64,000 nt of DNA from Prorocentrum cordatum (Eukaryota), in the NCBI GenBank assembly GCA_963575745.1, contig CAUYUJ010000019.1:1-64000 (forward strand). Reading direction: 5' to 3'. Shown here piece by piece: positions 1 to 64,000 of this stretch (the stretch's first letter is position 1; the number at the start of each line of letters is the position of its first letter). Both the position numbers and the translations under genes were made by a program. The notes below the pieces were generated by a model. The model ran no database searches. It worked only from the letters and a program-made list of their open reading frames with translations, and was not told the origin of the DNA.

Positions 1-1300
1 GCACAGCTATCGCACTCAGAATCATCAGGCGCGTTCGCCTGACGAATACATAGGTTTGAACTTGGTCTGCTAGCCGAGCTACGTGCGCACACCTATTCGT
101 ATTATCCGATTCAACTTGATACGCGTGATGGGTATTTTGTACTTATTCCGAGCTGAAGGGCAGCTACAGTGCTGGTAAGCACGCCTATCGCACTCAGAAT
201 CATCAGGGGTGTTCGTCCGCCTGTTGGATCCAGAGCTCGGAACTCGGTCTGCTGTCCAAATTAGATCGGCACAACTTCTATATTGTTCGAGTCATTCTGA
301 AAAGTGCTGTCGGTTTTCTGCACCTAACTCGGGCCTGTAGGGGGGCGGCAGGGCTGGTGACAGAAGTCGATTCGAAGACATCAGACGCGTCCACCTGTCG
401 CATTCAGAGGTCAACAAATATTTACTATAAGTCGGAATGTTGGATGCGCGGTTTTCTCAACTAACATCAAGGTAGGAAGCTCTACGAGTCCCCGGCGGTA
501 ACAAAGGTTGACGGTTTACCGCCGGCGCCCAGTTCCGGAGCGCTGGAGAGCTAGTACCTCGTAGAGCTCTTCGTTATCGATGAGCTAGAGGAATTCCGGC
601 GCAGGGTGGAGCTAGTAACTCGTAGAGCTTCCCTTAGCTAGTTATAGCTGGAAGCTTAAGAGTAATTCCGGGGAGCTGGAGAGCTAGTTGGCAAGAAAAA
701 TCTCATTGTGACAGACATCGCTGGGGAATTATCAGTCGCGTTCGTCTATCGTACCGAGAGCTCTGAACTCGGCCTGCTGCCCGAGCTAGGTTCGCGAAGC
801 TGTTCGTATTGTCCGAATGATCTTGAGACATGCTCTCAATTTTCTGCACTCAACTCGTGCTGGGGAAGGGCTACAGTGCTGCAGGTCGCATGTATCGATT
901 TGCACACATCAGGCACGTCTTTCGGTCGATTCCAGAGCTCGGAACTCGGTCTGCTGGTCGAACTAGGTTCGCAAAACTATTATATCATTCGAATCGATAC
1001 TGTCGGTTTTCTGCACTTAACTCGGGCTGTAGGGGGGCTTCAGTGCTGGGAATCACATGAGTGGATTCGCAGACATCAGACGCGCCCGCCTGTCGCATTC
1101 AGAGGTCTCAACTCGGTTTGATACTCGAACTGGGTTGCGAAACTGTTCGTTTTGTGTTAGCGTCATCTTGAGAGGTCTGAAATCGCTTGGGCTTAAAAAA
1201 TAGTCGTTCTTTCGAGTTTTTTTCCACAGTATATATTGTCAGGAAGCTCTACGAGTCTCCCGGCGGTAAGAAAGGTTGACGGTTTACCGCCGGCGCCCAG

Positions 1301-2573
1301 TAACTCGTAGAGCTTCCCTTAGCAAGTTATTGCTGGAAGCTTAAGAGTAATTCCGGGGCGCTGGAGAGCTAGTTGGCAAGAAAATCTCGACGGACCTTTT
1401 GGTGACTTTTGGTCGGTTGAAAATTTCGTTCTCGGAATTTGACAATTCGTTAGAGCTCTAGTATTTTTTCCCATGATATTCGATCTCATTCCCGCTCGCC
1501 ATCTTGATCTCAGCTCGATCGGGTAACTTTGAAGGCCAAAAAGCGCAGGGGCGGGAACGGCCGGTTCGAGTCATCTTGATACGCGCTATCGGTATTTTGT
1601 ACTTAACTCGAGCTGTAGGGCAGCTACAGAGCTGGTGAGCACAGCTATCGCACTCAGAATCATCAGGCGCGTTCGCCTGTTGAATCCAGAGGTCTGAACT
1701 CGGTCTGCCAGCCGGGCTAGGTTCGCAAACCTATTTGTATTATTCGAGTCATCTTGATAGACACTCTCGGTTTTCTGTACTTAACTCGAGCTTTGGGGCA
1801 GCTACAGTGCTTGTAAGCACAGCTATCGCACCCAGAATCATCACGCGCGTTCGTCTGTTGAATCCAGAGGTCTGAACTCGGCCTGCTAGCCGAGCTAGGT
1901 CCGCAAACCTATCAGTATTATTGGAGTGATCTTGATAGACGCTCTCGGTTTTCTGTACTTAACTCGAGCTGTAGGGCAGCTACAGGGCTCATTGTGACAG
2001 ACATCGCTGGGGAATTATCAGTCGCGTTCGTCTATCGTACCGAGAGCTCTGAACTCGGCCTGCTGCCCGAGCTAGGTTCGCGAAACTGTTCGTATTGTCC
2101 GAATGATCTTGTGACATGCTCTCAATTTTCTGCACTCAACTCGTGCTGGGGAAGGGCTACAGTGCTGCAGGTCACATATATCGATTTGCACACATCAGGC
2201 GCGTCTTTCGGTCGATTCCAGAGCTCGGAACTCGGTCTGCTGCTCGAACTAGGTTCGCAAAACTATTATATTATTCGAATCGATACTGTCGGTTTTCTGC
2301 ACTTAACTCGGGCGTAGGGGGGCTTCAGTGCTGGGAATCACATGAGTGGATTCGCAGACATCAGACGCGCCCGCCTGATTCAAGGTCGGTTTGATACTCG
2401 AACTGGGTTGCAAAACTGTTCGTTTTTTGTTAGCGTCATCTTGAGAGGTCTGAAATCGCTTGGGCTTAAAAAATACTCGTTCTTTCGAGTTTTTTCCCAC
2501 AGTATATATTGTCAGGAAGCTCTACGAGTCTCCCGGCGGTAAGAAAGGTTGACGGTTTACCGCCGGCGCCCAG
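1301..2573 (+). mobile_element. Full-length family A element (1273 bp)
   Basis: Starts TAACTCGTAGAGCTTCC directly after the previous element's CCCAG. Ends with subterminal IR, hairpin and CCCAG. Confidence 0.8.
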
Positions 2574-4022
2574 TTGGCAGACCCGGCCAGAACGGACAAA
2601 GTGATAACTTTTGGGTGGTTTTGCAATTTTTTGAAAGATATTTGACCATTTATTTTGAGAAAGCAGATTTTTCGCACCTTTAAACGGCTTTGAGGGTCTC
2701 TCTGTCTTAGTATGAGCTTTGTAGGCGCACTTTCACTATCAAAACACTTGGAGCAACCATCTTCATGTCGACACGAAAAAATCAATTATTCTCTTTTGTT
2801 AAGAAAAGCTTCGAGAAACTCTCCCTTTCGACTCTGAGCACTCTTTCGCGTGGAAGGAGCTCTACGAGGTTCCCGGCGGTGACCGGGTTGACGGTTCACC
2901 GCCGGCGCCAGTTGGCAAGAAAAATCTCGACGGACCTTTTGCTGACTTTTGGTCGGTTGAAAATTTGGTTCTCAAAATTTGACCATTCGTTAGAGCTCTA
3001 GTATTTTTTCCCATGATATTCGATCTTATTCCCGCTCGCCATCTTGATCTCAGCTCGATCGGGTAACTTTGAAGACCAAAAAGCAGGCAGGCGGGAACAG
3101 CCATTTTGAGTCATCTCGATACGCGCTGTCGGTTTTCTTGAGATAACTCGAGCTTCAGGACAGCTACAGAGCTGGTCAGCACAGCTAATGCATTCAGAAT
3201 GATCAGGCGCGTTCGCCTGTTGAATCCAAAGGTCTGAACTCGGTCTGCTAGCCGAGCTAGGGTCGCGAACCTATTGGTATTGTTCGAGTTATCTTGAGAA
3301 GTGCTCTCGGTTTTCTGTACTTAAATCGTGCTGGGGGAGGGCTAGAGTGCTGCTAGTCACAGGAATCGAGTTCGAGACATCAGGCGCGTTCGTTCGTCGA
3401 ACCGAGAGCTCCGAACTCGGTCTGCTGCTCGAACGAGATCCGCGAAACTGTTGTATTATTCGAGTCATTCTGAGAGGTACTCTCGGTTTTCTGCACTTAA
3501 CTCAGGCTGTATGGGGGGCTGCAGAGCTGGTAATCACAGGAATCGATCTGCAGACATCAGACGCGTCGCCTGTCGCATTCAGAGGTAGAAAATCGGTTTC
3601 ATACTCGAGCTCGATAGAAAAAAACTGTTTGTTGTTTGGTTGAGTAATCTTGAGAGGTCTATAATTCGCTTGGCGAAAAAACCAGTCGTCTAAATAAAAT
3701 TCTTCCCCACATTTTCCACATTATAAATGTCAGGAAGCTCTACGGAGTTCCCCCGAGTCCCCCGGCGTAAGAAAGGTTGGACGGTTTTACGCCGGGCGCG
3801 CCCAGTTGGCTCCCCCCCCCCCCCTCAAAAAAAAAAATCTCGACGGAACTTTTGGTGACTTTTGCTCGGTTGAAAATTTTGTTCTCGAAAATTGACCATT
3901 CGTTAGAGCTCTAGTATTTTTTCCCGTGATATTCGATCTTATTCCCGCTCGCCATCTTGATCTCAGCTCGATCGGATAACTTTGAAGGCCAAAAAGCACA
4001 GTGGCGGTAACGGCCGTTTTGA

Positions 4023-4912
4023 GTCATCTTGATATGCGCTGTCGGTATTTTGTACTTAACTCGAGCTGTAGGGCAGCTACAGAGCTGGCCAGCACAGCTA
4101 TCGCACTGAGAATCAGCAGACGCGTCCGCCCGTTGAATCCAGAGGTCTGAACTCGGTCTGCTAGCCGAGCTAGGTCCGGAAACCTATTTGTATTATTCGA
4201 GTCAACTTGATACGCGTTGTCGGTATTTTCTACTTAACTCGAGCTGTAGGGCAGCTACAGTGCTGATAAGCAGGCCTATCGCCCGCAGAATGATCAGGCG
4301 CGGTCGGCTGTTGAATTCATAGGTCCGAACTCGGTCTGCTAGGCGAGCTAGGTCCGCAAACCTATTCGTATTATTCGAGTGAACTTGATACGGACTGTCG
4401 GTATTTTCTACTTAACTCGAGCTGTAGAGCAGCTACAGTGCTGGTAAGCACACCTATCGCACTCAGAATAATCAGGCGCGTTCGCCTGTTGAATCGATAG
4501 GTCTGAACTCGGTCTGCTAGGCAAGCTAGGTCCGCAAACCTATTCGTATTATTCGAGTCCACTTGATACGCGTTGTCGGTATTTTCTACTTAACTCGCGC
4601 TGTAGGGCAGCTACAGTGCTGGTAAGCACACCTATCGCACTCAGAATAATCAGGCGCGTTCGCCTGTTGAATTCATAGGTCTGAAATCGGTCTGTTACCC
4701 GAGCTAGGTCCGCAAACCTATTCGTATTATTCGTGTCAACTTGATACGCTTTGTCGGTATTCTCTACTTAAATCGAGCTGTAGGGCAGCTACAGTGCTGG
4801 TAAGCACGCCTATCGCACTCAGAATAATCAGGCGCGTTCGCCTGTTGAATCCAGAGCTCTGAACTCGGTCTGCTGCGCGATCTATAATCACGAAACTGTT
4901 CGTATTCTTCCA
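4023..4912 (+). repeat. Internal 178-bp tandem monomers of family A (representative run)
   Basis: The equivalent position recurs at 4201, 4379, 4557 and 4735 (period 178). The same monomer fills every family A copy. Confidence 0.9.
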
Positions 4913-5172
4913 GTCAGCTTGAGAGCTACTGTCGGCGTTCTGCACTTAGTTCGGGCTGTAGGGGGGCTGCAGGGCGGGTAATCAGAGGAATCGATTCGGA
5001 GACATCAGACGCCTCTGTCTGCTGCATTCAGAGGTCCGAACTCGGTCTGATGCTCGAGTTGGGCTGAAAAACTATTCGTTCTCTACAATTTTCTTCGACA
5101 TTATATGTTGTCAGGAAGCTCTACGAGTCCCCCGGCGGTAAGAAAGGTTGACGGTTTACCGCCGGCGCCCAG

Positions 5173-6593
5173 TAACTCGCAGAGCTTCCCTGATCAAGTT
5201 ATTGCTGGAAGCTTAAGAGTAATTCCGGAGCGCTGGAGAGCTAGTTGGCTCGAAAAAAAAAGGACTGAACCTTTGAAACTTTTTCGGTTGAAAAATTATG
5301 TTCTCGAAAATTTGACCATTGTTGGAGCCTCTGTATTTTTTTCACCGTGATAATCGATTCTTTATTCCCGCTCGCCATCTTGATCTCAGCTCGATCGGGT
5401 AACTTTGAAGGCCAAAAAGCACGGTGGCGGGAACGGCCGTTTCGAGTCATTTTGATATGCGCTGTCGGTATTTGTACTTAACTCGAGCTGTAGGGCAGCT
5501 ACAGAGCTGGCCAGCACAGCTATCGCACTCAGAATCAGCAGACGCGTTCGCCTGTTGAATCCAGAGGTCTGAACTCGGTCTGGCAGCCGAGCTAGGTCCG
5601 GAAACCTATTCGTATTATTCGAGTCAACTTGATACGCGTTGTCGGTATTTTCTACTTAACTCGAGCTGTAGGGCAGCTACAGTGCTGGTAAGCACGCCTA
5701 TCGCTCGCAGAATGATCAGGCGCGGTCGCCTGTTGAATTGATAGGTCTGAACTCGGTCTGCTAGGCGAGCTAGGTCCGCAAACCTATTCGTATTATTCGA
5801 GTGAGCTTGATACGCGTTGTCGGCATTTTCTACTTAACTCGAGCTGTAGGCAGCTACAGTGCTGGTAAGCACACCTATCGCACTCAGAATAATCAGGCGC
5901 GTTCGCCTGTTGAATCGATAGGTCTGAACTCGGTCTGCTAGGCGAGCTAGGTCCGCAAACCTATTCGTATTATTCGAGTCCACTTGATACGCGTTGTCGG
6001 TATTTTCTACTTAACTCGCGCTGTAGGGCAGCTACAGTGCTGGTAAGCACACCTATCGCACTCAGAATAATCAGGCGCGTTCGCCTGTTGAATTCATAGG
6101 TCTGAAATCGGTCTGTTAGCCGAGCTAGGTCCGCAAACCTATTCGTATTATTCGTGTCAACTTGATACGCTTCGTCGGTATTCTCTACTTAAATCGAGCT
6201 GTAGGGCAGCTACAGTGCTGGTAAGCACGCCTATCGCACTCAGAATAATCAGGCGCGTTCGCCTGTTGAATCCAGAGCTCTGAACTCGGTCTGCTGCGCG
6301 ATCTAGAATCACGAAACTGTTCGTATTCTTCCAGTCAGCTTGAGAGCTACTGTCGGCGTTCTGCACTTAGCTCGGGCTGTAGGGGGGCTGCAGGGCGGGT
6401 AATCAGAGGAATCGATTCGGAGACATCAGACGCCTCTGTCTGCTGCATTCAGAGGTCCGAACTCGGTCTGATGCTCGAGTTGGGCTGAAAAACTATTCGT
6501 TCTCTACAATTTTATTCGACATTATATGTTGTCAGGAAGCTCTACGAGTCCCCCGGCGGTAACAAAGGTTGACGGTTTACCGCCGGCGCCCAG
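5173..6593 (+). mobile_element. Full-length family A element (1421 bp), near-duplicate of the preceding copy
   Basis: Both termini present. It is 358 bp (about two monomers) longer than the 1063-bp copies. Confidence 0.8.
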
Positions 6594-9500
6594 TTCCGGC
6601 GCGTTGGAGAGCTAGTTGGCAAGAAAAATCTCGACGGACCTTTTGCTGACTTTTGGTCGGTTGAAAATTTTGTTCTCGAAATTTGACCATTCGTTAGAGC
6701 TCTAGTATTTTTTCCCATGATATTCGATCTTATTCCCGCTCGCCATCTTGATCTCAGCTCGATCGGGTAACTTTTGAAGGCCAAAAAGCAGGCAGGCGGG
6801 AACGGCCGTTTCGAGTCATCTTGATACGCGCTGTCGGTTTTCTCAAGATAACTCGAGCTTCAGGGCAGCTACAGGGCTCGTCAGCACAGGTAATGCATTC
6901 AGAATGATCAGGCGCGTTCGCCTGTTCAATCCAGAGGTCTGAACTCGGTCTGCTAGCCGAGCTAGGGTCGAAAACTTAATCGTATTATTCGAGTCATAAC
7001 AGACGCTCTCGGTTTTTCGAACTTAACTCGGTCTGTAGGGCATCTACAGAGCTGATAATCACAGAAATCGGTTGGGAACTATCAAGCGCATTCGTCTGTT
7101 AAATTAAGAGCTCTGAACTCATCCTGTTTCCCGAGCTAGGTTCGCGACCCTATTGTATTGTTCGAGTCATCTTGAGAAGTGCCCTTGGTTTTCGGTGCTT
7201 AAATCGTACTGGGGAGGGCTACAGTGCTGCTGGTCACAGGGATCGATTTCGAGACGTCAGGCGCGTCCGTTCGTCGAACCGAGAGCTCGGAACTCGGTCT
7301 GCTGCTCGAACGAGATTCGCAAAACTGTTGTATTATTCGAGTCATGCTGAGAGATACTCTCGGTTTTCTGCGCTGAATTCAGGCTGTATGGGAGGCTGCA
7401 GAGCTGGTAATCACAGGAACCGATCCGCAGACATCAGACGCGTCCGCCTGTCGCATTCAGAGGTCTGAACTCGGTTTCATACTCGAGCTCGATTGGAAAA
7501 CTGTTCGTTTGTTTTGTTGGAGTCATCTTGAGAGGTGTACAATCGCTTGGGCTGAAGACCTAGTCGTTCTCCGAAATTCTTTTCCACATTATATATTGTC
7601 AGGAAGCTCTACGAGTCCCCCGGCGGTAAGAAAGGTTGACGGTTTACCGCCGGCGCCCAGTTGGCAAGAAAAATCTCGACGGACCTTTTGTGACTTTTGG
7701 TCGGTTGAAAATTTTGTTCTCGAAATTTGACAATTCGTTAGAGCTCTAGTATTTTTTCCCGTGATATTCGATCTTATTCCCGCTCGCCATCTTGATCTCA
7801 GCTCGATCGGGTAACTTTGAAGGCCAAAAAGCGTCCCGGCGGGAACGACCGTTTCAAGTCATATTGATACGCGCTGTCGGTATTTTGTACTTAACTCGAG
7901 CTGTAGGGCAGCTACAGAGCTGGTAAGCACACCTATCGCGCTCAGAATTATCACGCGCGTTCGCCTGTTGAATCCAGAGGTCTGAACTCGGTCTGCTAGC
8001 CGAGCTAGGTCCGCAAACCTATTCGTATCATTCGAGTTATCTTGATAGACGCTCTCGGTTTTCTGCACTTAACTCGAGCTGTAGGGCAGCTACAGAGCTG
8101 GTAAGCACAGCTATCGCATTCAGAAGTATCACACGCGTTCGCCTGTTGCATCCAGAGGTCTGAAATCGGTCTGCTAGCCGAGCTAGGTCTGCAAACCTAT
8201 TCGTATTATGCGAGTCATCTTGACAGACGCTCTCTGTTTTTTGTATTTAACTCGAGCTGTAGGGAAGCTACAGGGCTCATTGTGACAGACATCGATGGGG
8301 AATTTTCAGTCGCGTTCGTCTATTGAACCGAGAGCTCTGAACTCGGCCTGCTGCCCGAGCTAGGTTCGCAAACTATTCGTATTGTCCGAATGATCTTGGG
8401 AAGTGCTCCCAATTTTCTGCACTCAACTTGTGCTGGGGGAGGGCTACATTGCTGCGGATCAGATATATCGATTTGCACACATCAGACGCGTCTTTCGGTC
8501 GATTCTAGAGCTCGGAACTCGGTTTGCTGCTCGAACTAGATCGCAAAACTATCACGTTATTCAAGTCGATACTGTCGGTTTTTCGCACTTAACTCGCGCT
8601 GTAGGGGGCTTCAGGGCTGGGAATCACATACGTGGATTCGCAGACATCAGACGCGCCCGCCTGTCGCATTCAGAGCTTTGAACTCGGTTTGATACTCGAA
8701 CTGGGTTGCAAAACTGTTCCTTTTTCCGTTAGCGTTATCTTGAGAGGTCTGAAATCGCTTGGGCTTAAAAAATATTCGTTCTTTGGAGTTTTTCTCCACA
8801 GTATATATTGTCAGGAAGCTCTACGAGTCCCCCGGCGGTAAGAAAGGTTGACGGTTTACCGCCGGCGCCCAGTTGGCAAGAAAAATCTCGACGGACCTTT
8901 TGGTGACTTTTGGTCAGTTGGAAATTTCGCTCTCGAAATTTGACCATTCGTTAGAGCTCTAGTATTTTTTCCCATGATATTCGATCTTATTCCCGCTCGC
9001 CATCTTGATCTCAGCTCGATCGGCTAACTTTGAAGGCCAAAAAGCAGGCAGGCGGGAACGGCCGTTTCGAGTCATCTTGATAGTCTCTGTCGGTTTTCTC
9101 AAGATAACTCGAGCTTCAGGACACCTACAGAGCTGGTTAGCACAGCTAATGCGTTCAGAATGATCAGGCGCGTTCGCCTGTTGAATCCAGAGGTCTGAAC
9201 TCGGTCTGCTAGCCGAGCTAGGGTCGAAAACTTAATCGTATTATTCGAGTCATTGTAGCAGACGCTCTCGGTTTTTCGTACTTAACTCGATCTAGGGCAG
9301 CCACAGAGCTCATACTAACAGAAATCGATTGAGACTTATCAGGCGCGTTCGTCTGTTGCATCAAGAGCTCTGAAATCGGCCTTCTCTCCGAGCTAGGTTC
9401 GCGAACCCATTCGTATTGTTCGAGTCATCTTAAGAAGTGCTCTCGGTTTTCTGTACATAAATCGTGCTGGGGGAGGGCTATAGCTCTGCTGGTCACATGA

Positions 9501-12500
9501 ATCGATTTCGAGACATCAGGCGCGTCCGTTCGTCGAACCGATCGCTCGAAACTCGGTCTGCTGCTCGAACGAAATCTGCGAAACTGTTTTTGTTAGAGTC
9601 ATCTTTGGAGGTTCATAAGCGAAAACTGGTCGTTCTCTGAAATTCGTTTCCACATTATATATTGTCAGGAAGCTCTACGAGTCCCCCGGCGGTAAGAAAG
9701 GTTGACGGTTTACCGCCGGCGCCCAGTTCCGGCGCGGGTTGAAGCTAGTAACTCGTAGAGCTTCCCTTAGCTAGTAACTCGTAGAGCTTCCCTTAGCTAG
9801 TTATAGCTGGAAGCTAAGAGTAATTCCGGCGCGCCCCAGAGCTAGTTGGCAAGAAAAATCTCGACGGACCTTTTGGTGACTTTTGGTCGGTTGAAAATTT
9901 TGTTCTCGAAATTTGACATTCGTTTGAGCTCTAGTATTTTTTCCCATGATATTCGATCTTATTCCCGCTCGCCATCTTGATCTCAGCTCGATCGGGTAAC
10001 TTTGAAGGCCAAAAAGCAGGCAGGCGGGAACGGCCGTTTCGAGTCATCTTGATACGCGCTGTCGGTTTTCTAACATAACTCGAGCTTCAGGGCAGCTACA
10101 GAGCTGGTAAGCACAGCTATCGCACTCAGAATGATCAGGCGCGTTCGCCTGTTGAATCCAGAGGTCTGAACTCGGTCTGCTAGCCGAGCTAGGTCCGCAA
10201 ACCTATTCGTATTATTCCAGTCATCTTGATAGACGCTCTCGGTTTTCTGTACTTAACTCGAGCTGTAGGGCAGCTACAGGGCTCATTGTGACAGACATCG
10301 ATGGGAAATTATCAGTCGCGTTCGTCTATTGAACCGAGAGCTCTGAACTCGGCCTGCTGCCCGAGCTAGGTTCGCGAAACTATTCGTATTGTCCGAATGA
10401 TCTTGAGACGTGCTCTCAATTTTCTGCACTCAACTTGTGCTGGGGGAGGGCTTCAGTGCTGCGGGTCACATATATCGATTTGCACACATCAGGCACGTCT
10501 TTCGGTCGATTCGAGAGCTTGGAACTTGGTCTACTGCTCGAACTAGATTCGCAAAACTATTATATTATTCGAGTCGATACTGTCGGTTTTCTGCACTTAA
10601 CTCGGGCTGTAGGGGGGCTTCAGGGCTGGGGATCACATGAGTGGATTCGGAGACATCAGACGCGCCCGCATGTCGCATGGAGAGGTCTGAACTCGGTTTG
10701 ATACTCGAACTGGGTTGCGAAACTGTTTGTTTTTTTGTTAGTGTTATCTTGAGAGGTCTGAAATCGCTTGGGCTTAAAAAATAGTCGTCCTTCGGGGTTT
10801 TTCCCCACAGTATATATTGTCAGGAAGCTCTACGAGTCCCCCGGCGGTAAGAAAGGTTGACGGTTTACCGCCGGCGCCCAGTTATAGCTGGAAGCTAAGA
10901 GTAACTCGTAGAGCTTCCCTTAGCTAGTTATAGCTGGAAGCTAAGAGTAATTCCGGCGCGTCCCAGAGCTAGTTGGCAAGAAAAATCTCGACGGACCTTT
11001 TGGTGACTTTTGGTCGGTTGAAAATTTTGTTCTCGAAATTTGACAATTCGTTAGAGCTCTAGTATTTTTTCCCATGATATTCGATCTTATTTCTGCTCGC
11101 CATCTTGATCTCAGCTCGATCGGGTAACTTTGAAGGCCAAAAAGCAGGCAGGCGGGAACGGCCGTTTCGAGTCATCTTGATAGGCGCTGTCGGTTTTCTC
11201 AAGATAACTCGAGCTTCAGGACACCTACAGAGCTGGTCAGCACAGCTAATGCGTTCAGAATGATCAGGCGCGTTCGCCTGTTGAATCCAGAGGTCTGAAC
11301 TCGGTCTGCTAGCCGAGCTAGGGTCGCAAACCTATTCGTATTATTCGAGTCATTGTAGCAGACGCTCTCGTTCGTACTTATCTTTAGGGCAGCCACAGAG
11401 CTCATACTAACAGAAATCGAATTATCAGGCGCGTTCGTCTGTTGCATCAAGAGCTCTGAAATCGGGGCTCACCCCGAGCTAGGTTCGCGAACCCATTCGT
11501 ATTGTTCGAGTCATCTTCATAAGTGCTCTCGGTTTTCTGTACATAAATCGTGCTGGGGGAGGGCTAGCTCTGCTGGTCACAGGAATCGATTTCGAGACAT
11601 CAGGCCCGTTCGTCGGACCGAGACCTCGGAACTCGGTCTGCTGCAGAGCTGGTAATCACAGAAATCGATCCGCAGACATGAGACACGTCCGCCTGTCGCA
11701 TTCAGAGGTCTGAACTCGGTTTCATACTCGAGCTCGATTGGAAAACTGTTTGTTTGTTTTGTTAGAGTCATCTTTGGAGGTTCATAATCGCTTAAAACTG
11801 GTCGTTCTCTGAAATTCGTTCCACATTATATATTGTCAGGAAGCTCTACGAGTCCCCCGGCGGTAAGAAAGGTTGACGGTTTACCGCCGGCGCCCAGTAA
11901 TTCCGGCGCGCCCCACAGCTAGTTGGCTCGAAAAAAAAGAACTGAACTTTTCACAACTTTTGCTCGGTTGAAAATTTTTTCTCGAAATTTGACCATTCGT
12001 TAGAGCTCTAGTATTTTTTCCCGTGATATTCGATCTTATTCCCGCTCGCCATCTTGATCTCAGCTCGATCGGGTAACTTTGAAGGCCAAAAAGCACACTG
12101 GCGGGAACGGCCGTTTCGAGTCATCTTGATACGCGCTGTCGCTATTTTGTTCTTAACTCGAGCTTGAGGACAGCTACAGAGCTGGTAAGCACAGCTATCG
12201 CACTCAGAATCATCAGGCGCGTTCGCCTGTTGAATCCAGAGGTCTGAACTCGGTCTGCCAGCCGAGCTAGGCCCGCAAACCTATTCGTATTCTTTGAGTC
12301 AACTTGATACGCGTTGTCGGTATTTTCTACTGAACTCGGCTGTAGGGCAGCTACAGTGCTGGTAAGCACACCTATCGCACTCAGAATTATCAGGCGCGTT
12401 CGCCTGTCGACTCCATAGGTCTGAACTCGGTCTGCTAGTCGAGCTAGGTCCGCAAACCTATTCGTATTATTCGAGTCAACCTGATACGTGTTGTCGGTGT

Positions 12501-15500
12501 TTTCTGCTTAACTCGAGCTGTAGGGCAGCTACAGTGCTGGTTAGCACAGCTATCGCACTCAGAATCATCAGGCGCGTTCGCCTGACGAATACATAGGTTT
12601 GAACTCGGTCTGCTAGCCGAGCTACGTGCGCAAACCTATTCGTATTATCCGATTCAACTTGATACGCGTGGTGGGTATTTTGTACTTATTCCGAGCTGCA
12701 GGGCAGCTACAGTGCTGGTAAGCACGCCTATCGCACTCAGAATCATCAGGGGTGTTCGTCCGCCTGTTGGATCCAGAGCTCGGAACTCGGTCTGCTGTCC
12801 AAATTAGATCGGCACAACTTCTATATTGTTCGAGTCATTCTCAAAAGTGCTGTCGGTTTTCTGCACCTAACTCGGGCCTGTAGGGGGGCGGCAGGGCTGG
12901 TGACAGAAGTCGATTCGAAGACATCAGACGCGTCCACCTGTCGCATTCAGAGGTCAACAAATATTTACTATAAGTCGGAATGTTGGATGCGCGGTTTTCT
13001 CAACTAACATCAAGGTAGGAAGCTCTACGAGTCCCCGGCGGTGACAAAGGTTGACGGTTTACCGCCGGCGCCCAGTTGGCCCACCCGGCCAGAAAGGACA
13101 ATGTGACAACTTTTAGGTGGTTTTGCGATTTTTTGAAATATATTTGACAATTCATTTTGAGAAAGTAGATTTTTACGCCGAGCATTAGGATATAAACTTT
13201 GTTTCCTCAGCAGCTCAGCTCTCTAGAGGCAGTTTTAGTATCAGTTGACTTCCGGGAACCGACTTCATGTTGACTCCGAAAAAATCGGAATTTTACGTTT
13301 TTCTGGAAAAGCTCCCATAAGCTCTTCGGTTTGATTCTGAGCTTTCTCACGTGCAAGGAGCTCTACGAGGTTCCCGGCGGTGACCAGGTTGACGGTTCAC
13401 CGCCGGCGCCAGTCTCGACGGACCTTTTGATGAACTTTGGTCGTATGAAAATTTTGTTCTCGAAATTTGACAATTCGTTAGAGCTCTAGTATTTTTTCTC
13501 ATGATATTCGATCTTATTCCCGCTCGCCATCTTGATCTCAGCTCGATCGGGTAACTTTGAAGGCCAAAAAGCAGGCAGGCGGGAACGGCCGTTTCGAGTC
13601 ATCTTGATACGCGTTGTCGATATTTTCTACTCAACTCGAGCTGTAGGGCTACAGTGCTGGTAAGCACACCTATCGCACTCAGAATCATCAGGCGCGTTCG
13701 CCTTCAATCCATAGATCTGAACTCGGTCTGCTAGTCGAGCTAGGTCCGGAAACCTCTTCGTATTATTCGAGTCAACTTGATACGCGTTGTCGGGTTTCTC
13801 TGCTCAACTCGAGCTGTCGGGCAGCCGCAGTGCTGGTAAGCACACCTATCGCACTGAGAATCATCACGCGCGTTCGTCTGTTGAATCCAGAGGTCTGAAC
13901 TCGGTCCGCTAGCCGAGCTAGGTCCGCAAATCTATTCGTATTATTCGAGTCATCTTGACAGACGCTCTCGATTTTCTGTACTTAACTCGAGCTGTAGGGC
14001 AGCTACAGGGCTCATTGTCACAGACACCGATGGGGAACCATCAGTCGCGTTCGTCTACTGAAACGAGAGCTCTGAACTCGGTCTGCCTCCCGAGCTAGGC
14101 TCGCAAAACTATTCGTTTTGTCCAAGTGATCTTAAGAAATGCTCTCGGTTTTCTGCTTTTAACTCGTGTTTGGGGCCGGCTACAGTACTGCGGGTCACAC
14201 ATATCGATTTGAACACATCAGGCGCGTTTTTCGGTCGATTCCAGCTCGGAACTCGGTCTGCTCGAACTAGGTCCGCAAAACTATTCTATTATTCGAGTCG
14301 ATACTGCCGGTTTTCTGCACTTAACTCGGGCGGGCTGCAGGACTGGGAATGACATGAGTGGATTCGCAGACATCGGACGCGGCCGCCTGTCGCATTCAGA
14401 GGTCTGGTCTCGGTTTGATAATCGAACTGGGTTGCGAAACCGGTTGGTTTTTGTTAGCGTTATCTTGAGAGGTTTGAAATCGCTTGGGCTGAAAAACTAG
14501 TCGTTCTTTGGAGTTTTTTCCCACACTTTATATTTTCAGGAAGCTCTATGAGTCCCCCGGCGGTAAGAAAGGTTGACGGTTTACCGCCGTAGAGCTTCCC
14601 TTAGCTAGTTATAGCTGGAAGCTAAGAGTAATTCCGGCGCGCCCAGAGCTAGTTGGCAAGAAAAATCTCGACGGAACTTTTGATGACTTTTGCTCGGTTG
14701 AAAATTTTGTTCTCGAAATTTGACGATTCGTTAGAGCTCTAGTATTTTTTCCCGTGATATCCGATCTTATTCCCGCTCGCCATCTTGATCTCAGCTCGAT
14801 CGGGTAACTTTGAAGGCCAAAAAGCACTGTGGCGGGAACGGCGGTTTTGAGTCATCTTGATACGCGCTGTCGGTTTTCTGAACATAACTCGAGCTCTAGG
14901 GCAGCTACAGAGCTGGTAAGCACAGCTTATGCATGCAGAATGATCAGGCGCGTTCGCCTGTTGAACCCAGAGGTCTGAACTCGGTCTGTGAGCCGAGTTC
15001 GTATTATTCGAGTCATCTTGACAGACACTCTCGGTTTTCTGGTCTTAATTCGAGCTGTAAGACAGCTACAGAGCTGGCAAGCACATCTATCGCAGTCAGA
15101 ATCATTAGGCGCGTTCGCCTGTTAAATCTAGAGGTCTGAACTCGGTCTGCTAGCCGAGCTAGGTCCGCAAACCTATTCGTATTATTTGGGTCATCTTGAT
15201 AGGTGTCCTCGGTTTTCTGTACTCAACTCGAGCCGTAGGGCAGCTACAGAGCTCGTACTCACAGAAATCAATTGGAAATCACCAGGCGCCTTTGTTCGTT
15301 GACTCGAGAGCCCTGAACTTGGCCTGCTGCCCGAGCTAGGTTCTCAAAACTATTCGTATTGTTCGAGTCATCCTGAGAAGTGCTGTCGGTATTTCGTGCT
15401 GGGGGGAGGCTACAGTGCTGCTGGGGACAGCAATCGATTTAGAGACATCAGGCGCATCCGCCTGCGGAGACCAGAGCTCGGAACTCGTCTGCTGCCTGAA

Positions 15501-15776
15501 TTAGGTCTGCGAAACTACTGTATTGTTGGAGTCATCCTGAGAGGTGCTGTCAGTTTTCTGCACTTAACTCGGGCTGTAGGGGGGCTGCAGGGCCGGTAAT
15601 GATAGAAGTCGACTCGCAGACGTCAGACGCGTCCGCCTGTCGCATTGAGAGGACACAAAATATTTACTATGAGTCGGAATGTTGGTAGGTCCTCGGTGTT
15701 CTCAACTTCGTCGAGCTGGAAGCTCTACGAGTCTCCCGGCGGTAACCAAGGTTGACGGTTTACCGCCGGCGTCCAG

Positions 15777-16174
15777 TACCTCGTAGAGCTCTTCGGCATC
15801 GATGAGCTAGAGGAATTCCGGCGCGGGGTGGAGCTAGTTGGCCCAGCCGGCCGAGGCGGACAATGTGACAACTTTTGGGTGGTTTTGCAATTTTTTGAAA
15901 GATATTTGACAATTCATTTTGAAAAAGCAGATTTTTACTCCGAGCATTGAGATATAAACTTCGTTCCCTGAGCAGCTCAGCCCTCTAGAGTCAGTTTCAG
16001 TACCAGTTCACTTGGAGGAACCGACTTCATGTCAACTCCGAAAAATCTCAACTTGAAGTTTTTGTAGAAAAGCTCCCAGAAGCTCCTGCTTTGATGCTGA
16101 GCTTTCTCACGGATTCAAGGAGCTCTACGAGGTTCCCGGCGGTGACCAGGTTGACGGTTCACCGCCGGCGCCAG
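15777..16174 (+). mobile_element. Full-length family B element (398 bp)
   Basis: 5' TACCTCGTAGAGCTC ... 3' GAGCTCTACGAGG-TTCCCGGCGGTGA..TCACCGCCGGCGCCAG. No 178-bp array. Confidence 0.8.
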
Positions 16175-17309
16175 TTCCGGCGCGCTGGAGAGCTAGTTGG
16201 CTCGAAAAAAAAGAACTGAACTTTTGACGACCTTTGGTCGGTTGAAAATTATGTTCTCGAAATTTGACAATTCGTTTGTGCTCTAGTATTTTTTCCCGTG
16301 ATATTCGATCTTATTCCCGCTCGCCATCTTGATCTCAGCTCGATCGGGTAACTTTGAAGGCCAAAAAGCACACTCGCGGGATCGGCCGTTTCGAGTCACC
16401 TTGATACGCGCTGTCGGTTTTCTCAAGATAACTCGAGCTTCAAGACAACTACAGAGCTGGTCAGCACAGCTAATGCATTCAGAATCATTAGGCGCGTTCG
16501 CCTGTTGAATCCAGAGGTCTGAACTCGGTCTGCTAGCCGAGCTAGGTCTGCAAACCTATTCGTATTAATGGAGTCAACCGCGTTGTCGGTATTTTCTTTT
16601 TAACTCGAGCTGTAGGGCAGCTACAGTGCTGGTGAGCACAGCTATCGCACTCAGGATCATCAGGCGCGTTCGTCTGTTGAATCCATAGGTATGAACTCGG
16701 TCTGCTAGCCGAGCTAGGTCCGCAAACCTATTCGTATTATTCGAGTTATCTTGATACGCGTTGTCGGTATTTTCTACTCAACTCGAGCTGTAGGGCAGCT
16801 AGAGTGCTGGTAAGCACACCTATCGCACTCAGAATCATCAGGCGCGTTCGCGTGTTGAATCCATAGGTCTGAACTCGTCTGCTAGCCGAGCTAGGTCCGC
16901 AAACTTATTCGTATTATTCGAGTCAACTTGATACGCGCTGTCGGTTTTTTGTATTTCATTCGAGCTGCAGGGCAGCTACAGAGCTGATAAGCACACCTAT
17001 CGCACTCAGAATCATTAGGCGCGTTCGCCTGTCGAATCCATAGGTCTGAACTCGGTCTGCTAGTCGGGCTAGGTCCGCAAACCTATTCGTAGTATAGGTG
17101 CTCTCGGTTTTCTCCACTTAAGTCGAGCTTGGAAGCTCTACGATTTCCCCGGCGGTAACCAAGGTTGACGGTTTACCGCCGGCGCCCAGTAATTCCGGCG
17201 CGCTGGAGAGCTAGAAACTCGTGCAGCTTCCCTTAGCTAGTTATAGCTGGAAGCAAAGAGTAACTCGTAGAGCTTCCCTTAGCCAGTTATAGCTGGAATC
17301 TAAGAGTAA

Positions 17310-18272
17310 TACCTCGTAGAGCTCTTCGAAGCAGAGCTAAGAGGAATTCGGGCGCAGGGTGGAGCTAGTTGGCCGACCGCGCATTAAGAGACAATGTGTT
17401 AACTTTGGGCCGAGTTTCTAATGTTTGTGAAAAATTTCAAAATTCGTTTTGAGAACGGGTATTTTTCTCACGTATAGTAGCTTATGCCGCGACTGCCAGT
17501 TAAATTCTGAGGCCCGTAGCTGCAATATTACTATCAAAACACTTGCTGGAACCGACGGCTGTTTCGAGTCATCTTGACACGCATCCACGGTTTCTGTACT
17601 TATCTCGGTTATAGGACAGCTGCAGAGTTGTTGCTTACAGAAACGTATTAGGCGCGTGCATCTGTTCGATCTACAGCTCTGAACTCGGTCTGCTGCTCGA
17701 GCCGGGTCCGCAAACTTTGTATTGTTCGAGTCACTTGTAAGCGTCCGAAAGCCGGATAGCGAAGGCAAGCGCGGAACGTCGCACGGACCTCTGCCAAGCC
17801 GCCTGAAACGTTGCGCGGGACGCTGAAAACCTCGCAGGAGATGCTTGCAGAGGCGCCGTTTACGATGCGTGTGGCCCTGGAAAGCGCGAAAGGAAGATCT
17901 GCCTAGGAGCCTGGAAGAACTGCCGAAGCTTTTCCGAAGCTCTGCCGAAGCGCTTCGCGCACCCTGGAGCCACGCGTATTGGGAAACGCTAGGAAGCCAC
18001 GCTCCCGGACACGCTGCAACCTCCGGCAGGGCGCTGAGGGGATCGTGGACCGGCGGAGGTGGGCGTGTGCTCCGCACCACCCACCGCCGGCTTCTTCTCT
18101 GAAACCCTCAGCTCTCCAAGGAGCTATCCGGGAGTTTTGATTGTCCGTTTTCTGTACTGAACTCGCGAGATCTTGAAACAAAAATCTCAATGTGTAGTGG
18201 GCAGCGCCGCGCAAGAAAGCTCTACGAGGCTTCCGGTGGTAACCTGGTTGACGGTTTACCGCCGGCTCCCAG
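17310..18272 (+). mobile_element. Family C element nested in the head of a family A element
   Basis: Host GAGTAA^TTCCGGCG is split exactly (17309/18273). Head TACCTCGTAGAGCTC and 3' hairpin ending CTCCCAG. Contains an unrelated GC-rich insert. Confidence 0.7.
17737..18138 (-). repeat. GC-rich dispersed repeat (family D) fragment, opposite orientation
   Basis: Reverse complement matches 43189-43411 and partly 55240-55490. Boundaries approximate. Confidence 0.65.
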
Positions 18273-21200
18273 TTCCGGCGCGCTGGAGAGCTAGTTGGCA
18301 AGAAAAATCTCGACGGAACTTTTGGTGACTTTTGCTCGGTTGAAAATTTCGTTCTCAAAATTCAACAATTCGTTTGAGCTCTAGTATTTTTTCCCGTGAT
18401 ATTCGATCTTATTCCCGCTCGTCATCTTGATCTCAGCTCGATCGGGTAACTTTGAAGGCCAAAAAGCACTCTGGCGGGAACGCCCGTTTCGAGTCATCTT
18501 GATACGCGCTGTCTGTTTTCTGAACATAACTCGAGCTCTAGGGCAGCTACAGAGCTGGTAAGCACAGCTAATGCATGCAGAATGATCAGGCGCGTTCGCC
18601 TGTTGAACGCAGAGGTCTGAACTCGGTCTGTCAGCCGAGCTAGCTCCGCAAACCTGTTTGTATTATTCGAGTCAACTTGATACGCGTTGTCGGTATTTTC
18701 TACTTAGGGCAGCTACAGTGCTGGTAAGCACTCGTATCGCACTCAGAATGATCAGAGGCGTTCGTCTGTTGAATCCATAGGTATGAACTCGGTCTGCTAG
18801 CCGAGCTAGGTTCGCAAACCTATTCGTATTATTCGAGTTATCTTGATACGCGTTGTCGGTATTTCCTACTTAACTCGAGCTGTAGGGCAGCTGCAGTGCT
18901 GGTACGCACACGTATCGCTCAGAATCATTAGGCGCGTTCGCCTGTTCAATCCAGAGCTCTGAACTCAGTCTGTTGCGCGATCCAGAATCAACTCTTCGCA
19001 TTCTTCCAGTCATCTTGAGAGCTACTGTCGGCGTTCTGCACTGAATTCGGGCTGTAGGGAGGCTGCAGGGAGGGTAATCACAGGAATCGATTCGGAGATA
19101 TCCGACGCCTCTGTCTGCTGCATTCAGAGGTCCGAACTCGGTCTGATACTCGAGTTGGGCTGAAAAACTATTCGTTCTCTGCAATTTTCTTCGACATTAT
19201 ATGTCGTCAGGAAGCTCTACTTTGTTGACGGTTTACCGCCGGCGCCCAGTTCCGGCGCGCTCGAGAGCTAGTTGGCAAGAAAAATCTCGACGGAACTTTT
19301 GGTGACTTTTGCTCGGTTGAAAATTTCGTTCTCGAAATTTGACAATTCGTTAGAGCTCTAGTATTTTTTCCCGTGATATTCGATCTTATTCCCGCTCTCC
19401 ATCTTCTTCTCAGCTCGATCGGGTAACTTTGAAGGCCAAAAAGCACGGTGGCGGGATCGGCCGTTTCGAGTCATCTTGATATGCGCTGACGATTTTCTCA
19501 ATATAACTCGAGCTCTAGGGCAGCTACAGAGCTGGTAAGCACAGCTAACGCATGCAGAATGATCAGGCGCGTTCGTCTGTTGAACCCAGAGGTCTGAACT
19601 CGGTCTGTCAGCCGAGCTAGGTCCGCAAACTTGTTTCTATTATTCGAGTTAACTTGATACGCGTTGTCGATATTTTCTACTCAACTCGAGCTGTAGGGCA
19701 GCTACAGTGCTGGTAAGCACAGCTATCGCACTCAGAATGATCAGACGCGTTCGCCTGTTGAATCGATAGGTCTGAACTCGGTCTGCTAGCCGAGCTAGGT
19801 CCGCAAACCTATTCGTATTATTCGAGTCAACTTGATACGCGTTGTCGGTATTTTCTACTTAACTCGAGCTGTAGGGCAGTTACAGTGCTGGTAAGCACAC
19901 CTACCGCACTCAGAATCATCAGGCGCGTTCGCCTGTTGAATCCAGAGCTCTGAACTCGGTCTGTTGCGCGTTCCAGAATCACGAAACTGTTCGTATTCTT
20001 TCAGTCATCTTGAGAGCTACTGTCGGCGTTCTGCACTTAATTCGGGCTGTAGGGAGGCTGCAGGGCGGGTAATCACAGGAATCGATTCGGAGACATCAGA
20101 CGCGTCCGTCTGTCGCATTCAGAGGTCTGAACTCGGTCAGATACTCGAGTTGGGCTGCAAAACTATTCGTCCTCTGTGCAATTTTTTCCGACAGTATATG
20201 TTGTCAGGAAGCTCTACGAGTCCCCCGGCGGTAACAAAGGTTGACGGTTTACCGCCGGCGCCCAGTTCCGGCGCGGGGTGGAGCTAGTTGGTCGACCCGG
20301 CAAGAAAGGACAAAGTGATAACTTTTGGGTGGTTTTGCAATTTTTTGAAAGATATTTGACAATTCATTTCGAGAAAGCAGATTTTTGCGCGTCGCATTGG
20401 CATATAAACTTCTCTCTGACAGCAGCTGAGCTCTGCCGATGCATTTTTGCAGGAGTTGACTTCCGGGAACCAGGCGAATATGAACATTTGAAAAAATCAA
20501 AAATTACTATTTTCGAAAAATCTCTATTTTTTGACTATGTGTCGATTCTCAGCAATCTTTCCAGTGGGAGGAGCTCTACGAGGTTCCCGGCGGTGACCAG
20601 GTTGACGGTTCACCGCCGGCGCCAGTTCCGGCGCGCTGGAGAGCTAGTTGGCAAGAAAAATCTCGACGGAACTTTTGGTGACTTTTGCTCGGTTGAAAAT
20701 GTTGTTCTCGAAATTTGACAATTCGTTAGAGCTCTAGTATTTTTTCCCGTGATATTCGATCTTATTCCCGCTCGCCATCTTGATCTCAGCTCGATCGGGT
20801 AACTTTGAAGGCCAAAAAGCACTCTGGCGGGAACGGCCGTTTCGAGTGATCTTGATACGCGTTGTCGGTATTTTGTACTAAACTCGAGCTGTAGGATAGC
20901 TACAGAGCTGGTGAGCACAACTATCGCACTCAGAATCATCAGGCGCGTTCGCCTGTCCAATCCATAGGTCTGAACTCGGTCTGCTAGCCGAGCTAGGTCC
21001 GCAAACCTATTCGTATTATTCGAGTCAACTTGATACGCGTTGTCGGTATTCTCTACTTAACTCGAGCTGTAGGGCAGCTACAGTGCTGGTACGGACACCT
21101 ATCGCACGCAGAATCATCAGGCGCGCTCGCCTGTTGAATCCATAGGTCTGAACTCGGTCTGCTAGCCGAGCTAGGTCCGCAAACCTATTCATATTATTCG

Positions 21201-24200
21201 AGTCAACTTGATGCGCGTTGTCGGTATTTTCTACTTAACTCGAGCTGTAGGGCAGCTGCAGTGCTGGTACGCACACCTATCGCACGCAGAATCATCAGGC
21301 GCGCTCGCCTGTTGAATCCAGAGCTCTGAACTCGGTCTGCTGCGCGATCGAGAATCACGAAACTCTTCGTATTCTTCCAGTTATCTTGAGAGCTACTGTC
21401 GGCGTTCTGCACTTAACTCGGGTTGTAGGGGGGCTGCAGGGCGGTTAATCACAGGAATCGATTCGAAGACATCAGACGCGTCCGTCTGTCGCATTCAGAG
21501 GCCCGAACTCGGTCTGATACTCGAGTTGGGCTGAAAAACTATTCGTTCTCTGCATTTTTTTCGACATTATATGTTGTCAGGAAGCTCTACGAGTCCCCCG
21601 GCGGTAACAAAGGTTGACGGTTTACCGCCGGCGCCCAGTTGGCAAGAAAAATCTCGACGGAACTTTTGGTGACTTTTGGTCGGTTGAAAATTTGTTCTCG
21701 AAATTTGACCATTCGTTAGAGCTCTAGTATTTTTTCCCGTGATATTCGATCTTATTCCCGCTCGCCATCTTGATCTCAGCTCGATCGGGTAACTTTGAAG
21801 GCCAAAAAGCAGGTGGCGGGAACGGCCGTTTCGAGTCATCTTGATACGCGCTGTCGGTTTTCTGAACATAACTCGAGCTCTAGGGCAGCTACAGAGCTGG
21901 TAAGCACAGCTAATGCATGCAGAATGATCAGGCGCGTTCGGCTGTTGAACCCAGAGGTCTGAACTCGGTCTGTCAGCCGAGCTAGGTCCGCAAACCTGTT
22001 TGTATTATTCTAGTCAACTTGATACGCGTTGTCGGTATTTTCTACTCAACTCGAGCTGTAGGGCAGCTAGAGTGCTGGTAAGCACTCCTATCGCACTCAG
22101 AATGATCAGACGCGTCCGCCTATTGAATCCATAGGTCTAAACTCGGTCTGCTAGGCGAGCTAGGTCCGCAAACCTATCCGTATTATTCGAGTCAACTTGA
22201 TACGCGTTGTCGGTACTTTCTACTTAACTCGAGCTGTAGGGCAGCTAGAGTGCTGTTAAGCACACCTACCGCACTCAGAATCATCAGGCGCGTTTGCCTG
22301 TTGAATACAGAGCTCTGAACTCGGTCTGTTGCGCGATCCAGAATCACGAAACTGTCCGTATTCTTCCAGTCATCTTGAGAGCTATTGTCGGCGTTCTGCA
22401 CTGAATTCGGGCTGTAGGGAGACTGCAGGGCGGGTAATCACAGGAATCGGTTCGGAGACATCAGACGCGTCCGTCTGTCGCATTCAGAGGTCTGAACTCG
22501 GTCTGATACTCGAGTTGGGCTGAAAAACTATTCGTTCTCTGCAATTTTTTCCGACAGTATATGTGTCAGGAGCTCTACGAGTCCCCGGCGGTAACAAAGG
22601 TTGACGTTTACCGCCGGCGCCCGTTCCGGCGCGCCCAGAGCTAGTCAATTCGTTAGAGCTTCCCTTAGCTAGTTATAGCTGGAAGCTAAGAGTAATTCCG
22701 GCGCGCCCCAGAGCTAGTTGGCAAGAAAAATCTCGACGGAACTTTTGATGACTTTTGCTCGGTTGAAAATTTTGTTCTCGAAATTTTACAATTCGTTAGA
22801 GCTCTATTTTTTTTTCCCGTGATATTCGATCTTATTCCCGCTCGCCATCTTGATCTCAGCTCGATCGGGTAACTTTGAAGGCCAAAAAGCTCTCTGGCGG
22901 GAACGGCCGTTTCGAGTCATCTTGATACGCGCTGTCGGTTTTCTGAACATAACTCGAGCTCTAGGGCAGCTACAGAGCTGGTAAGCACAGCTTATGCATG
23001 CAGAATGATCAGGCGCGTTCGCCTGTTGAACCCAGAGGTCTGAACTCGGTCTGTGAGCCGAGCTAGGTCCGGAAACCTGTTCGTATTATTCGAGTCATCT
23101 TGACAGACACTCTCGGTTTTCTGGTCTTAACTCGAGCTGTAAGATAGCTACAGAGCTGGCAAGCACATCTATCGCAGTCAGAATCATTAGGCGCGTTCGC
23201 CTGTTAAATCTAGAGGTCTGAACTCGGTCTGCTAGCCGAGCTAGGTCCGCAAACCTATTCGTATTATTTGGGTCATCTTGATAGGTGCCCTCGGTTTTCT
23301 GTACTCAACTCGAGCCGTAGGGCAGCTACAGAGCTCGTACTCACAGAAATCAATTGGAAATCACCAGGCGCCTTTGTTCGTTGACTCGAGAGCACTGAAC
23401 TTGGCCTGCTGCCCGAGCTAGGTTCGCAAAACTATTCGTATTGTTCGAGTCATCCTGAGAAGTGCTGTCGGTATTTCGTGCTGGGGGGAGGCTACAGTGC
23501 TGCTGGGGACAGCAATCGATTTAGAGACATCAGGCGCATCCGCCTGCGGAGACCAGAGCTCGGAACTCGTCTGCTGCCTGAATTAGGTCTGCGAAACTAC
23601 TGTATTGTTGGAGTCATCCTGAGAGGTGCTGTCAGTTTTCTGCACTTAACTCGGGCTGTAGGGGGGCTGCAGGGCCGGTAATGATAGAAGTCGACTCGCA
23701 GACGTCAGACGCGTCCGCCTGTCGCATTGAGAGGACACAAAATATTTACTATGAGTCGGAATGTTGGTAGGTCCTCGGTGTTCTCAACTTCGTCGAGCTG
23801 GAAGCTCTACGAGTCTCCCGGCGGTAACCAAGGTTGACGGTTTACCGCCGGCGTCCAGTTGGCAAGAAGAAAAATCTCGACGGACCTTTTGCTGACTTTT
23901 GGTCGGTTGAAAATTTTGTTCTCGAAATTTGACAATTCGTTAGAGCTCTAGTATTTTTTCCCATGATATTCGATCTTATTCCCGCTCGCCATCTTGATCT
24001 CAGCTCGATCGGGTAACTTTGAAGGCCAAAAAGCAGGCAGGCGGGAACGGCCGTTTCGAGTCATCTTGATACGCGCTGTCGGTTTTCTCAAGACAACTCG
24101 AGCTTCAGGACAACTACAGAGCTGGTCAGCACAGCTAATGCATTCAGAATGATCAGGCGCGTTCGCCTGTTGAATCCAGAGGTCTGAACTCGGTCTGCTA

Positions 24201-27200
24201 GCCGAGCTAGGGTCGCAAACCTATTCGTATTATTCGAGACATTGTAGCAGACGCTCTCGGTTTTTCGTACTTAACTCGATCTGTAGGGCAGCCACAGAGC
24301 TGATAATCACAGAAATCGATTGAGAATCATTAGCCGCGTTCGTCTGTTGAATCGAGAGCTCTGAACTCAGCCTGCTCCTCAAGCTAGGTTCGCGAACCTA
24401 TTCGTATTGTTCGAGTCATCTTGAGAAGTGCTCTCGGTTTTCTGTGCTTAAATCATGCTGGGGGAGGGCTACAGTGCTCCTAGTCACAGGAATCGATTTG
24501 GAGACATCAGGCGCGTCCGTTCGTCGAATCGAGAGCTCGGAACTCGGTCTGCTGCTCGATCGAGATCCGCGAAACTGTTCTATTATTCGAGTCATCCTGA
24601 GAGGTACTCTCGGTTTTCTGCACTTAACTCAGGCAGTATGGGGGGCTGCAGAGCTGGTAATCAGAAATCGATCCGCAGACATCAGACGCGTCCGCCTGTC
24701 GCATTCAGAGGTCTGAACTCGGTTTCATACTCGAGCTCCATTGGAATAATCGCTTGGGCTGAAAAACTAGTCGTTCTCTGAAATTCTTTTCTACATTATA
24801 TATTGTCAGGAAGCTCTACGAGTCCCCCGGCGGTAAGAAAGGTTGACGGTTTACCGCCGGCGCCCAGTTGGCAAGAAAAATCTCGACGGACCTTTTGCTG
24901 ACTTTTGGTCGGTTGAAAATTTTGTTCTCGAAATTTGACCATTCGTTAGAGCTCTAGTATTTTTTCCCATGATATTCGATCTTATTCCCGCTCGCCATCT
25001 TGATCTCAGCTCGATCGGGTAACTTTGAAGGCCAAAAAGCAGGCAGGCGGGAATGGCCGTTTCGAGTCATCTTGATACGCGCTGTCGGTATTTTCAACTT
25101 AAGTCGAGCTGTAGGGCAGCTAGAGTGCTGGTAAGCACACCTATCGCACTCAGAATCATCAGGCGCGTTCGCCTGTTCAATCGAGAGGTCTGAACTCGGT
25201 CTGCTACCCGAGCTAGGTCCGCAAACCTATTCGAATTATTTGAGTCAACTTGATACGCGTTGTCGGTATTTTCTGCTTAACTCGAGGTCTAGGGCAGCTA
25301 CAGTGCTGGTAAGCACACCTATCACACTTAGAATCATCAGGCGCGTCCGCCTGTTGAATCCATAGGTCTGAACTCGGTCTGCTAGCTGGGCTAGGTCCGC
25401 AAACCTATTCGTATTATTCGAGTCATCTTGACAAACGTTCTCGGTTTTCTGTACTTAACTCGAGCTGTAGGGCAGCTACAGAGCCTATAGTCACATAAAT
25501 CAATTGGGAATCATCGGGCGCGTTTGTCTGTTGTATCGAGAGCTCTGAACTCGGCCTGCTGCCCGAGCTAGGTTCGGGAAACTATTCGTATTGTCCGAAT
25601 CATCGTGCAAAGTGCTCTCAATTTTCTGCACTCAACTCGTGCTGGGGGAGGGCTACAGTGCTGCGGGTCATAGAAATCGATTTGCACACATCAGACGCAT
25701 TCGTTGGTCGATTCGAAAGCTCAGAACTTGATTTGCTGCTCGAAACAGATTCGCGAAACTATTGTATTATTCGAGTCATCCTGAGAGATGCTCTCGGTTT
25801 TCTGCACTTAACTCGGGCTGTCGGGGGGCTGCAGGGCTGGTAATCACATGAGTCGAATCGCAGACATCAGACGCGTCCGCCTGTCGCATTTCGAGGTCTG
25901 AACTCGGTCTGATACTCGAACTGGATTGCGAAACTGTTTGTTTTTTTGTTAGAGTCATGAAAACTAGTCGTTCTCTGGATTTTTTCCCACACTATATACT
26001 GTCAGGAAGCTCTACGAGTCCCCCGGCGGTAAGAAAGGTTGACGGTTTACCGCCGGCGCCCAGTAATTCCGGCGCGCCCCACAGCTAGTTGGCTCGAAAA
26101 ATCTCGACGGAACTTTTGACACTTTTGCTCGGTTGAAAATTTTGTTCTCAAATTTGACATTCGTTAGAGCTCTAGTATTTTTTCCCGTGATATTCGATCT
26201 TATTCCCGCTCGCCATCTTGATCTCAGCTCGATCGGGTGAATATTACTATCGAAAAGCACTGTGGCGGGATCGGCCGTTTTGAGTCATCTTGATATGCGC
26301 TGACGGTTTTCTGAACATAACTCGAGCTCTAGGGCAGCTACAGAGCTGGTAAGCACAGCTAATGCATGCAGAATGATCAGGCGCGTTCGCCTGTTCAATC
26401 CAGAGGTCTGAACTCGGTCTGCTAGCCGAGCTAGGGCCACAAACCTGTTCGTATTATTCAAGTCATTTTGACAGAAACTCTCGGTTTTCTGCACTTAACT
26501 CGAGCTGTAGGACAGCTACAGAGCTGATATATACATGCACCAATCCATAATCATCAGTTGCGTTTGTCTGTCGACTCCAGAGCTCTGAACTCGGCCTGCT
26601 GCCCGATCTAGAATTGCGAAACTATTCGTATCGTTCGAGTCGCTTGCGAGATAATGTCGGTTATCTGGACTTAACTCGCACTGTAGGGGGGATGCATGGC
26701 TCGTAATTACTGGAATCGATTTCAAGACATCAGGCGCGTTCGCCTGTCTAATACAGAGCTCTGAAATCTGTCTGCTGCCCGAACTAGATTCGCGACTATT
26801 CCTATTGTTCGAGTCATCCTGAGAGGTACTCTCGGTTTTCTGCACTTAACTCGGGCTGTAGGGGGGCTGCAGGGCTGGTAATGACAGAAGTCGATTCGCA
26901 GACATCAGACGCGTCCGTCTGTCGCATTCAGAGGTCAAAAACTATTCACTATGCGTCAGATTGTTAGTAAGTGCTGTCTGTTTTCTCAACTAAAGTCGAG
27001 TCAGGAAGCTCTACGAGTCCCCCGGCGGCCAAGGTTGACGGTTTACCGCCGGCGTCCAGTTGCTGGAAGCTAAGAGTAATTCCGGCGCGCCCCACAGCTA
27101 GTTGGCTCGAAAAATCTCGACGGAACTTTTGACAACTTTTGCTCGGTTGAAAATTTTGTTCTCAAAATTTGAACATTCGTTAGAGCTCTAGTATTTTTTC

Positions 27201-28325
27201 CCGTGATATTCGATCTTATTCTCGCTCGCCATCTTGATCTCAGCTCGATCGGGTGAATATTACTATCAAAAAGCACTGTGGCGGGATCGGCCGTTTTGAG
27301 TCATCTTGATATGCGCTGACGGTTTTCTGACCATAACTCAAGCTCTAGGGCAGCTCCAGAGCTAGTAAGCACAGCTAATGCATGCAGAATGATCAGGCGC
27401 GTTCGCCTGTTGAATCCAGAGAAACTCTCGGTTTTCTGCACTTAACTCGAGCTGTAGGACAGCTACAGAGCTGATATTTACAGGCACCAATTTATAATCA
27501 TCAGTTGCGTTTGTCTGTCGACTCCAGAGCTCTGAACTCGGCCTGCTGCCCGATCTAGAATCGCAAAACTATTCGTATCGTTCGAGTCGCTTGCGAGATA
27601 ATGTCGGTTATCTGGACTTAACTCGGGCTCTAGGGGCGCTGCATGGCTGGTAATCACTGGCATCGATTTAAAGACATCAGGCGCGTCCGCTTGTCGAATA
27701 CAGAGCTCTCAACTCTGTCTGCTGCCCGAACTAGGTCCGCGAAACTATTCCTATTGTTCGAGTCATCCTGAGAGGTGCTGTCGGTTGTCTGCACTTAACT
27801 CGGGCTGTAGGGGGGCTGCAGGGCTGGTAATGATAGCAGTCGATTTGCAGAAATCAGACGCGTCTGTCTGTCGCATTCAGAGATCAAAAACTGTTCACTA
27901 TGAGTCAGATTGTTGGTAAGTGCTGTCTGTTTCTCAACTTAAGTCGAGTTAGGAAGCTCTACGAGTCCCCCGGCGGTAACCAAGGTTGACGGTTTACCGC
28001 CGGCGCCCAGTTGGCAAGAAAAATCTCGACGGAACTTTTGGTGACTTTTGGTCGGTGATCAGGCGCGTTCGCCTGTTGAATCCAGAGGTCTGAACTCGGT
28101 CTGCTAGCCGAGCTAGGGTCGCAAACCTATTCGTAATATTCGAGTCAACTTGATACGGGTTGTCGGTATTTTCTACTTAACTCGAGCTCTAGGGCAGCTA
28201 CAGTGCTGGTAAGCACACCTATCGCACTGAGAATGATCAGGCGCGTTCGGCTGTTCGAACCAGAGGTCTGAACTCGGTCTGTTAGCCGAGACAGGTCCGC
28301 AAACCTATTCGTATTATTCAAATCA

Positions 28326-29388
28326 TAACTCGTAGAGCTTCCCTTAGCTAGTTATAGCTGGAAGCTAAGAGTAATTCCGGCGCGCTGGAGAGCTAGTTGG
28401 CAAGAAAAATCTCGACGGAACTTTTGGTGACTTTTGCTCGGTTGAAAATTTCGTTCTCGAAATTTGACAATTCGTTAGAGCTCTAGTATTTTTTCCCGTG
28501 ATATTCGGTCTTATTCCCGCTCGCCATCTTGATCTCAGCTCGATCGGGTAACTTTGAAGGCCAAAAAGCACTCTGGCGGGATCGGCCGTTTCGAGTCATC
28601 TTAATATGCGCTGACGGTTTTCTGAAGATAACTCGAGCTCTAGGGCAGCTACAGAGCTGGTAAGCACAGGTAACGCATGCAGAATGATCAGGCGCGTTCG
28701 CCTGTTGAACCCAGAGGTCTGAACTCGGTCTGTCAGCCGAGCTAGGTTCGCAAACCTGTTTGTATTATTCGAGTCAACTCGATACGCGTTGTCGGTATTT
28801 TCTACTTAACTCGAGCTGTAGGGCAGCTACAGTGCTGGTAAGCACTGCTATCGCATTCAGAATGATCAGACGCATTCGCCTGTCGAATCCATAGGTCTGA
28901 ACTCGGTCTGCTAGCTGAGCTAGGTCCGCAAACCTATTCGTGTTATTCGAGTGAACTTGATACGCGTTGTCGGTATTTTATACTTAACTCGAGCTGTAGG
29001 GCAGCTACAGTGCTGGTAAGCACACCTACCGCACTCAGAATCATCAGGCGCGTTCGCCTGTTGAATCCAGAGCTCTGAACTCGGTCTGTTGCGCGATCCA
29101 GAATCACGAAACTGTTCGTATTCTTCCAGTCATCTTGAGAGCTACTGTCGGCGTTCTGCACTCAATTCGGGCTGTAGGGAGGCTGCAGGGCGGGTAATTA
29201 CAGGCATCGATTCGGAGACATCAGACGCGTCCGTCTGTCGCATTTAGAGGTCTGAACTCGGTCTGATACTCGAGTTGGGCTGAAAAACTATTCGTTCTCT
29301 GCAATTTTTTCCGACAGTATATGTTGTCAGGAAGCTCTACGAGTCCCCCGGCGGTAACAAAGGTTGACGGTTTACCGCCGGCGCCCAG
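28326..29388 (+). mobile_element. Full-length family A element (1063 bp) inserted into a monomer of another A copy
   Basis: Host ..AATCA^TCTAGATAGGCG (consensus GAGTCATCTTGATA) is split with no TSD. Both termini intact. Confidence 0.85.
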
Positions 29389-31598
29389 TCTAGATAGGCG
29401 CTCTCGGTTTCCTGTACTTCACTCGAGCTACAGGACAGCTACAGGTCTGATAGTTGCAGAAAACGATTCAGAATCATCAGTCGCGTTTGTCTGTCGACTC
29501 CAGAGCTCTGAACTCGGTCTGCTGCGCGATCCAGAATCACGAAACTGTTCGTATTCTTGCAGTCATCTTGAGAGCTACTGTCGGTGTTCTGCACTTATCT
29601 CGGTCTGTAGGAGGCTGCAGCGAGTAATCACATGAATCGATTCGAAGACATCAGACGCGTTCGTCTGTCGCATTCAGAGGTCTGAACTCGGTCTGATACT
29701 CGAGTTGGACTGAAAAACTATTCGTTCTCTGCAATTTTTTTTGACATTATATGTTGTCAGGAAGCTCTACGAGTCCCCCGGCGGTAACAAAGGTTGACGG
29801 TTTACCGCCGGCGCCCAGTTTGGTGACTTTTGGTCGGTTGAAAATTTTGTTCTCAAAATTTGACAATTCGTTTGAGCTCTAGTATTTTTTCCCGTGATAT
29901 TCGATCTTATTCCCGCTCGCCATCTTGATCTCAGCTCGATCGGGTAACTTTGAAGGCCAAAAAGCACTCTGGCGGGAACGGCCGTTTCGAGTCATGTTGA
30001 TATGCGCTGTCGGTATTTTGTACGGAACTCGAGCTGTAGGGCAGCTACAGAGCTTGTAAGCACAGCTATCGCACTCAGAATCATCAGGCGCGTTCGCCTC
30101 TTGAATCCATAGGGCTGAACTCGGTCTGCTAGCCGAGCTAGGTCCGCAAACCTATTCGTATTATTCGAGTCAACTCGATACGCGTTGTCGGTATTTTCTA
30201 CTTAAATCGAGCTGTAGAGCAGCTACAGTGCTGCTAAGCACACCCATCGCACTCAGAATAATCAGGCGCGTTCTCCTGTCGAATTCATAGGTTTCAACTC
30301 GGTCTGCTAGCCGAGCTAGGTCCGCAAACCTATTCGTATTATTCGAGTCAACTTGATACGGGTTGTCGGTATTTTCTAGTTAACTCGAGCTGTAGGGCAG
30401 CTACAGTGCTGGTAAGCACAACAATTGCACTCAGAATAATCAGGCGCGTTCGCCTATTGAATCCAGAGCTCTGAACTCGGTCTGCTGCGCGATCTAGAAT
30501 CACGAAACTGTTCGTATTCTTCCAGTCATCTTAAGAGCTACTGTCGGCGTTCTGCACTTAGCTCGGGCTGTAGGGGGGCTGCAGGGCGGGTAATCAGAGG
30601 AATCGATTCGGAGACATCAGACGCCTCTGTCTGCTGCATTCAGAGGTCCGAACTCGGTCTGATACTCGAGTTGGGTTAAACAACTATTCGTTCTCTTCAA
30701 TTTTCTTCGACATCATATGTTCTCAGGAAGCTCTACGAGTCCCCCGGCGGTAACAAAGGTTGACGGCTTACCGCCGGCGCCCAGTTATAGCTGGAAGCTA
30801 AGAGTAATTCCGGCGCGCCCCACAGCTAGTTGGCTCGAAAAATCTCGACGGAACTTTTGACAACTTTTGCTCGGTTGAAAATTTTGTTCTCGAAATTTGA
30901 ACATTCGTTAGAGCTCTAGTATTTTTTCCCGTGATATTCGATCTTATTCCCGCTCGCCATCTTGATCTCAGCTCGATCGGGTAACTTTGAAGGCCAAAAA
31001 GCACTGTGGCGGGAACGCCCGTTTCAAGTCATCTTGATACGCGCTGTCGGTTTTCTGAACATAACTCGAGCTCTAGGGCAGCTACAGAGCTGGTAAGCAC
31101 AGCTAATGCGTGCAGAATGATCAGGCGCGTTCGCCTGTTGAATCCAGAGGTCTGAACTCGGTCTGTGAGCCGAGCTAGGTCCGGAAACCTGTTCGTATTA
31201 TTCGAGTCATCTTGACAGAAACTTTCGATTTTCTGGTCTTAACTCGAGCTGTAAGACAGCTACAGAGCTGGCGAGCACACCTATCGCAGTCAGAATCGTT
31301 AGGCGCGTTCGCCTATTAAATCTAGAGGTCTGAACTCGGTCTGCTAGCCGAGCTAGGTCCGCAAACCTATTCGTATTATTTGGGTCATCTTGATATACGC
31401 CCTCGGTTTTCTGTACTTAACTCGAGCCGTAGGGCAGCTACAGAGCTCGTAGTCACAGAAATCTATTGGAAATCACCAGGCGCCTTTGTTCGTTGACTCG
31501 AGAGCACTGAACTTGGCCTGCTGCCCGAGCTAGGTTCGCCAAACTATTCGTATTGTTCGAGTCATCCTGAGAAGTGCTGTCGGTATTTCGTGCTGGGG

Positions 31599-31912
31599 AC
31601 GAACACACATACACACATATATATATATACACAAGAACGCACACATACGCCAGCAAGCTCCACACACACACGCACATATACACACACACACGCAAACGCA
31701 CACGCAACACATCCACACACAAAGGTCGACACACACGCGCACACGCACATCTCACACACAGACACAGAGGGAAGCGCACACGCACACGAATCACACTTGC
31801 ACATACACACACGGGGGCACACACAAACACTCACACGCACACACGCACACACACACACACACGCACGTACAACCCACGCACACAGACGCACACGCAAGCA
31901 TCCAGGGAAACC
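31599..31912. repeat. Degenerate (CA)n/(TA)n microsatellite-rich insert within a family A copy
   Basis: Interrupts GCTGGGG^GAGGCTACAG, which is uninterrupted in sister copies at about 15400 and 23480. Confidence 0.9.
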
Positions 31913-32615
31913 GAGGCTACAGTGCTGCTGGGGACAGCAATCGATTTCGAGACATCAGGCGCATCCGCCTGCGAAGAGCAGAGTTCGGAACTCGTGTGCT
32001 GCCCGAATTAGGTCTGCGAAATTACTGTATTGTTGGAGTGATCCTGAGAGGTGCTGTCAGTTTTCTGCACTCAACTCGGGCTGTAGGGGGGCTGCAGGGC
32101 TGGTAATGATAGAAGTCGACTCGCAGACATCAGACGCGTCCGCCTGTCGCATTCAGAGGACACAAAATATTTACTATGAGTCGGAATGTTGGTAGGTCCT
32201 CGGTGTTCTCAACTTCAGTCGAGCTGGAAGCTCTACGAGTCTCCCGGCGGTAACCAAGGTTGACGGTTTACCGCCGGCGTCCAGTGGTATGAGAGATAGA
32301 GGAATTCGGCGACAGGGTGGAGCTAGTTGGCGAAATTTCGACAAGAGACACCATCATACCATCCGCGGTCTGGCTCAGCCGATTTTCAAGCTCTAACCAT
32401 TCGTTTAGGCTGATAATTGCGCAGAACGAAGCTTTGTACCACAGAAGTTGCCTCTCAAATTCTCAGCTCATTCCGTCGACAAATTCTTCTCAGCGAAGCC
32501 AGAAACCAGACTTCAGATTGCCATAAAAAAATGAAAAATTAAAGGTTTAAGCATATCTACTGCGAACTGTTTCGATTATGGGCGCTCTTAAGGGAGAGGA
32601 GCTCTACGAGGTTCC

Positions 32616-32624
32616 TGGCTCAAG
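32616..32624 (+). other. Relic dinoflagellate spliced-leader 3' end (TGGCTCAAG) at the LINE 5' junction
   Basis: Exact match to the last 9 nt of DCCGTAGCCATTTTGGCTCAAG, located precisely at the insertion boundary. Confidence 0.65.
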
Positions 32625-32804
32625 GGCTCCTGGATCCCACAGGGGCTCAGGGGGTGTCGGCGTCGCGGGGAAGCGACGCGGCGGCCATCGCCGCCATCGA
32701 CGAGTACGGCATCTTCCAGGCAAGCTAGGCCGCCTGCTTTGTGTGCTGTAATTGTTGTTGTTTTGCTTGTCGTGTGTGCAACGACGGACGGGTACGACTT
32801 TTCA

Positions 32805-34355
32805 ATGCTTGCTAGACGTTTCCAGCTGGAGGATATTTCCCCGACTGTACCTTATTTGCAGTACTCACAGGATTTCGGACAGAGACCAGATTCTGCTGTG
32901 GAGAGAGCGTCTCGGAAGAGGCAAATTCAGGATACCGAGCAAATTGTACGTGACCTTCCACTGGACGGGAGATTGAATACGGCCGACTCCACACCAGATA
33001 GTGATAGTCATTGTGTTGTCCCATCTTCATTTGTGAATATGAATACAGGACTCATGAATATGATGCAGACTCCTTCCAACGCAACTGTGGCGGGAAATGC
33101 AATCAACGGAGGGCGTGTGGGAGGGGCTCCAGCAGGTCAGGTCAATCCTGGAGGTCAAGGATCTGGAGGCGCTCCTGTTGTTCCTAGAGGCCCAGCTCCA
33201 CAAGGTGCTCTAGGGGGACCCCCAGGTATGCCCACGGAGGCACAACAAGCGGCGGCCCAAGCGGCTGTTGTCCCTGAAGGTGTTGGAGAGCGTCAGGGTA
33301 TGCAGGGCGTTAGCGACGACGCCCAACGAAATGTCAAACATCGTGTCAACGGTCCTCAGGAGGCACTCTTGGGGGAACTCGAGGAGAAACGAACGAAACT
33401 CAGTGTGGTCTCGGATGAGGCCCCATCCTGGTTCAAGGCCTTCGCGGAGCTCAACGTACTCGAGAGCAAAGTTAGGCAACAAGAAAACGTCGAAATTAGG
33501 GCCGACATTCAGAGCATCTCGAACCGTCAGGAGGCCTCCGACATCAGGATGAACAACTTGGAACGACAGATGCAGGACCTCAAGAAGAACCCCAGTGTGA
33601 TATCAGGTGCTGCCTCGACCACGGCACCTTCCTACGGAGGGGGCCCACCAGGACTCTCGGGACCATCCAGCTTCAATCCCAGCTATGTGGAGCTCACAGG
33701 CTGGACTGACTGGAACGGGACAGCGGTTACACGTTCGGCCAGTATGATGAGAGACACGGACGCTGCACAATTCATCACAAATCTGAAGACGGCCATCGCT
33801 GCAGAGGATGAAGCTAGGATCGATTACGAGGGCACATTACGTATGAATGGAAGTAGAATGATGTTGAGTACGATCAAAATCAAATTCATTGTAGGAACCG
33901 ACTCTTCGACACTATACAACGTGAAGCGTGCTTTTGATGATGCTCTAACTCCGAATCCCCAGAGGAATGCGGCTCAGGTTTCGAGGTCACCTCCAGACTA
34001 TGACAGCATGTTCCAGGGCATGTTACAACGACCCAGTCGGGTCCGAGTACGTATAGAAGCTCCACCATGGAAACGTGATCATATCGGAGCTGTGGGACGC
34101 TTCTACGGGACATACCGTGAGTGTACCAACAGTGAGGCCATGGAGATCAGGGGGGAGACAGGATCGGGACCCAACGGACGGAGCACAATGTGGACCAAGC
34201 CGCAGGATCCTCAGCATCGACCCGTGGAACTGGCATCCTTTCGTATCAATACGGGGTGGACAGTGGACCGCGAGATCTGGGAGGGTGTACTTATGCGCAG
34301 CGGTGTGACGACGACATACGACACATTTGTTGCGAGTCTTGCCGGCAGGGTGTGA
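32805..34355 (+). CDS. LINE ORF1 protein (Gly/Pro-rich region, predicted coiled coil, C-terminal globular domain)
   Basis: Long ORF (open from 32739, first ATG 32805) upstream of ORF2. Heptad-like segment ISNRQEASDIRMNNLERQMQDLKK. True start uncertain. Confidence 0.75.
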   Translation: MLARRFQLEDISPTVPYLQYSQDFGQRPDSAVERASRKRQIQDTEQIVRDLPLDGRLNTADSTPDSDSHCVVPSSFVNMNTGLMNMMQTPSNATVAGNAINGGRVGGAPAGQVNPGGQGSGGAPVVPRGPAPQGALGGPPGMPTEAQQAAAQAAVVPEGVGERQGMQGVSDDAQRNVKHRVNGPQEALLGELEEKRTKLSVVSDEAPSWFKAFAELNVLESKVRQQENVEIRADIQSISNRQEASDIRMNNLERQMQDLKKNPSVISGAASTTAPSYGGGPPGLSGPSSFNPSYVELTGWTDWNGTAVTRSASMMRDTDAAQFITNLKTAIAAEDEARIDYEGTLRMNGSRMMLSTIKIKFIVGTDSSTLYNVKRAFDDALTPNPQRNAAQVSRSPPDYDSMFQGMLQRPSRVRVRIEAPPWKRDHIGAVGRFYGTYRECTNSEAMEIRGETGSGPNGRSTMWTKPQDPQHRPVELASFRINTGWTVDREIWEGVLMRSGVTTTYDTFVASLAGRV

Positions 34356-34421
34356 CGGTGCAGAGGTGCCAGTCGGGCTGGTGGCCCCACAGCCCAGCAT
34401 AGGCTAGGCACCCAGAATCTT

Positions 34422-36905
34422 ATGAAACAAGGGGCTACAGCAGATCGGGGATTTGCTTGCATGAGGGCACTTCTTTCTCACGGCTGTGAAGTGTTCTGTT
34501 TACAGGAGTGTGAACACTTACCGTCCAATTCAATTCAGCTACTTGGCTGGCACCTAGTTTACTCAAGTGACAGGAAGGCTTCCATAGCTTTGAGGGGGAA
34601 GTCTTGTCACAACATAGTTCGTTCTTGGAGTAATCATGCTCGTCTTGCTATGGTGTGCTTGCGTCATCCGTGTATCTTTCTTGTCTCTGCGTACTTTCCG
34701 AACAGATCGGAGAATCGTTCATTGGAGGTGGCTTTTGAGATGCTGAAAACAATCGAAACAACTTATCGGAGGTGGAAGGAGGAATGCAGATACACTTGCG
34801 AGCTTGTGATTGCAGGGGATTTTAATGTTGAGCTTGCGCCCGACATCACCTGTTCAGGAGGCACGGTGACTGGAGGTGCTGTGCAGATTCTCGACGGGAG
34901 GGGATATGGGAATGATACGGAGGATAGACGGTGGGAGGAGGACATGTGGCGATCTCAGCTGCAGGAGTGGCTGTGTCGGATGCGCTTGCTGGCAGTCAAT
35001 TCTCTTGGCTCGCCGTACTCTCGGCAGCCGACTTTCGTGCATCGTGCGAACAATGCTCGACGCAAGTCTGGGGCGACGACTTTTGCGCCAAAAGTGCTTG
35101 ACTATCTCATGGTCCCACAATCTTGGGAGGGTGACTTGGTTGAATGCCGAACGGATTGGATCCCAGAGACCCCGACTACCAACTTCTCGGATCATGCCTG
35201 TGTCTACGCCGAGTTCCATATGCAGAACCCTCAGGTCACGAAATATCAGGGCCCCCCTAGCCACCACACAAGCCACAAAGAGTTCCAATCGTATCGGGAG
35301 GAGGCCCAATTTCAGGTCCTGGCGGACGTCCAGATCCCGACGGTGCCCCCACAGCGTCTTGCTGAAACGATTGCTGGTCATGCGTTACCGCTCCTCACGG
35401 TGAGGGCCCCCAGGTACTCTCGAGGGCTTCCGCCGAGTAGGACTCCCCAGCATGCCGAGCTGGAGGTACAACTCAGAGAGGCACGTGCTAGGAAGGACAG
35501 AGCGTTGGCTCGGGACCTTCGACGTCGCATCAGACCGCTTGCGCGGGAATATCGCCGACGGAAGGTGGAGTGGGAGGCGCTACCATCTAGGAAGGGGAGG
35601 AGGACACGTGTGACGGAGTTGAGGGTGACGGACACTGGGGGAGGGGATACGGGGCCTACGACTATGATGACGGAGGACAGGGAACTGTGGGCGGAGGAGG
35701 TGGAGCGATATGCTGTGCAGAGTATGACTTGTGATGACTCCAGAGCCCGCAATCGGGAGCTTGTGTCCACACTGCGTCGCCATGCATCTCAATCAACAGC
35801 CTCTTCGGACAACACACTTACGATTACATACTCTACTATTCTGCAGGCGCGGAGCAGGCTCCGATCAGGACGGGCCTGTGGGCCCGACGGCATCTCGGTT
35901 GAACTTCTCAAATCTCTTTCGTGGAGGTCGGTGCGCTCTATCTGTAAGGTTTTCTCTGATATATTCAACGGGCTTCGCCCGACGCCAAGGGAATGGCAGG
36001 AGGTATATCTAACACTTATGCCGAAAACGAGCAAACTGGAGACATTGCGACAAACAAGGAACCTGCTTGTTGGAAATACCTTGGCCAAGTGGTATCTCAC
36101 GTGTGTGACGATTTTACTGGAACGATGTGTGGAACCCTTCATGAGTGATATGGCGATTTACGGTTTTACCAGCGGACGACGCTGCTGGGAGATTTCATCG
36201 GCCATGAAATGTATTGCACAACATGCTTCCACATGGGGGCGAGATCAAACGGCGTGGCTCCTCAGCTGTGACATCGAGCGGGCGTTCGACGCTGTGACGT
36301 TGCCGACAGTCTCGAGAGCGATGACGGCCCTTGGGATCAGTGCACGGTTACAGTATGCGTTATTGGAGCCTCTCTCATCTACATCATGCACGGTGCTGTT
36401 TGAAGGAGTGACAATCCCTAACGTGCAATGGGATAGGTCGCTCCGTACTGGGGGTACCGAATCACCGATCGCGTTTACTATTGTCACTATTGCTATGTGG
36501 CGGGATGTGATTGCTCGCCTGGACCAGCGCGGCGTCGGAGTCGAGATGCCATGCCATGATGATCATTGCCGGTATGCACGTTGGAATCACGCGCTCTGGG
36601 CTGACAACATTTTCCTGGCCGCCAAGTCAGCATCGGAGGCGCAGTTAGCGGCCACTGCCTTCACTACTGCTCTCAGGGATTGGGGGATGGAGTGGAAGGA
36701 GGAGAGTCTAGAGATGATGGTGTGTGGTACTCAGTACACTGATACGGTCACGGTTCAGATTGGCTCGCGGACTGTTCCTTTCAAGCGTGTTGACAGTTTG
36801 AATGTGCTGGGGTATCAGATTCCCAGGAGTTTCACTTCTGTTCACACGGATGTGCAGGAGCGCATCCAGCAGGCCCGAAGGGCATTCTTTGCGCAGGTGC
36901 AATAG
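34422..36905 (+). CDS. LINE ORF2, N-terminal part: APE endonuclease + reverse transcriptase
   Basis: APE motifs CLQE, SAYFP, IAGDFN, LDYL, FSDH. RT motifs GPDGI, DIERAFDAV, LRTGGTESP, WADNIFL, LNVLG. The frame is open from 34356 and includes the APE N-terminal LGTQNL. Ends at in-frame TAG 36903-36905. Confidence 0.9.
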   Translation: MKQGATADRGFACMRALLSHGCEVFCLQECEHLPSNSIQLLGWHLVYSSDRKASIALRGKSCHNIVRSWSNHARLAMVCLRHPCIFLVSAYFPNRSENRSLEVAFEMLKTIETTYRRWKEECRYTCELVIAGDFNVELAPDITCSGGTVTGGAVQILDGRGYGNDTEDRRWEEDMWRSQLQEWLCRMRLLAVNSLGSPYSRQPTFVHRANNARRKSGATTFAPKVLDYLMVPQSWEGDLVECRTDWIPETPTTNFSDHACVYAEFHMQNPQVTKYQGPPSHHTSHKEFQSYREEAQFQVLADVQIPTVPPQRLAETIAGHALPLLTVRAPRYSRGLPPSRTPQHAELEVQLREARARKDRALARDLRRRIRPLAREYRRRKVEWEALPSRKGRRTRVTELRVTDTGGGDTGPTTMMTEDRELWAEEVERYAVQSMTCDDSRARNRELVSTLRRHASQSTASSDNTLTITYSTILQARSRLRSGRACGPDGISVELLKSLSWRSVRSICKVFSDIFNGLRPTPREWQEVYLTLMPKTSKLETLRQTRNLLVGNTLAKWYLTCVTILLERCVEPFMSDMAIYGFTSGRRCWEISSAMKCIAQHASTWGRDQTAWLLSCDIERAFDAVTLPTVSRAMTALGISARLQYALLEPLSSTSCTVLFEGVTIPNVQWDRSLRTGGTESPIAFTIVTIAMWRDVIARLDQRGVGVEMPCHDDHCRYARWNHALWADNIFLAAKSASEAQLAATAFTTALRDWGMEWKEESLEMMVCGTQYTDTVTVQIGSRTVPFKRVDSLNVLGYQIPRSFTSVHTDVQERIQQARRAFFAQVQ

Positions 36906-38672
36906 TTTACGTGCAGGGCGTTGCCTCTGGTGAAGAAGTTTCGTCGATATCAATCGACTGTGCAGAGCCGCCTTTTATATGCAGCAGAGGCCATCACGAT
37001 TGACAGTGAGTGTGTGAGGGTTATCCATGCGTTCGAGGGTATGTGTCTTCTGAGAATGTCAGGGAGGAGGAAGCCAGGAGATGTGGGGTGGGAGGTTTGG
37101 CGGCCAGCTGCACTGACACGAGTCAGGACAATCTTCTGCGATGGGGGTTTCCCGTCGGCTGTGCAGATGCTGTGTTGGAAGAGCTGGGGCATGATGCGCT
37201 CCACGAGGCAATATTTACTATCCTTGGAGGAGGACAGGACGGCAAGGACGGAGGTTGAGGTGGAGGGATCAACGACTCAACGTGCTAAACGTGTCCGCTT
37301 TACGGATGGACGTGGGGAGGATGTACCTGCTGCGACTGTGATGGAGGTGGAGGGGAGGATTACGGACATGGAGAGGAGGCTGGAGGATCTCTGCTCGCAG
37401 GTCGCCTGTTCCATTGCCCGCTCACAGCCGATGCCCTGTGGGGAGGGAGCTGCCCACACTCTCAGAGACGAGCCGCTTGCCGTCTCAAAGGGGAGGAGGG
37501 CCTTTCGAGACTCCCGACGTGCGCTTATGATGTACAATGTTGGCTGGGTCACGGCTCGCGACACAATAACAGAGGTTCTACGACAACACGGCAACAGGGC
37601 CTTATCTAGTTCGGGCAAACGGCTTCGTGGAGGCCCTGTGTCTGTGGGCGGACGGTCTTGGCAGTTCCCATACATTCAGTTCTTTGGGGAAAAGTGGTGG
37701 GAGTCTGTACGGGGTGATTGGGTTCAATTCTTGGAGGTATGGAAGCAACTCCTTATACAATACAACAAATCTAAGGTCTATGATTACTTTGTGGTGTCTT
37801 GGAAGGGCTCTCCTAATGGACCTCGAGGCTCCCCTGAGGCTCGTGAGAAGGCCGATACCGAGATGGTCGATACCGCGACCAACCCTCTGCACCCCAAGTA
37901 TGACCCCAAAGAGTCCGACAAGCTTGCAATACGATATGCGATGATCCAGGAACGTGCGACTGTGTGGGACATATCGTCAGAGGGTTTTGCTGCTGAGTTC
38001 AAGGGTGACTCACTACTTATCTGCTCCTGGCTCCAGGGTAAATGGAGATGTGAGAATCGTGGCTACTGCAAGAGGACAGCTGCCATGATTGATTGTACCT
38101 TTGAGCTTGCTGCGTGTTTCAATCTGAGGCCTGCTGCCTTGGGACGTGAGATATGGAGACACGAATTCAGGGAGGACAATACACGAGCGGATGAATTGAC
38201 GCATGAGGCCAGATGTGGCCGCACATTCTACAGAACTCATTGTTATCTATATCCATTCGAAACTTATCTCGTACCGTTCGCTATCAGGGGAGGCTTTGAT
38301 GGCGGGGTTGACCAGCAAGGATCAGGATGTGGTTTCTGGCTTCAGATCGGCTTAATCAATACTCAGTGCAATCCCAGTGAGATAGGCATCGCTTCCGCGA
38401 GAACCGTGGGCCCCTTCCCTGCTGGGCATGAGTTTGCTGTTTCTAGTGCCGTGCCCCTCGTTTGGAGGGATGTGGCCGAGGCCGCGTGGCTCCTCGAAGG
38501 AGCTACAGTCACAGAATGTGAATTGTCGGCAGCCGAAGCGCTGCTTAGCGCTGCCCGTGTGCTTCTGCGGGACCGGTCCTCGCCCAGCTGCACTCAGCTG
38601 GGAACGCGAGTCCAAACAAACAAAACAAACCAGGTTGACGTTCACCGCCGGCGCCAGTTGCTGGAAGCATAA
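36906..38672 (+). CDS. LINE ORF2, C-terminal part (same frame after one TAG): RT thumb/connection + RNase H-like domain
   Basis: Same frame as 34422 (AQVQ*FTCRALPLVKKF). RNase H motifs KGDSLL, HEFREDNTRADEL, FDGG..GSGCG, TVTECELSAA. Probably one ORF broken by a nonsense mutation or base error. Confidence 0.8.
   Translation, partial: FTCRALPLVKKFRRYQSTVQSRLLYAAEAITIDSECVRVIHAFEGMCLLRMSGRRKPGDVGWEVWRPAALTRVRTIFCDGGFPSAVQMLCWKSWGMMRSTRQYLLSLEEDRTARTEVEVEGSTTQRAKRVRFTDGRGEDVPAATVMEVEGRITDMERRLEDLCSQVACSIARSQPMPCGEGAAHTLRDEPLAVSKGRRAFRDSRRALMMYNVGWVTARDTITEVLRQHGNRALSSSGKRLRGGPVSVGGRSWQFPYIQFFGEKWWESVRGDWVQFLEVWKQLLIQYNKSKVYDYFVVSWKGSPNGPRGSPEAREKADTEMVDTATNPLHPKYDPKESDKLAIRYAMIQERATVWDISSEGFAAEFKGDSLLICSWLQGKWRCENRGYCKRTAAMIDCTFELAACFNLRPAALGREIWRHEFREDNTRADELTHEARCGRTFYRTHCYLYPFETYLVPFAIRGGFDGGVDQQGSGCGFWLQIGLINTQCNPSEIGIASARTVGPFPAGHEFAVSSAVPLVWRDVAEAAWLLEGATVTECELSAAEALLSAARVLLRDRSSPSCTQLGTRVQTNKTNQVDVHRRRQLLEA
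38583..38628 (+). other. LINE 3' stem-loop and (CAAA)n tail
   Basis: Perfect 8-bp stem CCCAGCTG-cact-CAGCTGGG, followed 10 nt later by CAAACAAACAAAACAA. Confidence 0.7.
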
Positions 38673-41600
38673 GAGTACCTCGTAGAGCTCTTCGTCATCG
38701 ATGAGCTAGAGGAATTCCGGCGCGGGGTGGAGCTAGTTGGCCCAGCCGGCCGAGGCGGGCTGGAGAGCTAGTTGGCAAGAAAAATCTCGACGGAACTTTT
38801 GATGACTTTTGCTCGGTTGAAAATTTCGTTCTCGAAATTTGACAATTCGTTAGAGCTCTAGTATTTTTTCCCGTGATATTCGATCTTATTCCCGCTCTCC
38901 ATCTTGATCTCAGCTCGATCGGGTAACTTTGAAGGCCAAAAAGCACTCTGGCGGGAACGGCCGTTTCGAGTCATCTTGATACGCGCTGTCGGTTTTCTGA
39001 ACATAACTCGAGCTCTAGGGCAGCTACAGAGCTGGTAAGCACAGCTAATGCATGCAGAATGATCAGGCGCGTTCGCCTGTTGAACCCAGAGGTCTGAACT
39101 CGGTCTGTCAGCCGAGCTAGGTCCGCAAACCTGTTTGTATTATTCGAGTGAACTTGATACGCGTTTTCGGTATTTTCTACTTAACTCGAGCTGTAGGGCA
39201 GCTACAGTGCTGGTAAGCACTGCTATCGCTCTCAGAATAATCAGACGCGTTCGCCTATTGAATCCATAGGTCTAAACTCGGTCTGCTAGCCGAGCTAGGT
39301 CCGCAAACCTATTCGTATTATTCGAGTCAACTTGATACGCGTTGTCGGTATTTTCTACCGAAATCGAGCTGTAGGTCAGCTACAGTGCTGGTAAGCACAC
39401 CTGCCACACTCAGAATCATCAGGCGCGTTCGTCTGTTGAATCCAGAGCTCTGAATTCAGTCTGTTGCGCGATCCAGAATCACGAAACTGTTCGTATTCTT
39501 CCAGTCATCTTGAGAGCTATTGTCGGCGTTCTGCACTTAATTCGGACTGTAGGGAGGCTGCAGGGCGGGTAATCACAGGAATCGATTCGGAGACATCAGA
39601 CGCGTCCGTCTGTCGCATTCGGAGGTCTGAACTCGGTCTGATACTCGAGTTGCGCTGAAAAACTATTCGTTCTCTGCAATTTTTTCCGACAGTATATGTT
39701 GTCAGGAAGCTCTACGAGTCCCCCGGCGGTAACAAAGGTTGACGGTTTACCGCCGGCGCCCAGTTGGGGTGGTTTTGCGATTTTTTGAAAGATATTTGAC
39801 AATTCATTTTGAGAAAGCAGATTTTTACTCCGAGCATTGACATATAAACTTTGTTTCCTGAGCAGCTCAGCTCTCTAGAGCCATTTTTAGCACCAGTTCA
39901 CTTGGAGGAACCAACTTCATGTTGACTCCGAAAAATCTTAACTTGAAGTTTTTGTAGAAAAGCTCCCAGAAGCTCATGCTTTGGTGCTGAGCTTTCTCAC
40001 GGATACAAGGAGCTTCTCGGCGGTGACCAGGTTGACGGTTTACCGCCGGCGCCAGTAATTCCGGAGCGCTGGAGAGCTAGTTGGCAAGAAAACTCTCGAC
40101 GGACCTTTTGCTGACTTTGGGTCGGTTGAAAATTTTGTTCTCGAAATTTGAATATTCGTTAGAGCTCTAGTATTTTTTCCCGTGACATTCGATCTTATTC
40201 CCGCTCGCCATCTCGATCTGAGCTCAATCGGGTAACTTTGAAGGTCAAAAAGCGTCCCGGCGGGAACGGCCGTTTCGAGTCATCTTGATACGCGCTGTCG
40301 GTATTTCGTACTTAACTCGAGCTGTAGGGCAGCTACAGAGCTGGTAAGCACAGCTATCGCACTCAGAATTATAAGGCGCGTTCGCCTGTTGAATCCAGAG
40401 GTCTGAACTCGGTCTGCCAGCCGAGCTAGGTCCGCAAATCTATTCGTACTATTCGAGTCATCTTGATAGACACTCGGTTTTCTATACTTAACTCGAGCTT
40501 TAAGGCAGCTACAGTGCTGGTAAGCACACCTATCGCACTCAGAATCATCGCGCGCGTTCGCCTGGTCAAACGAGAGGTCTGAACTCGGTCTGCTAGCCGA
40601 GCTAGGTCCGCAAACCTATTCGTATTATTCGAGTCATCTTGATAGACGGTTTTCTGTATTCAACTCGAGCTGTAGGGCAGCTACAGGGTTTGTTGTGACA
40701 GACATATATGGGGAATCATGAGTCGCGTCCGTCTATGGAACCGAGAGCTCTGAACTCGGTCTGCTAGCCGAGCTAGGTTCGCGAAGCTGTTCGTATTGTC
40801 CGAATGATCTTGAGACGTGCTCTCAGTTTTCTGCACTTAACTCGTGCTGGGGGAGAGCTACAGTGCTGCAGGTCACATCTATCGATTTGCACACATCAGG
40901 CGCGTCTTTCGGTCGATTCCAGAGCTCGGAACTCGGTCTGCTGCTCGAACTAGGTTCGCAAAACTATTATATTATTCGAGTCGATACTGTCGCTTTTCTG
41001 CACTTAACTCGGGCTGTAGGGGGGGCCTTACGAGTAATTCGCTAGTTGGCTCGAAAAAAAAACTGAACCTTTTACAACTTTTGGTCGGTTGAAAATTTTG
41101 TTCTCGAAATTTCAACATTCGTTAGAGCTCTAGTATTTTTTCCCGTGATATTCGATTTTATTCCCGCTCGCATCTTGATTACAGCTCGATATGGTACCTT
41201 TTATTGTGAAAAAGCACACTGGCGGAATCAGCCGTTTCGAGTCGTCTTGATACACGACGTCGGTATTTTGTACTTAGCTCGAGCTGTAGGACAGCTACAG
41301 AGACTACAGTCACAGAAATCGATTAAGACTTATCGGGCGCGTTTGTCTGTCGTATCGATAGGTCTGAACTCGGTCTGCTAGCCGAGCTAGGCCCGCTCAT
41401 CGATTCGTATGATTCGCGCTGTCGGTATTTTCTACTTAACTCGAGCTGCAGGGCAGCTACAGTGCTGTTGAGCACGCCTATCGCGCACAGAATCGTCAGG
41501 CGCGTTCGCCTGTTGAATTTATAGGGCTGAACTCGGTCTGCTAGCCGAGCTAGGTCCGCAAACCTATTCGTATTATTCGAGTGAACTTGATACGCGTTTT

Positions 41601-43188
41601 CGGGATTTTCTACGAAACTCGAACTTTAGGGCAGCTACAGTGCTCGTAAGCACACCTATCGCACTTAGAATCATCAGGCGTGATCGCCTGTTGAATCAAT
41701 AGGTCTGAACTCGGTCTGCTAGCCGAGCTAGGTCCGCAACCCTATTCGTATTATTCGAGTCAACTCGATAAGCATGGTAGGTTTTTTTTTTGTACTTAAT
41801 TCGAGCTGCAGGGCAGCTACAGTGCTGTTAAGCACGCCTATCGCTTTCAGAATCATCAGGCGCGTTCGGCTCTTGACTCCAGCAGCTACAGAGCCTACAG
41901 TCACAGAAATCGATTGAGAATTATCGGGCGCGTTTGTCTGTTGTATCGAGAGTTCTCTCGGCCTGCTGCCCGATCTAGGTTCGCGAAACTATCCGTATTG
42001 TCCGAATCATCGTGACAAGTGCTCTCAATTTTCTGCACTCAACTCGTGCTGGGGGAGGGCTACAGTGATGCGGGTCATAGAAATCGATTTGAACACATCA
42101 GGCGCGTTCGTTGGTCGATTCGAGAGCTCAGAACTTGGTCTGCTGCTCGAAACAGGTCTGCGAGACTATTATATTATTCGAGTCATCCTGAGAGATGCTG
42201 TCTGTCGGTTTTCTGCACTTAACTCGGGCTGTAGGGGGGCTGCAGGGCTGGTAATCACATGGAATCACATGAGTGGATTCGCAGACATTAGACGCGCCCG
42301 TCTGTCGCATTCAGAGGTCTGAACTCGGCTTGATACTCGAACTGGGTTGCGAAACTGTTTGTTTTTTGTTAGCGTTATCTTGAGAGGTCTGACATCGCTT
42401 GGGCTTGAAAAATAGTCGTTCTTTGGAGTTTTTTCACTACAGTATATATTGTCAGGAAGCTCTACGAGTCCCCCGGCAGTAAGAAAGATTGACGGTTTAC
42501 CGCCGGCGCCCATTTGGGTGGTTTTGCAATTTTTGAAAGATATTTGACAATTCATTTTGACAAAGCAGATTTTCACTCCGAGCATTAAGATATAAACTTC
42601 GTTCCCTGAGCAGCTCAGCCCTCTAGAGTCATTTTCAGTACCAGTTCACTTGGAGGAACCGACTTCATGTTGACTCCGAAAAATCTCAACTTGAAGTTTT
42701 TGCAGAAAAGCTCCCAGAAGCTCATGCTTTGATGCTGAGCTTTCTCACGGATGCAAGGAGCTCTACGAGGTTCCCGGCGGTGACCAGATTGACGGTTCAC
42801 CGCCGGCGCCATCGATGAGCTAGAGGAATTCCGGCGCGGGGTGGAGCTAGTTGGTCGACCCGGCCACAAAGGACAAAGCGGTAACTTTTGGTCGGTTTTG
42901 CTGAGATTTGAAAGATATTTGACAATTCATTTCGAGAAAGCAGATTTTTACTTCGAGCATTGACATATAATCTTCGTTCCCTGAGCAGCTTAGCCCTCTA
43001 GAGGCATTTCCAGTACCAGTTGACTTGGAGCAGCCGACTTGATCTTCACTCCGAAAATTCTGAACTTGATTTTTTTTGTAGAAAAGCTCCCAGAAGCTCT
43101 CGCTTTGATACTGAGCATTCTCACGAATGCAAGGAGCTCTACGAGGTCCCCGGCGATGACCAGGTTGACGGTTCACCGCCGGCGCCAG

Positions 43189-43411
43189 TGAGGAGCACAC
43201 GCCCACCTCCGCGGTCCAGGATCCGCAGCGCCCTGCCGGAGGTTGCAGCGGGTCCGGGAACGTGGCTTCCTAGCGTTTCCCAACTTTGTCCCCGCAGCGC
43301 CCTGCCGGAGGTTGCAGCGGGTCCGGGAACGTGGCTTCCTAGCGTTTCCCAATACGCGTGACTCCAGGGTGCGCGAAACGCTTTGGCAGAGCTTCGGAAG
43401 AGCTCCGACAG
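43189..43411 (+). repeat. Family D fragment with an internal ~60-bp tandem duplication
   Basis: CCGCAGCGCCCTGCCGGAGGTTGCAGCGGGTCCGGGAACGTGGCTTCCTAGCGTTTCCCAA occurs twice. Inverse match to about 17930-18075. Confidence 0.7.
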
Positions 43412-43572
43412 TAACTCGTAGAGCTTCCCTTAGCAAGTTATTGCTGGAAGCTAAGAGTAATTCCGGGGCGCTGGAGAGCTAGTTGACAAGAAAAATCTCG
43501 ACGGACCTTTTGGTGACTTTTGGTCGGTTGAAAATTTGGTTCTCGAAATTCGACAATTCGTTTGAGCCCTAG

Positions 43573-43970
43573 TACCTCGTAGAGCTCTTCCTCATCGATG
43601 AGCTAGAGGAATTCCGGCGCGGGGTGAAGCTAGTTGGCCCACCCGGCCGAGGCGGACAATGTGGCAACTTCTGGGTGGTTTTGCGATTATTTGAAATATA
43701 TTTAACAATTCGTTTTGAAAAAGCAGATTTTTCGCACCTGTAAACGACTATGAGGGCCTCTCTGTCTTAGTATGAGCTCTGTAGGCGCACTTTTACTATC
43801 AAAACACTTGGAGGAAACATCTTCATGTCGACACGAAAAAAATCAATGTTTCTCTTTTCGAGAAATACTTCCAGAAGCTCTCTCTTTTGACTCCGAGCAC
43901 TCTTACGCGTAAAATGAGCTCTACGAGGTTCCCGGCGGTGACCAGGTTGACGGTTCACCGCCGGCGCCAG
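43573..43970 (+). mobile_element. Full-length family B element (398 bp)
   Basis: Both termini present. Same length as 15777-16174. Confidence 0.8.
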
Positions 43971-46900
43971 TAATTCCGGGGAGCTGGAGAGCTAGTTGGC
44001 AAGAAAAATCTCGACGGACCTTTTGCTGACTTTTGGTCGGTTGAAAATTTTGTTTTCGAAATTTGAACATTCGTTAGAGCTCTAGTATTTTTTCCAATGA
44101 TATTCGATCTTATTCCCGCTCGCCATCTTGATCTCAGCTCGATCGGGTAACTTTGAAGGCCAAAAAGCACACGGGCGGGAACGGCCGCTTCGAGTCATTT
44201 TGATACGCGCTGTCGGTTTTCTCAAGATGACTCGAGCTTCAGGACAACTACAGAGCTGGTCAGCACAGCTAATGCATTCAGAATGACCAGGCGCGTTCGC
44301 CTGTTGAATCCAGAGGTCTGAACTCGGTCTGCTAGCCGAGCTAGGGTCGCAAACCTATTCGTATTATTCGAGTCATTGTAGCAGACGCTCTCGGTTTTTC
44401 GTACTTAACTCGATCTGTAGGGCAGCCACAGAGCTGATAATCACAGAAATCGATTGAGAATTATCAGGCGCGTTCGTCTGTTGAATCAAGAGCTCTGAAC
44501 TCGGCCTGCTCCCCGAGCTAGGTTCGCGAACCTATTGGTATTGTTCGAGTCATCTTGAGAAGTGCTCTCGGTTTTCTGTACTTAAATCGTGCTGGGGGAG
44601 GGCTACAGTGCTGCTGGTCACAGGAATCGATTTCGAGACATCAGGTCGCGTCCGTTCGTCGAACCGAGAGCTCGGAACTCGGTCTGCTGCTCGAACGAGA
44701 TCCGCGAAACTGTTGTACTATTCGAGTCATCCTGAGAGGTACTCTCGGTTTTCTGCACTTAACTCAGGCTGTATGGGGGGCTGCAGAGCTGGTAATCACA
44801 GGAATCGATCCGCAGACATCAGACGCGTCCGCCTGTCGCATTCAGAGGTCTGAACTCGGTTTCATACTCGAGCTCGATTGGAAAACTGTTCGTTTGTTTT
44901 GTTAGAGTCATCTTGAGAGGTCTATAATCGCTTGGGCTGAAAAACTAGTCGTTCTCTGAAATTTTTTTCCACATTATATATTGTCAGGAAGCTCTACGAG
45001 TCCCCCGGCGGTAAGAAAGGTTGACGGTTTACCGCCGGCGCCCAGTTTCGCAGACCAGCGGACAGAGTAACTCGTAGAGCTTCCCTTAGCAAGTTATTGC
45101 TGGAAGCTTAAGGGTAATTCCGGAGAGCTGGAGAGCTAGTTGGCAAGAAAAATCTCGACGGACCTAACTCGTAGAGCTTCCCTTAGCAAGTTATTGCTGG
45201 AAGCTTAAGAGTAATTCCGGGGAGCTGGAGAGCTAGTTGGCAAGAAAAATCTCGACGGACCTTTTGCTGACTTTTGGTCGGTTGAAAATTTTGTTCTCGA
45301 AATTTGACCATTCGTTAGAGCTCTAGTATTTTTTCCCATGATATTCGATCTTATTCCCGCTCGCCATCTTGATCTCAGCTCGATCGGGTAACTTTGAAGG
45401 CCAAAAAGCACACGGCGGGAACGGCCGTTTCGAGTCATCTTGATACGCGCTGTCGGTTTTCTCAAGATAACTCGAGCTTCAGGACAACTACAGAGCTGGT
45501 CAGCACAGCTAATGCATTCAGAATGATCAGGCGCGTTCGCCTGTTGAATCCAGAGGTCTGAACTCGGTCTGCTAGCCGAGCTAGGGTCGCAAACCTATTC
45601 GTATTATTCGAGTCATTGTAGCAGACGCTCTCGGTTTTTCGTACTTAACTCGATCTGTAGGGCAGCCACAGAGCTGATAATCACAGAAATCGATTGAGAA
45701 TTATCAGGCGCGTTCGTCTGTTGAATCAAGAGCTCTGAACTCGGCCTGCTCCCCGAGCTAGGTTCGCGAACCTATTGGTATTGTTCGAGTCATCTTGAGA
45801 AGTGCTCTCGGTTTTCTGTACTTAGATCGTGCTGGGGGAGGGCTACAGTGCTGCTGGTCACAGGAATCGATTTCGAGACATCAGGTCGTCCGTTCGTCGA
45901 ACCGAGAGCTCGGAACTCGGTCTGCTGCTCAAACGAGATCCGCGAAACTGTTGTACTATTCGAGTCATCCTGAGAGGTACTCTCGGGTTTCTGCACTTAA
46001 CTCAGGCTGTATGGGGGGCTGCAGAGCTGATAATCACAGGAATCGATCCGCAGACATCAGACGCGTCCGCCTGTCGCATTCAGAGGTCTGAACTCGGTTT
46101 CATACTCGAGCTCGATTGTTCGTTTGTTTTGTTAGAGTCATCTTGAGAGGTCTATAATCGCTTGGGCTGAAAAACTACTCGTTCTCTGAATTTTTTTCCA
46201 CATTATATATTGTCAGGAAGCTCTACGAGTCCCCCGGCGGTAAGAAAGGTTGACGGTTTACCGCCGGCGCCCAGTTTTGCTGACTTTTGGTCGGTTGGAA
46301 ATTTTTTTCTCAAAATTTGAACATTCGTTACAGCTCTAGTATTTTTTCCCATGATATTCGATCTCATTTCCGCTCTCCATCTTGATCTCAGCTCGATCGG
46401 GTAACTTTGAAGGCCAAAAAGCACACGGGCGGGAACGGCCGTTTCGAGTCAACTTGATACGCCCTGTCGGTTTTCTCAGATAACTCGTGCTTCAGAACAA
46501 CTACAGAGCTGGTCTGCACAGCTAATGCATTCAGAATGATCAGGCGCGTTCGCCTGTTGAATCCAGAGGTCTGAACTCGGTCTGGTAGCCGAGCTAGGGT
46601 CGCAAACCTATTCGTATTATTCGAGTCATTGTAGCAGACGCTCTCGGTTTTCGTACTTTACTCGACCTGTTCGGCAGCCACAGAGCTGATAATCACAGAA
46701 ATCGATTGAGAATTATCAGACGCGTTCGTCTGTTGAATGAAGAGCTCTGAACTCGGCCTGCTCCCCGAGCTAGGTTCGCGAACCTATTGGTATTGTTCGA
46801 GTCATCTTGAGAATTGCTCTCGGTTTTCTGTAGTTAAATCGTGTTGGGGGAGGGCTACAGTGCTGCTGGTCACAGGAATCGATTTCGAGACATCAGGCGC

Positions 46901-47388
46901 GTCCGTTCGTCGAACCGAGAGCTCGGAACTCGGTCTGTTGACGAGATCTGCGAACCTGTTGTATTATTCGAGTCATCCTGAGAGGTACTCTCGGTTTTCT
47001 GCACTTAACTCAGGCTGTATGTGGGGCTGCAGAGCTGGTAATCACAGCAATCGATCCGCAGACATCAGCCGCGTCCGCCTGTCGCAATCAGAGGTCTTAA
47101 CTCGGTTTCATACTCGAGCTCGATTGGAAAACTGTTCGTTTGTTTTGTTAGAGTCATCTTGAGAGGTCTATAATCGCTTGGGCTGAAACACTAGTCGTTC
47201 TCTGAAATTCTTTTCCACATTATAGATTGTCAGGAAGCTCTACGAGTCCCCCGGCGGTAAGAAAGGTTGACGGTTTACCGCCGGCGCCCAGTACCTCGTA
47301 GAGCTCTTCGGCATCGATGAGCTAGAGGAATTCCGGCGCGGGGTGGAGCTAGTTGGCCGACCCGGCCGGGGCGGACAAAGTGGCAACT

Positions 47389-48451
47389 TAACTCGTAGAG
47401 CTTCCCTTAGCTAGTTATAGCTGGAAGCTAAGAGTAATTCCGGCGCGCTGGAGAGCTAGTTGGCAAGAAAAATCTCGACGGAACTTTTGGTGACTTTTGC
47501 TCGGTTGAAAATTTCGTTCTCGAAATTTGAACATTCGTTAGAGCTCTAGTATTTTTTCCCGTGATATTCGATCTTATTCCCGCTCGCCATCTTGATCTCA
47601 GCTCGATCGGGTAACTTTGAAGGCCAAAAAGCACTCTGGCGGGAACGCCCGTTTCGAGTCATCTTGATACGCGCTGTCGGTTTTCTGAACATAACTCGAG
47701 CTCTAGGGCAGCTACAGAGCTGGTAAGCACAGCTAATGCATGCAGAATGATCAGGCGCGTTCGCCTGTTGAACCCAGAGGTCTGAACTCGGTCTGTCAGC
47801 CGAGCTAGGTCCGCAAACCTGTTTGTATTATTCGAGTCAACTTGATACGCGTTGTCGGTATTTTCTACTTAACTCGAGCTGTAGGGCAGCTACAGTGCTG
47901 GTAAGCACTCGTATCGCACTCAGAATGATCAGGCGCGTTCGCCTGTTGAATCCATAGGTCTAAACTCGGTCTGCTAGCCGAGCTAGGTCCGCAAACCTAT
48001 TCGTATTATTCGAGTCCACTTGATACGCGTTGTCGGTATTTTCTACTTAACTCGAGCTGTAGGGCAGCTACAGTGCTGGTAAGCACACCTATCGCACTCA
48101 GAATCATCAGGCGCGTTCGCCTGTTGAATCCAGAGCTCTGAACTCAGTCTGTTGCGCGATCCAGAATCACGAAACTGTTCGCATTCTTCCAGTCATCTTG
48201 AGAGCTACTGTCGGCGTTCTGCACTTAATTCGGGCTGTAGGGAGGCTGCAGGGCGGGTAATCACAGGAATCGATTCGGAGACATCAGACGCGTCCGTCTG
48301 TCGCATTCAGAGGTCTGAACTCGGTCTGATACTCGAGTTGGGCTCAAAAACTATTCGTTCTCTGCAATTTTTTCCGACAGTATATGTTGTCAGGAAGCTC
48401 TACGAGTCCCCCAGCGGTAACAAAGGTTGACGGTTTACCGCCGGCGCCCAG
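47389..48451 (+). mobile_element. Full-length family A element (1063 bp) nested in family B element 47292-48738
   Basis: Host GTGGCAACT^TCTGGGTGG is split at T^T with no TSD (intact in the B copy at about 43660). Confidence 0.85.
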
Positions 48452-48738
48452 TCTGGGTGGTTTTGCGAATTTTTGAAAGATATTTGACAATTCAGATTTT
48501 TCGCACCTGTAAACGAATATGAGAGGCTCTCTGTCTTAATATGAGCTCGCTAGGTGCACTTTTACTATCAAACCACTTGGCGCAACCATCTTCGTATCGA
48601 CATGAAAAAAATCATGTTTTCTCTTTTTCGAGATGCTTCCAGAAGCCCTCTCGTTTGATGCTGAGCACTCCTACGCGTGCTAGGAGCTCTGCGAGGTTCC
48701 CGGCGGTGACCAGGTTGACGGTTCACCGCCGGCGCCAG

Positions 48739-48955
48739 TTCGGAGCTCTGGATTCGAGGCGGACGCGCCCCATGTCTTCAAATCGATGTCTGTGACCACC
48801 AGCACTGTAGCTCCCCTTCAGTGTGAGTTCAGTGAGGTCGGGTTGAGAGCTCTGAACTCGACAGACGGACGTAACTGGTGATTCTTAATCGGTTCCTGTA
48901 AACAGCAGCTCTGTAGCTGTCCTACAGCTCGAGTTAAGTATAGAAAAACAAGAGT
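48739..48955 (-). repeat. Inverted fragments of the 178-bp monomer
   Basis: CAGCTCTGTAGCTGTCCTACAGCTCGAGTTAAGTA and CAGCACTGTAGC are reverse complements of monomer motifs. Confidence 0.75.
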
Positions 48956-51900
48956 TACGGTGACTCGTAGAGCTTCCCCAGGCTAGTTGCTGGAATCTCA
49001 AGAGTAATTCCGGCGCGCTGGCGAGCTAGTTGGCTCGAAAAAAAAGAACTGAACTTTTCAGACCTTTTGGTCGGTTGAACATTTTGTTCTCGAAATTCGA
49101 ACATTCGTTAGAGCTTTAGTACTTTTTCCCGTGATATTCGATCTTATTTCCGCTCGCCATCTTGATCTCAGTTCGATCGGGTATCTTTTACTGCGAAAAA
49201 GCACACTGGCGGGATCGGCCGTTTCGAGTCATCTTGATACGCGTTGTCGGTAATATGTACTTAACTCGAGCTGTAGGGCAGCTACAGTGCTGGTAAGCAC
49301 ACCTATCGCACTGAGAATCATTAGCCGCATTCGCCTGTTGAATCCATAGGTCTGAACTCGATCTGCTAGGCCGAGCTAGGTCCGCAAACCTATTCGTATT
49401 ATTCGAGTCAACTTATTACGCGTTGTCGGTATTTTCTAATTAACTCGAGCTGTAGGGCAGCTATAGTGCTGGTAAGCACACCTATCGCACTTAGAATCAT
49501 CAGGCGCGTTCGCTCGTTGAATCCATAGGTCTGAACTCGGTCTGCTAGCCGAGCTAGGCCTTGATACGCGTGGTGGGTATTTGTACTTAATTCGAGCTGC
49601 AGGGCAGCTACAGAGCTGGTAAGCACGTCCATCGCATTGAGAATCATCAGGCGCGTTCGCCTCTTGACTTCAGAGGTCTGAACTCGGTCTGCTAGCCGAG
49701 CTAGATGCGCAAATCTGCTCGTATTATTCGAGGCATCTTGACAAACGTTCTCGGTTTTCTGTAGTTAACTCGAGCTCTAGGGCAGCTACAGAGCCTATAG
49801 TCACAGAAATCGATTGGAATTATCGGGCGTGTGTGTCTGTTGTATCGAGAGCTCTGAACTTGGCCTGCTGCCCGAGCTAGGTTCGCGAAACTATTCGTAT
49901 TGTCCGAATCACCGTGAAAAGTGCTCTCAATTTTCTGCACTTAACTCGTGCTGGGGAGGGCTACAGTGCTGCGGGTCATAGAAATCGATTTGCACACATC
50001 AGCGTTCGTCGGTCGATTCGAGAGCTCAGAACTTGGTCTGCTGCTCGAAAGAGGTCCGCGAAACTATTGTATTATTCGAGTTATCCTGAGATATGCTGTC
50101 GGTTTTCTGCACTTAACTCGGGTTGTAGGGGGGCTGCAGGGCTGGAAATTACATGAGTCGATTCGCAGACATCCGCCTGTCGCATTGAGAGGTCTGAACT
50201 CGGTCTGATACTCGAACTGGGTTGCGAAACTGTTTGTTTTTTTGTTAGAGTGATCTTGAGAGGTCTGAAATCGCTTGGGCTGAAAACTAATCGTTCTCTG
50301 GATTTTTTCCCACACACTATACTGTCAGAAAGCTCTACGAGTCCCCCTAACAAAGGTTGACGGTTTACCGCCGGCGCCCAGTCTATAATAATACGAATGC
50401 GTTCGGCTGTTGCATCCGAGAGGCGAAATTGCTTGGGCTGAAAAACTTTTTTTTCTGTTTAATTTTTTTCGACATAATTCGTAGAGCTTCCCTCAGCAAG
50501 TAGTTGCTGGAAGCTAAGAGTAATTCCGGCGCGCTGGAGAGCTAGTTCGCTCGAAAAAAAAGAACTGAACTTTTCACAACTTTTGGTCGGTTGAAAATTA
50601 TGTTCTCAAAATTTGAGAGCTCTAGTATTTTTTCCCGTGATATTCGATCTTATTCCCGCTCGCCATCTTGATCTCAGCTCGATCGGGTACCTTTTACTGC
50701 CAAAAAGCACACTGGCGGGATCGGCCGTTTCGAGTCATCTTGATACGCGTTGTCGGTATTTTGTACTTAACTCGAGCTGTAGGACAGCTACAGCGCTGGT
50801 AAGCACAGCTATCGCACTCAGAATGATCAGGCGCGGTCGCCTCTTGAATCCATAGGTCGGTCTGCTAGCCGAGCTAGGTCCGCAAACCTATTCGTATTAT
50901 TCGAGTCAACTTGATACGCGTTGTCGGTATTTTCTACTTAACTCGAGCTGTAGGGCAGCTACAGTGCTGGTAAGCACACCTATCGCACTCAGAATCATCA
51001 GGCGCGTTCGCCTGTTGAATCCACAGGTCTGAACTCGGTCTGCTAGCCGAGCTAGGTCCGCAAACCTATTCGTATTATTCGAATCAACTTGATACGCGTT
51101 GTCGGTATTTTCTACTTAACTCGAGCTGTAGGGCAGCTACAGTGTTGTAAGCACACCTATCGCACTCAGAATGATCAGGCGCATTATTCTGTTGAATCCA
51201 TAGGTCTGAACTCGGTCTGCTAGCCGAGCTAGCTCCGCAAACCTATTCGTATTATTCGAGTCAACTTGATACGTGTGGTGGGTATTTTTCACTTATTCGA
51301 GCTGCAGGGCAGCTACGGTGCTGGCAAGCACACCTATCGCACTCAGAATCATCAGGCGCGTTCGCCTCTTGACTCTAGAAGTCTGAACTCGGTCTGCTAG
51401 CCGAGCTAGGTCCGCAAATCTATTCGTATTATTCGAGTCATCTTGAGAAACGCTCTCGGTATTTTCTGTACTTAACTCGAGCTGTAGGCAGCTACAGAGC
51501 CTACAGTCACAGAAATCGATTGAGAATTATCGGGCGCGTTTTCAATTTTCTGCACTCGTGCTGGGGGAGGGCTACAGTGCTGCGGGTCATAGAAATCGAT
51601 TTGCACACATCAGGCGCGTTCGTTGGTCGATTCGAGAGCTCAGAACCTGCTCTGCTGCTCGGAACAGGTCTGCGAAACTATTATATTATTCGAGTCATCC
51701 TGAGAGATGCTGTCGGTGTTCTGCACTTAACTCAAGCTGTAGGGGCTGCAGGGCTGGTAATCACATGAGTCGATTCGCAGACATCAGACGCCTGTCGCAT
51801 TGAGAGGTCTGAACTCGGTCTGATCAGACGCGTCCGCTTGTCGCATTCAGAGGCCAAAAAATATTCACTATGAGTCAGAATGTTGGTTGGTGCTCTCGGT

Positions 51901-53323
51901 TTTCTCAACTTAAGTCGAGCTTGGAAGCTCTACGAGTTCCCCGGCGGTAACCAAGGTTGACGGTTTACCGCCAGCGCCCAGTTATATGTTGTCAGGAAGC
52001 TCTACGAGTCCCCCGGCGGTAACAAAGGTTGACAGTTTACCGCCGGCGCCCAGTTAGCAAGGAAAATCTCCACGGACCTTTTGGTGAGTTAGAGCTCTAG
52101 TATTTTCCCGTGATATTCGATCTAATTTCCGCTCGCCGTCTTGATCTCAGCTCGATCGGGTACCTTTTACTAGCCAAAAGCACACGGGCGGGATCCGCTG
52201 TTTCGAGTCATCTTGATACGTGCTGTCGGTTTTCTCAAGATTACTCGAGTTTTAGGACAGCCACAGAGCTGGTGGGCCCAACTAATCGATTCAGAATGAT
52301 CAGGCGCGTTCGTCCGATGAACCCAGAGGTCTGAACTCGGTTTGCTAGCCGAGCTAGATCCGCAAACCTATTCGTATTATTCGAGTCATCTTGACAGACG
52401 CTCTCGGTTTTCTGTATTAACTCGAGCTACAGGACAGCTACAGAGCTAATACGTACAGAATCTGATTCAGAATCATCAGTGGCCGTTGTCTGTTGAATCC
52501 AGAACTCGGTCTGCTGCCCGATCTAGAATCGCGAAACTATTCGTATTGTTCGAGTCATCTAGAGAGATGCTGTCGGTTCTCTGCACTTAACTCGGGCTGT
52601 GGGGGGGCTGCATGGCTGGTAATCACTGGAATCGATTCGAAGACATCAGGCGGTCTCGCCTTTCGAATCCAGAGCTCCAAACTCTGTCTGCTGGCGAAAC
52701 TATTCGTATTGTTCGAGTCATCCTGAGAGGTACTGTCGGTTTCCTGCACTTAATTCGGGCTGTAGGATGGCTACATAGCTGCTTATCACAGGAATCGATT
52801 GCGAGACATTAGACGCGTCCGCCTGTCGCATTCAGAGGTCTGAACTCGGTCTGATACTCGAGCTAGGTTTGCCAAACTATTCGTATTGTTCGAGTCATCT
52901 TGAGAGGTGCCGTCGATCTACGCACGTAACTCGGGCTGTAGGAGAGCTACGGAGCTCGTACAGAAGACAATCCAGAAGCATCGGTGGCGTTCGGCTGTTG
53001 CATCCGAGAGGTCTGAAATTGCTTGGGCTGAAAAACTATGTTTTCTGTGTAATTTTTTCGAAATTATATGTTGTCAGGAAGCTCTACGAGTCCCCCGGCG
53101 GGCCACTTCGGCGACTTCGGCTGCCTGCACTTGTTTGCGGCATTTGTTTGCTTCCCGAGGCAAGCAGGCCGCCTGCACTTGTTTGCGGCGTCAGGGAGTC
53201 ACACGTTTGTCGCCTAGAGTGATATTGCACTGCCTTTCATTTGACACGTTTGATCGCCTTGAGTGGTCTTCAATTGATTTGTTTTGCTGGGTGCTTCCGA
53301 GGCAGTCTCTGCAATCTTTCGCT

Positions 53324-54513
53324 ATGCCACACGTACGGGGTGCGAGTGCTCGCATTATGCGTCGGGCGCTGGCTGTTCAAAACGGATACTGTGTGCATTC
53401 ACCTGTTCGTTTGCCTCTGGAAGGTTTGGTGCCACCTACGTGTCTCCCACCACCAGGGCTGGAACGGACGACTGCCGATTTGGTTCTAGATTATCTCTTG
53501 TTGCGCGATCCACCTGTTGTTAGATACAGTTTGGAGGAGGAGGAGGCTGCCATTACGACCGTTTCGGGGAATCTTTCTTGCCGTATGCTTCAAGCCAAAT
53601 ATCCATGTGCCCCTTCGGCAAATGCTGGAGTGCTGGCTGCTGATTCCGTGTTTGATGTTGGATTGCAGACTCGGTATAATCATTTGGAGGTGGAGCAAGC
53701 TGCCGTTGCGACACTCTCGGACAATTTTTCTTGCAGTTTGATGCGGGAGGAGGTTGGTCAGGGATTCGGAGGCGATCAGTTCTCTCAGATGATGGTGGTT
53801 TGCCCACGGGTCTCTTCGGTAGATATTGGAGTGCAGGCTTCTTCTAGTATGGATGTTGCGGACTCTCATTGTGAAGTCGGCTGTCAGACAGAGAGTGTCG
53901 TTGGGATGGAGGGAGGAGCTTCCGGAGTTCTTCTTGGGAAAGTGACCGTGGCGGCGGAGGAGGAGCTGGAGGCGCCCTCGAGTGCGGAGTCTTCTCCGAA
54001 CGTGCAGTCTGATTCCGATAGCCGCGCCTTGTCAGGTGCGTCCCAGGGGTGTCTGAATCGTCCCGTCACACGCTCGTCGTGGCATCGAACCCTGGCTGCA
54101 AGAACGAGGAGGAGGAGAATGTTCATATTGAAGCTGTTGCTCAGATGGAGCAGGAGGAGGTGGCTCAGGAGGATTTTCGCCTGTACCTGGAGAAGGCGCT
54201 AAATCTTCGTATCAGAAAATACAGATTTGTACGGACGACTGCTACGGACGACGTCGTGTCAACGGTGCACGTGCCAGATTTCCTTTCTGAATTTCGAGCC
54301 TGCGATGAGGACGAACGGGACTGTTGGATTTGGGATGCGTTCCAAACCTTCAGGGATCACGATTCAATCGAAGCCGTCTTACATGACCTTCAGCAGGTTA
54401 TGGACAGTGCTGCCCAGCCGTCTGCTCTTGTGAAAGAGGCGAAACACCTCTATGACAACTTTATGGAATTATGTGAATTGCAGAGCAGCGGAGAGCTTGA
54501 TGGAATTATTTGA
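53324..54513 (+). pseudogene. Unknown protein-coding-like cargo (two overlapping frames, 53324-54202 and 54049-54513)
   Basis: Long ORFs with an internal duplicated peptide (LEEEEAAITTVSGNLSC / LEVEQAAVATLSDNFSC) and an acidic tail. No recognised domain. Confidence 0.35.
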
Positions 54514-54756
54514 ATTGACTACGCATGCTTCTGTTGTGTTTGTCCCTTCCTCTCCCCCGCTGTTTCTGCCCCTGGGCTCGCTTTGGCTCCTTGGGCTTCC
54601 CTGCTCCCCGCTTGCTCTCCCTTTGGCTCCCCGCTGGCTGGACTCATCAGAGCTACAGGCCGTGCTGTTCGTGTTGCTATCAGTTCATGTATCAGTGTTC
54701 TGACTTCATATATTTACGACAACAGAGACATTGTATCAGACGTATCCGTGGAGGAT

Positions 54757-55128
54757 CGTGGGAGGCCAGAGGTGGCCAAACTATTACTCGCTGGTTTGCA
54801 TATGATAAGTTCCTCAGTACTCGTAAGACTGCTCTCCGTGGTGCATTCGATGGAGGTGTCAGTAATGAAGGATGTGGAGGTGGGTGGTGGCTTCAGATTG
54901 GCGTTGTAGGTAGGGGTTCCAGCGTGCAGGTTGATTTTCCCATCTCCTCCTCCTCCTCCTCCTCCTTCCTCCTGCACCAGCTCGCACAGCTTCCATTGGC
55001 ACGATGTGGCCGAGGAGGCGATGAGCTTGCCTCCTGGTAGCACAGTAACCTGCTGTGAACTAACTGCCTGCGCTGCCCTGACGAGAGCTGCTGCTAAGGT
55101 GGCGTGCGCTCTGCTGCGACCTACCTAA
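54757..55128 (+). pseudogene. Frameshifted remnant of the LINE RNase H C-terminal segment
   Basis: WEARGG..ALRGAFDGG..GCGGGWWLQIG and WHDVAEEA..GSTVTCCELTAC align with HEARCG..AIRGGFDGG..GSGCGFWLQIG and WRDVAEAA..GATVTECELSAA. Confidence 0.85.
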
Positions 55129-55204
55129 GATGGTGGGGGGCTCAGTTGCACTGCTCCGCCGATTCGGATTCGGATTCTAGTGGCGGACCGCAAACCGCAA
55201 AAAA

Positions 55205-58200
55205 AAGAAAGGTTAACAGTTTACCGCCGGCGCCCAATTTTAGATTAGAAGCTGGACGGTGGTGTTGCCCGCCAGCAGGACATCTCCGCCGGTCCAGGAT
55301 CCCCGCAGCGACTTGTAAAACGTCGCAGCGGGCCCGGGAGAGCTTCCGGCAAGCGTCCAAGCGTGCCTGCACGCGTGCAGGCACGCGTGGAAACGTTCCT
55401 GGCAGCACTTCAGAGGCGCTGCACGGGACCCCCCCCGAACTCCGGAAGCGCTTAACGGGAGCAGCGGACGGCCCGCCAGGCAAGTGTTCCGTGCATTCTC
55501 TTTTCTTTCTGGCTGTTTCCGAGCTGGATCCGCGAAACTGTTCGTATTCTATTTCGTAGAGATTCCCTTAGCAAGTACCTCGTAGAGCTCTTTGGCATCG
55601 ATGGGCTAGAGGAATTCCGGCGCGGGGTGGAGCTAGTTGGCCGACCCGGCCCCGACGGACAAAGTGACAACTTTTTGGTGGTTTTCCGAATATTTGAAGG
55701 ATATTTGCTTATTTATTTTCAGTTTTTCGCACCTGTAGACGACTATGAGGGACTCCGCGTCTTAATATGAGCTCTCTAGATGTACTTTTACTATCAAAAC
55801 ACTTGGCGGAACCAACTTTATGTCGACCTGAAAAAAATTATGTTTTCTCTTTTTCAATAAATGCTTCCAGAAGCCCTCTCTTTTGATGCTCAGCACTCTT
55901 ACGCGTGCTAGGAGCTCTACGAGGTTCCCGGCGGTGACCAGGTTGACGGTTCACCGCCGGCGCCAGCTGTTGCTGGAAACCTACGAGTAATTCCGGGGCG
56001 CTGGAGAGCTAGTACCTCGTAGAGCTCTTCGGCATCGATGAACTAGAGGAATTCCGGCGTAGGGTGGAGCTAGTTGGCCGACCCGGCGCAGACAGACAAT
56101 GTGACAACTTTTGGGTGGTTTCGAAAATTTGAAAGATGTTTGACCATATCTTTCGCACCTGTGGACGATTCTGAGGGCCTCTGCGTCTCAATATGAGCTC
56201 TATAGGTGCACGTTTACCGATCGAAGCACTTGTCGAAACCAATTTCATCTTGACATTAAAAAATCATGTTCCTCTTTTTCGAGAAATGCTTCCAGAAGCC
56301 CTCTCTTTTGATGCTGAGCGCTGACTTTTGGTCGAAATTATGTTCTCGAAATTCAACTATTTGTTAGAGCTCTGGTAATTTTTCTGACCATATGTGATCT
56401 TATTCCTGCTCGCCCTCTTAATCTCAGCTCGATCGGGTAACTATTTCCGCGAAAAAGCATCGCGGCGGGATCGGCAGTGTCGAGTCATCTTGATACGCGT
56501 TGTCGGTATTTTGTATTTAATTCGAGCTGTAGGGCAGCTACAGAGCTCATCCTCACAGACATCGATTGCGAATCATCAGACGCGTTCGTCTGTTCCATCT
56601 GGAGGTCTGAACTCGGTCTGCTGCCTGAGCTAGGTTCGCGACACTATTCGTGTTTTTGAAGTCATCTTGAGAGGTGCTGACAGTTTTCTGCACTTGACTC
56701 GGGCTGTAGGGGGGCTACAGGGCTCGCCGAATTCAGAGCTTGGAACTCGGTGTGCTGCCCGAGCTAGGTTCGCAAACTATTTGTATTCGTCGAGTCATCT
56801 TGAGAGGTGCTGTCCGTTTTCTGCACTCAACTCGAGCTGTGAGGGGGCTGCAGGGCTTGTAATCACAAGAATCGATTCTAAGACATCAGGCGCGTCCGCC
56901 TATTGTATTCAGATGTTTGATTTCGGTCTGATATTCGAGCTAGATTCGCGAAATTATTTGTGTTGTCCGAGTGATCTTGAGAGGTGCTGTCGATTTTCGC
57001 ACGTAACTCGGGCTGTAGAAGAGCTACGGAGCTCGTGCGCACAGGAAACGATCCAGAAGCATGAGGGGCGTTTGTTGGATCGAGAGGTCTGAAATCGTTT
57101 AGGCTGAAAAACTATTCGTTCTCTGCAATTTTTTTTCGACATTATATATGCTCAGAAAGCTCTACGAGTCCCCCGGTGGTAAGAAAGGTTGACGGTTTAC
57201 CGCCGGCGCCCAGTTCGAGTAATCTTGAGAGATGCTGTCGGTTTTCTGCACTTAAGTCGGCTGTAGGGTGGCTGCAGGGCTGGTTATCACAGGAATCGAT
57301 TCGGAGACATCAGACGCGTCTGCCTGTTACATTCAAAGGTCTGAACTCGGTTTGATACTCGAGCTAGATTAGCGAAACTATTCGTATTGACGATTGACGC
57401 ACGTCACTCGGGCTGCAGAGCTACAGAACTCGTGCGCACAGAAAACGATCGAGAAGCATCAGGGGCGTTCGGCTGTTCCATCGACGTCTGAAATCGCTTA
57501 GCCTGAAGCACTATTCGTTCTCTGCATTTTTCCGACATTTTATATGGTCAGGAAGCTCTACGAGTCCCCCGGCGGTAAGAAAGGTTGACGGTCTAGCGCC
57601 GGCGCCCAGTTTGAACATACCTCATAGAGCTCTTCGTTATCGATGAGCTAGAGGAATTCCGGCGCGGGGCGGAGCTAGTTGGTCGATCCGGCCAGAAAAG
57701 AAGATGTGATAACTTTGGCTTGGTGTTCCTAAGATTTGAAAGATATTCGACAATTCATTTTGAGAAAGCAGATTTTTCGCACCTGTAGAGGACTATCAGG
57801 GCCTCTGCGTCTCAACATGAGCTGTGTAGGCACACTTTTACTATTTAAACACGTGGCGAAAACAACTTCACGTTGACATGAAAAATATTAATATTGATTT
57901 TCTCCAGAAGCTCTCCGCTTCGATCCTGAGCTTTCTTGCGTGTGCAAGGAGCTCTACGAGGTTTCCGGCGGTGACCAGGTTGACGGTCCACCGCCGGCGC
58001 CAGTATTGCCAGGCGTCTCGCAGCAAATTTTGAAAATGAGGGCTCCGAGCGAGGAGGCGGAGTTGCGATGGAGCTGTCAGGCGACTCCGTGCTGATACCA
58101 ACTGGATGAGGAAAAGATGGAATTGCAATAAGAATATATACCGATCGCAGGTGGGGGAGGTTATTGATCTGTTAGACGATGCCTGTCGAAATTTTAAGCT

Positions 58201-61200
58201 GCAGGGCCCAGCCACAGGATATGACCTGTGGCGTCATCACTATCGTGAAGGCAAGGACGTGCCGACCGACTGACTGCCTCATCCGCCAACGGACGGGTAA
58301 ACGTGTGCAGGCAATCACTAACTTCCCCAGATTGCTCACTGATGTACTCACCGTCTAGCCACCATCCTCCCCCAGCACCTGCACTGCTGTCGTACGCACC
58401 ACGGATTGCGATCAATGTTTCAGTATTGCCGCGTTTGCCAGTTAAATTCTCAGGTCCGTAGCTGCAATATTATTATCAAAAGACTTGAGGGAACCATCGG
58501 CCGTTCCGAGTCATCTTGACACACGTTGATGGTTTCCTGTGCTTCTCTGCAGTTTAGAAGAGCTACAGAGCTGATGCTTACAGAAACCAATTCAGATGTC
58601 TGTTCCATCGAGAGGTCTGAACTCAGTCTGCTACTCGAGCTAGATCCGCGAAGCTATTCGTAATATACGAGTGATCTTGACAGGTGCTGGGTTTCCCTTA
58701 ACTGATTTATGGTACGCAGATAAACCGATCCAGTATCTCCAGGCGCGTTTTTCCCCCGCATCCGGTGGTCTGAACTCGGTCTGGCACTCGAGCTAGGTGC
58801 AGGAAGCGAAGATGCAAATGAAAGAAAACTATGTTTCGAGCTCGAGAACAGTGCTCTACGAGGCTCCCGGCGGTTACTCTTTTTTTTCTTCTTCTTCTTC
58901 TTCTCATCTTTTTGCAAAATTTGACAGTTCTTTTTTGAGAACCGGTATTTTTCCCACCTGTAGTGGGCTATGCCGCCTCTGCCAGTTAAGTTCTCAGGTC
59001 TGTAGCTGCAATATTACTACCAAAAGACCTTGGAGGGAACCGTCGGACGTTTCGAGTCATGTTGACACACGTTGACGGTTTTCTGTAGTTAACTCGAGAT
59101 TTAGGACAGCTACAGAGCTGAAACTTACAGAAATCGATTTAGAATCAGGCGCGTTCGTCTGTTCCCTCGAGAGCTCTGAACTCGGTCTGCTACTCAAGCT
59201 AGATCCGCGAAACTATTCGTATTATACGAGTGATCTTGAGAGGTGCTGTCGGCTTCCCTTAACTGAAGATTTAGAAGAGCCACAGAGCCGGTACGCATAT
59301 GAACCGATCCAGTATGACCCGGCGCGTTCTTTTCTCGCGTCAAGAGGTCTGAACTCGTTCTGGCACTCGCGCTAGGTCCACGAAACGAAGATGCAAAATG
59401 AAAGAAAAAGTATTATCCGAGCATTTTTCTTCACACTTGAGAAAGCTTTTTCCGTCTGCTCCGAGAAGCGCCGCGCGAGAAAGAGCTCTACGAGGCTTCC
59501 GGCGGTTACCTGGTTGACCGCCGGATCCCAGTTCGGGCGCAGGGTGGAGCTAGTTGGCCGACCCGACCTTAAGAGACAATGTGGTGGCTTGGGGTCGGTT
59601 TTTCCTATCTTTGTGTGAACTTTGAAAGTTCGTTTTAAGAACAGGTATTTTTCCCACCTGTAGTGGGTTCTGCCGCGTCTGCCAGTAAAAATCTCAGGTC
59701 CATAGACGCAATATTACTATCAAAACATTTGAGGGAACCGACTCTGTTTCGAGTCATCCTGACACGCAACTCGAGATTTAGGAGAGCTACAGAGCTGATG
59801 CTTACAGAAACCGATTAAGAATCATCAGGCGCGTTCGTCTGTTGCGTCCAGAGGTCTGAATTCGGTCTGCTAGTCGATCTAGGTCCGCAAAACTATTCGT
59901 ATTCTTCGAGTGAGTCCGACAAGTGCTGCCGGTTTTCTGTACTTAACTCACGATTTAGAGGAGCTACAGAGCTGCTACGCACATACACTGATTCAGTATC
60001 ACCAGGCGCGTTTGTCTGTTGCATCGAGAAGTCTGAACTCGGTCTGCTACTCGAGCTAGGCGACACTATTCGTATTTTTCAAGTTCTCTTTACGGGCGCT
60101 CTCGGTATTATGTACTTAACTCGAGCTGTAGGTGCTAGCGAGCTCGTGCGCACAGAAACCTATTCAGAATCACCGGGGGCGTTCGGCTGAAGCATCTAGA
60201 GCTGAACAGAGTCTGCTACTCGAGCTAGGTCCGCAAATCTTTCGTATGCGACCGAGTTGTTTCGAACTGATGGTGTAATTTTTCACTTAACTCGAGCTGC
60301 AGATGAGCTTGAGAGCTCTCCCGCACAGAAATCAGAAGAACAAATATATTCTCATGTGTGTCTGCCAGTCCAATTCTCAGGTCCGCATATGCAATGTTAC
60401 TATCACGGGAACCGACGCTGGATGAAAACGGGAAAAACGTTTTTTTTCGAGCTTTTTTCTTCGCGATTGAGAATGCTTTTCCCGTGTGTTCCGAGCAGCG
60501 CCGCGCGAGAAAAGAGCTCTACGAGGGTCCCGGCGGTTACCTGGTTGACGGTTTACCGCCGGATCCCAGTTGGTAGAACCGACCTTAAGAGACAATGTGG
60601 TAACTTGGGGTCGGTTTTTCTATCTTTTTGCAAAATTTGAAAGTTCGTTTTAAGAACTGGTCTTTTTCCCACCTGTAGTGGATTATGCCGCGTCTGCCAG
60701 TTAAATTCTCAGTTCCGTAGCTGCAATATTACCATCAAAAGACTTGAGGGAACCGTCGGCCGTTTCGAGTCATCTTGACACGCGTTGACGGTTTTCTGTA
60801 TTTTAATCGAGATTTAGGACAGCTACAGAGCTGATACGTACAGAAATCGATTTAGAATCATCAGACGCGTTCGTTTGTTCCATCGAGAGGTTTGAAATCG
60901 GTCTATTCCTCGAGCTACGAAGGTGCTCATTTAAAAAACGTATTTTTCGAGCTTTTTTCTTCACGCTTGAGAAAGTTTTTTTCGTGTGCTCCGAGCAGCG
61001 CCGCGCGAGAACAGAGCTCTACGAGGCTCCCGCGGTTACCTGGTTGACGGTTTACCGCCAGATCCCAGTCTCAAGCCCTCTAGCTCCCAGAGAGCTCTTC
61101 GGGAATTTGGGAAGAGATCATCATGCGCGCCATTCGAAAGTATCTGGACACCCGCGCTCAGTCTGCTATTAGCGCTAGGGCCGAATACCGATTTGCGCTC

Positions 61201-61827
61201 TGCTACTTAACTCGTAGAGCTTCCCTTAGCTAGTTGCTGGAAGCTTAAGAGTAGTTCCGGGGCGCTGGAGAGCTACTTGGCAAGAAAAATCTGGACGAAC
61301 CTTTTGGTGACTTTTGGTCGGTTGAAAATTTTGTTCTCGAAATTCAACCATTCGTTAGAGCTCTAGTTTTTTTCCCATGATATTAGATCTTATCCCCGCT
61401 CGCCATCGTGATCTCAGGTCGATCGGGTAGATATTATTGCGAAAAAGCATCCCGGCGGGATCGGCTGTTTCGAGTCATCTTGACACGCGTTAATTGTTTT
61501 TTGTACGTAACTCGAGCTTGAGGACAGCTACAGAGCTGATGCGTACAGAAACCGTTTCACAATCATCAGGCGCGTTCGTCTGCTGCATCCAAAGGTCTGA
61601 ACTCGGTCTGCTGCCCGAGCTAGGTCCGCGAAACTATTCGTATTGTTCGAGTCATCTTGACAGGTGCTGTTTGTTTTCTGTACTTAACTCGGGCTGTAGG
61701 GTGGCTACAGGGCTGGCAATTACAGAAACCGATTCGGAGACATCAGGCGCGTCCGCCTGTTGCAAGCAGAGGTCTGAAATCGGTTTGCTACTCGAGCTAG
61801 CTCCGCAAAACTATTCGTATCGCTCGG
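55205..61827 (+). mobile_element. More diverged part of the Helentron-like cluster (families A, B and tandem C copies)
   Basis: B copies 55576-55966 and 57618-58003. C 3' ends near 58878, 59531, 60569 and 61068. More substitutions in termini and monomers. Confidence 0.7.
58011..58420. pseudogene. Rearranged LINE RNase H fragment (two halves in opposite orientation) flanked by a 10-bp direct repeat
   Basis: Plus strand: ELSGDSVLI..W...WNC..LWRHHYREG..RADRLT (frameshifted). Minus strand: IAIRGAYDSSAGAGGGWWL..LADEA. CAGTATTGCC at 58001-58010 and 58421-58430. Confidence 0.75.
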
Positions 61828-61927
61828 TGATGAAATATGCCTGCGTGCCGCGTGTATGCGTAGACATTCCTTGACTATCCGTGGGCCCTGTTGGGCTCAA
61901 GTGCGATGCGAGCATAAAAGCTTGTCA
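61828..61927 (+). repeat. Putative 5' LTR (100 bp)
   Basis: Begins TGATG, ends TTGTCA, immediately followed by the PBS. The 3' LTR is not in the window, so this is unconfirmed. Confidence 0.65.
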
Positions 61928-61940
61928 TGGTAGCAGGAGC
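61928..61940 (+). promoter_or_regulatory. Primer-binding site, initiator tRNA-Met-like
   Basis: TGGTAGCAGGAGC directly after the LTR CA. Resembles the canonical iMet PBS TGGTA(T/G)CAGAG. Confidence 0.7.
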
Positions 61941-62282
61941 TGAGACCGATCCACGTTCGGGCAGGCTCACGCGCGGGCAGAGGCGCAGCAAGTCTGCCCA
62001 GCTACGACGCCAGCTCCGTGGCGTCGAACGGCGCGGAGGCGCGCTGGCCGGATCGGGCTCTGAGGGCGCTGGAAGTGCGGGTAGCCCCGCCTCCGCGCGC
62101 CTCGAGCCCGAGGCGCAGTCAGAGCGCGTGGGACGTGCGGGTAGCTCCGCCTCCACGCAGCTCAAACCAGAGTGCGCGGGTAGCACCGTCACTCAGGAGC
62201 CCAAGAACGAGCTCGAGTCCGAGACCGAGCCCAAGACTAAGATTAGGAAGGTGTTCATCGATTGGAACGACCTTTAGGAAAC

Positions 62283-63932
62283 ATGGAGCAGCTACAGCAA
62301 CAAAACCAACAGCTTACCGCACAACTACAACAGCAAGCAGCAACGATGCAGCATATGCAGCAGCAGATGACTGAGATGCAGGTCCAGCTGAAGTCCACGA
62401 CCGCGGCTTCGTCCAGGGACCCTCAGCCGACCCTCGCGGTGGACACCCGCGTGATCGGCAAGCCTAGGGAGTTCGACGGAGAGAAGGATTGGAAATATTG
62501 GTCTATCGTCATGCGGTCGTATGCCGCATGCTGCCACGAGCAGCTTGGGACGTTGATGAGAACGGCGGAGCTCTCTGAGGACCGCGTGGACAACGTGCAC
62601 CTTTCTCCAGCAGACCGTCAGTTCAGCACCCAGCTGTTCTACATGCTGGTGATGGTGTGCCGTGGCTCTGCCCTCACGCGGGTGGTCAACCAAGGCGCCA
62701 CTGAGGGCCTCTTGGCGTGGGGGGCGCTCTGCCAGCACCACGAGCCGTCAAGTGCGGCTCGCCATGCCAGCTTACTTTTGGACCTCTTATCCTTCAACTT
62801 CGATGGTGACACCACTGCCAGGTTGGAACAGTTTGAGCGCGACGTCCACCGGTACGAGTTGTCATCTAGCTTGTTGCTCGACGACGCCATCAAGGTTGGC
62901 ATCGTCCTCCGGCAGCTGCCAGACGGAGCATTGAAGCAGCACCTGGTCTTGAACATGGACCGGTTCGACACCTGGACGAAGATCCGCACTGAGATTGAGG
63001 CAGTGCGCCGGGCTCAGCAGGCTGCGAGCCATGGCGCTCGCCCGATGGACGTCGACACTCTGGCGCTGCTGAGGCAGGTCCCCGAGGACGAGCTGACGAC
63101 GCAGCTGGCCGCGATGGGGTTCCAGGTGAAGGGCAAGGGCAAGACAGGTGGAGGCAAGGGGAGAGACAAAGCTCCAACGACCAATTGCCCCATCTGCGAC
63201 AAGCCAGGCCACTGGAAGAAGGACTGCTGGTGCAACCCGGCCAACAAGGGGGCAGGGTCCGGCAAAGGAGCGCCACCTAAGGGCGGCAAGGGCAACGACG
63301 CGAAGGACAAGTCCAAGGCGAACAACACCAAGAAGACATGTTGGAAATGCGGTGAGACGGGCCACCTTCGAGAAGAGTGCAAGATACCAAAGAAGGTGCA
63401 CTCGATCGAAGTGGTCGTGGACGACCAGGGCGGATCCCTAGGACACCTCTTCCTGCTGCATTCGGCCGTGAACCTCGCGGGCGTCTCGTCCGAAAAGGGC
63501 CGCACGATGCGCGTTGGCATCGACTCCGGTGCTGCTGTGACGGCCGTGCCGGATTGTCACTGCAAAGGGTACCCGCTGTACAAGAATACGCCCGGCACCG
63601 GCAGGTCCTACGAGAGCGCCGCCGGGGAGAAGATCCTGGATCGAGGTGAGCGGCGTCTACTCTGTCGTGCGGACGGTCGTTTACGAGGACTGCGAGCGCG
63701 CGCATGCAAGGTGAAGAAGCCCTTGCTGAGCGTGTGCGACATGTGCAAGGCAGGACAGATGGTGGTCTTCGACTTTGACTCCAATGGCAACGACAGGAGC
63801 CATGCCATCCACAAGGCGACCGGCGAGAAGACCAACTTTCAGCTCAGGAACAGGGTGTGGGAGTTGGATCTGGAGGTCGTGCCGCACGACCAGGCAGAGA
63901 AGATCGCCACCAAGATCTTGGACGACCAGTAG
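62283..63932 (+). CDS. gag: Gag (two CCHC zinc knuckles) + aspartic protease
   Basis: CPICDKPGHWKKDC and CWKCGETGHLREEC. PMDVD motif. Protease IDSGAAVT. The TAG at 63930 sits in a CAG run and the frame continues to TAA 63990-63992. Confidence 0.9.
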   Translation: MEQLQQQNQQLTAQLQQQAATMQHMQQQMTEMQVQLKSTTAASSRDPQPTLAVDTRVIGKPREFDGEKDWKYWSIVMRSYAACCHEQLGTLMRTAELSEDRVDNVHLSPADRQFSTQLFYMLVMVCRGSALTRVVNQGATEGLLAWGALCQHHEPSSAARHASLLLDLLSFNFDGDTTARLEQFERDVHRYELSSSLLLDDAIKVGIVLRQLPDGALKQHLVLNMDRFDTWTKIRTEIEAVRRAQQAASHGARPMDVDTLALLRQVPEDELTTQLAAMGFQVKGKGKTGGGKGRDKAPTTNCPICDKPGHWKKDCWCNPANKGAGSGKGAPPKGGKGNDAKDKSKANNTKKTCWKCGETGHLREECKIPKKVHSIEVVVDDQGGSLGHLFLLHSAVNLAGVSSEKGRTMRVGIDSGAAVTAVPDCHCKGYPLYKNTPGTGRSYESAAGEKILDRGERRLLCRADGRLRGLRARACKVKKPLLSVCDMCKAGQMVVFDFDSNGNDRSHAIHKATGEKTNFQLRNRVWELDLEVVPHDQAEKIATKILDDQ

Positions 63933-64000
63933 CAGCAGTCCAAGAAGTTGCAGGATTTGTGCCCTTTCGAGGGGCAGGTCCTGTGGCCGTAAGTCCAACT

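Follow-up and report, generated by a model that had tools for sequence, protein, structure and literature searches.

A candidate site-specific LINE family at the 3' terminal palindrome of Helentron-like elements in Prorocentrum cordatum

LINEs that insert into a specific target have been described for several kinds of genes (rRNA, snRNA, tRNA and spliced leader), for microsatellites and telomeres, and for one class of DNA transposons. The window examined here (the first 64,000 nucleotides of contig CAUYUJ010000019.1 of Prorocentrum cordatum) raises the question whether the terminal palindrome of a rolling-circle-type transposon can be such a target as well: two LINE insertions part this palindrome in the same place. 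The answer that we consider moderately probable is that a lineage of APE-type LINEs inserts preferentially into the 3' palindrome of a very abundant, tandemly arrayed, non-autonomous Helentron/HINE-like transposon. If true, this would be a new kind of LINE target and a clear case of one selfish element specialised on an essential cis signal of another.

The host array and its terminal palindrome

About 55 Helentron/HINE-like units follow one another head to tail in the window, every one of them on the + strand; together they account for about 85% of the sequence. The unit consists of subterminal inverted repeats (subTIRs), a conserved 3' palindrome and internal 178-bp tandem repeats, which nearly all units contain in arrays of 2 to 13 copies. 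The subTIRs are 14-15 nt long and co-vary between subfamilies (5' ACTCGTAGAGCTTCC versus 3' GGAAGCTCTACGAGT in the A type; 5' ACCTCGTAGAGCTC versus 3' GAGCTCTACGAGGT in the B type), with 24 inverted copies on the - strand; the 3' subTIR lies about 45 nt from the terminus, and the palindrome sits between the two. Neighbouring units abut (...CCAGT|T... or ...CCAGT|A...), no empty target being readable inside the array, and some units are duplicated at 95-99% identity. The ORF listing for 30-57 kb contains no gene of an autonomous partner with Rep, helicase or endonuclease.

Helentrons and HINEs are recognised (PMC4067079) by subTIRs of 12-15 bp, of which the 5' copy lies only a few nt inside the element; by a stem-loop or short palindrome in the stretch of about 38-60 bp that separates the 3' subTIR from the terminus; and by tandem repeats or a microsatellite in the centre. 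Members of the group insert between T and T, and their autonomous partners have the same termini and carry genes for Rep, helicase and perhaps an endonuclease. The subTIRs, 3' palindrome and central tandem repeats of the array agree with this list, so that the term "Helentron-like" used in the preliminary description stands, and the host element, judged by its structure, appears to fit the group. Helentrons and HINEs such as DINE-1 resemble it in subTIRs of 13-15 nt, a distance of 1-3 nt between 5' subTIR and terminus, 3' palindrome, central tandem repeats and high copy number (PMC4067079), and oyster HINEs carry satellite-like repeats (PMC7492417); the units of the array differ from the Helentrons and HINEs compared in their head-to-tail order and variable 5' starts.

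No part of the unit is more conserved than the palindrome (stem of 10-12 bp, loop of 9-14 nt), and its stem co-varies between the A and B types (TAA/TTA versus TGA/TCA), which makes it a stable multicopy target. The DNA folds of the palindromes have z-scores of -1.9 to -3.3. Both arms are present at 50 of 54 anchors, defined as occurrences of GCTCTACGAG with at most one mismatch (one chance match within the LINE was left out); the exceptions are the two LINE insertions, L1 and L2, and the copies at 50332 and 58853. Two intact 3' ends served as references:

8818..8872, + strand: intact A-type 3' end (DNA fold -13.4 kcal/mol, z -1.86)
13360..13413, + strand: intact B-type 3' end with subTIR, 10+2-bp stem, loop and terminus (DNA fold -15.2 kcal/mol, z -2.05)

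Two insertions in the upper left arm

Self-BLAST coverage leaves two stretches of the window non-repeated, 32332-38628 and 53102-55204, and the insertions and the severed halves of their hosts read as follows:

32601..32619, + strand: left half of a split B-type host 3' end, subTIR GCTCTACGAG followed by GTTCC(T)GGC; other host copies, too, align as far as 32619
32616..38629, + strand: L1, a full-length LINE insertion, unique in self-BLAST
38613..38629, + strand: L1 tail, CAAACAAACAAAACAAA (junction reading)
38630..38658, + strand: right-hand part of the B-type palindrome, with the host terminus (CCAGGTTGACGTTCACCGCCGGCGCCAGT), one consensus G missing (junction reading)
53081..53101, + strand: left half of a split A-type host 3' end (GCTCTACGAGTCCCCCGGCGG; junction reading)
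53102..55206, + strand: L2, an older, decayed insertion (self-BLAST, junction reading)
55207..55238, + strand: right-hand part of the A-type palindrome, altered by three G>A changes (junction reading)

Both LINEs, which belong to two different families, break the palindrome in its upper left arm, not more than about 3 nt apart and in the identical (+) orientation, one in a B-type and the other in an A-type host. Comparison of the 54 hairpin anchors thus bears out the original claim that two different but related insertions occupy the same hairpin position in the same orientation. At L1, the junctions are GAGGTTCC(T)GGC / L1 / (A)CCAGGTTGACGTTCACCGCCGG, compared with ...CCCGGCGGTGACCAGGTTGACGGTTCACCGCCGG in the intact B type, and at L2, CCCCCGGCGG / L2 / (AA)GAAAGGTTAACAGTTTACCGCCGG, compared with ...CCCCCGGCGGTAAGAAAGGTTGACGGTTTACCGCCGG in the intact A type. 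The 5' end of L1 is ambiguous within 32616-32620, where host CCCGGC may run on with a C>T change at 32616; the uncertainty is 1 nt at its 3' end (38628/38629, a common A) and 2 nt at that of L2 (55204-55206, a common AA). Target duplications are absent from both sites, at which about 4-9 nt (L1) and 1-4 nt (L2) of the target are lost, in line with the small deletions, here 1-9 nt, described before. The microhomology between tail and downstream target that had also been described is present and amounts to only 1-2 nt.

Sequencing-run contigs add some detail to the L1 ends. The X6 and X3 contigs start exactly at 32616, as derived from contig end offsets, and an X6 contig passes from the L1 3' end, with a tail 5 nt shorter, into CCAGGTTGACG, a weak link with only 12 aligned nt beyond the junction; by the 31-nt rule, no contig record in four runs bridges the 3' junction. 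The joints 32619>38640 in run contigs represent other intact host copies and not necessarily an empty allele. A G insertion at 38639 is not taken as full-depth evidence for a link between LINE and hairpin, since the X8 depth at the tail is only 7.

These junctions could be produced by target-primed reverse transcription: the ORF2 endonuclease would make a bottom-strand nick at the top of the left arm, facing GGTGA^CCAGG (B type) or TAAG^AAAGG (A type), and the freed 3'-OH would prime synthesis on the A-rich, (CAAA)n-like tail through 1-2 nt of pairing. The top strand would be cut 1-9 nt upstream, after CCGGC or CCGGCGG, a position that would entail the loss of a few target bases and no duplication. 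Insertion would part the palindrome arms and should thereby inactivate the 3' cis element of the host copy, while the LINE would land in a harmless multicopy site. On this scheme, the bottom strand is presumably the first to be nicked, the endonuclease the probable source of specificity, and most genomic copies of the LINE would be expected at this site.

The same stretch of the palindrome is damaged elsewhere in the array. Four further hairpins of about 55 carry a deletion or filler with a breakpoint in the same stretch of about 12 nt, compared with a single deletion of at least 3 nt elsewhere in the hairpins, at 59485:

19200..19246, + strand: hairpin with about 20 nt gone from subTIR to loop and a TTT filler; the right break adjoins the position of the LINE 3' junction
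27018..27035, + strand: hairpin with a 3-nt deletion (TAA) right after CGGCGG, the spot of the L2 5' junction (hairpin comparison)
50342..50356, + strand: hairpin whose upper left arm has lost the 5 nt GGCGG (hairpin comparison)
58853..58905, + strand: C-type hairpin broken after CGGCGGTTAC (hairpin comparison)

In the last of these, about 95 nt of host sequence are replaced by a 28-nt filler, TC-T8-(CTT)n, which may be the scar of an abortive antisense reverse transcription.

Deletions and filler in other copies are also what a fragile site would be expected to accumulate. The palindrome might be extruded as a hairpin or cruciform, or cut by a Helentron Rep/endonuclease or by structure-specific nucleases of the host, with the LINE RT then using the existing nicks without any sequence-specific endonuclease. 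The stem-loop at the insertion site and the target deletions, rather than duplications, are compatible with such an origin, which we nevertheless hold to be improbable: Rep is expected to cut at the element terminus, whereas the breaks are asymmetric, in the upper left arm, and coincide neither with the loop centre nor with the terminus; moreover, the two insertions share one orientation, and the catalytic motifs of the LINE APE are kept intact.

The inserted elements and their relatives

L1 is a nearly intact 6-kb LINE with an ORF1 and an ORF2 that comprises APE, RT and RNase H-like domains:

32805..34355, + strand: ORF1, 516 codons from the first ATG to an in-frame stop, with a coiled-coil-like middle part (ORF reading)
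34422..38669, + strand: ORF2, with one internal TAG at 36903-36905, Tyr in relatives (ORF reading, comparison with relatives)
34467..35195, + strand: APE-type endonuclease domain, motifs QE, GDFN and SDH (Pfam Exo_endo_phos, E 0.0079, sub-threshold)
36117..36821, + strand: reverse transcriptase domain (Pfam RVT_1, E 7.6e-13)
37908..38600, + strand: C-terminal RNase H-like domain, with GDS...REDNTRAD first and FDGG...T.TECEL second (AF2 model, pLDDT 83.9)

A single reading frame with two in-frame stops extends across the element (32592-38672); ORF2, which contains the single stop codon listed and intact APE motifs, has no stop ahead of the tail, so that its frame continues through the tail into the host flank. 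The RVT_1 match, the APE motifs and the alignment of the clade profile, over the whole range from EN to RT, with human L1 ORF2p (E 4.6e-16, the best solved match for the whole ORF2) confirm the earlier assignment to APE-type LINEs; neither ORF1 nor the ORF2 linker matches any family in Pfam or the Atlas. Read depth climbs from 5' to 3' along L1 (from 176 to about 1400-1900 in X8 and from 54 to about 1760 in X20), as expected of a multicopy, 5'-truncating LINE. The tail varies in length, with the 5-nt deletion in the X6 contig and another frame in the relative P0171.

A side observation concerns the RT and C-terminal domains of the clade. Motif C of the RT reads WADN (36594 onward) in L1 compared with FADD in human L1 ORF2p. 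The RNase H-like domain has invariant D/E columns in its alignment and is matched by RNase H1 3u3g (profile E 0.032, chain residues 70-134; VIA Z 3.9, 26% identity), but the alignable part of RNase H is confined to its C-terminal half, which pairs with the first half of the LINE domain; the weak RVT_3 match of the relative P0174 (E 0.22) likewise covers profile positions 63-121. The canonical RNase H order is beta1-3, alphaA, beta4, alphaB-E, and the order of secondary structure elements in the AF2 model is swapped relative to it. No Pfam RNase_H or RVT_3 match at threshold was found in 8 sequences (E up to 10) or 12 sequences (E up to 0.01), Foldseek found no PDB match to the model at E <= 0.001, and the best-scoring VIA matches, at Z 5.6 and below, belong to unrelated alpha/beta folds. 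The model and alignments suggest that, throughout the clade, RNase H is apparently circularly permuted and ADN replaces ADD in RT motif C, a combination of which no description was found in the literature searched and which would define a LINE clade. Plant L1 elements carry an archaeal-type RNase H (Pfam RVT_3). The present domain is similar to theirs in that one of its halves matches the archaeal-type enzyme 3u3g, and differs in the swapped order of the halves, the lack of a Pfam RNase H match at threshold and the ADN motif.

L2 has a different make-up: a 5' region, then 1.6 kb of unknown origin, in which a 432-codon open frame matches no family in Pfam or the Atlas, and a LINE-derived 3' part.

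54762..55206, + strand: LINE-homologous 3' part of L2 (tblastn E 2e-10)
58016..58426, + strand: L3, a third, scrambled fragment of the LINE clade (profile E 3.5e-13)

In the 3' part of L2, the FDGG...EL half of the RNase H-like domain, which bears a frameshift, is followed by a stop, the 3' UTR and an A8 tail. Kinship with L1 is confined to these last ~460 bp (profile E 3.6e-11 and 2.4e-08, in addition to the tblastn match) and to a 37-nt motif common to the L2 5' region (about 53151-53186) and the L1 5' UTR (score 39 versus 18.2 +/- 2.4 for shuffles, 0 of 500 reaching 39), which indicates that L2 is an older, internally deleted or chimeric relative of L1, as far as sequence comparison goes. 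A simple 5'-truncated copy is ruled out by the common 5' motif and the restriction of the profile matches to positions 1218-1308.

The array is highly repetitive and, as noted, locally duplicated, so a single ancestral insertion that was multiplied when the array duplicated or underwent gene conversion, or else an assembly artefact, has to be considered as well. This we regard as very improbable: beyond short motifs L1 and L2 have no nucleotide similarity, and their alignable protein segments are only ~36-43% identical, which rules out duplicates of one event; the hosts belong to different subfamilies, junctions and tails differ, and L1-like sequence with the tail is found in four independent runs. 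L3, with the GDS...RE half on the + strand and an FDGG-like motif on the - strand, has no LINE 3' end and adjoins an intact B-type 3' terminus, outside any palindrome.

An exhaustive phmmer search yielded 1792 relatives of ORF2, among which a few fragments are labelled Pyramimonas sp. CCMP1952 in EukProt; a word-index protein search with ORF2 gave no matches, and a cluster search only generic LINE clusters. The C-termini of two relatives, known as proteins only, agree with the palindrome site: P0171 (98% identical to L1), ending in ...VQTKQKPG, and P0179 (45% identical, from a different family), ending in ...PQNRKIPG, both continue from tail-coded residues into Pro-Gly-stop, which CCA GGT TGA of the B-type loop CCAGGTTGA would encode. 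P0171 could be the same locus as L1 in another assembly. Another relative, P0178 (62% identical), disagrees: its post-tail peptide RYFLLNSSSR matches the 178-bp repeat of the host (E 0.03), by which it seems to be flanked, and not the palindrome. P0180 also ends in PG, but this may simply be its natural C-terminus, given that the relative P0003 ends in PPGC. A metagenomic locus (53% identity) stops inside its own A-rich tail; a search of shorter proteins added 4 fragments, none of which extends to a junction, and nothing was found in genome and viral contig collections by the protein profile or by two host patterns.

The palindrome as a target and its precedents

Both LINE copies in the window with an intact 3' end (2 of 2) lie at the palindrome. 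If insertion were uniform over the ~55,900 nt of non-LINE sequence, with a target interval of ~330 nt and one of two orientations, the probability of a second event at the same position, given the first, would be ~0.003. The coincidence suggests, short of proof, a LINE family that aims at the hairpin. With host sequence occupying ~85% of the window, any preference for a GC motif would also lead into the host, and the probability rises to ~0.17 if the 5-nt GGTRA is all that is needed, ~45 of its 259 sites being left arms. A weak preference for a short motif or for composition, combined with the abundance of the host repeat and of the motif in it, would then mimic hairpin specialisation; the host flank depth, up to ~300-fold the LINE depth in X8, and the positions of the P0178 flank and of L3 away from the palindrome point in this direction. 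Even so, none of the 145 + strand GGTRA sites outside palindromes was used by either insertion, the downstream loop sequence is shared too, as the PG-stop endings of P0171 and P0179 indicate, and small lesions cluster at the insertion spot, so that we judge such a coincidence to be unlikely. The proposal of a hairpin-specialised LINE is therefore sustained in part, by the two intact 3' ends, the lesion cluster and the C-termini of two relatives, and qualified by P0178, L3 and the short-motif alternative. Orientation specificity is not established by two events in the same orientation: CGGCGGTRA, the sequence of the arm, is found 42 times on the + strand and 50 times on the - strand, so such specificity would require recognition of the loop or flank.

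Among known systems, the closest analogy, and it is offered as an analogy only, is with Tx1L and Tx2L of Xenopus and the wider Tx1 clade, which are APE-type, target-specific LINEs; Tx1L inserts into Tx1D. Like these, the present LINE is of the APE type and would occupy a multicopy sequence, in this case another transposon, at a single position and in a single orientation; unlike the Tx1 targets (a cut-and-paste transposon, an RNA gene), this one is the terminal palindrome of a rolling-circle-type element. Tx1 ORF2 ends in a CCHC motif and, to our knowledge, an RNase H-like domain such as that of the present LINE is a feature of neither Tx1 nor R1.

R2 insertion removes few target bases and leaves no long duplication, a trait apparently shared by L1 and L2. 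Site-specific LINEs of rDNA and telomeres include R1, TRAS and SART of the R1 clade and the RLE-type R2 (PMC1919474). Precise 3' junctions and a multicopy, "safe" target are common to these elements and the LINEs described here, which differ from them in having a parasite rather than a host gene as the target and in their domain set. For co-transcription or a ribozyme, the window provides no evidence.

A broader scenario, which for now we consider doubtful, is that an entire, hitherto undescribed clade of LINEs from protists, with an APE, an RT with ADN and a circularly permuted yet catalytically complete RNase H, is a hyperparasite of Helentron/Helitron2-type rolling-circle elements. Several diverged families (those of L1, L2 and P0179) would share the target in the upper left arm, perhaps read as an extruded hairpin, and each of their insertions would destroy the cis element needed by the host transposon, so that the LINE would both gain a safe harbour within a huge, satellite-like array and put a brake on the rolling-circle element. 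If the target preference is real, it would offer a natural sequence-specific APE endonuclease whose reading of duplex versus hairpin DNA is open to study, and it would add support for the Helentron 3' palindrome as a conserved, functionally exposed signal. The structure of L2 also has a parallel in the internally deleted, non-autonomous derivatives of R2 and R1 that are described in PMC3414825.

Host array and its 3' module

Self-comparison and Tandem Repeats Finder identified almost the whole 64 kb as a head-to-tail array of units of 1-1.4 kb, all on the + strand, with a 178-bp tandem repeat that is present in 2-13 copies per host unit (Tandem Repeats Finder). The 3' module of a unit consists, in this order, of GCTCTACGAG, 3-6 nt, a palindrome with the structure CCGGCGGT(A/G)A ... 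loop ... T(T/C)ACCGCCGG, and CGCC(C)AGT. The anchor GCTCTACGAG has 55 matches on the + strand of the window when one mismatch is allowed, one of them a chance match inside the LINE, and 24 copies on the - strand that represent its inverted partner, 1-3 nt from the unit 5' ends. The members of this inverted pair, the subterminal inverted repeats (subTIRs), differ in concert between the host subfamilies (ACTCGTAGAGCTTCC / GGAAGCTCTACGAGT in the A type and ACCTCGTAGAGCTC / GAGCTCTACGAGGT in the B type), and the palindrome stem co-varies between subfamilies as well, with TAA/TTA in 34 units and TGA/TCA in 11. As single-stranded DNA, the 3' module is predicted to form a stem of 10-12 bp closed by a loop of 9-14 nt (z -1.9 to -3.3).

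According to PMC4067079, Helentrons and their non-autonomous HINEs are marked by subTIRs that lie within a few nt of the 5' end and at 38-60 bp from the 3' end, by a palindrome on the 3' side and by tandem repeats in the centre; the host units in the window match the subTIR, 3' palindrome and central-repeat features in that list. No Rep/helicase gene was detected in the window, and "Helentron-like" is therefore an assignment by structure only. After ...CCAGT, units start variably at the 5' end, some being full-length with a 5' subTIR and others truncated, and the AT skew is constant at about -0.1 across 60 kb. GC-rich non-host segments with internal palindromes directly follow host 3' termini at 55242-55569 and 43189-43570, the latter with a 69-bp tandem at 43223-43352; they could belong to a further small element or represent the host 5' region in a long form. 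The array terminates within a 178-bp repeat. Next comes a GC-rich (61%) element, 61827-64000, probably the beginning of an LTR retrotransposon; its 548-codon gag-like ORF (62286-63929) includes a zinc knuckle of the CCHC type (Pfam E 4.8e-08).

LINE insertions and their junctions

Self-BLAST coverage identified non-repeated stretches at 32332-38628 and 53102-55204, which correspond to a LINE insertion, L1, and a related insertion, L2. Both palindrome arms are present in 50 of the 54 host anchors, the exceptions being L1, L2, 50332 and 58853. The components of L1 are:

32592-38672, + strand: L1 reading frame, a single open frame with two in-frame stops
190 nt, + strand: L1 5' UTR, read from the frame layout
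32805-34355, + strand: L1 ORF1, ending at an in-frame stop
from 34422, + strand: L1 ORF2, with intact APE motifs QE, GDFN and SDH, a reverse transcriptase (RVT_1, E 7.6e-13) and a C-terminal RNase H-like domain

ORF1 matches no recognised family. The sole disabling change in ORF2 is the TAG at 36903, a position at which Tyr is found in four relatives; the ORF2 frame has no stop ahead of the CAAACAAACAAAACAAA tail and continues into the host.

L2 is older than L1 and shows three G>A changes in the flank, one frameshift and one stop. A clade profile matches L2 at positions 1218-1308 of 1323 only, that is, over the last ~460 bp, yet the first 90 nt of L2 share a 37-nt motif with the L1 5' UTR (score 39, reached in 0 of 500 shuffles), and L2 as a plain truncation was accordingly rejected. 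The 1.6 kb between the ends contain a 432-codon open frame (52904-54202) that is not similar to L1 ORF1 and for which no family could be detected. L2 therefore resembles a non-autonomous relative, internally deleted or chimeric, with both ends retained; candidate origins of its 5' 1.6 kb (53102-54740) are a divergent ORF1, transduced sequence or a template-switch partner.

The flanks are GAGGTTCC(T)GGC | L1 | (A)CCAGGTTGACGTTCACCGCCGGCGCCAGT and CCCCCGGCGG | L2 | (AA)GAAAGGTTAACAGTTTACCGCCGGCGCCCAAT. Compared with intact B-type and A-type units, the 3' junctions lie at the top of the left arm, at most ~3 nt apart, and the 5' junctions 1-9 nt upstream; the L1 5' end may lie at 32620 and not at 32616, where the T could be a host C that has mutated. 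Both insertions have the host orientation. The comparison thus bears out the preliminary description in that two insertions occupy the same position of the host hairpin in the same orientation, with no target site duplication and with a few bases lost at both sites. The shared 3' site also stands, at a spacing of ~3 nt, and the microhomology claimed between the tails and the downstream target shrinks to 1-2 nt.

We consider it rather probable that target-primed reverse transcription was begun by an APE nick, selective for sequence or structure, in the bottom strand at the top of the left arm. Cleavage of the second strand a few nt upstream would result in the loss of a few bases, and, with the palindrome arms separated by the insertion, the affected host copy should lose its 3' signal.

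Such a LINE would work like Tx1 and R1-type elements, the comparison being one by analogy; Tx1L-in-Tx1D is a LINE inserted in another transposon. The RNase H-like domain argues against Tx1 or R1 membership. Among solved proteins, human L1 ORF2p comes closest (E 4.6e-16). Target-specific LINEs as listed in PMC4640811 hit RNA genes, transposons, microsatellites and telomeres, and most of them belong to early-branched, Tx1 and R1 groups. Among the open-access papers searched, we found no LINE aimed at a Helitron/Helentron terminus; this element is a plausible new form of target-specific LINE, and its target would belong to a new class.

Evidence for and against hairpin targeting

Four further hairpins are damaged at the upper-left-arm position of the LINEs, with T-rich filler or deletions:

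27018-27035: TAA lost directly after CGGCGG
50342-50356: GGCGG lost
19200-19246 (break ~19220): ~20 nt lost, TTT filler, end adjoining the LINE 3' junction position
58853-58905: break after CGGCGGTTAC, then a 28-nt TC-T8-(CTT)n filler; ~95 nt lost

Elsewhere in the module, there is only one deletion of at least 3 nt, at 59485. The lesion at 58853-58905 is of the kind expected if antisense reverse transcription had been primed at a nick in the top strand and then aborted, and the four lesions may be endonuclease scars, aborted-insertion scars or palindrome instability. Priming of the LINEs from pre-existing lesions at a fragile palindrome is a distinctly improbable explanation.

The observation itself is confirmed, and the interpretation in the preliminary description, a candidate LINE family site-specific for the 3' terminal hairpin of Helentron-like elements, is partly supported: the coincidence of the two insertions, the clustered lesions and the endings of two relatives speak for it, and the flank of a third relative, the fragment L3 and a short-motif model speak against it. 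Given the first insertion, uniform insertion would place a second one on the same few nucleotides, in the same orientation, with p ~0.003 (our own arithmetic). With GGTRA as the sole requirement, left arms account for ~45 of 259 sites, and the coincidence of L1 and L2 is then not significant; the rival reading, a weak preference for a short motif where host sequence saturates the region, is unlikely. The arm motif occurs on both strands, so orientation specificity would require loop recognition, which two events cannot establish.

Because the L1 frame passes through the tail, junctions can be read from protein predictions deposited in public collections. Hairpin-targeted 3' flanks would be (A)CCAGGTTGACGGTTCACCGCCGG or AAAGGTTGACGGTTTACCGCCGG, in one orientation. 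Among the relatives, P0171 (98% identical to L1) ends in ...VQTKQKPG, and P0179 (45% identical, in one family with a fragment that is labelled Pyramimonas) in ...PQNRKIPG; both endings consist of A-rich-coded residues and then Pro-Gly-stop, the reading predicted from CCA GGT TGA in the B-type loop. The post-tail peptide of P0178 (62% identical) matches the host 178-bp repeat, not the palindrome (E 0.03), and the GPG ending of P0180 may be a natural C-terminus. L3, a third fragment of the LINE clade detected with the clade profile, lies outside a palindrome, adjoining an intact host 3' terminus:

58016-58426: + strand, GDS...RE half of the RNase H-like domain (E 3.5e-13); - strand, FDGG-like motif

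L3 has AGTATTGCC on either side and is a rearranged remnant.

As DNA, the evidence base consists of two junctions, L1 and L2. L1-like sequence is present in 20 of the 24 listed sequencing runs, from 14 studies. In two of the four runs compared with the L1 locus, read depth climbs 8- to 30-fold from 5' to 3', which marks a multicopy, 5'-truncating LINE. Host flank depth reaches up to ~300x LINE depth. No contig of these runs bridges the L1 3' junction by the 31-nt rule, the best being record 24 of run X6, with 12 aligned nt beyond. That the two insertions reflect duplication or an artefact is scarcely credible, being contradicted by the comparison of L1 with L2 and by the L1-like contigs of the four runs.

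RNase H-like domain and reverse transcriptase motif C

The C-terminal RNase H-like domain (37908-38600) is retained in every full-length relative examined (5 in one set, 7 of 8 in another), with its two halves in swapped order; this order was noted in L1 and in the relatives P0003, P0004, P0019, P0169, P0027, P0031, P0038, P0055, P0073 and P0129. The first half, GDS...H.(F/Y)RE.N.RAD, aligns to RNase H1 3u3g, which has 140 residues, over positions 70-134 (E 0.032; by VIA, Z 3.9 and 26% identity) and to RVT_3 positions 63-121 (E 0.22). The second half comprises (F/Y)DGG...G.G, three strands and a helix with T.T..EL. At the positions expected for a catalytic tetrad, D and E show little or no variation, the putative D, E, D and D all being conserved, and the AF2 model, a confident one (pLDDT 83.9, pTM 0.81), shows the swapped order. 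The predicted domain fits a circular permutation of RNase H but does not prove one, because the second half lacks a match of its own.

We found no paper on a permuted RNase H or an ADN motif C among the open-access papers searched. Motif C of the reverse transcriptase (LWADNIF, 36594-36614) is ADN in 11 of 13 inspected members of the clade and ADD in the other 2, and the ADN motif aligns with FADD of human L1 ORF2p.

Follow-up and report, generated by a model that had tools for sequence, protein, structure and literature searches.

A probable circularly permuted RNase H at the C-terminus of a LINE ORF2 from Prorocentrum cordatum

RNase H is among the best-studied folds in nucleic-acid enzymology and protein-folding research, and the locus described here raises the question of whether a LINE element can end its ORF2 in a natural version of this fold with its two halves encoded in swapped order. 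A sequence-only reading of the window (the whole 64,000-nucleotide stretch from Prorocentrum cordatum that was analysed) had proposed such a circular permutation from the order of four motifs. Here we consider in turn the element and its motifs, the relatives of the domain, the homology and predicted fold of each half, and what such a domain might do and how it might have arisen.

The LINE copy and the order of its RNase H motifs

The LINE (non-LTR retrotransposon) copy occupies 32332..38631 on the + strand, with approximate ends, and is inserted in a landscape of 178-bp satellite whose arrays, with other repeat segments between them, dominate the window, halt at 31570 and restart at 38965, the insertion itself (~32.3-38.6 kb of the window) being richer in G+C. 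Its 5' flank matches an empty host repeat unit collinearly as far as 32331, and at its 3' end a CAAA-rich CAAACAAACAAAACAA(CC) tail adjoins a host motif at 38629/38632. Within the insertion a single long + frame is cut by two stops into pieces at 32592-34355 (ending in TGA), 34356-36905 (ending in TAG) and 36906-38672. The first piece is an ORF1-like frame (32592..34355, +; first ATG at 32805, TGA end) in which a Pfam scan found no family. ORF2 spans 34356..38631 (+; first ATG at 34422) with one in-frame TAG at 36903-36905, and it contains a weakly matched APE-type endonuclease/exonuclease/phosphatase-like region (34467..35195, +; PF03372, E 0.0079, 16.4 bits against a cut-off of 24.5), a reverse transcriptase (RT; 36117..36821, +; PF00078 RVT_1, E 7.6e-13, 49.1 bits against a cut-off of 29.6) and an RT-RNase H linker (36906..37985, +), the modelled part of which (from 37560) is all helices and includes a conserved helix, (A/K)RLA..nE, at 37905-37952. 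The third frame piece, 36906-38672, matched no Pfam family. When the TAG is read as X, residues 6-1412 of the 1438 in ORF2 align to the relative P0013 (1455 aa) over its residues 7-1455 (E 8e-171), and because this read-through product aligns end to end with P0013, the second and third frame pieces belong to one LINE ORF2. At position 36905 the contigs of three other public runs read T and not G at almost all depth, so the TAG is private to the window copy. Beyond the domain the ORF2 frame runs on through the tail into host DNA as far as a stop at 38670-38672. Because its frame is interrupted by the TAG and is not closed by its own stop before the tail begins, the window copy is a pseudogene.

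Some further features of the frames can be noted here. ORF1 and the two parts of ORF2 share one frame, their only separators being the TGA at 34353-34355 and the TAG. In the stretch from the RNase H helix to the CAAA-rich tail the window copy lacks its own stop codon, and the final 13 codons plus TAA of the long frame (38632-38672) are host repeat DNA.

All four RNase H motifs stand in one open frame (36906-38672), in the order GDS (38004), H..RE.N..AD (38160), FDGG..G.G (38295) and T.TECEL (38505). The coordinates given for them in the sequence-only reading are exact (KGDSLL at 38001-38018, HEFREDNTRADEL at 38160-38198, FDGG at 38295-38306 and TVTECELSAA at 38505-38534), and its claim that all four acidic residues are intact also holds: in the numbering of the 370-aa piece that begins at 37560, these are D150 (38007-38009), D211 (38190-38192), D247 (38298-38300) and E321 (38520-38522). 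The C-half is encoded first (37986..38213, +) and carries b4 (GDS, D150), aB, aD, b5 and aE (H..RE.N..AD, D211). A linker at 38214..38267 (+; EAR.G, then a short strand) leads from the old C-terminus at aE to the old N-terminus at b1, and the N-half is encoded second (38268..38579, +) with b1 (FDGG, D247), b2 (G.GCGFW), b3 and aA (TECEL, E321). The b2-b3 hairpin holds an insertion of ~33 residues (38361..38459, +), which is found only in the window's subfamily and is modelled with low confidence. Three contigs of other runs (X2, X4 and X7, one each) skip 103-104 bases at 38348-38454, coinciding with this insertion, and since their loose ends resemble the P0001-type subfamily, several subfamilies coexist in the same samples.

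The same reading had held that no N-half precedes GDS, and we found none there. The N-half hidden Markov model (HMM) of the family matches the window's 588-aa ORF only at aa 460-557, and each of the two half HMMs matches that ORF exactly once. Moreover, the 382 aa that separate the RT from b4, aligned over eight full-length proteins, gave no N-half when compared with the canonical RNase HI profile, with its N part or with the family N-half (P 0.23, 0.6 and 0.72, respectively).

The window also holds two decayed copies of the domain. One, frame-shifted, lies at 54519..55200 (+) and has the same order, and its A-rich tail ends at the same host motif. The relative that had been noted at 54757 is therefore real and keeps the order with a recognisable FDGG/TCCEL N-half, but it is a frame-shifted pseudo-copy in which the C-half motifs have mutated (GSP for GDS and FIYLRQQRHCI for H..RE.N..AD). 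The other fragment (57984..58270, +) is C-half only, with stops. Just upstream of the frame-shifted copy a 432-codon open frame (52904-54202) may be the degraded body of a second LINE; in tblastn at E<=1e-3 the ORFs of the intact LINE had no similarity to it.

The host motif, ..AGGTTGACGGTTyACCGCCGGCGyCCAGT, is preceded by a partial inverted complement, CCGGCGGTAAC, and has 50 copies in the window, at 32255-32285, 38629-38658, about 55205-55235 and 47 more sites. The A-rich tails of the near-intact LINE and of the decayed copy at 55.2 kb both end exactly at this motif, and the same junction of tail and host motif occurs in a contig of another run. This shared junction could reflect insertion at a specific site, or else a unit with the element already inside it may have been duplicated. 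A reading of the direct repeat that flanks the LINE as a 27-bp target-site duplication was dropped, the repeat being this same host motif with its 50 copies. Across 1-31570 and 38965-62000 the 178-bp satellite arrays (2-13 units) alternate every 1-1.5 kb with conserved spacers, and AT skew on the + strand is persistently negative (about -0.1) across this landscape; in 62001-64000, G+C rises to 0.61 and the AT skew changes sign.

Order of the two halves among relatives

To place the domain in a family we used the 370-aa piece in a full HMMER scan of 1.84 billion representatives, which returned 130 proteins at E<=1e-3, and a word-based search added two further relatives. A search with the RT region matched one relative, a metagenome scan with a single protein found no relative, and tblastn of the relative P0122 against phages gave no match. 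HMMs of the two halves were then built from the family's own sequences (domain E<=1e-3), and because such HMMs match the family by construction, only the order and the number of their matches are informative. Both halves were found in 86 of 129 matched proteins, with the first half only in 34 and the second only in 8, these single-half relatives being mostly short fragments. In all 86 relatives with both halves the C-half stands before the N-half, and an N-half upstream of a C-half occurs in none of them, so that the swapped order is a family trait, as the sequence-only reading had argued from two copies. From the end of the N-half (its E-bearing helix) to the end of the protein these 86 relatives have just 1-62 residues (median ~10), and in the long members (1279-1491 aa) RVT_1 lies upstream and the RNase H domain at the extreme C-terminus of ORF2, the full-length relatives among them being 1306-1491 aa long. 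An identical 1455-aa product recurs on contigs of up to 11.6 kb. Among 20 clusters looked up, one has a taxon label, Prorocentrum cordatum (a dinoflagellate), given for the distant member P0113.

The order of the halves might also be confined to the window copy, as the product of a rearrangement, a frameshift or an assembly artefact, and it is true that the copy has a premature TAG and that two other decayed fragments lie nearby. However, the same order is seen in 86 independent protein clusters from several sources, and a 1094-base contig of another run spans 37549-38640 with 9 differences. We give such an artefact almost no credence, since the order in the relatives together with the contig from another run already refutes it, unless all of these records share one assembly error.

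The relatives fall to ~20-25% identity with the window sequence. Among rows with a residue at the respective column the Asp of GDS is kept in 94/98, that of AD in 107/109, that of FDG in 91/91 and the Glu in 79/79, and near-invariance of the carboxylates at such low identity argues for selection on a predicted catalytic activity.

Homology and predicted fold of each half

Neither the window ORF nor either half alone matched a Pfam RNase H family at E up to 10, and none was found in the two closest relatives either. Among 62 of the 130 relatives (the longer ones) Pfam gave weak RVT_3 matches in 21, with two of the 62 above the gathering score of 21.6 bits. Twenty of these 21 matches are to profile positions 56-123, that is the C part, and are located first in the protein, and the remaining one (P0103) is to profile positions 2-57 and is placed after the C-half of that protein. 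A single window sequence had no match among PDB sequences at E<=10, whereas a family profile made from 70 family sequences found the Halobacterium RNase H1 4e19_A (E 3.9e-8), followed by 3u3g, 3aly/2ehg, 4h8k and 3hst. The match to 4e19_A is itself swapped, with profile positions 30-105 on chain residues 134-198 (28.7 bits) and positions 122-189 on chain residues 69-129 (8.6 bits), and GDS, AD, FDG and AE are all in register. The nearest clusters in the ESM Atlas, which we treat only as a lead, were RVT_3/RNase_H at 0.90-0.92.

By sequence the N-half alone is the weak link: Pfam RVT_3 matched one of 29 typed N-halves (E 0.027), and an N-half-only profile had no match among PDB sequences at E<=10 in HMMER. 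For this reason a canonical RNase HI profile was built for hhalign from 24 sequences (E. coli rnhA, 8 enterobacterial homologues and 15 phage RNase H genes). Against this profile the N-half, in register at D10 and E48, aligned over residues 8-61 of E. coli RNase HI (P 1e-3), and the C-half, in register at D70 and D134, over residues 62-142 (P 4.6e-5). In 150 column shuffles for each half none reached the observed score (N-half, 23.4 against a null of 9.6 +/- 1.8 with a maximum of 16.6; C-half, 32.4 against 11.0 +/- 2.2 with a maximum of 18.6), and wrong-half controls, in which each half was set against the other half of the canonical profile, gave P 0.66 and 0.47. With narrower targets the N-half match was weak though in the right register against E. 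coli RnhA alone (E 0.1 and 0.14), and with an enterobacterial profile of low diversity as the target P was 0.026 and 0.004. The two half-matches in swapped order that had been anticipated were thus obtained at the level of profiles, but the Pfam RVT_3 and RNase_H models miss the window's own sequence.

We then examined the predicted structure. AlphaFold2 with a 70-row alignment gave the window piece a pLDDT of 95-98 over residues 140-270 and 300-340, with residues 1-131 of the 370-aa piece all-helical and 268-300 a low-confidence insertion. The elements of the C-half in this model are E143-149, H152-159, H167-187, E199-201 and H208-218, and those of the N-half E237-251, E254-267, E301-311 and H317-340, with each carboxylate on the predicted element where RNase H has its own. 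The relative P0122 (189 aa, 26% identity) was predicted with a mean pLDDT of 93.9, a pTM of 0.90 and the same element order, and from this pTM the model places the two halves in a single rigid domain. In both proteins the predicted order is b4-aB-aD-b5-aE-linker-b1-b2-b3-aA and not the canonical b1-b2-b3-aA-b4-aB-aD-b5-aE.

Structure searches with Foldseek and VIA-align, which depend on sequence order, gave no strong match to the whole domain. The matches to RNase H structures cover only the first-encoded half (3u3g_D, Z 4.0 over 79-82 residues at 23-27% identity; 4e19_A and 3aly_B, Z 3.5 in VIA-align, C-half only), and such half-only matching would be expected of a permutant yet gives no positive proof of one, since with sequential aligners the lack of a full-length RNase H match is uninformative in either direction. 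The best rows overall, at Z 5.2-5.3, were SPOUT-like proteins, and taken at face value the top VIA-align rows (RlmH/SPOUT and CinA, Z 4.8-5.3 with 106-111 residues aligned), being other than RNase H, might suggest some other alpha/beta fold (SPOUT- or CinA-like, for instance) in which RNase H-like motifs arose by convergence. These Z values lie within the tool's range for common arrangements, however, at an identity of 4-11%, and the profile comparisons link each half to RNase HI in particular, keep the catalytic residues in register and have null controls, so we regard convergence as highly improbable. When the two halves were modelled as separate chains with 2 Mg, the complex scored 0.14, the mark being 0.34, in a run that made no use of the alignment and in which the fold of the partner was uncertain.

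It could also be that a tandem duplication has left the C-half of one RNase H next to the N-half of another without the two folding together, so that they are either remnants in decay or a tail that binds nucleic acid but lacks catalysis. A C-half followed by an N-half is what duplication leaves, the window's own sequence lacks a Pfam RNase H match, the activity of the domain is a prediction, and the window copy is a pseudogene. Yet conservation of the DEDD residues stands at 96-100% across relatives whose identity drops to ~20-25%, exactly one of each half is kept in 86/86 relatives, and the AlphaFold2 model of P0122 is one compact domain, so that a relic of this kind seems to us unlikely.

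A permuted RNase H in a LINE clade

Taken together, the swapped half-matches of the profiles, the lack of an N-half upstream, the uniform order in the relatives and a predicted topology that is a cyclic shift of the canonical one bear out the original proposal, and we consider it probable, with good confidence, that this ORF2 ends in a type-1 RNase H, of the kind represented by RVT_3 and the archaeal enzymes, whose coding sequence is circularly permuted. Starting at b4, the chain would run through aB, aD, b5 and aE, then pass by a linker of 18-25 residues (EAR.G...) to b1, b2 and b3, with aA last. In such an arrangement the linker would join the ancestral C- and N-termini, the new termini would be cut between aA and b4, and both halves would fold into one RNase H-like domain, in which D247 (b1), E321 (aA), D150 (end of b4) and D211 (aE) might be gathered for two-metal catalysis. 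Canonical LINE RNase H domains are thought to degrade the template RNA of the hybrid made by the RT, and the permuted domain may likewise degrade the RNA template of the RNA:DNA hybrid from the adjacent RT, after first-strand synthesis.

Circular permutations usually evolve when a tandem duplication loses its outer halves. The likeliest origin of the present domain would similarly be a tandem duplication of RNase H in which the N-half of the first copy and the C-half of the second were then lost. As a conjecture, the conserved helix that directly precedes b4 might descend from the aA of the first copy, but hhalign gave no similarity at this helix.

How does the domain compare with known systems? 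With the RNase H of other LINE ORF2 proteins (Pfam RVT_3, PF13456) and with archaeal-type RNases HI (Sulfolobus tokodaii 2EHG/3ALY, Halobacterium 4E19 and LC11 3U3G) it shares the motifs and the D/E/D/D tetrad, and with the former the position after the RT at the end of ORF2; its best sequence and structure matches are to proteins of these kinds. It differs from both in that its halves are swapped (b4..aE before b1..aA), in that Pfam remains below threshold on the window protein, and in the ~33 aa which the window subfamily adds to the b2-b3 hairpin. Circular permutants of E. coli RNase H have been engineered for folding studies, and these show that new termini are tolerated by the fold, although they are man-made, have other cut points and stand outside mobile elements.

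The sequence-only reading knew of no natural permuted RNase H in a retroelement, and our search of the literature in retrotransposon, LINE and dinoflagellate contexts likewise found no description of one. In its wider form, that no natural permuted RNase H has been described, the claim has to be qualified by CIRPIN, a structure screen of the AlphaFold DB from 2025/26, which reports in the available portion of the paper a circular permutation between two RNase H-like domains (PMC13552848). Like that pair, the present domain would be a natural permutation within the RNase H-like fold. The main text of that source, as far as it is available, names neither the proteins nor a retroelement context (PMC13552848), and its pair could be the same family as ours. 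In that same portion, CIRPIN's own literature search gives no earlier ribonuclease permutation besides RNase T2/BECR (PMC13552848). In a 2014 survey of the RNase H-like superfamily the string 'permut' is absent from the full text (PMC3985635).

Naturally occurring rearrangements of an enzyme fold are rare, and a swapped-half RNase H would be one of them. If the clade does carry an active permutant, it would be the first retroelement case of a naturally permuted RNase H, and a natural experiment on how the RNase H fold, and its coupling to the RT, cope with displaced termini. A family-wide permutant with the full tetrad would show evolution re-threading a fold while the active site is kept, and would document the duplication-truncation route to permutation within a mobile element. 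The permutation would also account for the failure of standard domain models to recognise the RNase H, so that LINEs of this type would be annotated without the domain, and the permuted domain may serve as a sequence marker for a LINE lineage abundant in aquatic metagenomes. On balance we lean slightly towards the view that a whole LINE clade, one or more of whose members carry a dinoflagellate label (Prorocentrum cordatum), has swapped its canonical RNase H for an active permutant by way of duplication and truncation.
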